Positions 1 through 64,000 are shown, counted from the stretch's first letter. The stretch is DNA of 64,000 nt from Geosiphon pyriformis uo1 (GCA_016748015.1 JAAOMT010000495.1:202094-266093), one strand, 5' to 3'. Translations and numbers: made by a program. Notes: generated from the letters alone by a model not told the origin.

Positions 1-185
1 AAATAATGTTGTTGTGTAGAAAATATTGTTTGGCTTGTTGTTGTAGTCAATGTTTTTCATTTGGAGACCAATCTGTTGGGATTGTTAATGTTTCCAAATA
101 TTGTTTGAGATCGTTGTAGTTTTCCAAATTCATTGTTTGTTGGCTCTTTTGGTTGGTTAAGTTGAGTGTTGGTTTTTGTGTTTTT

Positions 186-3100
186 CTAATCTTGTCTCAT
201 TTTGGAGAGACAGTCAACATTGGTGTGGAGTTTTCCTGGTTTGTGATGTACTATGTATTGATAGTTTGCTAGAAATCCTGTCCATCAGGTTTGTTTTGTA
301 TTCAGCTGAGTATTTTTGTACTGAAGCCATTTGAGTCTAATATTATCAGTGATAATATCGAATTCTTTAGGCCTGAGATAAAAGTTGAAATGGTGTAGGA
401 CCCAAATTATGGCTGCTGTTTCTAGTTCTGTGGCAGAGTAGTTTTTCTCAGCTGGTTTTAATGTTCTGCTAGTATAAGCAATTACTTGCTCATTTTCATT
501 GTCATCTAGTTGTGATAAGATGGCACCAAAGGCAGTATACAAAGCATCTGTAACTAGTCAAAATTGGTTGCTGAAATCTGGGTAAGTGAGAATTGGAGCT
601 GTTGTCAGTTTTTCCTTGAGAATTTCAAAAGCTTTTTGGTGTTCGGTAGTCCATTTGTATTCGACGTTTTTGGTGGTGAGCTGGTTAAGGGGTTTTGCAA
701 TTTCCGAGAATCCTTTGATAAACTTCCGATAATAGGATGCTAATCCTATGAATTCTCTTAGTTCTGTAGTGTTTTGAGGAGTTTTGAAATTTTTGACAAT
801 GCTGATTTTTCCAGGATCTGGTTTTATTCCATCTTTACTAATGATATGACCAAGAAAGGTCAGGCTTGTTTTCCCAAAATAGCATTTTTTGATATTGAGT
901 TTTAGTCCTGCTTTTCATAATCGTTGAAAAACTTCTTACAGGTGTTTTAAGTGTAATTCGAATAATGGAGAATAAACATCAGTATTGTCAAGATAAACGA
1001 CTACTGATTTCTAAAGAAGTCCTTGGTACACAACATCCATTAATCTCTGAAACATTGCTGGTGCATTGCATAATCCGAAAGGCATTACATTGAACTCGTA
1101 ATTTCTGCCTTGGGTGGTAAATGCTGTTTTGGGATGATCTTTGGGATCCATAGCAACTTGCCAGTAACCACTTTCTAAATCTAGTGTTAAAAAGTATTTG
1201 GATTTTCCAAGAGCATCTAACATGTCATCAATTCGGGGAAGGGGGTAAGTGTCTCCAATTATAATACTGTTGAGTTGTCGATAGTCAACACAAAATCGGA
1301 TCTTTCCATTTTTCTTTTTAACTAGCACTACAGGTGAAGCCCAAAGACTCATAGAGGGTTGGATGAGCCCATTGTTAAGCATTCGTTGTACTTCTTTTCA
1401 GATGAATTGGTGGCTTTCTGGAGCAATTCGATATGCTTGTTGTTTTCTTGGTTTGGCATCTCCTGTATAAATTTGGTGTTGGACCAAATTGGTTCTTCCT
1501 AAGTCATTGTTGTTTTCAACAAAGATATCAGCAAATTCTGCAATTAGCTCTTTGAGCTTGGTCTGTTGTTGTGGTTCAAGTTGTCCAATGTTGATTCAAG
1601 ATAGTTTTTCCATGGCAACATGGTAGTTTTTGGAGCTGGAGTTTGGATTGATTTTTGGTATTGAATGTCCAATGATTTCAGAGAAATCAGGGACTGTTTG
1701 GGGTAATTCTTGTTAAAATATATTACTGTGAATAACTCCAATTTCTAAATTATTTAATAAAATTATGGAGTAATTATTGGAGTTGTAAAAAGTAACTCAG
1801 ACTTTCTTTGTTCCTTCTGGAATATAAATGTTTGGGATCAAAATATTATGTTCCAAGCAGACTTGTTCATTGGACTCAAAAATTTGTTGTGTGGTTGTTG
1901 GCTTTGGGCAAGTGTAGATTTCTGGATGTTCTCCAAAGGGTGAGATGGTAATTGGTTGTGGAAGTCTGAGAATCTGGTGGAATTCATTATATATGTTAAG
2001 AGCTATATTAACTGGAACTGTGAATCGTTCAGTTGAACCAAAACCTTGGGTTTCTCTATCACTTTTTCCTAATTGTTCTCTTTGATTGACTAGTTGCAAA
2101 CTCGAAATGTTGATTAAGGATAGATAAATAGCTTGGGCAATTTTTTCAGCATGTTTGATCTTGAATGGTTTGTCAGTTTCATTTTGAAGCATTACTGTAA
2201 TGTCTCCAGTATATCCAGCATCAATTCTTCCTTCTCTGACATTGATTCCTTTGCTTGCCAGAGAGGACTGGGAGGTGATTTGAACCATTACTCCTGGCAG
2301 GATTTTGAGTGCAATTTTGAGATTGATTTTTGTGAGGGATTTGGGTTTGAGAACAAGAGTATTCTTGTCTGGATATCTTAGGTCATATCCAGCATTAATT
2401 TCGTGTATTTTTTTGGGTTTTATTCTGTGTTCATTGTTGTTGAAGTATTTAAGTTGTAAAGCAGACTGATTTTTGATAAGGTAGATAGGTGTTATTTCAA
2501 TTTCTTCCATTGCTTCAGGTTCTCCAAATTCAATTTCGTTCTCATCATTTTTGCTGGACAAGGGAATACTAAGAGCATAACATTCAGGACACCACTGTTC
2601 ATCACAAGGCATAATGCATTTTTTACATAGCCTAATGTTCATTTGCTCTAATCATTGAATTTGAGCTTCTTGGGTTGGGTAGGTGTGACTTGCAATTTGG
2701 TGGTAGACTTCTACTTTGTCTTCATAATTGAATCCAGCTAATTCCATGGTGTATTCAATGTATTCTGCTTCCTTCATTTGATGAATATTTTCTTTGGTAG
2801 CTCCATTAATTAATGCCATTGTTAGGTCGAAAATCATCTCAGCATCATGGGGGTAGTGATAAAGTTTATTGAGAGCACTGTTATATGCCACATTAAAGGG
2901 TGTTCCTCTTTTTACTTTTTCTGAAATTGATAAAGCATATTGGCAGGTCTGATCACAGACTCCTCCTCTCATGACTACATCAATCCAATTGCATTCTTCT
3001 GGTAGCATATCTCCACAAGTCAAACAAGGGGTGTTGTTCCATTTTCCACTCCTTTTTATTAGATGGCCCCATCATTCTCTGTGGCAAGCCTTGCAGTAAT

Positions 3101-5804
3101 AACAAGTATGATTTTTATATTCTTCTTCAAGTGAAATGCAGGCTCTCATTGATGATAGTTTCTTGTGGCAGTCCTTACATTTAAGAGGAATATAGGAGTG
3201 TTGTTTTCTTGGTTCAGGTTTTGAGTAAGGGATATTCTATCCAGAGGTTTTGAGTTCAGAGTGTGGGGTAAAATGTTCTTGTTCTGTTTCATCGGCCCAG
3301 TTGGACGTTGATCCAAAAGCCATGAATGTTTCAATGAGGGGTTTTTTCTCTTCCGGTTCGAGTTTAAAAGCTGGGGCTTTTTCAGAGCATTTGTTGAATG
3401 TATTACAAGTGGCAAGTACTCAGACGTGTTGTCCTTGGTAGGAGATTGTTAACTCTTGTGTTTTCCAATTCAGATTAGCATTGGCTTTTTGAAGCCAATC
3501 ATTTTTGATAAAAGCTTGATACTGGGGTGTATCCATTACAAGAACTTTGACTGAAATAGTGATTCCATCAAGAGTGAATGGAAAATTGTCAATTTCTCCT
3601 ACTGGGGTCTTTTTTATGCCATCAGCAGTAACGATTACTGTTTGAGCTGGTCGGTCGACATTTCTCTTCAACTGTTGCATTAACTGGTAGGTAATAATGC
3701 TTCCGGCGGATCCACTGTCTAGGATCAATCGAATTGTCTTTTCTTTGACTTCTGCTTTGGTGTATATAGCCATGATTGCTTTTTGTTCATTGGCAGTTAC
3801 ATTGCTAAGCAAAAATGGTGACTCATTTGCTTCGAACTCAAAAGGGAATATATCTGAAAGATTAGTGTTCTCAGCAATTCTAGCTGGTGGAATTATGGTA
3901 AGAGTATAGGAAGGGTTTTGTTGTTGTGCTGCAGCTCTACCTTCTGAGAGTGCAGTATGGTGAAAATCCTGTTCTTCTGGCATTGTTAAATAACTGAGTT
4001 GAGTATAGTGGTGGTTGGGTCTTGGTTGAGTGAAATTTCGGGGAACCAATTGGTTATTCAAACTGATTCTATTGTTGTTTACTTGGTATTAGTTTTGTGG
4101 TGTGAATTGATTTTGTGTAAGCAGTCTTCGAGCAGGTACTTGATAATGTTGTGTGAGTGGTTGTTGGTATTGCTGTTGGATTGGCTGTGAGGTGGGCTGA
4201 TAATAGTTATTTTGGTATTGGGTTCTTGGTGAATAGTAAGCTGGTGGTGGCGGTTAATAATAAGATTGCTATGGTGGAGGGTAACGTTGATTACTCCTAT
4301 TTTGTTGGTCTCGTTGTAGCTTTCTGCAATCTCTTTTCCAGTGGCCAGAGATTCCACAGTAATAGCAATTTTGAGACTGGTTATTAGAAAGTGGTGCAAA
4401 GTTATTTTGATTTTGTCTTTGGGGTGGTTGATATCTTTGGGGTTGCTGTTGTTGTTGATTGGTGAAATAGTTTTCAACCTTCTTTGTAAGTTGGTCAATT
4501 TTTTTCTCAGCTGCTAAGCTGGTTTCTCCAATTGCCAAATTTACAAGTTTTGTGCAATTGGCCTCTTCCATGGCCATTTCATATCTTTTCACATACTGTA
4601 TGGCAAAGTTTAAATCTTCTGGCGCATGTAAGCAAACCTTTTTAATTAGTTTATCTTTTAGACCAGCGATAAATTGATCCAAGATTTGAGCATCAAAGTA
4701 ATAATTGTTTGTTTCAAGTTGGCGAATTCGTCTGAGAAGTTTGTTGAATTTCCCAATATAAGTCATAACAGATTGGGAGGGTTCCTGTTTGATATTTCGA
4801 AAACGATTGCAAAGGGTGATGAAGGTATTATTGTCGGTGAACTGTTCAAGGAAAGCTGCTTTGAAAGCATTCCAATCATTGAATGAGGCGGCCAAGTTTT
4901 CAAACCATTCTTCTGCTGTTTCTTTGAGAAAGTAGGGAATTGTTCTTAACATTCTGGCAGCATTCCATCTATTTGCATCTCCTGCTTTAGTAACTTGGTC
5001 AAGCCATTCTTGGGGACTGGTCTCAATATCTTCTCTATTGAATTCAGGAATTTTTGTGATGTATGTTGTCATTTCGTCTTCTTCATTTTCACTGTCTATT
5101 GATTTTTCTTCAGTTATTTCAAAGTTGTTTTCTTTGTTTGCTGCTGTCTCAGAGTATTCACTTTGATTTTCAGCTAGAAAATTAAGGAGACTAGAACTAG
5201 TTTGAAGGGGTTCTTGTTGTCTGGTGGGACTTCTGAGTGATGTAAAATCTTCTGGTCTTACAAATCGATTCAAGGGTGAATTAGGCGTTTGTGCTTGTGT
5301 AAGTGAAGCTGGAAAAGATGTGATAATAAGTGGAAGTTTTGAACTGGTTCCTTGTTCAGGTGTTTGTAAATGGTTGGCAGTTGTTTTTGGTAGTGTTGGA
5401 GTATTTGGGGTGGTTTTTAAGTATTGCTTCAATTTGTTTTTGCCTTTGTTGTTTGTTTCTGTTTCCGATTCAAAATCAATAGTGTATTGAGACTGTACTG
5501 AATATGTTTCTTCACAGTATTTGATAATGTTAAAATTAAGTTTGTGAAAGTAAGTGGCAAGTGTTTCACTGTTAAGGTCTTTAGTTCCCAACTGTGAATA
5601 GTGTGCTAAATTATTGTAAAGGTTGCTTCTAACTTCTGAGATATTGTAATTTCCAAAAAGATAATTGTTGATGCAGTTTTCAATATATTGGTATACTGAT
5701 TTCTTGACAATTTCAATTCCATCTGGAATGTTGAATCTTTGCTTGCAGTGGATGTAAATTGATTGGTAATACTTTAAAGTTGTTGTGTCTGGTGTGGTCA
5801 CCAC
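186..5804 (-). pseudogene. A1 ORF1: Gag-PR-Cys-rich-dUTPase-RT-RNaseH polyprotein (~1870 codons) with in-frame stops
   Basis: ORF-track pieces starting at 5804, 4061, 3023, 2642, 1382 and 542 are all in one frame, separated by transition-type stops; ends ...MRQD-TAG at 188-186. Confidence 0.9.
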
Positions 5805-5849
5805 TTTAAAGTTGTTTTTGCTGTGTTGTTTCCATGGGAGAGCACCAAA

Positions 5850-6830
5850 TGTTACCAGAGGTTTTTTGTCTTTTTTCTTGAATGTTGTAACTGTCTATTG
5901 GTTGTAAATTCACGTTTTCTAAAAGTAGTTAAACCTCCAATAACTGAATTTATCTTCAAATTATCTCCTATAATTTGAACTGCTGGGCTTATAAGTGGAA
6001 TAGCCAATTCCATACCAGTTGCTTTGTGTAGTTATGTTGTAATAAATGTCAACTCTTTCCCAAGAATTGCCCATCTGGAAGCTTACTAAAATGTGTAGTT
6101 ACTTTGCTGTGAAAGTCAACTTTTCTACAGGAATCTTGTCTGTAGATTACTCTAATAATTATGATAAGAAAATAAAAGAAATGTAAAAGAAATGTAAAAG
6201 AAATAGAATTTTTGTCAAGAGAAACGTTTTCTATCTAGGCCTGAAGTCACTAACAGTTTACTAAAATTGGTAGCTAATCAATTTCAAAATGTTAGTTGGG
6301 TTCTTGGGGATTTTCCAAGTGCAAATAATTAAAGAATTTGGTTTTTCGAATTATTTAATATTTATTTCTTTTTGTGTGTGTAGGAATGGTTCTAAGTGAT
6401 AAAACTAATGTAAGATACATTTTCTTGAAGAGAGAAGCTCTTCTTTTATACAACTTGTCGTAACACTATTCTATGAACTTAAACTTTGCTATTTTCTACA
6501 ATTTCACTAAACTAAAGATACATTTTGGCAAACTACAAGTTATTTCTGCGAACTATTAGATATTTCGGTGAACTATCAGTTATTTCGGCAAATTTCTATA
6601 AATTTTGGCGAACTTTTGAATGTTACATAGTTTGGGGTATTGCATAATTGATCATCGCAATTAGGTTACATTTGTGTTGTGTACAATTTGGTTTATTAAT
6701 TAAATGATAATTTCGAACATTTTTGCTAATGTAATAAGTGATAATTTGAAATGATAATATCTGCTAATTAATGATAGGAATTATAAGATAGTTTCATGCT
6801 AAATGATATTTCTAATTTTGTCTGGTAACA
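5850..6830 (-). repeat. A1 5' LTR (~981 bp)
   Basis: 6-bp terminal inverted repeat TGTTAC/GTAACA; near-identical to 38070-39051 and 41239-42220; followed by PBS TTTGGTGCTCTCCCATGG. Confidence 0.95.
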
Positions 6831-9800
6831 ATGTGTTTGGTTTAATAATTATAATTGGTTCTAGATCTCGTGAAATCTCATTTGGTTTAACTAGTATTCT
6901 CTGTACTCCTAATTGTGGAATATTACTGGTAGATAGTATTGTTATACTGTGGTATGGCTTCAATCAATCTCTATGTGCTGCTTTGGTTAAGATTTTGTTG
7001 TTCAACCTTAATTTATAAGCTCTATTTCTAAGAATTTCTTCTATGTAAAATGGTCCATCCTATTTGGGATCAAATTTTCCACTTTATTGTTTTTCCATTT
7101 TGGTATGATATAGAAGTACTTTGTCTCCAATTTTGAATTCAACTGGTTTCTCTGGTAGTTGATTATTATGTCTTTTTTTTGTTTTTCTTGTGACTTTTAG
7201 ATGTTATTAGCTGCTCTTCGTCATGTGTTTTCTAATGTCTCCATCAAATCATATGTTCTTTTCAACAATGTTCTTTAAAAATTCTCTTCTGTTATTGGTT
7301 TTGTTGGATATGTTTTGACTTCTATCTCAACTGGTAATGTTGCTGTTTTACTGTATACTAATTCAAATGATGTTGCTTGTATAGTGTTTTGCTTCATTGT
7401 TTGATAAGCAAATAATACTAATGATATAATCAAGTCTTATTCATTCTGGTTTTCTTGGCTGATTTTGGCAATGGCTTCACACAATGTTCAATTAAACCTT
7501 TTAACTAATCTATTTGTTTGTAGATGGTATGGTGATGATAATGGTCTTTTTATCCCAAATTTTTGACTTAATTTGCCAATGTTCTATTCACAAAGTGAGT
7601 TCTTTAATCTAATAATAGTTCTTTTGAACATCTGTGTCAACAAATCAAATCTTGATGGACAAATTTGGCAACAGATTCTACATCTACTCTTTGAATGGCT
7701 TTTGCTTCTGGTCATTTTGTAAGATAGTCTATGGCTACTGCAATATATCTGTTGCCTCTGCTGGTGATCATTAATGGTCTGACTAAGTCAATTCCAATAT
7801 AATTAAATGATTGTTTCACTTTGATTGGTCTCAATGCTTCACTGGGTTTTGTTCCTCTTTTTCTCTGACAAGCATCACAATTTTAAACATATTGGGTAAT
7901 ATCTGGATACATTGATGGCCAATAGTATTTTTTTCTGGTTTTTTCTATTGTTGCTTTTTTATGAAAATATTCTGCTGTTAGATCTAAGTGCATGTTAAAC
8001 AATATTGTTTTCTTCTCTGATTCCTTAATTACTCTAGTTGGTTGATTTGAATTCTTTCTGTTTTTCCAGTAAAATATATTTTAGTGATTGATAAAATATT
8101 TTAATTGTTGTTTTATGTTGTTTTGTTCTTTTTGAGATAATTTCTCCTTGAATAATTGGGTATTTAGATAATGTTGGAATTATTGGTAATTTTGTATATT
8201 CATTTTTTGTTATATTTTTGGGTTGAAATGTTTTTAGATTTGTCTCATTCATGACAAACTGTTGGCATTTCTATTGTTTTTTCTTTTTTTATAATGTACT
8301 ATTAACATATATGATAATAATGCTATTTTTTATCTTGCATGACAATCATCTCCAAATTCTTGATTCTGGATTGACGTCAATCCTTTGTGATTCATATATA
8401 TTTCAAACTTTTGGCTCAAGTATTTTTTCCATTTCATGACTGTCCAATAGATTGCTAAGTGTTCCAATACTGGTGTTCTATAGTTCTTTTCTGCTGGATT
8501 CAAGCTTCAGCTGGTGTATGCTACTGGATGTTCTCTTTCATTCAGTTTTTTTTGTGATAGTACTGCTTCCAATGCTTGGCTTAATGCATCTGTAGTAATG
8601 ATGAATGGTTTACTGTGGTCTGGATAGATCAGTACTAGAGCTTAAATAAGTTTTCTTCTCAGTGTATCAAATGCTTCTTGTTGAGTTTCTGTTCATTCAT
8701 ATTTCACATTTTTGGTTTGTAGATGATAAAATGGTTGAGCCAATTTAGAAAAGTTCTTGATAAAATGACAATAATAGCCTGCAAATCCTAAAAATGCTCT
8801 TAGTTCCATTAAATTGGTTGGTACTGGAAAGTTTTTTACTATTGCAATCTTATCTGAATCTGTCTTGATGCCATTTTTGCTCATTACATGTCTCAAGAAC
8901 TTGAGTTCTGTTTTTCCAAAGAAACATTTGTTTGCATTTAGTTTCAATCCTGCTCATCTGAGTCTTTCAAATACTTGTTAGAGATAATGTAGATGATCAT
9001 TAAATGTTTTTGAGAACACATTTGTGTTATCTAAGTAAACAACTACTGATTTTCACAGTAGTCCAGTATAGACAATTTTCATGAGCTGTTGAAATGTTGC
9101 TGGAGCATTTATCAAGCCAAATGGCATGACTTCAAACTCAAAATTTCTCTTTTTTGTGGTAAATGCTGTTTTTTCTTTGTTGGCTGGATCTATGGCTATT
9201 TGCCAGTAACTACTATCTAAATCCAGTGTTGAGAATCATTTATTTTCTCCAAAAGCATTAAATAATTCTTGGATCTTTGGAGTTGTATAGCTATCATCTT
9301 TAGTTACTCTATTCAGTTTTCAATAATCCACACAAAAATGGATTTTTCCATTTTTCTTCTGGACTAGTACCACTGGTAATGACCATAGGCTTATTGATAG
9401 CTGAATTAGCCCGTTGTCAAGCATTTGGTTGATTTCTTAATGAATGATCTTATGGCTGGCTGGTAATACTTTATATGTTCTTTGTTTTATTGGTATTGCA
9501 TCTCCAGTCTTGATCTGGTGCTGGATTATGTTAGTTCTGCCAAATTCATCTTCATTGGCAAAGATGTCATTGAAATTTTTGAGTAATATCTTGAGTTGCA
9601 TCTGTTGAAATGGGTCTAAGTTTCTCAAATTCATCTGTTTTAATTGTTTTGGTTTGAGCAGATAACATTTGCTTTGTCCATAAATGGTTTGTGATATAAT
9701 ATTCACATATCCACAAAGCTGTGGAAAATTTGGAATGTAGTTTGGTGGTTGATCCTTAACTTTAGTGGTTAAGTATCCAATGATGATTCCTTTTGGTATC

Positions 9801-11420
9801 TCAATGACATTTCCAGTTGTGTTATAGATGAGAATTTTAATGTTTTTGGGGCTTTTGGCTGATATGTAAAAATTAGTAAGTCTAATCTTTCCTGATTCAC
9901 AGATGGTGGCTTCTGCTTCAAACAACTGAGCTTGATTCTTTACTTCTCTTTTTATGGTTATTATATACTGATAATATAGTGGAATGGAAATTGATTGATG
10001 AGTGGAGATAATTTCTTTCTTGTCAACAATTTTTTTCTCTGCCATATTAACTGGTACATCTATTCTACCTGTGGATTCAAAACCCTATATCTCTCTAGCT
10101 GTGATTCCTAATTCTTTCCTGTTTTCTACTGATACTAACTGAGCTATTTTCACCAGAGGTAGGAATATTGCTTGTGTTATCTTTTTATTTGGATCTATAA
10201 TATATGTCTTTTTCGAATTATTTTGTAGCATAGCAATGATATTTCCTATGTATCTCGCATTAATTATTTCTTCTCTAATGTTGATTCCCTTTTTTGCTAA
10301 ACTACTTCTAGATACTAGTTGAACCATAATTGTTGCTGGGATTTCTAATGCTATTTTGAGATCAATGCAGGTATGTAAATGGGGTTTTAATTTAATAGGA
10401 TTTTTTTCCAAATATCTCAGATCAAACTCTGTATTGGTATTATGTACACGTTCTGGCATGATACCTTTATTATTATCACTGAACCATTTAAGTTCCTGTT
10501 CTTTGGTGAGATTAGAGAGTGTAATGTAGGTTTCAGAGTTTGAATTTGAGTCTGAATTGTTGTTATTTTTATTGCTATATTAAGCAAAACTGGAACCATT
10601 GTTTTTGTCATTATTATTATCAGAGTTTGAATCGGGATTGAAAATCAATTCCAATTCTAATATGTAGCTGCTGATTGGTTTTTCCTCTTCTGGAATTGTG
10701 TAGATCATGCATGGTGGTAGATTGTAAATGAGATTACACTCATTACAATATTGGAAGTCACAGAGAATTAAGCAATGTTGACATAATTGAGTATTCAACT
10801 GTTCTAAGCATTGCTTCTGCTCTTCTTTAGTGGGTGCTAAGTTTTGATAATGTTTATGGAATTCTTCTGGACCTGTTTCAATATCCAAGAATGCTTCTGG
10901 ATTGGAGATCAAAACAATGTTGACTGGTTCTGATGGGTTGTTCTTAATCTCTAAGATTTTGCTGGATGTGACTCTTTTGACTTTGGCATTAGTCATACAT
11001 CAGATCTCATTCTTGTTGTGTGGATACTCATTCAAGTGATTGATTGTTCAGTGCCAGACTGCAGTAATAGGCATTCTAAAATTTACCCAGTCACTAATGA
11101 GGATTGTGTATTGGCACGAAGCATTGCACATTCTTTTTTATCCAGAAATGTTATTCCACATTCCTTTATTGAGCAACTGTTCGCCGCAAGCAAGACATGG
11201 TTTATTGTCCCACTTTTCTTGACATTTTGGGTACTTGTATCATTCTCTATGGCATGGCTTACAGTAATAATGTGTGCATGTCCAGTAGTCTTTGTTTGGC
11301 ACTATTTAAGCTTCTATAAAAGAGAGTTTTTTTCCATAGTCTTTGTATTTAAGAGGTATGTATGGTGGTTGTGGCAGTGGCTTGTAAATGAGTATGAATT
11401 TGTCCAGCCACTGTTTATTT
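6831..11420 (-). mobile_element. Copy B2, 3' half (Cys-rich, dUTPase, RT, RNase H, integrase); decayed
   Basis: dUTPase SRSSLAKKGINI (10085-10459); RT/RH pieces; stop MRQI-TAA at 8236-8234; integrase from ATG 8203 to 6831; collinear with 43460-48087. Confidence 0.9.
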
Positions 11421-12343
11421 GGTTGGCTTCAGACTTAGCAGATTCAAAATCTTTGGCATAGGTAACTGTGTTTTGAAGGATGCTTGGATGTAATAGACAT
11501 ACATATTGCAAGATGCTGCTATGCAGACCATGGATAAACTGGTTAAGAATCTGTGGCACTGTAAAATAGTTGGCATCAATTGCTTGGATTTGGCACAGAT
11601 TTCTATGAAAGCATCCCAAGTAAGTGGTGACTGCTTCTGTTTCTCCTTGCTTTATGGTGCTGAATATATTGGCTAACCAGTTGATACTGTTATTGTTGCT
11701 GAAGTATCTTAAAAATTTCACTTTAAAGGCATTGAAGTCTTGTGGTTTATTAATCAAACTCTGATACCACGAATTGGTAGTATCTTTAAGAAAGTAGGGA
11801 ATGGCTTGCATTGCTTGAGCATTATTCCATCCATTGGCTGCAATGGCTTTTTCCATATCATTCAGCTATACTTGGACATTGTCTTCTTCGCTGGTAAAAT
11901 TGTCAAGTTTTGCGATTAGTGTGTAGGCCATTAGATCTAAGTTGGGTTGTTGTGGTGGTTGTTGAAGTGATTGTTGTTGCATGGGTTGTTGGAGTAGTAG
12001 TTGAAGTGATGGTGGTATAAGTTCAGCTATTGGATTAATCAGTGGTTGATTGATGACGATTACCAGAGGTAAGTTTGGTTGATTAATTAGATTGGGGTTT
12101 TGATTATCTTGAGTTGGCAGTGTCTGAATATTCAAAGTGTTGATTTCCGGATTTTCTGGATTTAGATTTTGCTGGGTTTGAAGATTCAGGGTTTCCAATT
12201 TTGGGTTTTCTAGGATTGGGTTTTGGTAAGTGAATTCTTAATTCTCAGATTCTTTTTCTTCTTTCTTTTCATGTTCTCCTTCCAATTCAGTAATTTCCCA
12301 CAGACTTGCTGTTCCGAAATCTGGTTGAGGTGGCAGTGATTGG
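11420..12343 (-). mobile_element. Copy B3 gag capsid segment, distal to the A2 insertion
   Basis: MAYTLIAKLDNF...ANGWNNAQAMQAIPYFL...ESAKSEAN; rejoins 22090+ in frame once A2 and one 4-bp TSD copy are removed. Confidence 0.88.
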
Positions 12344-13215
12344 TATTACCAGTAGAATTTTAGTTATTAATTAACATGAAATTACCCATATAATTCCTAT
12401 AATTTATTATTATATTAATATCATTTCAAATTATCATTTATTATTTAATCAATTATCACATATCACGATTCAATTAAAATAATCTAATTAGTATAACAAA
12501 AAATAGGATGATCAAATTACACAATACCCTGAACTTTGTAACATTCAAAAATTCGCCAAAATTTACAGAAATTTGCCGAAATTATGAATAGTTCACCCAA
12601 ATTAATCAATAGTTCAGCGAAATAACTTGTAGTTCATTAAAATGTATCTTTAGTTTGCCGAAATTTGAGCAAAGAGAAAAAGTGCAAGTTCATAGACTAG
12701 TACTACAACAAGTTGTATAAAAGAAAAGCTTTTCTCTTCTGAAAAATGTATCTTACTTTAGATTTATCTCTTAAAACCATTCCTATACACACAAAAAGAA
12801 ATAAATATTAAATAATTCGAAANNNNNNNNNNNNNNNNNNNNTCCCTTGACAGAATTCTATTTCTTTTACATTTTTTTTATTTTTCTTTTATTTTCTTAT
12901 TACAATCATTAGGGTAGCCTACAGATGAGATTCCTGTAGAAGAGTTGACTTTCACAACAAAGTAACTACATATTTTTAGTGAGCTTCCAGATGAGCAATT
13001 CCTGGGAAAGAGTTGACGTTTACTACAACGTAACTACATAAAGTAACTGGCAAAGAATTGGCCATTCCACTTATAAGCCCAGCAGTTCAAATTATAAGAG
13101 ATAATTTGAAGATAAATTCAGTTATTGGAGGTTCAACCACATCCAGAAAACGTGAATTTACAACAAACAGGCATCAACAACATTTAAAAAAAGAGACCAA
13201 AAACCTCTGGTAACA
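12344..13215 (+). repeat. A2 5' LTR (contains an assembly gap)
   Basis: TATTACCAG (TG mutated to TA)...GGTAACA; matches 21116-22089. Confidence 0.93.
12823..12842. other. Assembly gap (20 N)
   Basis: Run of N; comparison with the 3' LTR suggests about 120 bp are missing. Confidence 0.98.
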
Positions 13216-13233
13216 TTTGGTGCTCTCCTATGG
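13216..13233 (+). promoter_or_regulatory. Primer binding site of A2 (tRNA identity not determined)
   Basis: TTTGGTGCTCTCC directly after LTR ...CA; the same TGGTGCTC core follows all five 5' LTRs. Confidence 0.85.
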
Positions 13234-13260
13234 AAATAACATAGCAACAACAAATTCAAA

Positions 13261-16200
13261 GTGGTGACCACACCAGACACAGCAACTCTAGAGTATAATC
13301 AGTCAATTTACACCCACTGCAAGCAAAGATTCAATATTCCAAACGGAATTGAAGTTGTAAAGAAATCAGTATACCAATACATTGAAAACTGCATTAACAA
13401 TTATCTTTTTGGAAACTACAACATTTCAGAAGTTAGAAGCAACCTCTACAATAATTTAGTACACTATTCACAATTGGGAACAAAAGACCTGAACAGTGAA
13501 ACACTTGCTATCTACTTCCAAGAACTTAATTTTAACATTATTGAGTATTGTGAAGAAAAATACCCAGTACAGTCTAAATACACTTTTAACTTTGAATCAG
13601 AGACAGAAACAAGCAACAAAGGCAAACAAAGATTGAAGCAATACTCAAGAACCACTCCAAACACTCCAACACTACAAAAGACAACTGCCAAACACTTGCA
13701 AACACCTGAACAAGAAACCAGTGTCAAATTACCACTTTCTATTACATCATTTCCAATTTCACTTGTTCAACCACAAACACCAAGTTTACCACTTAGCCAT
13801 TTCTCCAGACCAGAAGATTTTCAGTCACCTAGAAATCCTACTCAACAGCAGGAACCAATATCAACAAGTGCCAATATCATTGATTACTTACAGGAAAACA
13901 AAAGTAATCACTCAGAAAGCTTGGAAAGTGAAGAAACTGAATCAAAACCAGAAGAAATTACAGAAAATGAAGAAAAAATGGCAACTGCTTACATTGCAAA
14001 AATCCCAGAATTTACTGGTGAAGACAATAATACCAGTTCTCAAAAATGGCTTGACAAGGTTCAAAAAGCAGGAGATGCAAATGGTTGGATTGCAGCAAAA
14101 ATGCTCAAAGCAATTCTCTACTTTCTTCAAGAAACAACAGGAGAATGGTTTAAAAATTTAGAAGAACCATTTAAAAACTGGCAAGCATTGAAAGATGCTT
14201 TTCTATAACAATTTACCGACAACAATACCTCTATTACTCTTAAAAACTGCTTTCACAATATCAAACAAGAAACATCTGAATCTGTTATGATCTATCTTGG
14301 AAGATTTAACAAACTTCTCAGACGAATCCGACAATTGGAAACCAATGACTACTATTTTGATGCTCAAATTTTGGATCAATTTATAACAGGGTTAAAAGAC
14401 AAACTGATTAAAAAAGTCCATTCACATGCTCCAGCAGACTTAGCAACTGCTATTAGACATGCAAAAAGCTATGAGATGGCAATGGAAGAAGCAAATCACC
14501 AAGCTTGTAAATTTTGCAATTGGAGAAACCAGCTCAGCAGCTGAAGAAAAAATAGACCAACTCACAAGGAAAGTTGAAAGCTATTTTACAAACCAACAAC
14601 AACAGCAGCAACAACCACAAAGATATCAACCACCACAATGACACAACCAAAACAATTTTGGATTACCATTCAACAACCAATCTCAAAATTGTCATTATTG
14701 TGGAATTCCAAAACACTGGAAACAAGATTGTAGGAAATTACAAAGAGACCAACAAAACAGGAGTAATCAACATTACTCTTCACCACAACAATCCTATTAC
14801 CAATCTCCACCACCAACCTATTATTCACCAAGACCACAAAATCAAAACTACTATCTACCAGCTCCACAATCAATACAGCAACAATATCAGCAACCTTTAC
14901 CAATTCAGCCATATCAGACACCACCCACTCAACAATATCAAGTACCAGCAAGAAGATTGGTTTAACATAACCAATTCATACTCCAAAATCAATTGCAGAA
15001 TAACCACAACAGAATCAATCTAAATAACCAGTTGGTTCCCCAAAATTCAGGTCAGCAAAGACCCAATCACTATCACATTCAACCCAGTTATCTTACAATA
15101 CCAGAGGAATCAGATTTTCAACAAACTGCACTTTCTGAAAATGAAGTTGCAGCACTAAGATCAAACCCTTCCAACCACACCATTCCACCAGCTTAAATTG
15201 CCCAAAATGCTAATCTGTCAGATATATTTCCATTTGAATTTGAAGCAAATGAATCACCATTTCTGCTTAGTAATGCAGCAGTCAATGAACAGAAAGCAAT
15301 TACTGCTATGTACACAGAAGCTACAGTGGAAGGAAAACCCATTCGCTTAATTTTAGATAGTGGATTAGCTGGAAGTATTATCACTTACCAGCTGATGCAA
15401 CAACTCAAATGAAATGTAGACAGACCAGCTCAAACAGTTATTGTCACAGCTGATAGTATGAAGAAGACTTCAGTAGAAGAAATTGATAATTTCCCTTTTT
15501 CAATTGATGGAATCACCATTCCAGTTAAAGTTCTTGTTATGGATGCACCCTAATATCAAGTTCTAGTCGGAAATGATTGGCTTCTCAAGGCCAATGCAAA
15601 TCTGAACTGGAAAATTCAAGAACTTAAAATCTCATACCAAAGACAATATACCATAGTACCTGCAACCTGTGGTACCTTTAATAAATGATCAGAAAAAGCT
15701 TCAGTATTTGAATTTGAAGAGGAGAAAGAAATGCCACTTACTGAAACCTACATGGCTCTTGGATCAACATTCAATTGGGCTGAAGAAACCGAACAAGAGA
15801 TTTTTGAAGAATCAAGGGAATGGAAGAAAGTTAGATATTCTACACCAGAACCACGGAAACAACCACCCTATATTCTACTTAAATGCAAAGATTGCAACAA
15901 AAAACTTTCATCAATGGAAGCATGTATTTCTCCAGAAGAGGAATATGAAACTCGTACCTGTTACTTTTGCAAAGCATGCCATAAAGAACGATTTGGATCT
16001 CCAAAAAGAAGTGGAAAATGGGACAACACACCTTGCCTTATATGTGGAAAAATGCTACCAAAAGAATGCAATTGGATTGATGTAGCAATGAGAGGAGGAG
16101 TATGTGATCAAACCTGTTAATATGCTCTATCAATTTCGGAAAAAGTCAGAAGAGGAACACCATTTGATGCAGCATACAACAGTGTTCTCAATAAACTTTA

Positions 16201-18880
16201 CCACTACATTCATGATGCTGAAATGATTTTTGACTTAGCAATGGCATTGATCAATGGAACCACCCAAGAAGATGTTTGCCAAATGAAAAAAGCTGAATAT
16301 ATTGAGTATACCATGGAATTAGCTGGATTTGATTATGAAGATGAAGTAGAAACCTACCATCAAATTGCAAGCCACACATATCCAACCAAAGAAGCTCAAA
16401 TTCAATGATTAGAGCAAATAAACATTCAATTGTGTAAAGAATGTGTTATGCCTTGTGATGACCAATGGTGTTTAAAATGTTATGCTCTTAGCATTTCTCT
16501 GCCAGATGAGAATGATGAAAATAAAATCGAATTTGGAGTATCTGAACTAGTAGAAGAACTACCAACCACTTCCATCTATCTTCTTGAAAAGCAACCATCT
16601 CTACAACTTAAATATTTTGACAACCATGGCCAAGGAATCAGACCAGAAAAAGCACACGAAATTAATACTAGATATGATCTAAGATACCCAGGAAAAGATA
16701 CTTTGATTCTCCAACCAAAGTCTTTGACAAAAATTAATCTCAAAATTGCTTTTGAAATTCCACCAGGAGCAATGGTTCAAATTGCCTCCAGATCATCATT
16801 GGCAAGCAAAGAAATCAATATTAAAGAAGGAGTTATAGATGCAGGATACACTGGAGACATTACCATCATGTTACAGAATGAGACAGACAAACCATTCAAA
16901 ATTAAACATGCTGAAAAAATTGCTCAAGTAATTTACTTACCCTTAATCAACATTTCGGGTTTACAATCAATAAACAACAGAGAACAATTGGGAAAAAGTG
17001 AAAGAGGAACTCAAGGTTTTGGTTTAACTGGACAATTTACAGTTCCAGTAAACATAGTTTTTAATACACAAAATGAATCTCACCAGATTCTTCAACTTCC
17101 TCAGCCAATTACCATTTCATCTTTTGGAGAACATCACAAAATTTACACTTGCTCAAAACCCACTACTACACAACAAATCTTTGAATCCAATGAACAAATC
17201 TGTTTGAAGCATGAAATATCAATTCCAAACGTTTATATTCCCAAAGGAATGAAAAAATTTTGAGTTATATTCTACAACCCCAATAATTATCCTATTGTTT
17301 TATTAAACAAATTAGAAATTGGAATCATACACAGCAATATTTTTCAAGATGAAAACCCTCAAATTGTCTTTAATTTCATTGAAATTGTAAAGCACACTTT
17401 ACTTCCAAATCCAAATATCATTTCTATTATTGAAAACTACCACTTGTTGGAAGAAAAACTCTCTCAAATCAATATGGGTCTCTTAGAACCTCAACAACAA
17501 AGACAATTGAAACAATTGATAGCTGAATTTGCAGATATATTTGCAAAAGACAACAATAACTTGGGAAAAACAGACATTGTTCAACATCAGATCCATACAG
17601 GAGATGCTCTACCAAAACATCAACAAGTTTATCGAGTGCCACCTGTCAGCCACCAATTCATCAGAGAAGAGGTCCAAAGAATGCTCAATAACGGATTGAT
17701 TCAACCATCAAGAAGTCCTGGGGCCTCATCAGTAGTTTTAATTAAAAAGAAAAACGGAAAAATCAGATTCTGTGTTGATTATAGACAACTGAATAGTGTT
17801 ACAATTGAAGATGCCTATCCTCTTCCAAGAATTGATGACATGCTAGATGCTCTAGGAAAAGCCAAGTTCTTTTCAACTTTAGACCTAAAAAGTGGATACT
17901 GGCAAGTCGAAATGGACCCAAAAGATAGACCCAAAACAGCATTCACCACTCAAGGAGGAAATTATGAATTTAATGTTATGCCTTTTAGACTCTGTAATGC
18001 ACCAGCAACATTTCAGCAACTCATGGATGTTGTCTATGAAAAGCTCTTGTGGCAATTAGTAGTTGTTTATCTTGATGATACTAATGTATACTCACCAAGC
18101 TTTGAAGCCCATCTCATTCACCTGTGAGAAGTTTTTCAACGATTATGGAAAGCAGGATTAAAGTTAAATATTGAGAAATGTCACTTTAGAAAAACAAGCT
18201 TGATCTTTCTTGGACACATAGTTAGTAAAGATGGAATCAAACCAAATCCAGAAACAATCAGTGCTGTCAAAAACTTTCAAACTCTCAGAAATACTACAGA
18301 ACTAAGAAAATTTGTGGGATTAGCCTCTTACTATCAAAAATTCATAAAAAGATTCTCAGAAATTGCCAAACCACTCAATTATCTTACCAACAAAAACATA
18401 CCATACAAATGGATTAAAGAACAACAAAAAGCTTTTGAAATCTTCAAAACAAAATTGACAACAGCCCCAGTTTTTGCTTATCCAGACTTTAACAAACGAT
18501 TTCAATTAGCCACTGATGTCTCACACATAGTATTTGGTGTTATCTTATCACAATTGGATGAAAATGGCCAAGAACAAGTTATTGCCTATGCCAACAGAAC
18601 ACTCAAGCCAACAGAACTCAAATATGGCTCAACTGAATTAGAAGCTGCTGCAGTTATTTGGGCTCTTAAACATTTTCAACAATATCTGAAGAATGGAAAA
18701 GAATTTGACATAATAACAGACAACATTGGCCTCAAATGGCTTAATAAAAAGAAAACTGAACAAAGTGCCAAACAGTCTCAATAGAATAACTTCCTAGCAG
18801 ACTACAGATATATTATACACCACAAACCAGGAAAACTACATACCAATGTTGATAGCCTCTCAAGAATGAGACAAGATTAA
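13261..18880 (+). pseudogene. A2 ORF1: Gag-PR-Cys-rich-dUTPase-RT-RNaseH
   Basis: GTG at 13261, ATG at 13978; CHYCGIPKHWKQDC; LILDSG; dUTPase ~16640-17035; VVYLDD; RNase H LATDVS...ELEAAAV...ITDN; ends MRQD-TAA; one frameshift near 14497 and several stops. Confidence 0.9.
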
Positions 18881-18937
18881 TACCAACAACAATTCCACCA
18901 CAACTTACCAACTTACCAAAAAAATAACCAAACAAAA

Positions 18938-20285
18938 ATAGATCCCAGAAACTACAGCAATCTTAAAAATTATTTGGAGACTCTTACTATGCCAGAAAAC
19001 TGGTCTTTAAGTGAAAAACACCACTTATAATACCAATCAAAACAATATTTCATATACCAAAACAAAATCTATTATAAAAATTACAGAAAACCAAACCAGC
19101 CACTTAGATTAGTACAAGAGAATGAAAAAGAAACAATTTTATACAACATGCATACAGATCCGTCTTCAGCACACTTGGAAAAAGAGAGAACAATTCAAAG
19201 AACCCTTGAACATTATTTTTGGCCTCACATGCAAAAAAACATTTGATAATATGTAGAATCTTGTGATAATTGTCAAAAAAGAGAAGGAACTCGCCCCACA
19301 GAACCTTTAAATCCAATCAAAGTTGGACAACTTTTTGACAAAGTTGGAATTGATTTAGTCGGACCATTACTTATCACAACCCAAGGAAATTGTTATATTG
19401 CAGTTGCAGTGGATTATCTTACCAAATGGCCTGAAGCTAGAGCCATCCAAAGAGCAGATGCAAAATCAGTAGCAAATTTCATCTATGAAGACATTATCTG
19501 TAAACATGGATGCCCAATTGAACTCTTATCTGATCAAGGAACACATTTTGTGAACAACTTGATACAAAAAATTTGTGAACAGTTCAATGTTAAAAGACTT
19601 TTATTATCATCTTATTATCCTCAAACAAATGAACTTGTAGAATGTTTCAACAGAACATTGTGTGAATCTTTAGCCAAAGTCTCAACAGACTTTGAGCAGG
19701 AATGAGATATCTTTATTCCATCAGTGTTACTAGCATACAGAACACTAAAACAAGATACTATGAAACACATATCATTTGATCTTACTTATGGAAGGACAGC
19801 AATATTACCAATTAATTTTACAGTGGAAACATACCCAGTGCAACCAATCAATGAAAAAAACTTTCAAAAAACACTCCAAAGAAAAGCATACACTCTTCTT
19901 AGTACACTGGAAGGAAAAAGAAGAATAGCAGCAACTCATATTGAACATTCCCAAGCTTAACAAAAAGAAAGACATGGAAAATAAAGTTCTCTTACACAGA
20001 ACTAAGGCTGAAAAACAATGGAGTGGGAAATTTGAAAACAAATGGGATGGACCATTTTATATTCATGAAATTCTAGGCAATGGATCATATAAGTTAAGAC
20101 TTGATGACAAAATATTAGCAAAAGTTGCACATGGAGACAGATTAAAACACTATTATTCCAGAAACAATCCTGAACCATTAATTTCACAAATTGGTACACA
20201 TTCCCTTTTAATTAATCCTGAAGATATTTCCCGAAATTTAGAACCAATAATTATAATAGAACAACAACCAAACTTGAACACTTAA
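18938..20285 (+). pseudogene. A2 integrase (separate ORF2)
   Basis: MHTDPSSAH...SCDNC (HHCC); GIDLVG, SDQG, VECFNRTL (DDE); WDGPFYI GPY/F module; no chromodomain; start ATG mutated to ATA. Confidence 0.9.
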
Positions 20286-20427
20286 ATTTTACAATAATTC
20301 TCTAATAAAAACACAAAGACAAAAATAGTAAATAATTACAAAACACCCAAACCCAAAAACAAATAAAAACCCCATATCCAAAAATCATTTTCTTTATTTT
20401 CTCTTTTTATAATTAGTCAATTTTATC

Positions 20428-21135
20428 ATAATTATTTCCCGAAATATTCAACAAATATCCCAAAAATTAATGTTAGCCTTGAAAACACTCTCTGACTTAT
20501 CTATAACGATTAATAGAAGTCAAATTAATTACATTCAGAAAGAAACCACAGCCCCAGTAGCAAATTATTTACAGAACTATCATCCCTATAGAAGAAAAAC
20601 AAGAAGTCACTCTGAGAATAGATTACCAAGACTTGTGAAGCAGGCACTAGAAGAAAATTTTTTAATTGCCCCTATTAACATTCTACCAAATGCTACAATA
20701 CAACAAAAACTTCTACTACTTCTTAATGAACAGAACAATGAACACACTCCTATCTATAAATACTTTCAAATTGGAAAAACACTTTATGAACGAAAACTGG
20801 AACTTAAAGCAACAAATCTCACTCCTGAAGTTATACAAAAACAAATCCACAATGAATTCAAAACAGCAGCTGGACCAACAAACACTTACTACAAACTTAG
20901 AGCAGCTCTTAGACTCTATGACTTGTTTAATACTTGTGAAAATGTTCTACAAAATCTAATACTGCAACCAATAAAAGTCTAATACATTAGCAAACTCACA
21001 GAACTGAAATTTCAACAATTTTCAGACCAGATTACTTCAATTATTTTAGATCACTATCTCAATATTACAGATAGTGCCTGGACTTCGACAGAGCTCAGTT
21101 TTGAGGAAGAAATTATGTTACCAGTAGAATTTTAG
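20428..21135 (+). pseudogene. A2 ORF3, unknown ~235-aa protein ending inside the 3' LTR
   Basis: Collinear with the open ORF at 39020-39739; one internal TAA at 20980-20982. Confidence 0.8.
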
Positions 21136-22089
21136 CTATTAATTAACATGAAATTACCCATATAATTCCTATAATTCATTAGTATATTAATATCATTTCA
21201 AATTATTATTTATTATTTAATCAATTATCACATATTACGATTCAATTAAAATAATCTAATTAGTATAACAGAAAGTAGAATAATCAAATTACACAATACT
21301 CTGAACTTTGTAACATTCAAAAATTCGCCGAAATTTACAGAAATTCGCCGAAATTATGAATAGTTCATCCAAATTAATCAATAATTCAGCGAAATAACTT
21401 GTAGTTCATCAAAATGTATCTTTAGTTTGCCGAAATTTGAGCAAAGAGAAAAAGTGCAAGTTCATAGACTAGTACTACAACAAGTTGTATAAAAGAAGAG
21501 CTTTTCTCTTCTGGAAAATGTATCTTACTTTAGATTTATCTCTTAAAACCGTTCCTATATACACAAAAAGAAATAAATATCAAATAATTCGAAAAAACCA
21601 AATTCTTTAATTATTGTACTTAGAAAAACCTCCAAAAACCCAATTAACATTTCGAAATTGATTAGCTACTAATTTCAGTAAACTGTTAGTGACTCCAGGC
21701 TTGGATAGAAAACGTTTCCCTTGATAAAAACTTATTTCTTTTACATTTTTTTTATTTTTCTTTTCTTTTCTTATTACAATTATTAGAATAGCCTACAGAC
21801 GAGATTCTTATAGAAGAGTTGACTTTTACAGCAAAGTAACTACATATTTTTAGTGAGCTTCTAGATGAGCAATTCCTGGGAAAGAGTTGACATTTACTAC
21901 AACGTAACTACATAAAGTAACTGGCAAGGAATTGGCCATTCCACTTATAAGCCCAGCAGTTCAAATTATAAGAAATAATTTGAAGATAAATTCAGTTATT
22001 GGAGGTTCAACCACATCCAAAAAACGTGAATTCACAACAAACAGGCATCAACAACATTTAAGAAAAGAGACCAAAAACCTCCAGTAACA
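21116..22089 (+). repeat. A2 3' LTR (974 bp)
   Basis: TGTTACCAG...CAGTAACA, preceded by GAGGAAGAAA. Confidence 0.95.
21324..21445 (+). repeat. Six 20-21-bp tandem units with a TTCGCCGAA-type core in the family A LTR
   Basis: Units start at 21324, 21344, 21364, 21385, 21405 and 21426; present in all A LTRs. Confidence 0.8.
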
Positions 22090-23571
22090 TCGGAGTCCTA
22101 ATGGTATTGGCAATTGTGATTTAAATCCCTCAAAATACGCATCATAGGATTCTAATAAATCTTCTTCCCTTTGTTTACTTTGGAACAGGAAACGTCCAAA
22201 TGTTGATGTTGCGTTTGATGTGGACGCGTCTGCTGTTGTTATATGGATGGCAGTTCCAGAGGTGTAGTAATAGAATGGAGCAGTTGGTGATTCAACTCTT
22301 GTTTTCTTCCAAGTAGGTGGTTGTATCTTTTTAGGGGTCACTGCTGGTGTTTGTAGTTTTCCTTTGCCTTTACTGGTGTAAGTAATTGGATATCTTTGTT
22401 GGGTGTAATGTTCAATTTTTTTATTGATCTTAGTTATGATGGATGCAAAGTTATGATTTGTTGGTAGGCTGGTGTTTTGAATCAATTTATTGTAAAAGGT
22501 TTCTCTTGCTGATTCAGTATTCACTAAGGTTCCCAACAAATAAGCAATCTTTTCGTTGACATAGAAATTGAAAGCTGACTTGGCTGATATGTGATTATGA
22601 GTTAATCCCAAGTATTGACAGTAATGTTGAAATAAGGATTTCACGAATTCTAGATGGTTTGCTCCAACATTTTCTAATTCTGCCACTTTTTGAATGGAGT
22701 TGTTGGTACTGGTTCTCTGTAGGATTAAACTTTACAGGGAGCACCAAATATTACAGATGATTATTTGGAGTCTCAAATTAAATAACAAATCCATAACTTG
22801 GTACTTGAAAGCTATTTGTATTGATAATGATGATCTGAAGATTTTGGTGCTCTGAAGATTTTCCAAATGAGTTCTTTGTATAATAGACAGAGATTCAATA
22901 ATGTTGGTATTTATAATTTTGTTTCAGTTGTTTCTCAATTTTTTTTTCAGCTTGGTGGCCGGATTTATTCTAGCAGTCATGCTCTTCTGATAAGCTATCT
23001 GTTAATATATATATTATTACCCTTATTTCTGGATCTTTTACCAGACTATTCATAACGTCAATAACTCAGTGCTTTAATCCTCAATTAATTAATATACAAC
23101 AATAAAATTAAAGAAAAGAAAAATAAAGAAAGAAAAGAAAATAAAAGAAATAAAGAAATAGTTAAGGCAATGTGCAAATTAATATCCCATCAATAGCTGT
23201 GATCAAGAGCTATTGTTCTAGTGTGGTTAAGTATCAATGTCTATTAACTTGAAGTGTTAATAATGGAGAATGAATTGTGATAACAAATAGTTATTTATTA
23301 ATAATTGTGATTTTGAAAGGTTGCTTAGATTAAATCTAAACTGGAAGGTCTGTCTTTTCAATTTCTAACACTACTGCTATATATACATAATTGAGATTCC
23401 TCAATTCCTCAATTCTTCATGACAGGAATCCTAGAATTCTGGAATCCTGCAATTCCTCATAAGAATCCTGCAATTCCTGAAAAGAATCCTGGAATTCCAC
23501 ATTTATTATATCTACTTTTGATTGGCTAATAACTATGCTAATATATCTTTCCTATATTTCTATGAGTAACA
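22090..23571 (-). mobile_element. Copy B3 5' end: LTR 22749-23571, PBS and Gag N-terminal domain
   Basis: TGTTACTCATAG...TGTAATA, then TTTGGTGCTCCCTGT; GTG at 22686; LTR pairs with 48793-49621; flank CTGT in element sense. Confidence 0.92.
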
Positions 23572-24509
23572 ACAGTCTCTAACAACCAAAGCTAACAGCA
23601 AAGGCCTCAGCCAAACCAAGCAACCTAACAACATCATCAAACAAAAACCAAAGACACCCCACAAGAAAGTCCAGAAATAATACTATCATCATGAACCAAA
23701 CCAGCCTTTTCCATCTTCACCCAGTGACTAGATCTTACCAACCACACTTTAGCACAATGCAGTTCTACGACAAATCTCACAAAGTCAGCCAACTGAGCAA
23801 CAGTTATCTTTCTATCATTAAAAACACAACAAGCTTTATTATACCACTTATTCAGCACAAACTCTTTACAAATCAAAGCATAAAACCCAACATCAGTAGA
23901 ACATTGAGATAAAACTCATAGCATGGCAGATGCAAAAGAGCCAGAAGTGCCAGCCAAAACAGACCAACAGGCAGAAGTCTTAGCCAAGATTTTACCATGA
24001 ATGCCAGACTCATGAATACAAGTAAAAAAATGGTCGGAAAACTCCACATCACTGCACAACAAACACAACACACCAGGATAAAGCCTGTTATACAACTTCT
24101 TTCTGATCACAACTGGCAGCCTTTTGTGTACAGCTTTAATAAGATAAGTGCAAAGTGTCAAGAACTTACAACTAGTGAAACCAGTGAGCATATAAGAATC
24201 AGGATGCCACACCATTGCTGTGACAACCCAGTTTATGTGAACAATCATTGTATTTGAAACCACATCAAAACCAGGACCAGCTTCCTTACAAGCATGACAA
24301 ACAGAGCGAAAAATATCTCTGACAAAATGACAGACATTACCAAAGACAGAAGTACTCTCAGCAACCAGAAAATGTTTACACACATCAGCCAACAGAGAAA
24401 ATAGAAATCCAGAGGCAGCCCCAGCAGCCAAGTCAGCCTTCATATTGCCAGAAACTCCAGAATGGCCCTTCACCTTAACCCAACTTACACTAAGATCTTT
24501 ATCCTTGAC
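23572..24509 (-). mobile_element. 5'-truncated non-LTR retrotransposon (LINE), RNase H end and C-terminal zinc knuckle
   Basis: WVKVKGHSGVSGNMKADLAA (RNase HI C-terminal motif); CLLCSDVEFSDHFFTC; TSD AAGTGCAGT (rc at 24510-24518). Confidence 0.88.
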
Positions 24510-24939
24510 ACTGCACTTATAAAAAAAAAATAATTTAATTTATATAATACTCAAGTATAATTAAACATAATAATTAAATTATATAATATTTAAGAATTTG
24601 CTAAAATATTTAATATTTTTTTAAATAAGTTATAGTTTATTAAAATATATATTTAAATCTCAAAAATTTGTAAAAATATTAACAAAAAAAAATATTTAAT
24701 TTTTTTATTTATTTATTAAAATTTAATAAATAAGACCTAACTACTAACTAAAAATTAAGAATAAATTAAGAACTTTAAGGCTAAATATAATTTATGTATT
24801 TTTTATATATAATCAGTTATTCAAGCCAGTTTAGACTATACTATATTAATACAACAAAAAAAAACTTATTTAAAACCAATATTTTTTAAACTACAATAAA
24901 CAATATAATATTATAAGAGATTAATTCAACTAGTTATTT

Positions 24940-27900
24940 GGTTGTTTTTAAGAGATCAGTTTTAATATTATTAAACTTATCTATTCAAAGAAATATCAAG
25001 TTAAAAAATGTATCATTATTAATACCAACCAAAAAATCTGAATTATTAAACATATTGACATTATCTATACAGTACTTTTTTTTTAGTAAAATCATTTTTT
25101 TTCTTAACTTATTAACAACTTTGCTAAAAAAAACTCAAATAAACTATAACTTTATTAATCTTAAGACCAAAAATATTATTAAAAACCAAATTACTCTTAA
25201 TAAATTGTTTAAATACAGTAACCAAAAAGCCAACAGACTTAATAATTAATCCAATCAATACAGAAAGTTTGGCCAAATCATATTTCAGAAAAATTAATTA
25301 AAAAAACACTAAAAGATTATTAACAGTTAAAAAAAGAAAAACAGAAATTATTAGAGATAGAAATTTAAAAGAATTCAAAGAAGTAAAAGCTTTGGTATAA
25401 AATTTAACACTTATAAAATATAGTGTAAACACCTTAAAAACTTTGGAACTTTTAAGAAAAAAAAATAAAAAAATTCTATAGTTTACAGCCAAATGGCTTA
25501 TTTTTTGATACTTAAAATAGTACCAATAATTAAAGATTTTTTACCAAATATAGCATTTTTTTAGTGTACTAGTTTTGATTACTGTAATATTCAAATTAGT
25601 TTAAAATCTAAACATAACCAAAACAAGCTGAAAATGACAATTAAAATCAGAAAAACAGAAAATAAAACAAGTCTAATCACTAATTTAAAAGATCATATTA
25701 TTAATTTCAAAGATAATACAGCCAAAAAAAAGATTAACAACTTGGTTTTAAACTATGTTTTACTTGTAAAGAAACCTTATTTAATAAAAAAATGTGGAAT
25801 GACATTTCTGGTTAAAAAAAAACATGTAATGTATTATGTTAATACACAATCCTTATAAGCAATTAAATAAGTCAAGAAATGTCTTTTAATATCATATGGA
25901 ATAAAACACTTTTATGTTTAAATGGTTATTCACATAACAAAGATGAAATTTGGTAAATCACAAGTGCCAAAATCAAAAGCACTTTACTTAGCAAAATACT
26001 CACCATTAAAAACAATCTACCAAAATTTGTTAAGGCTATTTTTATTCCCAATTCAAACACATTTATTGACATCCTAAACAATCTAAAACAATTCTACAAA
26101 CACTACTAAAATCTAGCATTTACTAAAAAAAAACAAAAGCAGTATTTAGAGCAACTAAATACTAAACTTTGTAAACATTGCTTAATTTTCAATAACTTTA
26201 AATATTGTAATAATTATAATCTTATTTACAATCTATTATTACACATAATCTATTTAATCACTAAAAAAGAAAAACCAATCAGTAAATATGCATCAAAATT
26301 AGAATTGAAATTTAATTGTAATTTAAACTTTAATGATAATAACAATAATAGTTTTAATACTATTTATAATAACAATAACAACAATAACAATTCAAATTTT
26401 AATAAAAATTCCAAAAAATAGTCCAATTAGTCTCTAGATCTAGTTTAGTAAAAAAAAGATTAATATCAAAAAAAAAATTAATGCAAAATATATAAGAAAT
26501 ATCATTGCAATACTACAAAATAACTCAGAAAAAAAATACACAATTAAACCAAATAAAAAGATAACACAGACAATATTTTTGTCTCTGATTAAAATAGTTT
26601 AGTTAGTGTTAATAAAAATAAAAAAAGAGCTAAAAATCATGACAAAAAAAATAAATGGATTCAGATCTACAAGTAGAATAAAGATACCAGTTAATATAAT
26701 GGAAAAAAAAACAATTGATAAGAGAAAAATTATCTTTACCAATTAATTCATTTCTATTTTACCATATAATTAGTATATATTAATTATAGAGAAGAAAGTA
26801 AAAGATCAAATCCAGATTTTTGAAGTAAAAGCCACTATTTGTAAGTCAAAAGAGATTGCTATTACCAATCTCTATATACTAGCCAAAAACCACAAACACA
26901 TTAAGATTTTAATATACAATACAACTAAAGATCTCATAAAAATACCAAGTAAAACCACCATTAGATACTTAAGCACTAAAGTTAAAAATCAAGCACCCAC
27001 TATATTTCAGATTTTTTACAACTTTGTAGATATGTGGATATTATATTACAAATCATATACAGATAAAAAAAATACTATTTGTTATAATCAAAACAATTAA
27101 AACAAATAAACTTAAAAAACTTAGACCCATTTTAATATATACAGATTAAACTACTACTTAACAATTTTATTGACATTTTTGTTATTAAAAATAAATTTGG
27201 CAAAACTAATATTATCTAGCATTAGATAAAAACTGAAGATATAATATTAATCAAACAAAAAGCATACAAAATACTATTGGCTAGTTATAAGATCATCTAA
27301 CAAGAAATTAACTAAATATTAGACAATAGATTAATTTAATTATTAATAAGCCCATAAATATTACTATTAATACTTATTCAGAAAAAAAATAAAAAAATTC
27401 ACTTTTGTGTAAATTACAAAAAATTCAATAGTATTACTTATAAAAATAATTATTCAACTTTATGAATCTAGGAGTTATTTGATATTTTTGGAGAGAAAAA
27501 ATGGTTTTCAATATTAGACTTAAATAATGATTATTAACAAATAGCCATGAATTTAGCCAATAAGAAGAAAATAGCATTCACAATCAGAAAAAAAAATTTT
27601 GAATTTGACATTATATCTTTTGACTTAACTAATACTTCAGTTATCTTTCAATAGCTTATGAAAATTGTTTATACTAAACTATTATAAAAATCAGTAATAG
27701 TCTATTTAGATAATACCAATATGTTTTCTAAAACATTTGATAATCATCTATATTATTTCAAAAAGTGTTTAAAAAGTTAAGAAAAGTCAGACTAAAGTTA
27801 AATGCTACTAAGTGTTTTTTTGGAAAAACAGAACTCAAGTTTTTGAGACATGTTATGAACAAAAATAGCATCAAAACAAATTCAGACAAGATTAAAATAA

Positions 27901-30087
27901 TCAAAAACTTTTTAGTACCAACAAATCTTACAGAATTAAAAACATTCTTAAAATTTGCTAAATTATAAAACTTTAGTATTAGAATATTTAGCTATCTATT
28001 GAACTATTATTAAATAAAAAAAATATTTAAGTCAAAAATTTATGATGTATACTAATTACAAAAGATTAACATCAATTCAAAAGCAAAAATTTGAAGCTAA
28101 TTGCTATGCAAAATAAAAAATAAAACAATTACTATTTAATTATATTATATATTATAAAAAAAAAAATGCTGAAAACTTGTTATAAATAAAACAAATTTAA
28201 ATATTTTAATCCAAAAATATAACAAAAAATAAATACACAAAAATATTAACAACTCTAATATTAGATTAATACTTAACAATTAAAAAAAATATATCTTAAA
28301 AAAAACAAAACAACATAAAACAACAATTAAAATACTTTATTATTTATCAAGATATACTATATTAAAAAAACAAAAAATATCCAAATCAACCAGTCAAAAT
28401 AATCACAAAACCAGAAAAAAAAACAATACTGTTCAATATGTATTTAAATTCAATAACAAAACATTTTTATAAAGAAGCAATTATAAAAAAAACTAGAAAA
28501 AAATACTATTAACTATTTATGTATTTAGATATTATTTAATATATTTAAAATTGTAATGCTTATCAAAAAAAAAAGGAATAAAATCCAATAAACCACTAAA
28601 ACCAATTAAAATAAGACAACCATTTGATCAAATTAGAATTGATTTAATTAGACTATTAATAATAACCAACAGAGACAATCAATATATAGTAGTAGCCATA
28701 GATTATTTCACAAAATAGCCAGAAGCAAAAGCAATTTAAAGAGCAGATACAAAATTTATAGAATTCATTTACCAAAATTTGATTTGCCAACATAAATATT
28801 CAAAAAAATTGTTATCAAATTAAGAAACTCATTTTGTAAACAGAATATTGCCAAAATTAAGTTAAAAATTTAGAATTAAGAGACTATTATTATCATTATA
28901 TTATTTATAAACAAATGGCTTAATTGAAAAATTTAACAAAATATTGTGTAAAGTAATAGCTAAGATTAGTCAAAAAAACCAGAATAAATAAAATTTGTTT
29001 ATATTATCAGTATTATTTGTTTATTAAACAATAAAGCAAAATACTACACAAGTAATATTATTTAAACTTGTCTATAATAAAATAGCAACATTATTAATTG
29101 AGATAAATATCAATACATATTTAATTGAACCAATAACAGAAGCCAACTTTTAAAGAACATTACTAAAAAAACATATGACTTAATAGAAATATTAAAAAAC
29201 AAAAGGTAAAAAGCAGTTAATAATATCTAAAAGTTACAAGCAAAACAAAAAAAACAACATAATAACCAATTATCAAATAAACCACTCAAATTCAGAATTA
29301 AAGACAAAATACTCTTATATTATATTAAAGCAAAAAAACAATAGAATAGAAAATTTGATCCCAAATAAGATAAATCATTTTATATTAAAGAAATTCTAGA
29401 AAATGAAGCTTATAAATTAAGATGAAACAATAAAATTTTAGCTAAAACAGTATATAAAAATCAACTAAAATTATATTACAATATAGTATTATTATCTATT
29501 AGTAATATTCTATAACTAAAGGTGCAATAAATACTAATCTAATCAAATAAGATTTCACAAAATCTAGAACCAATTATTATTATTAACACAAATACATTAA
29601 ATTAATCTACAAAAACAATATATAAAGAACCAACATATATAATAAAAGCAAATGGAAAAATAGAAATTATTAACAATATTTACTTATTAATCCAACAAAT
29701 ATTTTAATTAATTAAATATTAAAAACTAAACATAGAAATTACAATTAATTAACAAATTATTCAATATAAAGACACAGAAAAAAAACAGAAACTCCAATAT
29801 AAAATATAATATAAAGTACATAAAAGACATAAAAATATAGTAAAAGATATAATAGCAAAAGTAAAAATATCTATAGAAACACCAAAAACAATAGTATTAT
29901 ATAAAGAATTAATAAAAAAAATTAAAAATAGTAAACACAACAATTTCCAAAAAACTTTTGCTATTATTACTTAAGACAAAAAATCTATATCTAAAACTTA
30001 TATATAAACAAAACAAAATAGATATTTAATACAACAATATTACAATAACTTAAACAATTTATGAGAAAAAACAATTTATTTACACAG
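24940..30087 (+). mobile_element. Copy B1, heavily AT-eroded gypsy relic (Cys-rich, partial dUTPase, RT, partial RH, IN, ORF3 start)
   Basis: From ~25750 collinear with B3 (43680-48555), almost entirely via G>A and C>T changes; deletions near 26418 and 27967; homology of 24940-25750 is uncertain. Confidence 0.8.
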
Positions 30088-33000
30088 TATTATTCATAAA
30101 ATATAGAAAGTATATTAGCATATAAATTAGCCAATCAAAAGTAAGCACAATAGATATGGAATTCCAGGATTCCTCTTAGAGGAATTGCAGGATTCCAGGA
30201 ATTTCAGAATTCTTATACAAAAAATTGCAGAATTTCAGAATTTCAGAATTTCAGGATTCCTCTCAAAAAGAATTACAGAATTCCAAGAATTCCAGGATTC
30301 CTGGTGTAAGAAATCAAGGAATTAAAAAATCTCAATTATGTATATATAGTGGTAGTATTAAAAATAGAAAAGACAGACTTCTCAGTTTAGATTTGATCTA
30401 AGCAATCTTCTATATCACAAATATTAATAAATAATTATTCACTATTTCAATCCACTTTTCACTATTAACACTTCATGTTAATAGTAAGTCATACTTAATC
30501 ACACTGAAACTAAAGCTCTTGATCATGACTATTGATGGAATACTAACTTGCAAAATTGTCTTGATTTTCTTTGTTTCTTTATTTTTTTTGTTATTTTTTT
30601 TGTTGTTTACTAAAATTGATTAAGGATTAAACACTGAATTATTGACATTAAGGATTGCTTGGTAAAAGACCTCTGCAAGTAGGTATAGCACGTAAAAGAA
30701 TTACAGATTACTTACCAGAGGATTGCCAGCCACCAAGCCAAGAAAAAAATTGATGGAATTGTAATTCCAGGAGGCTATTAAAAACAACTATTGAATCTCT
30801 GTTCATTATATAAAGGACTCAACCAAAATTTTTAGATCTATAACCACCTTCAGAAATCAACATTATTAATCAATTGAGCACCAAGTTATGGATTTGTTAT
30901 TTGCTTTGAGACCCCAAATAATCATCTGTAACATTTGGTGCTCTCTGTAAGGTATAATTCTACAGAGATCCAGCACCAACAACAATTATCCAAAAGTGGC
31001 AGAATCAGAAATTATAGAAACCAACCATCTAAGATTTGCCAAATTTCTGTTTTAACAGTACAGCTAACAGCTAGGATTAAACAATAACTATTTTCCAGCA
31101 GAATCAGTCTTCAACTTTTACGTCAATAATAAAATTACAAACTGCTTAGGAGAAACAGTTAACATTAAATCTACAAGAAAAAATTTCTATACAGAGTTAT
31201 TTCAACATACCAGTTTACCAAAAAACTACAGTTTTACACCAATCATTAGAGAAATCAATCAAATAATTAAAAGGTACATCCACAACAATTTCCCATCACC
31301 TATGCAGACAAAGGCAAAAGAAGATTGCAAACACCAGCAGTAACACCCAAAAAGATATAATCACCCATTTGGAAGAAAACCAGAGTTGAATTATTCACTA
31401 ATTCATCATACCATTATACACCAGGAAGTACTATTAATATCTCCTCAACAGATGTGTTTCTATCAAATGTGACATTAACTTTTAGACAATTCTTATTTCA
31501 AAGTAAACAAAAAAGAACAGAACTATTAAGACCATATGGTAAATACTTTGAAGAATTTAAATTGTGATTACCAACACCATCAGGATTTTGATCACCATTA
31601 CATTAACCAAATTTTAAAACTGCAAGTTCATGGGAAGTGACAGAATCAGAAGAAGAGAAAGAAAAAGAAAGTGAAGATCAGAAATTTACTTACCAAAACC
31701 TGATCCTGAAAAATCCAGAAGTTAAAACTCCAAATATTCAAATCCAGCAAACTCAAAACAATACCAACTCTGAAATAATTAATCAGCAAAACTTATCTTC
31801 AGTAATTGTCATCAATCAGCCACCAATTGAACCAATCATTGAATCAATTCAACAACAGCCACTTTAGCAACTTATTCAACAACTGCTTTAACTACTTTAA
31901 CAATCTCAACAGCTGTTTCAACAACCACAACAACAACAACAAATGGCATACGCACTAATTGCAAAGCTAGAAAATTTTTTTGGTAAAGAAAACAACATTC
32001 AAATGTGGATTAATGACATCACCAAAGCCATTACTGCCAATAACTGGAATGATGCCAGAGCCCTCCAAGCAATTCCCTATTTTCTTTAGAATATCACTAA
32101 CTCATGGTATCATAGCCTAGCTCAGAAACCTCAAACATTTGATGCATTTAAATTAGAATTTTTAAGATATTTTAATAATAGCAACAGTATTAATTGCTTG
32201 GCCAACATCTTCACTACCATTAAACAAAGAGATACTGAAACAGTCACCACTTATTTAAAACATTTCTATTGAAATCTGCATCAAATACAAGCCATGAACA
32301 CTGATTGCTTCACCACAGCCCAGATTCTGAATCAATTTATTTGTGGATTATGCAGTAGCATTCTCCAACACATATGTTCAATGCATCTAGTAGATCTTTA
32401 AACCACAGTTACACACACCAGAGATTTTGAATCAGCTGAATTAGAAGTTAACCACACCCAAGCCATAAATCTAGTAATAAATAGATCATCTGACTAGAAT
32501 TCCAAACTAAAGCAATTCAGTAATTCAATCAATCAGAAAATTAAGGGATACTTAGCTGACAATCATGCAATTTATCAACCACCACAATAATGCAATAATT
32601 CAGAAAACCTGAATCATTTTTAAAATTAGTCATGTCTATTATTATTATCTAATCAGCAGTAGCAGTTAGATACATGAATCTGCCACAACTGTAATAAACA
32701 AGATCACATTAGAGCTAACTGTTATTTTTATAGTAATTCACAATCAGGAAATTAATACCAAAACCCTGATCATAGAATTCAAACTCTGAATTATTACTTA
32801 AATTAAGACCAATATTAAACCACTTACCTATCAATGATGCAACAGCTACTATATTAACCATCTGTATATTAACCTCCAGTTTATTAACTGCAGTCACAAG
32901 TAATCTATTAACCACTGCAGTCACAAACAATTTATCAAACACCTGTAGTTCAACCACTGCCATCAAACCCAGTTCAAGTGACATCAGGAAACCTTAGATC

Positions 33001-34015
33001 AAGAGTCACTCAAAATTGGAGATTGGTGATGGTTGTTTACCAACTGATCCTCAGCTCTTCCACACAACAATTAGGATTACAGTCTCAGAATTCAGGAACC
33101 AAGTATGCACAAAACCCAAATTTCCAACACTATTTAAGTCTTCTGATTACCTCAGAAGACACTCAACCTAATAATCCAGCATCCAATTAACAACCAATAC
33201 TTACCAGCAATATTCCACCAGCTACCATTACCAAAAACAAATCATTGGACACCATCTTTTTATTTGAACTCAAGAAACTGTCAACCACACTGTTGTTTAA
33301 TGGAGCCATTCTGGAAGAAAAACCTATCACCACCATGTACACTGATGCCAAAGTCGATGGCTACTTCATTAAACTGATCCTAGACAGTAAATCAACTGGC
33401 AGCATCATCACAAAACAACTTATGGACCAATTAGGTCACCGAGTTGATCAAGCTGTCAGTGCATAAATCATCACTGCTGATGGAGCAACCAAAACTCCTA
33501 TTGGTAAAATTAATGACTTCTCTTTTGAAGTCAATGACATCATCACTTCTATCAAAGTCCTAGTGATGGAAGCAACTCAATATTAGACATTAGTGGGAAA
33601 CAACTGGTTATCTAAAACCAGCGCCATACTCAACTGGATAACACAGGAGCTCCAACTTAGCCAAAACAGCCAACACACACAAGTACCAGCCACATATGGT
33701 CACTTTAAAACCAACAACTTACCAATACCACTTATTGATTTCGAGGAAGAAAAAAAGAAACCAACTTGGGAAGCATATTAAATCTCATGGGCTGATAATG
33801 ACCATAATAAACTGCCACCCATATTTTCTTGAGATGACAACAGAAAAGGAAAACAACAAGAAAAACGTACCTGAAATACTGACCAAACATGGGGAACTGA
33901 CAATAACCAGGATGAACTGTTAACTTGGAAATGGGAGGAAGATAATAAGAGAAAGGAAAAAGAAAAAGAAAAAAAAACATATCCGAAGAAGCCACAAACA
34001 CCAAAGAAATAAACA
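30088..34015 (+). mobile_element. Copy B2, 5' half: LTR 30088-30933, PBS, gag, protease; inserted in ORF3 of B1
   Basis: TATTATTCATA...TGTAACA TTTGGTGCTCTCTGT; GTG at 30996, ATG at 31943; knuckle ~32680; KLILDSKSTGS. Confidence 0.9.
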
Positions 34016-37000
34016 AAAAGCAATCATGGCTATGTATACTGAAACAGAAGTCAAAGGAAAGGCAATTCACTTGATCCTAAACAGTGGATCTGCCGGAAGC
34101 ATTATTATCTACCAGTTAATGCAACAGTTAAAGAGAAATGTCAACCGACCAGCTCAAACAGTAATTGTTACTGCTGATGACATGAAAAAGACTCCAATAG
34201 GAGAAATTGACAATTTTCTGTTCACTCTTAATGGAATTACTATTCCAGTCAAAGTTCTTGTAATGAATGCGCCCCAGTATCAAGCCCTTGTCAAAAATGA
34301 TTGGCTCCAAAAAGCCAATGTAAAATTAGACTGAAAAACCTAAGAATTACAACTCTTCTATTAAGGACAACATACCCGAGTACTCACTACTTGTGGTACA
34401 TTCAACAAATGCTCTGAAAAAGCCCCAGCTATTGAATTCGAACCAGAAAAAGAAAAACCAATAATCAAAATGTTTATGGCTCTTGGATCAATGTCCAATT
34501 GGGCTGACAAAACTGAACAAGAACACTTTACACCACACTCTAAACCCGAAACTCCTGGATGGAATATCCCTTACTCAAAGCCTAAACCAAGGAAACAATG
34601 CTCCTACATTCTCCTTAAATGTAAGGACTGCCACAAAAAACTATCGTCAATGGGAGCCTGCATTTCACCTAAAAAAAAATATGAAAATCATACTTGTTAC
34701 TACTGCAAGGCTTGCCACAGAGAATAATGGGGCCATCTAATAAAAAGAAGTAGAAAATGGAACAACACTTCTTGTTTGACTTGTGGAGATATGCTACCAG
34801 AAAAATGCAATTAGATTAATGTAGCAATAAGAGGAGGAGTCGGTGATCAAATCTGCCAATATGCTTTATCAATTTCAGAAAAGTCAAAGGAGGGACACCC
34901 TTTGATGCAGCATACAACAATACTCTCAACAAACTGTACCATTACCCTCATGATGCCGAAATGATTTTTGACCTAGCAATGGCTTTAATCAATAGAGCCA
35001 CTCAAGAAAATGTTTGTCAAATGAAAGAATCAGAATACATTGCATACACCTTTGAAATTGTTGGATACAACTATGAAAATGAAGTAGAAGTATATCACCA
35101 AATTGCCAGTTACACTTATCTGATCAAAGAAGCTCAAGCTCAATGGCTAGAGCAAATAAATGTTAAATTGTGTGAAGAATGCATAATGCCCTGCGATGAG
35201 CAATAGTGCCCTGAATGCTATGCTTTTAGCATTCTCCTGCCCAGTAAAAACAATGAAAACAAAATTGAATTTGGAGAACCTGAAGCAACAGAAGAAATTG
35301 AAACAACACCCATCTATCTTATCAAAAGTCAGCCTGCCTTACAACTCAAATACTTTAACAACAATGAACAAGGAATAAAACTTGAAAAAGCACATGAAAT
35401 TGATGCTGAATATGATCTAAGATATCCAGACAAGAATACTCTTGTTCTCAAACCCAAATCTCTCACAAAAATCAACCTCAAAATTGCACTCGAAATCCCA
35501 CCAGGAGTAATGATTCAAATTGTCTCCCGGTTCTTTTTGGCAAGCAAAGAAATCAATGTCAGAGGAGGAATAATTGATGCTGGATATACTGGAGACATTA
35601 CAGTAATGCTTCAAAATGAAATTGACAAATCATTCAAGATTGACCATGTTGAAAAAATTGTCCAAGCTATTTATCTACCCCTAATCAACATTTTAGGTTT
35701 GCAACTAGTCAATCAAAGAGAACAATTAGGAAAAAGCGATAGAGAAACCCAAGGTTTTGGTTCAACTGGATGATTCACAGTTCCAGTTAATATAGCTCTT
35801 AAAACACAGAATAAATCCCACCAGGTTCTCTGACTTCCACAACCAATTACCATTTCACTCTTTGAAGAACATCTGAAAATTTACATCTGCCCAAAGCCAA
35901 CAACCACATAACAAATTTTTGAGTCCAATAAACAAGTCTGCTTGAAACATAATATTTTGATCCTAAACATTTATATTCCAGAAGAAACAAAAAAAGTCTG
36001 AGTTACTTTTTACAATTCCAACAATTACCCCATAGTTCTATTAAATAACTTAGAAATTGAAGTCATTTACAGTAATATCTTTCAACAAGAACTACCCCAG
36101 ACAGTCCCCAATTTTTTGGAAATCATTGGACATTCACTACCAAAAATCAACCCAAACCCTAGCTCTGAAAACTACCATGTTGTCATAGAAAAACTATCTT
36201 GAATCAACATGAGACAACTTAAATCACAACAATGGAGCCAGCTCAAAGAGCTAATTGTAGAATTTGCCAATATTTTTGCTGAAAACAACAATGACTTAGG
36301 AAGAACCAATTTGGTTCAACACCAAATTTATACAGGAGATGCCAAACCAAAAAGACAACAAGCATATCGAGTTGCTCCAAAAAGCCACCAATTCATCTGA
36401 GAAAAAATACAATGAATGCTTAACAACGGGCTCATCCAACCCTCCATGAGTCCTTGGACTTCACCTGTAGTGTTAGTTAAAAAGAAAAATGGGAAGATAC
36501 AATTTTGTGTTAATTATTGACAATTCAATAGTGTTACAATTGGAGATGCCTACCCTTTTCTCTGAATTGATAACATGTTAGATGTCCTTGAAAAATCCAA
36601 ATACTTTTCAACACTAGATTTAAAAAGTGGTTACTGGCAAGTTGTTATAGATCCCAAAGATCGCCCCAAAACAGCATTTACCATCCAAGGCAGAAATTAT
36701 GAGTTCAATGTAATGCCTTTTAAATTATACAATGCACTAGTAACATTTCAGAGATTAATAGATGTTGTGTACCAAGGATTTCTTTGGAAGTCAGTAGTCA
36801 TTTATCTTGACGATACTGATGTTTATTCTCCATTGTTTGAATTACACTTAAAACACCTGTAAGAAGTTTTCAATAATTACAAAAAGCAGGACTAAAACTC
36901 AACATCGAAAAATGCTACTTTGGAAAAACAAGCTTGGCCTTCTTTGGTTATATTGTTAGTAAAAATGGAATCAAACTGGACTCTGAAAAAATCAGCATTG

Positions 37001-37751
37001 TCAAAAACTTCAAAACTCCTCAAAACACTACAGAACTAAAAGGATTTATAGGGTTAGCCTTCTACTATCAGAAGTTTATCAAAGGATTCTCAGAAATTGC
37101 AAAACCTCTCAAACAGCTTACCACCAAAAACATCAAATATGAATGGACTGCTGAATGCCAAAATGCATTTGAAATTCTCAAAGAAAAACTAACAACAGCT
37201 CCAATTCTCGCCTACCCAAATTTCAGCAACCAATTCTAATTAGCAACAGATGCCTCTTATACTGCCTTTGGTGCTATTCTATCACAACTGGATGACAATA
37301 GAAATGAGTAAGTAATTACCTATGCTAGCAGAACATTAAAACCAGCTGAGAAAAATTATCTTGCCACTGAATTAGAAACAGCAGCTGTAATTTGGGCCCT
37401 ACATCATTTCAATCTTTATCTTCAGCCAAAGGAATTTGATATTATCACTGATAATATTGGACTCAAATGGCTTCAGAACAAAAATACTCAGCTAAATACA
37501 AAACAAACCCGATAGACAGAATTTCTAGCAAACTATTTATACATAGTACATCATAAACCAGGAAAACTCCATACCAATGTTGACTGTCTCTCCAGAATGA
37601 GACAAGATTAGAAAAAAAAAACCAACACCCAACTTAACCAACCAAAACAGCCAACAAACAATGAATTCAGAAAACTACAACAATTTTAAACAATATTTGG
37701 AAACATTAACAATCCCAACAGATTGGTCTCCAGATGAAAAATATTGACTGC
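34008..37751 (+). mobile_element. Displaced internal segment of copy A3 (PR to start of integrase)
   Basis: A1/A3-subfamily sequence with no LTR; ends where the A3 integrase resumes at 41131. Confidence 0.85.
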
Positions 37752-38069
37752 CCAAGCTGTTAATTTAATAATAAATGGATCATCTGAATTGGATTCTAAA
37801 TTGGAGAAATTCAGTGAAACAATTCATCAGAAGATAGAGGGATACTTAGCTAACAACAATTAGGCAATTTATCAAACACCACAATGATGCAATAATCAAA
37901 GAAACTCTAATTGCTTCCAGAATTAACCACATCCATCTTTATTGACCAATCAACAGTGGCAACAAGAAATGCATATTTGCCACTATTGTGGTAAACAAGA
38001 ACATATCCAAATTAACTGCTGCCAGTGTTTAAATAACTACTAATTAGGAAATCAATATCAAAACTCCAA
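37749..38069 (+). mobile_element. Copy B3 gag middle segment with zinc knuckle
   Basis: AQAVNL..NGSSELDSK...CHYCGKQEHIQINC; continues in frame at 42221 once A3 is removed. Confidence 0.85.
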
Positions 38070-39019
38070 TGTTACCGGAGGTTTTTGGTCTCTTTTCTTG
38101 AATATTGTAAATGTCTGTTGGTTGCAAATTCACGTTTTTTTAGAAGTAGTTAAACCTCCAATAACTGAATTTATCTTCAATTTATCTTCTATAATTTGAA
38201 CTGCTGGGCTTATAATTGGAATGGCTAATTCCTTACCAGTTACTTTATATAGTTACGTTGTAGTAAATGTCAACTCTTTCCCAAAAATTGCTCATCTGGA
38301 AGCTCACTAAAAATATGTAGTTACTTTGCTGTAAAAGTCAACTCTTCTACAGGAATCTTGTCTGTAGGCTACCCTAATGATTGTAATAAAAAAAGAAAAG
38401 AAAAATAAAAGAAATATAAAAGAAATAGAATTCTGTCAAGGGAAACGTTTTCTATCCAGGTCTGGAGTCACTAACAGTTTATTGAAATTGGTAGCTAATC
38501 AATTTCAAAATGTTAGTTGGGTTTTGGGGATTTTCCAAGTACAATAATTAAAGAATTTGGTTTTTTGAATTATTTGATATTTATTTCTTTTTGTGTATAT
38601 AGAAAATGGTTCTAAGTAATAAATCTAAGGTAAGATATATTTTCTCGAAAAGAGAAGCTCTTTTTTTATACAACTTGTCATAACACTATTCTATAAACTT
38701 GAACTTTGCTATTTTCTATAATTTCGCTGAACTAAAGATACATTTTGGTGAACTACAAGTTATTTCTGTGAACTATTAGATATTTTGGCAAACTATTAAT
38801 TATTTTGGCAAATTTTTTACAAATTTTAGCAAACTTTTTGAATGTTACATAGTTCAGGGTATTGCATGATTGATCATCACAATTAGGTTACATTTGTGTT
38901 ATGTACAAATTGGATTATTAATTAAATAATAATTTCGGATATTTTGCTAATGTAATAAGTAATAATTTGAACGATAATATATGCTAATTAATAATAAGAT
39001 TTATAAGGGTAATTTCATG

Positions 39020-39739
39020 TTAAACAATATCTTTAATTTCGTCTGGTAACATAACTTTCTCCTCAAGACTGAGCTCCATCGAAATCCAAGTACTGTCTGT
39101 AATTTCCAGATAATAATCCAAAATTATTGAAGAAATTTGGTCTGAAAATTGTTGAAATTTCAGTTCTGTGAGCTTCCCAATGTATTGAATCTTCAAAGAT
39201 TGTAAAATTGGGTTTTGTAGGACGTTTTCACAAGTGTGGAATAGGTCATAAAGTCTAAGAGCAGCTCTTAGTTTATAACGACTGTTTGTAGGCCCAGCTG
39301 TTGTCTTGAATTCATTGTGGAGTTGTTTCCAAATAGCTTCTTTTGTGAAATTTGCTGCTGTAAGCTCTAGTTTTCGCTCATGAAGTGTTTTTCCAATATA
39401 AAAATATCTATATATTGGAGGGTATTTGCCATTTTCTTCATTAAGACACAGTTGAAGTTTTTGTTGAATAGTAGCATTTGGTGGAATACTAATAGGAGTG
39501 AGCAATAAGTTTTCTCTTAAAGCAAGCTTCAAAAGTTCTGGTAAATGAATTCCAGAATAACTTCTTGTGTTTTTTCTATAAGGGTAATACTTTTGTGAAT
39601 TTGGGACTAAATTTGTAACTATTTCTGTTTGGGTATAATTAATATGTTTTCCAGTGATAGTAATGGATAATTCAGGTATTGTTTTTAAAGCTAACATTAA
39701 TTTTTGAGATAACTGTTGAATATTTTGAGGGATAGTCAT
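39020..39739 (-). CDS. A3 ORF3, open ~239-aa protein of unknown function in the env position
   Basis: Uninterrupted frame from ATG 39739 through the PPT into the LTR; homologues in A2, B3 and B1; no obvious hydrophobic transmembrane segment. Confidence 0.75.
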   Translation of the reverse strand: MTIPQNIQQLSQKLMLALKTIPELSITITGKHINYTQTEIVTNLVPNSQKYYPYRKNTRSYSGIHLPELLKLALRENLLLTPISIPPNATIQQKLQLCLNEENGKYPPIYRYFYIGKTLHERKLELTAANFTKEAIWKQLHNEFKTTAGPTNSRYKLRAALRLYDLFHTCENVLQNPILQSLKIQYIGKLTELKFQQFSDQISSIILDYYLEITDSTWISMELSLEEKVMLPDEIKDIV

Positions 39740-39860
39740 TATAAGCAATTTGAAATAAAAGAAAATTATTTTTGGTGCATGGGTTTTTATGTTATTTTTG
39801 TTTTGTTTTTGTGAGATTGTTTCTAAATTATAAAAAGATAACTATAATAATAAATTTAAA

Positions 39861-41131
39861 TTAAGTGTTCAAGTTGGGAGGTTGTTCAATGACAACTATT
39901 GGTTCTAAATTTCAGGGAATGTGTACCAATTTGTGAAATTAATGATTCAGGATTGTTTCTGGAATTATAGTGTTTCAAACAATCTCTATGTGCAACTTTT
40001 GCTAGGATTTTGTTATCAAGTCTTAGTTTGTATGATCTGTTGCCTAAAACTTCATAAATAAAGAATGGTCTATCCTATTTATTCTCGAATTTTCTACTCT
40101 ATTGTTTTTCAGCTTTACTTCTGTGTAAGAAAACTTTGTTTCCAATTTTAAATTCATTGGTGACTGGAGGCAATTTGTTATCATGCCATTCTTTTTGTTG
40201 AGCTTAAGAGTGTTCAATATGGGTGGCTGCTATTCGTTGTTTTTCTTCCAATGTGCTAAGCAGAGTGTAGGCTCTTCGCTGAAGCATTTCCTGGAAATTG
40301 TTTTCATCGATTGGTTGTGCTGGGTATGTTTCCACTGTGAAACTAATTGGTAATGTTGCTGTCCTTCTGTAAGTTAAATCAAATGGTGTGTGTTTTGTGG
40401 TATCTTGTTTTAGTGTTCTATATGCTAGTAACACTGATGGGATAAAGATATCCCATTCTTGCTCAAAATTGGTTGAGACTTTGGCTAATGATTCACACAG
40501 TGTCCTATTAAAACATTCTACAAACCCATTTGTTTGTGGATGGTAGGGCGAAGATAATGGTTTCTTGACATTAAATCATTCACAAATTTCCTGGATTAAA
40601 TTGTTTACAAAATGTGTTTCTTGATTAGATAAAAGTTCTATTGAGCATCCATGTTTACAAATAATGTCTTCGTAGATAAAGTTTGCTACTGATTTCGCAT
40701 CTGTTTGTTGAATGGCTCTGGTTTTGGGCCATTTGATGAAATAGTCTACAGCTACTGCAATATAATGGTTTCCTTGGTTTGTGATAGATAGTGGTCCGAC
40801 TAAATTGATACCAACTCAGTTGAAAAGTTGTCCAACTTTAATTGGATTTAATGGTTCAGTAGGGCATGTTCCTCCTTTTCTTTGACAACTATCACAAGAT
40901 TCGACATATTCGTGAATGTCTTTTCTCATTCAAGGCCAAAAGTAGTACTCTAGTGTTCTTTGGGTGGTGTTGTCTTTTCCAAAGTGTGCTGATGAAGGAT
41001 CTGAGTGCATGTTGTATAATATAGTTTCTTTTTTCTGTTCTTGTATTAATCTGAGTGGCTTGTCTGAGTTTTTGAAATTTTGATGATAAATAATGTTGTT
41101 GTGTAGAAAATATTGTTTGGCTTGTTGTTGC
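39861..41131 (-). pseudogene. A3 integrase lacking its N-terminus
   Basis: MHSDPSSAHF, SCDSC, DDE core and GPF module; several stops. Confidence 0.88.
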
Positions 41132-44100
41132 TTGCAGTGGGTGTAAATTAATTGGTAATACTCTAAAGTTGTTGCATCTGGTGTGGTTGCCACTTTGAAT
41201 TTGTTTTTGGTGTGTTGTTTCCATGGGAGAGCACCAAATGTTACTGGAGGTTTTTGGTCTTTTTTCTTGAATATTGTAAATGTCTGTTGGTTGCAAATTC
41301 ACATTTTTTTAGAAGTAGTTGAACCTCTAATAACTGAATTTATCTTTAATTTATCTCCTATAATTTGAACTGCTGGGCTTATAAGTGGAATGGCCAATTT
41401 CTTGCCAGTTACTTTATGTAGTTACATTGTAGTAAATGTCAACTCTTTTCCAGGAATTGCTCATCTGGAAGCTCACTAAAAATGTGTAGTTACTTTGCTG
41501 TGAAAGTCAATTCTTCTACAGGAATCTCATCTGTAGACTACCCTAATGATTATAATAAGAAAATAAAAGAAAAATAAAAAAAATGTAAAAGAAATAGAAT
41601 TCTGTTAAGGGAAACATTTTTTATCCAGGCCTGGAGTCACTAACAGTTTATTGAAATTGGTAGCTAATCAATTTCAAAACATTAGTTGGGTTTTGGGGAT
41701 TTTCCAAGTGCAATAATTAAAGAATTTGATTTTTTGAATTATTTGATATTTATTTCTTTTTGTGTGTATAGAAAATGGTTCTAAGTAATAAATCTAAGGT
41801 AAGATACATTTTCTCAAAAAGAGAAGCTCTTTTTTTATACAACTTGTCATAACACTATTCTATGAACTTGAACTTTGCTATTTTCTATAATTTTGCTGAA
41901 CTAAAGATACATTTCAGTGAACTACAAGTTATTTTTGCAAACTATTAGATATTTCTGCAAACTATCAATTATTTCAGCAAATTTCTTATAAATTTCAGTG
42001 AACTTTTTGAATGTTATATAGTTCAGGGTATTGCATGATTGATCATTGCAATTAGGTTACATTTGTGTTATGTACAAATTGGGTTATTAATTAAATAATA
42101 ATTTCGGATATTTTGCTAATGTAATAAGTAATAATTTGAACGATAATATATGCTAATTAATGATAAGATTTATAAGAGTAATTTCATGCTAAAAAATATC
42201 TCTAATTTTGTCTGGTAACACCGATTATTGGTTTCCAACTCCGAATCATCAATCAAACTCAGCACTATATCAAACCACTTATCTGCTAATAACACAGCAG
42301 CCAATCTATTAACCACCAATATATCAACCACCAGTTTATTAACTGCAGCCCCAAACAATTTATCAGCCACAAACACTGATAATATATTAACTGCAGCCAC
42401 AATTAATTTATCAATCCCAAACATCAGTTCAAACCCCGCCAAATTCAGCTACTATGACATCAAAAAACCCGAGATCCAGAATTACTTAAAACTGGAGATC
42501 AGCAATGGTAATTTATTAACCAATTTCCAGCTCCTTTCACCAACCAATGGGATCACGTTCTCAGAATTCGGGAACTGGGTATGCCCAAAACCTGAATTTC
42601 CAGAACTATTTAAGTCTTCTGATTACCTTAGAAAATGCCCAATCCAATGAACTGAAAACCAACCTACAATTAACACTTACCAGCAATATCCCACCAGCCA
42701 CCATCACAGAAGACGAGTTGCTTACAGCCATATTTTTTTTTGAAATTGAGGAACTATCAGAAGTTTTTTTGTTTAGTGGAGCTGCTCTTAAGGAAAAATC
42801 TATCATGGCGATATACATTGATGCCAAAATTAATAGCCATTCTATCAAACTGATCTTAGATAGTAGATTAGCTGGCAGCATCATCACAAGACAGCTCATG
42901 GACCAATTAGATCACCAAATTGATTGAGCTGCCAGTACAAGAATAATTACAGCTAATGGAGCCACAAAAACACTTATTGGTGAAATAGATAACCTACCTA
43001 TTAAAATCAATGGCATCATTGTACTAATCAAGGTACTAATCATGGAAGCCACCCAATACTAAGCTTTAGTTGGTAATGATTGGTTGTCCAAAACCAATAC
43101 AACACTCGATTGAAACACCCAAGAGCTCCAGCTTAGCCAAAATGGTCAACACACATGGGTACCAGCCACATGTGGCCATTTCAAGCCCATCACTACGCCA
43201 TCAACACCACTTATTGAATTTGAAGAAGAAAAAGCAAAACCCATCTGGGAAGCATACCAAGTCTTTTGGGCCGACACTGACCACAATGAGTTGCCACTGA
43301 TACTCTCTTGGGACAACAATGGAAAAAGAAAGAAGAAAGAAGAACTTACCTGGAAAACCAATGAACTGATCTGGACTGACAATGATGATAGTGAGATACC
43401 ACCAATTTTAGACTGGGAAAGAAAGAGAAGAAAATGCATAGGAAGAAACCACTACTGCAGAAGAAATAACTAGTGACTGGAAAAGAAAATACTCACATGA
43501 ACCAATAAAAGAGCCACCATATATACTTCTCAAATATAAGAACTGTGGGAAGAAACTGTTCTCAATAGGAGCTTGGGTAGCGCCAGATGAAAACTACTGG
43601 ATGTGAACCCATTATTATTGCAAGCCCTGCCATAGAGAATGATACGGATATCCAAAACACCAAGGTAAATGGGACAACAAACCATGTTTCACTTGTGAAG
43701 AGCAACTGCTTGATGAAGGAATATGGAATAATATTCTTGGTCAAGAAAGAATGTATAATGCTTCATGCCAATACACAATTTTTATCAGTGACTGGGTAAG
43801 TCATGGTATGTCTATCACAGCAGCATAGCACCAAGCTATATTCTGCCTAGACAGCTACCCACATGATGAGAACGAAATCTGGCAAATGGCAAATGCCAAA
43901 ATCATAGAAGCCATGCCCAGTAAGATCCTGGAAATTAAAAACAACTTGCCTGAACAGGTTGACATCATCCTGATCCCCAACCCAGATGCTTTCTTCAACA
44001 TTGAAACCAACCCAAAAGACTTTTATGAGCATTACCAAAATTTGGCACCCACCAGAAAAAAACAGAAAAAGTGTTTAGCACAACTAAACACTTGACTATA

Positions 44101-47100
44101 TAACCACTGTTTAATCCCATATGACTTTCAGTATTGTGACCTCATCTACAATCTATTATCATGCATAATCTACACAATTCCTGAGGAAAAAGAACCAATC
44201 AGCAGCTGCACATTAGAATTGGAATCAATTTTTGATCCCAATTTAAACTCTGATAATGATGACAATGAAAACATTGGTTCTAGCTCCATCCAAAATGGCA
44301 ATAACAATAACTACAATTCCAACTTAAATTCAAACTCTGACTCATAATATGAACAATACATCGTGCTTCCTGACCTCACCAAGAAACAGGAACTTAAATA
44401 GTTCAGTAACAATAATGAAGATATTATGCCAGAATGCATACATAATACTGATGCCGAATTTGATCTGAAATATCCAGAAAAAGATGCCATCAAATTGGAA
44501 CCCCATTTGCACACTTACATTGATCTGAAAATAGCACTGGAAATTCCAACAACAACAATGGTTCAATTAGCATCTAGGAGTAGTTTAGCAAAAAGAGGAA
44601 TCAATATTAGAGGAGGAATAATTAATGCAGGATATATAGGAAATATTATTGCTATGTTACAAAATGATTCAAAAAAGGCCTATATTATAGAGCCAAACAA
44701 AAGGATAGTGCAGACAATATTCCTACCTCTGGTAAAAATAGCTCAATTAGTGTTAGTAAGAAACAGAGAAGAATTAGGGATAACAGCTAGAGGAATATAA
44801 GAATTTGGATTCATAAATAGAATAGATATACCAGTCAATATGGCAGAGGAAGAAATTGTTGGTTAAGAAGAAATTATCTCAACCAGTCAAGTAATTTTCA
44901 TTCTACCATATGACCAGTACATGGTAGTTATAAAGAGAAAAGTGAAAGACAAAGATTAAATTTTTGAAGCAGAGACAAGCCTTTGTGAATCAGGAGAGAT
45001 TGGATTCATTAATCTCTATATACCAGCCAAAAGCCACAACCATATTAAAATTCCAATCTACAACACAACAGGAGATACCATTACAATACCAGAGGGAACC
45101 ACTATTGGATACTTGAGCACTGAAATTGAGGATCAACCACCAAGCACTATTCCAGACTTTCCATAATTGTGTAGATATGTAGATATTATATTACAAACCA
45201 TATACGGACGAAATGAATGTTATTTGCTCCAACCAGAACAATTAGAACAAATGAACATGGGAAATTTGGATTCACTCTAACATATACAACTCAAGATATT
45301 ACTCAACAACTTCAATAACATCTTTGTCAGTGAAAACAAATTTGGCAGAACTGATATCATCCAACATTAGATCAAAACTAAAAATGCTATGCCAATTAAA
45401 CAAAGGGCATACAGAGTACCATCAGCCAGCCATGAGATCATTCATCAAGAAATCAACCAGATGCTTGACAATGAATTAATTCAACCATTAATGAGCCCAT
45501 GGTCATCACCAGTGGTACTAGTCTGTAAGAAAAATGGAAAAATTCACTTCTGTGTGGATTACTGGAAACTGACTAGAGTAACAAAAGGAGATAGCTATCC
45601 AACTCCAAAGATCCAAGAATTATTTGATGCTTTTAGCAGAAAAAAATAGTTCTCAATATTAGATTTAAACAGTAGTTACTGGCAAGTAGTCATGAAACCA
45701 AAAGATAAGAAGAAAATGGCTTTCACAACAAGAGAAGGGAATTTCAAATTCGAAGTGATGCCATTCAGATTGATGAATGCGCCAGCAACATTCCAACAGC
45801 TTATGAAAATTGTCTATATTAAACTATTATGGAAATCAGTAGTAGTATATCTGGATGATACCAATGTGTTCTCAAAAACATTTGATGATCATCTATATTA
45901 TCTTCAACAAGTGTTTGAAAGACTCAGAAAAGCAGAATTGAAGCTGAATGCCAACAAATGTTTCTTCGGAAAGACAGAATTAAAATTCTTGGGACATATT
46001 GTAAGCAAAGACAGCATCAAAACGGATCCAGACAAGATTAAAGCTGTCAAAAACTTTTCAGTACTAATTAATCTCACAGAATTAAGAGCATTCTTGGGAT
46101 TGGCTGGGTACTACCGTCACTTTATTAAAGACTTTTCCAAAATAGCTCAATCACTCTACCATCTTCAAACCAAAAATAAAAAATATGAATAGACAAAAGC
46201 TCAACAAAAAGCTTTTAATACATTAAAAAGAAAGCTTATCCAAGCACCAGTATTGATCTATCTAGATCACAGCAAACCATTCATTATTACCACTAATGCA
46301 TCAGGTCAAGCATTGGGAGCAGTACTATCTTAAAGAAGATTGGATGGAAGAGAACATTCAGTTGTATATACCAGCCGAAGTTTGACTCCAGCCAAAAAGA
46401 ACTATGGAACACCAGAATTAGAATATTTAGCAATCTATTGGGCAATTATAAAATGGAAAAAATACTTGAGCCAAAAGTTTAAAGTGTACACAGATCACAA
46501 AGGATTGACATCACTCCAAAAACAAAAATTTGGAGACAGAAGACAATCAAGATGAAAAATGGCTCTTTCGTCATATACTTATATCATACATTATAAAAAG
46601 GGAAAAAACAATGGAAATGCTGACGGTTTGTCACGAATGAGACAAATCTAAGAACATTTCAACCCAAAAATATAACAAAACCAAAACAATACTCATGTAA
46701 ATATAACAAAAGATGAACACACAAAAATATCAACAACTTCAATATTATATAGATACTTAACAGTTCAAGAAGAAATAATCTCAACCAGAACAAAAGAGGA
46801 TCAAACAACAATCCAAATATTTTATCATTCACCAAAATATACTTTATCGGAAAAATAGAAAAGATTCAGATCAACCAATCAGAGTAATTACAGAACCAGA
46901 AAAAGAGACAATACTGTTCAACATGCACTCAAATTCAACTGCAGGACATTTTTATAAAGAAGCAACCATGAAAAGAACCAAAAAGAGATACTATTGGTCA
47001 TCAATGTATCCAGACATTATCTAATATGTGCAAAATTGTGATGCTTGTCAAAGAAGAGGAGGAACAAGACCCAGCAAACCATTAAGACCAATTAAAGTGA

Positions 47101-48119
47101 GACAACCATTTGACTGTATTGAAATTGATTTAGTTGATTCATTGACAATTACCAACAGAGGCAACAGATATATTGCAGTAGTCATAGACTATCTTATTAA
47201 ATGGCCAAAAGCAAAAGCAATTCAAAGAGTAGATGCAGAATTCATTGCTGAATTCATCCATCAAGATCTGATTTGTCAACATGGATGTCCAAAAAAACTA
47301 TTATCAGACCAAGGAACCCATTTTGTGAATAAAACATTAACAGAACTAAGCCAAAGATTTGGAATTAAGAGACCACTATCATTACCATACTATTTACAAA
47401 CCAATAGATTAGTTGAAAGATTTAATAGAACATTGTGTGAAGCAATAGCAAAACTCAGCCAAAAAAACCAGGATGAATGGGATTTGTTTATACCATCAGT
47501 ATTATTTGCTTATCGGACAATGAAGCAAGACACCATACAAGCAACACTATTTGAATTAATATACGGTAAAACAGCAATATTACCAGTTGAAATAGAGGTT
47601 AACACATATCCAACTGAACCAATAACAGAAGAAAATTTCTAAGAAACATTGTTAAGAAGAACATATGACTTAATAGAAACATTGCAAAACAAACAAAAAA
47701 GAGCAGCTAATAACATACAAAAATTACAAAAGAAACAGAAAGAAAGACATGATAATCAACTACCAGACAAACCAGTTGAATTCAAAATTGGAAACAAAGT
47801 ACTCTTACATTGTACCAAAGTGGAAAAACAATGGAGTGGAAAATTCGATCTCAAATAGGATGGACTATTTCACATAGAAGAAATTCTTGGAAATGAAGCT
47901 TACAAATTAAGACTGGATAACAAAATCTTAACCAAAACAGCACATGGAGATCAACTAAAACTATACCACAACATCACATCACCATCCACCAGTAATATTC
48001 TACAATTAGGAGTACAGAGGATACTAATCCAATCAGATGAGATTCCATGAGATCTGGAACCAATCATTATTATTGACAACAACACGTTAAATTAATCCAT
48101 CAAAAGAATATATAAAGAC

Positions 48120-48779
48120 ATGGTAGACACGACAGGAAATATCAGAAAAATAGAAATTACAGACAACATCTACTCATTAGCACAACAATTCTTTCAATTG
48201 ATTCAACACCAAAAGATGGAAATTACAATTAATCAACAAACCATCTGATATCAAAACACGAAAAAGACAGCACAACACAGAACACAGAAGAAAATAGAAA
48301 ATACCATCGACAAAATCATTGTAAAAGTAAAATTGGCAATAAAAGAGTTGACAAAAGAGTTACTATACCAAGAGTTAACTAAAGAAACTTGGAATTGGTG
48401 GATACAACAATTTTCAAAAAACTATTGTTATTTTTACTTGGGACAATACGTGAATATCCAGAATCTATATACAGATAAAACAAAACAATTATTTGACACA
48501 AGAATACTACAACAATTAGAACATTTTGTGAGGAAGAACAACTTGTCCACACAGGCCCAAGCCATATATCAAATACACACAGCATTCCAAGATCGACCAG
48601 AAATCTTATTCAACAAAGCAATGGATATGGTTACTAGTAATCAATTGGAAAAGATCACCAACGCTCAATTTGAAGAATTACAGACTCAAATAACACAAGT
48701 AATTCTCGAAAACAAAATTCAGAAAATACTTCAAGAAAGGAAATTAACAGAGTTAGATTTCAATGGAACTCAATATTAA
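48120..48779 (+). pseudogene. B3 ORF3
   Basis: ATG 24 nt after the integrase stop; YFYLG...AIY...LEKITNAQFEELQTQITQVILE aligns with A ORF3; one internal TGA. Confidence 0.75.
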
Positions 48780-48792
48780 AAGGAGAGAATAA

Positions 48793-49621
48793 TGTTACTT
48801 ATAGAAATATAGGAAAGATATATTAGTATAGTTATTAGCCAATCAGAAGTAGACATAGTAAATGTGGAATTCCAAGATTCCTTTCAGGAATTGCAGGATT
48901 TCAGAAATTGCAGGATTCTCACAAGAAATTGCAGGATTCCAGAATTCCAGAATTTCAGGATTCTTGTCATGAAAAATTGAGGAATTGAGGAATCTCAATT
49001 ATGTATATATAGCAGTAGTATTAGAAATTGAAAAAACAGATTTTCCAGTTTAAATTTAATCTAAGCAATCTTCCAAAATCACAATTATCAATAAATAACT
49101 ATTTGTTATTACAATTTATTTTCCACTATCAACACTTCATGTTAATAGACATTGATACTTAACTACACTGGAACAATAGCTCTTGATCATGGCTATTGAC
49201 AGGATACTAATTTGCATATTGTCTTGACTATTTTTTTATTTCTTTGATTTTTTTTTCTTTGATTTTATTGTTGTATACTAATTGATTGAGAATTAAAGTA
49301 CTGAGTTATTGACATCATGGATAGCTTGATAAAAGACCCAGAAATAAAGGTAATAATATATATATTAATAGATAGCTTACTAAAAGAGCATGACTGCCAG
49401 AATAAATCTGGCCACCAAGCTGAAAAAGAAATTGGAAAATAACTAAAACAAAATCGTGAATACCAACATTATTGAATCTCTGTCCATTATACAAAGAACT
49501 CATTTGGAAAACCTTTAAAACACCAAAACCTTCAAATCATCATCATCAACACAAATAGCTTTTGAGCACCAAGTTACAGGTTTGTTATTTGATTTGAGAC
49601 CCCAAATAATCATTTGTAACA
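48793..49621 (+). repeat. B3 3' LTR (829 bp), with an array of GGAATTCC/GGATTCC-like short repeats at ~48866-48998
   Basis: TGTTAC...GTAACA; matches the reverse complement of 22749-23571. Confidence 0.95.
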
Positions 49622-49815
49622 CTGTGTAGTTTTTTTTCTGGTCTGGGTAGTGATGTATTGGTTAATATAGGTGTGTAATGTTGTCTTGTTTGGCCTGAGT
49701 GGTTAGCCACATGTAGGAAGTATGTGAGTCATGTTTAATTTGAGCCTCTTAGTTTGGCTCTATGTACTAGATAGTAATTGGGCTTCACTCATTAAAAGCA
49801 TAATAATAATAATAA
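49622..49815 (+). mobile_element. 3' end of the LINE: last codons, 3' UTR and (TAA)n tail
   Basis: LCSFFSGLGSDVLVNIGV* continues the frame broken at 23572; TAATAATAATAATAA tail; TSD AAGTGCAGT at 49816-49824. Confidence 0.85.
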
Positions 49816-49849
49816 AAGTGCAGTCCAACCACTACTTAAGTACATAAAA

Positions 49850-51900
49850 TCAAAACAGATTCTAAATTAAGTATGGTTTATGCTTTTCTTATACATAACA
49901 AATTATTAATTAAATACTAATATTTAATAATTTAATTAAAATAATAAATAATAAAATAAAAATAAAAATATATATTAATTTATTATAAAAATTATAAAAA
50001 TAATTTTATGTTAATTAATAAACCAAATTTTATTTAGTAGTATTAATTTAAATTATTAATATATTAATAATTAATTAAATTAAATTAATTTTGGTTTTAA
50101 TTTTTTTAATCTTAATAATAAACTTAATATTAATTCTATAATTTTTTAATTTTATACAAAAAAAATTATAAAAAATTTTTTAAAAAAGTAAAAAAATATT
50201 TTATCATAATTCAAATAATTATGTATTTTGTATTTATTTATTAAATTAATATCTGTTATAATTTTATTAATTTATTATAAAAATAAAAAATTAGATTAAA
50301 GTATTTTTTAAAATCAAGAAATTATTTTTATAAAAAGCATTAAACTTGTTATAAATAATTAAAAAAATCATAAAATTTTTTTTAAAAATTTTAATTAAAA
50401 TAATAAATTAAGTATTTATCAATATTTTTTTAATTATAAAACTTAAAAATTATCAATATTTAAGTTTTTTTTTTATAAATTAAAACCTAATTTATTTAAT
50501 ATATATATATATAATAAATTTAATAATAAGTTCAAAATAAATTTATTGTAATGTTTTTATAAATATTAAACAAATTAACAACTTTTTTACTTGATAAATT
50601 TTAAATTATATTTAACAATTTATTATATTTTATTATTTTTATTATATTAAAAAAGTTTTATTTTTAATATATTTTAAAAAAACATATTAATTATACTATA
50701 AATTAAAAATTTTGTTCAATATTTTTTGTTTTTTAGTCTATTTTTTTATAATTTTATTTATTTTAAATTTTATTAAATTAAATTTTAAAGTTAGTTTTTT
50801 TCTTAATTAAATAATTAAAAATCATATTATAAAATAAATACTTTAAAACACTTTTAATTATATATTTCTTATTATAAATAAAATTATTTATATATTGGTA
50901 ATAATTAACTTAAATTTAAATTTTTTAACTATTTAAAATTTATAAAACTTAAAAGTTTAATAAATATTTTAATTTAAATAAATTTAACTTAATATTATTA
51001 ATACAAAAATTTATTTTTATTATTTTTTAAATTTTTAATATATATAACTTATTAAAAATTAATCATATTAGTAGTTTTTGATTTATTATTAAACTTTAAA
51101 TTAAAGTCTTATTAAATGTTTTAATTTAAAAAATTTGGAAAATTATTTGTTTTTAGTAATTTTAAATTTATAAAATTATGTTTTAAAAAACATTTTTTCA
51201 ATTGTTAAATATATTATATTATAAATAAAAATTTATATAGTATTTGAATTTTTATTTATTTATTAAACTTATTTATTGTATTAATTATTTTAAATAGAAA
51301 TTTTTTTAAATTATTTATATTTAAAACTGGTTGTATTTTTTATATTGGATTTTTAATAATTTTTATTTGTCTATTTTTACAAAATATTAATTTATTTATA
51401 AAATTACTTAAGTTAATTAATACAAAAACAATTATATAATTAATGTTAAAATACTTATTTATATTATATTTTTTATTTAATTATAGTATTAATTAGAAAC
51501 TTATTAATAAAAATATAATTGATATTTTTTTGGAATTTTTTTAAATTAAAACTTTTTTTAATTTTGTTAAATTTATTAAATAATAAAAAATTATAAATAA
51601 AAAATATTTTTATTTTATTATATTTATAATTAATTAATTATTATTTTTTTTATTATTGTTTATTTTTTGATTAGAATATACCAATTTATTTTTAATTATT
51701 TAAAAATTTTAAATTAAGTATAAATAAAAACATTTATTATACAATATTTTAGTTATTTAATTATCAATTTGTAAAAGATTAAGTTAAAAAAAATCAATAT
51801 TTGTTTTTTAATAGCATAAAAAAAATTGATTACATTAACCAAAAATTAAACCATGTATAATACTAATAAAAAAATAATTATAATGATTTGTACTAACACA
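49850..51900. other. Extremely AT-rich non-coding tract
   Basis: Very few G or C; no credible ORF. Confidence 0.85.
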
Positions 51901-52753
51901 TTAAAATCAAAAATAATTAAATAACTGCTTGTTAAGAAGATAAAACAGAATTTTTTCTTGTAAAAAATAATGAAATCATTTTTTATAAAGTATAAGCTTT
52001 TCAAAAAAATGAAGCTTGTACTTAATTGATATGTTAAATGGTTTCTGTTCTCCTGCATCAAATTTCTTGAATTCAAAATAACTATCTATAAATGCTAACT
52101 CTTTTATTATAGAGTCTATAAAACCACTGTGATCGACGATTTGCCTTTGCCAACTGCTTTTGATCAAATCAAGTGCCTTGAGAAAATCTCTAAGGTCTTG
52201 ATTAAAATGAAATTCGAAATGCAGAGGAATTGAGATAGAGAAAGGATAGATCTCTGGAAAAAACCCCGTCCACTCATGCAAGAACTGAACAGTTCAAATA
52301 ACATAGAAACACCCCATATAAAAATTTTAAATAAGTGTAATTCATTTATTTTTTAAAAAACTTGCATGAATTCAAAAATAATTTTCTATTGACCAATGAA
52401 TTTACATACTTAAATGCCATATGTATATCATTTAACAGTTGAGAGTTTTCACCCAAAAAAAAAGACAACTGGCGAAGAAACGCTTCTTAAACTGTCTTGC
52501 TATTAACCAAAACAAGAAAGGTTTTATCGTACATTGAACCCTTAATAATTTTTGAATCTCAGGGCCCTTTATTTTCTCTTCCCAAAAAGTTTGTGGATCA
52601 GGTTACTTTGAGTGAGCCTGTTGTTTACAAAAAGAATCTTCAAGTTAGCTCTCTGTTTTAAAGCATTATTGGCTCTCCAAGGCGTTAATATACACTGTGG
52701 GGGAGTTCACGTTGGAAATATAGATCAAAAGTTTCCTCGGTTGACAGACTAGG

Positions 52754-55700
52754 ATGACGGATGTGGTGAACGAAGCCTTGGTTGCGTTGAAAGGCAATAG
52801 TAGGTCCCTTTTGATTCAAAAATTTAAATAATCAATTCATTTTAATCGACATTATTGAATATTCAAAATCTTTGTTTTTGCACACCTCGAAAAGACCTCG
52901 ATAAAAAAGTCGAAACAATAACAGAATTAGAAGAATTACTTATAGATGGGGCAATAATTGAGGTTAGTTGCCTAAGAATGAAAAGTGAAATTGAAAAAGA
53001 TCAAATTTAATGCTTAAGAATATTCAATATACAAAATGAGTAAGAAAGAATTTTTTTTCAAAAAATTAAACATAAATCTCTAAGCTGGCTGAATGGAATC
53101 TAAAGTTAATATCAAAGCAAAAGAATTCCAAATCAAAACAATTTAAAATAATTAAATTGCACAAATTAATTTTGTTAGCCACAAGAAATCAATCAACTTA
53201 TACCTGCCTTAAAGGAAGCACTGAAAGCCTCACAACAGGCTCTCTCTTATAAGGCCCTCATCACTATTAGTCCTTTGACTTTGAATGTTGCCGATAATAA
53301 TCCTACATACCTCAAAAATGTCATATCGCAATTTACTATGATCGTAATCGATAAACTGGGAGATAATAAAGATAAAACCCGTGAGGCTGCATTAAAAGTT
53401 CTTTTGGATATGTGGACGGCCGCTGGGACAGTTCAGGCAAATCTCGGGAATGCAAATATTGTCACAGCATTAGCGACAAATATTAAAGAAATGGCTTTTG
53501 GTCATAAATCATGGAGAGTTCGTGAACAGGTGATGGGAAGAAATCATTTTATACGTCAATGGTCATTTGATTATTTTGGTTCAAATTTTTATCATTGCAG
53601 ATATTACAATGGGTTGTTGCTTCTACAAAAAGAATAATGGATTTTTCATTACGTCCTTGGTTGCCTTATATGGTAAAATTTCTTGAAGATCCTAATGAAC
53701 AAGTGAGAGAGGATACCAAAGAAACATTGGTATCACTTTTCAGGTTTAATAAACTAATATTTCGATGATTTTTTGAATTTATGAAAATACTCATATATAT
53801 AAACTACATTTTATAATGTCTAAAACTTCCAATTTAATATCTTGCATATTTCCAAAATTTTAGTTCAGCATCCCAACATGCGAAGGCAGATCTAAAACGT
53901 GAGCTTAAGAATAAAAACATTCGCGCTGCGACGATAGACTATATTCTCTCAAAAGTTTTTTCTCAATTCAACGATGTTCCTGATGATCGAAGCAGTGTTT
54001 CATATGACAGTACAACTGACACTCCTATAGATGGTGGAACAGAATTGACAGAGGAAGATTACTTAAGTGGTGGGGGCCATAACGAAGAGACACAAGCCGA
54101 CATAATAAGATCTCCCACTGTTGATGAAAGCGATGTCGATGCAATACTAGTAAGATTAAAAAATAAAAGTTGGAATTTTTTCTAAAGATTAAATTCAAAA
54201 ATTCCATTGGCTTAATCATTAGATTGAGAGTGCTCGAGAATTAGAGCGGGAGTTTCAAAATATGCTTGGACCATTTCAAGGAAGAGAAACGGAACAAAAT
54301 TGGGGTCTTCGTGAAAAATATGTGACTCGTCTTCGGTCTTTGATCCGTGGTGGTGCCTTTTCAAATCACTCGGAGCAATTTATGATTGGACTTAAAGTAA
54401 TGATGGACGGTATATTGAGTTCGGTAAATTTTTAGTGCTCACCTTGTTTAAGTTCTTGATTTTCATTTTTAATTTTACATGACATTTTTTTTGATAATTC
54501 AACCAGGTTAACAGTTTACGTACGACACTGACTTTGGCTGCATCTGGTTTGGTGAAAGATCTAGCAATTTATCTTGGGCCTGCGATTGATCCATTTGCAG
54601 ATAATCTACTGGCAAATTTGATTAAGACGGCAGGGGTCGTTAAAAAGTTAGTCGCACAAGCTGGCGTGAATGCAGCCAATGCTTTATTACAGAATACTTC
54701 ATATCATATTCGATTGGTTAATCAGATATGGGGTGCGATGCAAGATAAAAGTGTGCAAGTACGAACTTATACGATTGAATTTGCTCGGTGCGTAATAAAA
54801 TCTCATTCTGACCGCAAAGAAACTATAGAACGAACTGGGGGAGTAGAATTATTACAAAATTGTTTGAAAAAAGGTTTGACTGATGCTAGCCCTAAAGTAA
54901 GAGAGGGAAGTCGTATAGTGTTCTGGGAATTTTATGAGATTTGGCCGGAGCGTGGTGAAGGGTATGTACATCAATTACAACGGAGAATCTCATCCAACTT
55001 TCTAGCCATCTTGACCTCCATTTTTTATATTATTAGAATTTTAAGAAATGTTGACCCTTCTGTAAAAAAGCAAATGGAAAAAGAAAAACCCAAAATTGGT
55101 ATATCAATATATAATCCTACCCCTTCATCTCCAACCCGTGGGCGAAAAAGAGGCCCAGTTAGTCGAGAATCCTCTATTTTTGTAAGAGAGCCACCGAAGC
55201 AAATAAGAAATCCTCCCAGTAGAAATATTTCACGGGCCAAATCGCCATCACCATCTATAGCAAGAAATAAAATTTCTATTCCGGCAACTTCAACAAATAG
55301 CTCCAACACTCTAACTCCTCCACGACCACCATCATCTCAGAAAATGTATTTATCTAATACAACCTCCAAACGTGTCCCCGGAACAGCCAAATTACCCCCT
55401 CGAAAATTATCAATAATTGAACATTTAGAACATACTGACAGTCGAATGCGCATTGAGGGCTTGTATAATATGCAAGACTTGATTGCAAAGCGTTCACAAG
55501 AAAGCCAAGAGAAATCAGAGCCTAAAAGATCTCAATTACCTCCAAATGAAGATTTAATCCCTGTTTTGTTGAACCTATTGAACGATCCAGATCCTAAAGT
55601 GATTCAAACCTTACTTGATGAAGAGGTTATAGTGGATATCATTAAAGTTGTCCCTCTCGAACATTTCATTCCCAAAATACTACTCCTTGCCGGTGATGAA

Positions 55701-58700
55701 GGCAAAACGGAAATAAGCGCCATGGTTTTAGCCTGTTTGCCAAATATGAAACTTGCTCTAGGCGATGAAAGTGCCTTGGTGGCATTAAATAAATGCTTAT
55801 TGTTTCTCAATGGATCTGGTACAGCGCCACGCAAATTAGGAGCTGCATTTGGGTTTACTCCTCCGCAGCGAAGAAAGATTATATATGGACTTCTTACATG
55901 GATGAATGAAATAATTCAGCCCAAGTTAAGTGAGTCAGAGGAGAATAATGGCGTAATAAGTGGCTATTTGGGTGATCCGGAAAAGTATCAACTGTTAACT
56001 GAAAGATTGATTCCCATGATGAACAATATCAAAAAAAATTCAGAAAATTTCAAACCTTTAAGCGCACTGCTAATCAATATGCATAAATTAAAACCGGATG
56101 AATTTGAAAAGGTACTTTTTACTTATGATAGTAAATTTGTGGAAGCTGTTGGAAATGTTGTTGGCTGGGAAGAAGAATTAGAAGAGGCTGTGGCAGATGA
56201 ACTTGCTACAGAGTATGCCAGACAATCGGAAGAACCAGAATTATCAGCGACACAACAAAAGATTCAAAAGCAATTATATGAACAACAGTTGGTACAGCAG
56301 CAAAAACAACAATTGCAATTATTACAAGAAGAGCAACAATCCAACCGAATATCGGACAAACCTAATTCCCAGCAGCTAGAATTCCCAGAGCTTCAATTTT
56401 CGGAACAAGAGTTACAAGAAAACCAAAAACTTGAACTTGAACAAGGACAAGAAGAAGATTCAAATCCCGAAATGTATTTTGAATTGGAGGAGCAGAGAGC
56501 ACTGGAAGCTCACCAACGACAACTTGAACAAGAACAGCTCGAACAAAAAGAATTAGAAAAAAGAGAGTTGGAATTGCAGAATCAACGTGAGCTTGAAATA
56601 GAAGAAGAGCGTGCACGGAAGGCGCAAGAAAAGCGTGAACGGGAAAAACAACAGCGTGAAATGCAACAGAAGCGTGAGCGTGACCTGGAAGAAAAACGCC
56701 AACGGGATTTACAAAAAAAGCTCGAACTTGAGGCAAAACAACAGCTCGAACGTGAACGTAAAAAAGCACAGCGTGAACGAGAGCTCCAAGAGAAACGAGA
56801 AGAAATAGAACGGCGTGAACAAGAAGCGAAGGAACAACGCGAACGAGAGTCACAACAGAAACGTGAGCGTGATGCCAAATTAAAGAGGGAACGTGAACTG
56901 AAGGCCCAACAGGAACGCGAAGCTCAGATCCAGCGTGAACGTGATAGAGAAGCACAACGTGAACTTGAAATACAAGAAGAGTTACGTGAACGAGAGTTAT
57001 TGCAACAACAGGAGCGTGAGCTTAAGGCCCAGCGTGAAATTGAAACCCAACAACAGATTCAACGAGAATTACAGTTTCATATCGAACAAGAGCTTCAAGC
57101 ACAACGCGAGCTTGAGTTTCAACAGAAACGAGAAAGAGATTACCTTTTACAACGAGAACGAGAAGATCAACAGCAAAGAGATAAAGAAATGCATATAAGA
57201 GATTACCAAGCGCATCGTCAACAATTACCCAACAATCAACCCAAGCCCCCAGCAACAATATTACAGCGTCAAATGACTCCCCCTTATATACAGAATCAAA
57301 AAATTAGCAAAGACAATATACATGATTGGGTCGAAAAGCAGAGAACATCACAGCAATCACCTGGTGATTCTTGGGGTTTGAGAGAGAAGATGCTGACACG
57401 GGATAGTGATTTATATGATAGAGGAAGGCAAGTATCAAAGGAACCTGGTTGGATTGAAAGAGAGAGACGTAATCCAAATGAATTAGAATGGAAAGAAAAT
57501 ATTCGGCGACCAACAAATGAATGGGTAGAACAACCAGGCATAGAGCGTAATTTTAATCAAAGGGATAAAAACCCTCACACAGAGACTTATTGGCAAGAGG
57601 GCGATCGAAGGGACGAAACGGGTCGGCCGATACCAAAAGATTCTAGAGATCAAGATTGGTATGAAAGAGTTCCCCAAATAAGGAGAGAGCAAAGAGATTT
57701 TGATAGGGATGAAAGAAAGAGTCGTAGAGACTATAAAGAAAATGAATCTGATGACAGAGTTGATCGAATTCAGCCAATGATGATTGATTCAAGGGATTAC
57801 GAGATATACGATAGAGTCCCTCGACAAATCTCAAGAGAGCTCAAAGATTCCGAGTCAGACGAAAGAGGAAGTCGATCATCTCAAAGGGATTCTAGAGAAC
57901 CGGAACGAGAAGGACGCCCTTCTCCTCGTACATATCAATATCCCGATTGGGATGAAAGAACAGGAAGGCCTATACCTCGTGACACACGAAAATCTGATTG
58001 GGATGACCGATATTCGCGATCATCACCAGGAGAAAACGAATATAATGAAGGGAGTGTGATCCAGCCATCCAACGTAGATAGCCATAATAATAATACCAAT
58101 AATTATAGGACACCCAGTCGGGAGGGCGTTTCGAATGAAAGGATGAAACGTGGGGATATTTCTGATTATCTTGAACGTGACGGATCAAGTGACGAGGGTC
58201 ATTCTCGGAGTGAGCGAGATACTATAATTAGTGAACTCGATTTAAACCAGTTTGAAAAAATGTCAGCAATAAATCGTACGCATTTTTCTGTCAAGCGCAT
58301 CGTTTCTTTGCCTCCGCCACCTGAAGATTTTGGATTTACAGGCATTGACAGGAAACCCGATTTTCCTGTCTACAAAGATCTCATCGAAAATGTAGATTTG
58401 GAAAATGATATACCAATCGAGGTGTGCTATCTTAATGTATGTAGGCCCAAGTTAATTATGATAATGACTAAATTATTATTTTTGCATCTCAATATCACAA
58501 TTCAAGGATAATGCACCTGTAAATTTTGATATTCCACCAAACAGACCTGCAAGCATTATTGTCAATGAAAATATATGGGCACAACTAGAAGCTGTTAACG
58601 GGGAAAAAATGAATCCCTTTTTTATCAAACCAGAAGAGCGTTTTGGTGGAGGGGCGTTGTTAACCCCGATAGAAGAAATGGCTGAACATAGCGAACATCA

Positions 58701-60118
58701 TGTATCTGAAAGCAAACTTAAAGAACACTCGTTGCAATCATCATTAATTGAAGAGGAATCAGATGTAAATCGAAAACCCCAGAACAATTATGCTGTATGT
58801 GATGCACCTGCAAACGTGATAACATCAATAAGTTTGGCTGATTGTAAAACATCACCAACTCCTGGAATAAGTGGAGATATCAGCTCTGCAACTACGGAGC
58901 AGGGATCGCAAGCAACATCATCCCCCGGTGGTAGTCCAACACCAGGTGCTCGACAAAGAGCTCTTAGGAGACCTGATCGTGCGTATTATATGTTTCGTGA
59001 TTTTTATGTTTATTTATTCATAAATGTAATATTTTTGATAAAAAGTATTCCAAGCCCCCTCTCATGTTCTTGGAGATACTCAAGAAAGACGCCTTTTGCT
59101 GGCCACGCTTTTAGCACGCCTGAATGCGAATGCAGATGTTGATAATCACCTGTTCCGCAAATTAAGCCATTTGTCTAAAGAGACTCCGTTGTCTGTGGGT
59201 GCTTCTTCAGTAGATATATGGGAAAATGGGGAGCGTTTTACTGAATTAATTCATGCCCTGTTGACGTTTCTCGATGATCCTCATCAAGTGGGTTTCAGAT
59301 TTTAGTTTATATTAATTAACGTGACAAGTATTTTTCAAATGAAGTATCAATCAAATTCGTTTAATCATTGTCGTTATTTTAGCAAAATTCTGAGTTCAAA
59401 GAAAATGCCTTGAGTTTGCTTCAACAATTGCTAATTAACCAAAGTCGCTATGTTAAAGGCCTTGAACGTGATATACTTCGAGTTCTGCTTGAGTGTCGCG
59501 CTGATATTTCTATAAATGTAAGTTCGATTTAACATAGTTTATAATAATATTTTTTTAAATCAACAATTTTAACGGAATTGAAAAAGGTATCTGGCCTCGC
59601 CGATGAAAATTTGGAGACGTATGTTGAAATTGTCGAAACTCATGTAGGTCTTTATGCCTTAATTGACATCATGGAGTCGAGCTTGTTGGCTAGTCCTTTT
59701 GGTAAGCCACCCCCATCACCCATGGCCACCAGCACCACACATTTCAGTCCACGTATAAGTCCCAAGGGATCTGCATTTTTTGTGCTCGCTAAATTAGTGA
59801 AAAGGTTTGATAAAAAGTCCTTAGAACGACAGATTGGAAGGATTGTCCCATTGGCTATTCGGGTACGTAAGGTCATTTACATTAGGATTCCCTTTCAACT
59901 TTGAAACTAACCTGCTCTTTTTGGAATAATAGGGTTTTAATGACCCAAAACCTGAGATTCGTAAATCAGTTGTTGAAGCCCTCGTCTCGATATATTCTGT
60001 GATTGGTGATGATTCCACCATGCTTCAATATCTTTCCAGTCTCAACTCCTCCCAACAGAATCTCATAAAATACTATTTTAAGCGTGCGTCGATTAATGCA
60101 CAAAGTATCCAAGTATGA
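52754..60118 (+). CDS. STU1: CLASP/Stu1-family microtubule-associated HEAT/TOG protein, multi-exon
   Basis: ATG at 52754; GT-AG exons (52754-52799, 52895-52962, 53179-53529, 53601-53743, ...); HEAT motifs KLGDNKDKTREAA and GLTDASPKVRE; CLASP_N motifs ETEQNW..RE and SLRTTL; C-terminal GFNDPKPEIRKSVVEAL; TGA at 60116-60118. Confidence 0.88.
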
Positions 60119-61003
60119 AGGGGATTTATTTTGACATTCAGAATAGTTCTCATTAACCAGGCAAATTGTGCGCCGGTCTTTCCCAAAAATATTTTTATCA
60201 TTGTAATTTTTCCCATTTCCGATAATCTAAAATACTTCCGTGTTTATATTTATATAGTTTCAACAAAACCATCTGTATATCACATTCTACTCCATTCCCT
60301 AATCTCACGATGAAAATTGAAGGCTAAACTTCAGAGATTCATACCTCGATTGAAAATTGTCTTCATTTTTTTGTAATACCACAACATTCCAATTTAAAAT
60401 TGCATTGTATAACAAATCTTGAATAGAAATTAATATTTTAGAACAAAACCGGTTTCTTTTTACCCCAAAAACTTCATTTAGTAATGGTTCTCTTATTTGT
60501 TTTTTAGGATATAACTATAGATTTGGCTCTAGAGTATCATAAAGATAATACTTCTGGTCAATAAAATACTTGTTATTGACACGAAACACATCCCAAGGTT
60601 TTCTATACTTATGCAAATCCTATTGCTAAGGGACATTGTTTATGTCGATCCCAGGCTATCTTGCTCGTCTCATTAATTTAGTCACCCATCCAATACTTCT
60701 AAATTATGATAAGATGTTGGTCGAGTCACATGGCCTAGTCAATACAAGGAATTTGAATTCGGGGTCTTTGATTCCACTTTTTGCCTTAAAATATCAAATC
60801 CCAAACCAGTCAGGCATGCCCGAAATAATATTCAGAAGTCTAAAGAAAGCTATTAAAAAAAGGTTTGTAGACTTCTTAATGTGCTCAAGTTAAAATAAAA
60901 TTAATCATTTAAACAAATAAATAAATCGCTCAATCTTAATTTAAAAATGTCCTGGAAAATTTAGCACAACTCAATCGCTTAGGACAGAATAATCAAATAA
61001 GCT

Positions 61004-62115
61004 TCATGAGTTGGCAGCCATACTCGAGCGCCAGGCGCCGAGAATCAAATCGATTACTTCAGAAATACCGATACCATTTCTCACTTGTGCGAAGATGGTT
61101 GGACCATTTTGACTAATAAATGCGATTTAAAATGATTTATCAATGAATTTCTATTCAAGTCTCAAAAAGGAAAATGTAAGTTCATGAAATACCGCATTTT
61201 TCGTGCATCTTTTTCCATAACTCCTAGGTCTGCCCCAACTATTTCTGCAAGATCTGTTTTATTTATTATCAAAAGATCGGATTGCGTTATTCCGGGTCCT
61301 CCTTTGCGAGGAATCTTATCACCACCTGCAACGTCAATAACTTGAATAGCCATGGGAGAAGGTAATATATTAGCAAACTCAATCGCGTAAAAATTTAAAA
61401 ATATCAATTAAAAAACAATATTACCATATATAATATAATCTGCTAATTCACGTGAATAATTGGCTAAAAGACAATTATTAATAAAGAGTAAAATAGAAGA
61501 TAAAATCGCGACTCAAATGTGTTTTAAGATTTACCAGCCAAATTATCACCACCACTCTCAATGAGGAGCAATTGAGTATTAAACTTTACATGAAGTTCTT
61601 CCAAAGCACCCAGATTTGCCGAAATATCTTCTCTGATAGCTGCATGAGGACATCCACCGGTCTCTATCGCGCGAATTCGCTCAGCTGGCAACGCATTATG
61701 ACGCACCAGAAACTCAGTATCTTCTCGGGTGAAAATGTCATTTGTCACAGCAGCGATAGAATAATTTTCTCGGAGTTCCCGACATAAAGCAAGCATTAGA
61801 GCTGTTTTGCCAGAACCAACTGGGCTGTTGTGATAAAGGTAAAATCAACTTTTGGAATGCATCTTTTTTAACTAACAAAAGCAATCGAAATAATAAATTA
61901 TACCCGCCAATCCCGATAGTAAATGCTCGTTCTCCCCAATCCCTTTTGCTATATATGGATAACTCTCGTTCTGTATACTTACCTGGGTGATCTAACTGTT
62001 CATGTGTGTGCCCATGAGCACGAGAATGAGAATGGGCATTATTGGTTGAATCGGCTGAAAAAGTAGTTACGTGGTCTTCAAAGCGGCAAACTTCTTTATT
62101 TGAAACTGATGTCAT
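61004..62115 (-). CDS. ureG: Urease accessory GTPase UreG with a His-rich N-terminus, 5 exons
   Basis: Exons 62115-61904, 61824-61535, 61463-61425, 61340-61193, 61112-61004; GGPVGSGKT P-loop; ETGGCPH; ESGGDNL; NKTD; [12 protein letters not shown]. Confidence 0.96.
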
Positions 62116-62208
62116 TATAGAAAATACTTGGAATCGCGAATACAAGATTTGAATTTTAATAATAATCAGATCTATTTATCAAACTTTCATAATTCAGAAT
62201 ACACAAAT
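62116..62208. promoter_or_regulatory. 93-bp head-to-head interval (probable bidirectional promoter or overlapping 5' UTRs)
   Basis: Lies between the ureG ATG (62115, -) and the urease ATG (62209, +). Confidence 0.65.
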
Positions 62209-64000
62209 ATGAGACTAGTCCCACGAGAACTTGACAAACTTATACTTCATGAAGTAGGGTATCTCGCTCAAAAACGTTTGGCCCGTGGTGTTCAACTAAA
62301 CCATACAGAGGCTACTGCACTTATTGCCTCTCAACTTATTGAACTAATGAGAGATGGCGACAAGTCTGTGGCAGAATTGATGAACCTAGGCAAGCAATTG
62401 CTTGGTAGACGACATGTACACCCAGATGTTTGGGAGACCTTGAGAGAAGTTCAAGTGGAAGGCACTTTTCCAGATGGAACTTATCTTGTAACAGTCCATG
62501 ACCCTCTTAGCTCAGATAATGGAGATTTAGAGCTGGCTCTTTATGGCAGTTTTTTGCCTATTCCGGACCAGTCTAAATTCCCTTTGCCAAGCTCAGAGCG
62601 TACACCGGAATCTGCTCCTGGTGCTGTTATAGTCAAGCCTGGCAAAATAATATTGAACGAAGGTAGAAAAAGAGTTGCCCTTAAAGTAACAAATAATGGT
62701 GATCGACCAATTCAGGTATATAATGATTGATGTATTCATGAAAACCATTTTGGATATTGGTTGGGCTTATATCATTGATAATTTTTGATAGATTGGCTCT
62801 CATTATCACTTTATCGAAACAAATCCTTTTCTTGCCTTTGATCGATCGCTTGCGTATGGTAAAAGATTAGATGTGCCAGCCGGAACTGCGGTTCGATTCG
62901 AACCTGGGGAAACTAAGACTGTTAATCTAGTAGAGATTGGGGGTTTAAAACGGATCACAGGCGGAAACAAACTGGCGACAGGATTCTTGAATGCATCCAA
63001 ACTAGCCCCTCTCATTCAAAATCTTCAAGCATTGGGTTTCTCGCATCATCCACAAGACAGTCATGCTCTGTCTATTACACCATACACTATGGATAGGAAA
63101 ACATATGCAGATTTTTATGGGCCAACCGTTGGTGATCGTGTTAAATTGGGAAATTCTAACTTATGGCTTGAAATCGAACATGATTGCACTCGCTATGGGG
63201 ATGAATGTAAATTCGGTGGTGGTAAAGTGTTGAGAGAAGGAATGGGCCAGGCAACTATTGTAGCTGATAACGATGCATTAGATTTGGTCATTACAAATGC
63301 GATTATTGTTGATTGGAGTGGCATTTATAAGGTAGTTATTAGTGAAAGGGTTTCTCGGGGATTTCTATTTGAGATCTCAAAAATTCTTACTTTTCAAGGC
63401 CGACATTGGAATCAAAAACGGACGGTTTGTAGGGATCGGCAAGGCTGGTAACCCTGATGTAATGGATGGAGTTACTGATAATATGATTGTAGGCGCTGTA
63501 ACAGAGACTCTTGGTGGTGAAGGTCATATATTTATAGCCGGTGCCATTGATTGTCACATTCACTTTATTTGCCCCCAAATCATTCCCGAGGTAAGTTTCC
63601 ATTGTGTGAAGCTTTCACATAGTAATTTAATTACATCGAATTATTATTTAGGCGCTCTCATCCGGAATAACAACTTTAATTGGGGGTGGTACAGGTCCAA
63701 ACACTGGGACTAATGCGACAACATGTACACCTGGTGCCACTCATATCGAAATGATGCTATCGGCAACTGATGAATTACCTATGAACTTTGGATTTACTGG
63801 TAAAGGAAATTCCAGTGATCCCAAAGGACTCATAGAACAAGTGAAAGCTGGCGCCATGGGATTAAAATTACATGAAGATTGGGGAACTACACCAGCTGCC
63901 ATCGATACATGTTTAAAAGTTTGCGAAGAGTATGATATTCAGGTAGCATAATCCAATAGTCACGATGGAAATTGCGACTAGTGATAATTATATAAATTTT
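62209..64000 (+). CDS. URE1: Urease, fused eukaryotic gamma-beta-alpha chain, multi-exon, 3'-partial
   Basis: [11 protein letters not shown]; VEGTFPDGT; GDRPIQ|IGSHYHF; GTAVRFEPG; [11 protein letters not shown]; [10 protein letters not shown]; GLKLHEDWG; exons 62209-62715, 62792-63331, 63399-63590, 63652-63942. Confidence 0.97.

Follow-up and report, generated by a model that had tools for sequence, protein, structure and literature searches.

Among the described systems in which DNA is broken at several sites and rejoined are, reportedly, chromothripsis and chromoplexy together with balanced complex rearrangements of the germline, and formal criteria for recognising chromothripsis are said to exist. 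Inversions with staggered breaks, which reportedly leave short inverted duplications at both ends, are said to occur in Drosophila, and illegitimate recombination and double-strand break (DSB) repair with filler DNA are reportedly known from the nested LTR-retrotransposon clusters of plants. In this study, we analysed a stretch of 64,000 nucleotides (the window) from Geosiphon pyriformis scaffold JAAOMT010000495.1 and found a rearranged zone within a nest of dead retrotransposons. At the sequence level, about 32 kb of DNA carries five cuts and was rejoined in a new order and orientation: a 22.6-kb piece is flipped, a 3.7-kb piece is moved and flipped, and about 1.94 kb of the element A3 (gag to protease) is absent. 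The locus is a new example of a kind of event that is already known. Among the papers searched, we found no report linking chromothripsis to mycorrhizal fungi.

The retroelement nest and its separated halves

The ancestral locus would have been an ordinary retroelement nest. A 5'-truncated LINE would have inserted first, followed by the Ty3/gypsy element B3 into the LINE and by A2 and A3 into B3; adjoining these, B2 would have lain inside B4, and A1 inside B2. The marks of ordinary nested insertion, namely a host element that resumes on the same strand, a TSD and complete LTR ends, were found for A1, A2, A3, B2, B3 and the LINE (Table 1).

Table 1. Retroelement pieces of the rearranged zone (window coordinates; L-numbers denote other loci).
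Feature	Position	Strand	Remarks
B2 3' half (Ty3/gypsy, pol)	6844..11420	-	78% identical to B3 48074-43464 and L001 16647-12576; left edge cut by nested A1 (A1 5' LTR 5848-6830); continues left of the window to tail and 3' LTR at L004 16202-17052
B3 5' half, gag part	11420..12343	-	End equivalent to L001 10512
A2 (Ty3/gypsy with dUTPase), nested in B3	12344..22089	+	TSD TTGG/TCGG; LTR pair are sisters, 100/100
B3 5' end including 5' LTR (about 22749-23571)	22094..23571	-	84.4% identical to 3' LTR 48784-49621
B3 TSD CTGT (23572-75), LINE 5' piece (23576-24509), LINE TSD AAGTGCAGT (24510-18)	23572..24518	-	
B4 body, heavily C-to-T mutated, host of B2	25749..30087	+	ACAG at 30084-87 is the B2 TSD
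B2 5' half; 5' LTR 30088-30933	30088..34015	+	86.3% identical to L004 16204-17052
S3, middle of A3 (protease, dUTPase, RT, RNase H)	34016..37749	+	Moved and inverted relative to the remaining A3; 87% identical to A1, 84-89% to L005 and L006
B3 3' half, first 0.3 kb	37750..38069	+	Equals L001 10515-10831; ends at A3 TSD CCAA (38066-69)
A3 3' LTR (38070-39051) and integrase side (39052-41124/7)	38070..41127	-	
A3 5' LTR (41237-42220) and 110 bp of leader/gag start	41128..42220	-	TSD CCGA (42221-24)
B3 3' half, remainder; 3' LTR 48784-49621	42221..49621	+	
B3 TSD CTGT (49622-25), LINE 3' piece with (TAA)n tail (49626-49815), LINE TSD AAGTGCAGT (49816-24)	49622..49824	+	

The LTR pairs here differ almost only by transitions, so that a transversion-only distance picks out the true sisters even when they lie on opposite strands. 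Within the B2 pair and within the B3 pair this distance was 0.002 per site, against about 0.10 to other copies, and the sister pairs had tree support of 100/100 and 100/99, respectively. The two LTRs of B2, one in the window and one at L004, stand on opposite strands and have the TSD ACAG in common; beyond B2, the tail of B4 resumes at L004 17057 with an exact 64-bp spacing. At B3, the TSD CTGT adjoins the LTR termini TGTTAC...GTAACA and is found as its reverse complement at the left site. The preliminary description had named this pair and a 9-bp pair of the LINE as lying on opposite strands, and both were located. The two LINE copies of the TSD, the left one again reverse-complemented, are identical and stand exactly at the edges of LINE homology, which were set by two other LINE copies; this 9-bp sequence occurs four times in the window versus 0.48 expected. 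The halves of the LINE are 26 kb apart and inverted here but contiguous in the two other copies. In L003 the spacing over the B3 site is exactly 25 nt, and in L002 a contiguous alignment covers both pieces. An open reading frame had also been described as running through the two LINE halves. This is right only in part: measured against the C-terminus of P0122, the frame is preserved through the B3 site, but the window copy contains a TAG immediately upstream and a frameshift earlier on.

Four junctions and the fit of the broken ends

Four non-homologous junctions had been proposed, and they were borne out at the base level: J1 at 11420, J2 at 34008-15, J3 at 37749-51 and J4, which we place at 41125-28, join partners without homology in four of four cases. 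Read on the minus strand, J1 (11419..11420) joins B3 gag, ending in GAAGCCAACCA, to B2, beginning with AAATAAACAGTGG, and the partners have 1 bp in common, at 11420. With the 3' half of B2 and the end of the 5' half of B3 both in minus-strand orientation, J1 looks like an internal deletion of 1.5 kb; a protein database search found no J1-spanning protein. At J2 (34008..34015), B2 ends in GAAATAAACA at 34015, and family-A homology already begins at 34008. The window has the B2 version AATAAACA there, in place of AATGAACA in the other A copies (4/4), and the B2 end and the start of the A3 fragment overlap by a perfectly shared AACA, that is 4 bp (at most 8). The A fragment ends in TTGACT at 37749, where J3 (37749..37751) leads back into B3 with (TG)CCCAAGCT and 0-1 bp is common. 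At J4 (41125..41128) the leader/gag start of A3 ends in GCAAGCAA at 41128, and the integrase side starts with CAACAAGCC, CAA (3 bp) being shared. In addition to S3, about 1.94 kb of A3 is absent at J4; the missing piece could lie elsewhere in the genome. Ordinary nested TE insertion was rejected for J1-J4, which are without LTR ends or TSDs and whose hosts resume on the opposite strand. The short overlaps (1, 4 to 8, 0-1 and 3 bp from J1 to J4) agreed with the earlier view that the joins use microhomology and not LTR-LTR recombination.

To gauge the fit of the broken ends, we used the coordinates of intact copies at other loci of the genome (L001, L005 and L006). The halves of B3 end and resume at L001 10512 and 10515, a fit of 0-2 bp. 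For the A3 break between RNase H and integrase the fit is 1-4 bp; the end of S3 and the start of the integrase side are 7 bp apart in both L005 (12772 and 12780) and L006 (12392 and 12400). In two intact A copies, the sequences of S3 and the A3 remnant lie directly side by side, and their transversion-distance profiles to L006, L005 and A2 are the same. The halves of B2 overlap by 4-9 bp, the 9 bp being measured against the B3 sequence, and the presence of these 4-9 bp at both J1 and J2 suggests that the B2 break was staggered. The three breaks (B3, A3 and B2) thus fit within 0-9 bp, as expected from their earlier description as nearly balanced. Nothing beyond the 4-9 bp is duplicated within the window, where each segment is present once, and this favours breakage and ligation over copying. 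Non-homologous partners, microhomology of zero to a few bp and losses of 0-4 bp at the balanced breaks are consistent with end-joining repair.

With the segments numbered from left to right, the order S1, -S2, S4, -S3, (about 2 kb lost), S5 of the preliminary description restores every broken element. The B2 3' LTR in L004, the resuming B4, the contiguous LINE halves and the abutting S3 and A3 remnant all back this order further. Every fragment and lost base could be accounted for because the broken pieces are retroelements of known intact form.

Origin of the rearrangement

What the assembled sequence establishes is the junctions, the way the halves fit and the placement of sister LTRs on opposite strands; parsimony points from these to a single event. 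Five DSBs within about 32 kb, repaired together by end joining, are the most likely cause, and we regard this as fairly probable. After the insertion of A3, one break would have fallen in B2, one in the gag region of B3 and three in A3: one directly behind the leader/gag start, one directly ahead of the protease domain and one between RNase H and integrase. The pieces would then have been joined in a new order by non-homologous or microhomology-mediated end joining, presumably through ligation and not through copying. The 22.6-kb stretch bounded by the breaks in B2 and B3 would have been inverted, and the 3.7-kb A3 middle inverted and set at the inversion junction. The 3.4-kb piece (the B3 stub with the 3' part of A3) would have kept its orientation and gained new neighbours, and the 1.94-kb gag piece of A3 would have been lost.

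The signed order a, -b, -d, c, e can also be reached from a, b, c, d, e by three inversions, and TE nests gather rearrangements over time; the LTR pairs here are 84-95% identical. A real but serial origin, with two or three separate rearrangements at different times and reuse of the same breakpoints (three inversions, for example, or first an inverted transposition of the A3 middle and then a 22.6-kb inversion), is nevertheless improbable in our judgement. Along each such path an earlier junction has to be broken again with a precision of 0-4 bp, and the balance of the B3 break (0-2 bp) and of the A3 break (1-4 bp) is still preserved; it is this need for repeated breakage of the same sites, accurate to a few bp, that favours the single event. 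Replicative template switching (MMBIR/FoSTeS, as in chromoanasynthesis) would have had a nascent strand copy the segments as a, -b, -d, c, e, each of the four switches being primed by microhomology. The microhomology at J2 (4-8 bp) and J4 (3 bp) and the 4-9 bp of B2 at two junctions fit this explanation, but each segment occurs once, and the switch points coincide pairwise to a few bp, which is predicted by breakage and not by copying. Moreover, the window holds no duplications or triplications, and microhomology was found without the gains or templated insertions of such a process, which makes template switching an unlikely source of this arrangement.

Chimeric molecules or misjoins, arising in the assembly, scaffolding or library, have to be considered in a genome with 64% repeats whose assembly came from metagenome-style binning (PMC9453076). 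The 12.8-kb contig with J1 has a scaffold gap on either side; both are sized gaps in nearby family-A repeats (1105 N at the left edge of the window and 20 N at 12823). The smaller gap (12823-12842) lies inside the non-coding 5' LTR of A2 and affects no reading frame. Its flanks are collinear with the A2 3' LTR (12346-12822 with 21118-21594, 95.8%; 12843-13216 with 21717-22090, 93.9%), with about 122 bp unread versus the 20 N written, and B3 is collinear to either side of A2. Contig 1-12822 is also collinear at its two ends, where it continues A1 and A2. Examined at the assembly level, the junctions lie away from the gaps, and their partners have at most 9 bp in common, so they are not at repeats long enough to mislead an assembler. 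The separate gap-free contig 12843-64000 has, by itself, both discordant B3 LTRs, both LINE halves and J2, J3 and J4, and J2 and J3 have their exact reciprocal in J1, on the other contig, a relation that random chimeras would not show. These observations leave an artefact with a low probability.

Seen in isolation, J1 could pass for a minus-strand B element with 1.5 kb deleted internally, and J2 with J3 for a plus-strand B element that has received an A fragment, as if independent truncated copies, nested insertions and internal deletions had accumulated with no rearrangement. Such a history, or homologous recombination between the inverted copies B2 and B3, is highly improbable. Against the former, sister LTRs with a transversion distance of 0.002 stand on opposite strands, the TSDs correspond, and both the LINE and B4 run contiguously from one side of the breaks to the other. 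Against the latter, about 1.5 kb in element coordinates separates the break in B2, equivalent to B3 position 43464, from that in B3, at 37750, and the copies are only about 70-78% identical there. The interval between the two break positions is deleted at J1 and duplicated at J2/J3. The distance between the breaks, together with joins that have no more than 0-4 (at most 8) bp in common, excludes both homologous and LTR-LTR recombination.

Significance and comparison with known systems

No host gene is hit, the nearest ones, a CLASP-like gene and a urease gene, beginning more than 3 kb to the right, and the rearrangement probably has no biological effect. If reads confirm it, the locus would represent a cleanly resolved, nearly balanced multi-break rearrangement in an arbuscular mycorrhizal fungal lineage, and end joining, not repeat recombination, would reshape at least some TE-rich regions in this lineage. 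The transversion-only LTR distance would make a genome-wide survey of such rearrangements feasible. If they are polymorphic among nuclei, such events would be a source of structural differences between nuclei. The boldest reading as a whole, a one-off local shattering in a Glomeromycotina nucleus, with at least five DSBs in 32 kb and end joining, that may still be polymorphic among co-existing nuclei and so make the nuclei differ in structure, seems rather unlikely to us; if true, TE nests would be a base-resolved record of such events.

As in chromothripsis and chromoplexy, the breaks are clustered, the fragments have a new order and orientation, the joins are blunt or show microhomology, losses are small without copy gain, and the derivative can be traced from one end to the other. 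The five breaks fall in some 32 kb of the ancestral sequence, with four in a stretch of 9 kb, and retained and lost segments alternate without gains: the 1.94-kb segment is lost, the others are present once, and 4-9 bp are duplicated. On the other hand, chromothripsis reportedly involves tens to hundreds of breaks over megabases, in random order, whereas here four joins follow from five breaks, with two fragments inverted and one kept, too few for statistics on random order or orientation. In addition, the affected sequence is silent TE DNA of a coenocytic fungus. Of the local chromothripsis-like end-joining event inferred earlier, the end joining and the clustering of breaks hold, but the event is too small for chromothripsis proper, five breaks in 32 kb being far below its usual extent.

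The locus resembles the staggered-break inversions of Drosophila in that ectopic recombination is not involved and 4-9 bp of B2 are found inverted at both segment ends. It differs in that the duplication is very short and is present at one of the two inversion breakpoints, and a third fragment sits at the other junction. The ancestral B2 and B3 were inverted repeats flanking the inverted segment, as ectopic homologous recombination between inverted repeats would have it, but the breakpoints are non-homologous and the joins share 1 bp or 4-8 bp. With the filler-DNA repair of plants the locus has in common the TE nest, the microhomology at the junctions and the capture of a nearby TE fragment at a repair junction. 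Filler DNA is copied and leaves its donor intact, whereas the donor A3 here is without exactly the captured piece, which indicates that the fragment was cut out and pasted.

Layout and decay of the retroelement nest

The window holds two Ty3/gypsy families, of which family A carries gag, protease, dUTPase, RT, RNase H and integrase, and family B is the second. Four rearrangement junctions, J1 (11420), J2 (34008-34015), J3 (37749-37751) and J4 (41125-41128), run through copies A3, B2 and B3. The continuity of the elements was tested by coordinates against natural intact copies at other loci; an intact B copy is present in L001, and intact A copies in L005 and L006. An ORF of A1 is 100% identical to G9A89_008648, and the surroundings of this gene match window 1-12612 without a difference, which locates the window on scaffold JAAOMT010000495.1 of GCA_016748015.1. 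The dUTPase of family A is placed between protease and RT (window 1797-2642 and 16430-17263; also in L005 and L006), and the family is very abundant, with 323 Geosiphon proteins matching at E <= 1e-20.

Features of the retroelement nest, from left to right in the window
Feature	Position	Strand	Remark
A1		minus	nested in B2 3' half
B2 3' half	6844-11420	minus	ends at J1
B3 5' half	11420-23571	minus	hosts A2
LINE 5' piece	23576-24509	minus	
AT-rich stretch, 1.2 kb	24519-25748		between LINE 5' piece and B4 body
B4 body	25749-30083	plus	
B2 5' half	30088-34015	plus	then J2
S3 (A3 middle)	34016-37749	plus	between J2 and J3
B3 3' half	37750-49621	plus	hosts A3 remnant
A3 remnant	38070-42220	minus	contains J4
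LINE 3' piece	49626-49815		

Host genes begin to the right of the nest, and the rearrangement touches neither of the two found there. In the CLASP-like gene (53275-58511), an upstream ORF matches no family, and a second ORF of 1325 aa carries CLASP_N and HEAT domains as well as a long tail rich in glutamate, arginine and glutamine. The urease gene (62128-63451) has gamma, beta and alpha domains.

B4 (25749-30086) has a GC content of 19%. Compared with an intact copy, its G:C-to-A:T transitions outnumber the opposite change by 680 to 141. Its dinucleotide preference is not strong, with about 0.41-0.45 changes per available site at CpA, CpT and CpC and about 0.58 at CpG, unlike classical RIP, which is CpA-biased. 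The ancestral LINE flanks (24519-25748 and 49825-52000) are extremely AT-rich, reaching 8% GC at 50001-52000, and contain many short degenerate tandem repeats with periods of 10-102. No family B homology was detectable in these flanks, also with purine/pyrimidine coding. Reading 24519-25748 and 49825-52500 as decayed B4 was rejected, as the purine/pyrimidine-coded alignment scored no better than shuffled sequence.

Within one insertion, nearly all differences between the two LTRs are transitions, at 0.06-0.11 per site, with transversions at 0.000-0.002 per site, as compared in 22749-23571/48784-49621, 30088-30933/L004 16202-17052 and L001 8168-8996/17364-18192. This excess suggests that, once inserted, the repeats underwent a strong cytosine-deamination or RIP-like process, and it makes the transversion-only distance a sharp tool for LTR pairing here.

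Pairing of the separated halves

The LTRs of B3 form a sister pair (22749-23571, minus; 48784-49621, plus; tree support 100/99), and so do those of B2 at 30088-30933 (plus) and L004 16202-17052, which lies beyond the left edge on the window minus strand (100/100). Transversion distance was 0.002 in each pair and about 0.10 to other B LTRs. By the preliminary description's own terms, diagnostic substitutions that assign the rejoined halves to different subfamilies would have spoken against it; in this test the opposite-strand LTRs instead pair with each other. S3 and the A3 remnant, for which direct comparison is impossible, were compared via third copies, and their transversion distances agree (0.013 and 0.012 to L006, 0.025 and 0.016 to L005, 0.094 and 0.081 to A2, respectively).

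The target-site duplications match as well. B2 is flanked by ACAG, and the CTGT pair noted earlier does flank B3. The LINE pieces match adjacent stretches in L003 (8077-8996 and 9010-9197) and in L002 (8484-9401 and 9419-9600). With a single CTGT counted, the LINE has a spacing of 25 nt across the B3 insertion site in the window and likewise in L003. These two LINE copies reach further 5', so the 5' truncation of the window copy falls exactly at 24509, adjoining its 9-bp duplication. The duplicated 9-mer claimed for the LINE was found at both edges of its homology; it is not rare (4 occurrences in the window vs 0.48 expected), and its weight comes from position. The older B-family duplications are identical, unlike all three of the A-family, which differ by one transition each: ACAT/ACGT (6831-34/L004 15486-89), TTGG/TCGG (12340-43/22090-93) and CCAA/CCGA (38066-69/42221-24).

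Past B2, its host B4 starts again at L004 17057, at an exact spacing of 64 bp. A tandem of B4 and B2 with one common LTR was ruled out, because B2 has its own 3' LTR and target-site duplication left of the window, after which B4 resumes. The B4 3' LTR directly abuts the 5' part of another B element (L004 18071-20075), which is inverted and belongs to the same hypermutated subfamily as B4. The clustering of this B4 LTR with the inverted LTR at L004 19254-20074 could be taken for a further inversion, but their transversion distance is 0.037 vs 0.002 in true pairs. This distance, together with a junction exactly at the LTR end, indicates that B4 is nested in a sibling element, with no extra inversion. 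The 5' part belonging to B4 itself was not found.

Fit of the breaks and evidence on the assembly

The motifs described earlier at the junctions are present, and the three breaks said to be nearly balanced are so. In B3, L001 10512 marks the end of the minus-strand half and L001 10515 the start of the plus-strand half. In A3, the break parts the RNase H domain from the integrase zinc-binding domain; 7 bp separate the end of S3 from the integrase-side start in A1, L005 and L006, a loss of 1-4 bp once the CAA shared at J4 is allowed for. The B2 halves overlap by AAATAAACA, and at J2 four other A copies have AATGAACA, whereas the window has AATAAACA, the B2 version. Since 4-9 bp of B2 are present at both J1 and J2, the sequence indicates a staggered break. 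A3 also lacks 1.94 kb, a stretch that starts 110 bp past the LTR and stops shortly before the protease domain, in line with the loss of about 2 kb proposed before. For elements of about 10 kb, unrelated fragments would abut within 10 bp with a chance of roughly 0.002 per break, and three such close fits cannot plausibly be a coincidence.

According to a later paper from the group that produced the genome (PMC9453076), the assembly has 795 scaffolds totalling 129 Mb, of which 64% are repeats, and was made with a k-mer binning approach. The only N in the window are 20 N at 12823-12842, within the non-coding A2 5' LTR, so that no reading frame is affected. To the left of the gap, 12346-12822 matches the A2 3' LTR at 21118-21594 (95.8%, against about 77% to other A LTRs), and to the right, 12843-13216 matches it at 21717-22090 (93.9%); both alignments are collinear, leaving about 122 bp unread. 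The join is sound, as A2 has its LTR ends and target-site duplication, its two LTRs are sisters (100/100), and its host B3 continues on either side. A second gap of 1105 N (L004 12613-13717), in the A1 integrase region, adjoins position 1 on the left, and thus 1-12822 is a contig bounded by two gaps; both its ends run on collinearly into A1 and A2.

A misjoin or random chimera appears unlikely. None of the four junctions lies at a gap, and no more than 9 bp are common to the joined partners. J2-J4, the two discordant B3 LTRs and the two LINE halves are all contained in one gap-free contig (12843-64000), and J1, in the other contig, is exactly reciprocal to J2 and J3. With one assembly of the species in the collections, an exact look-up of the J1-spanning ORF gave no match, and a word search matched 157 Geosiphon gag proteins, none of which (0/157) spanned the junction.

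Proposed reconstruction of the event

The ancestral segments can be named a (to 11420), b (reverse complement of 11420-34015), c (37750-41127), d (reverse complement of 34016-37749), x (lost) and e (from 41128). Arranged as a b c d x e, they restore B2, B4, B3, A3 and the LINE; the present order is a -b -d c e, with x gone. The reconstruction first put forward from the sequence is supported, backed by the sister LTRs, the duplications and LINE continuity.

Homologous exchange between B2 and B3 is excluded, since in element coordinates about 1.5 kb lies between their breaks. J1 therefore looks like a deletion of this interval, and J2/J3 look like its duplication; the exclusion also bears out the earlier statement that LTR-LTR recombination was not involved. 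Serial inversions would need three steps, in which earlier joins break again no more than a few bp away. Single use of each segment, with pairwise coinciding ends, is not a prediction of template switching. As these alternatives are disfavoured, the best reading is that a single multi-break event occurred, probably followed by end-joining repair. It took place after the insertion of A3, whose LTRs are 93.4% identical, compared with 86% in the B2 pair and 84% in the B3 pair.

The preliminary description called the event chromothripsis-like. The complex end-joining rearrangement behind this term is well resolved, but the label is too strong for five breaks across 32 kb of silent DNA. At the sequence level the rearrangement is confirmed, and it is a further example of an already known type of event.
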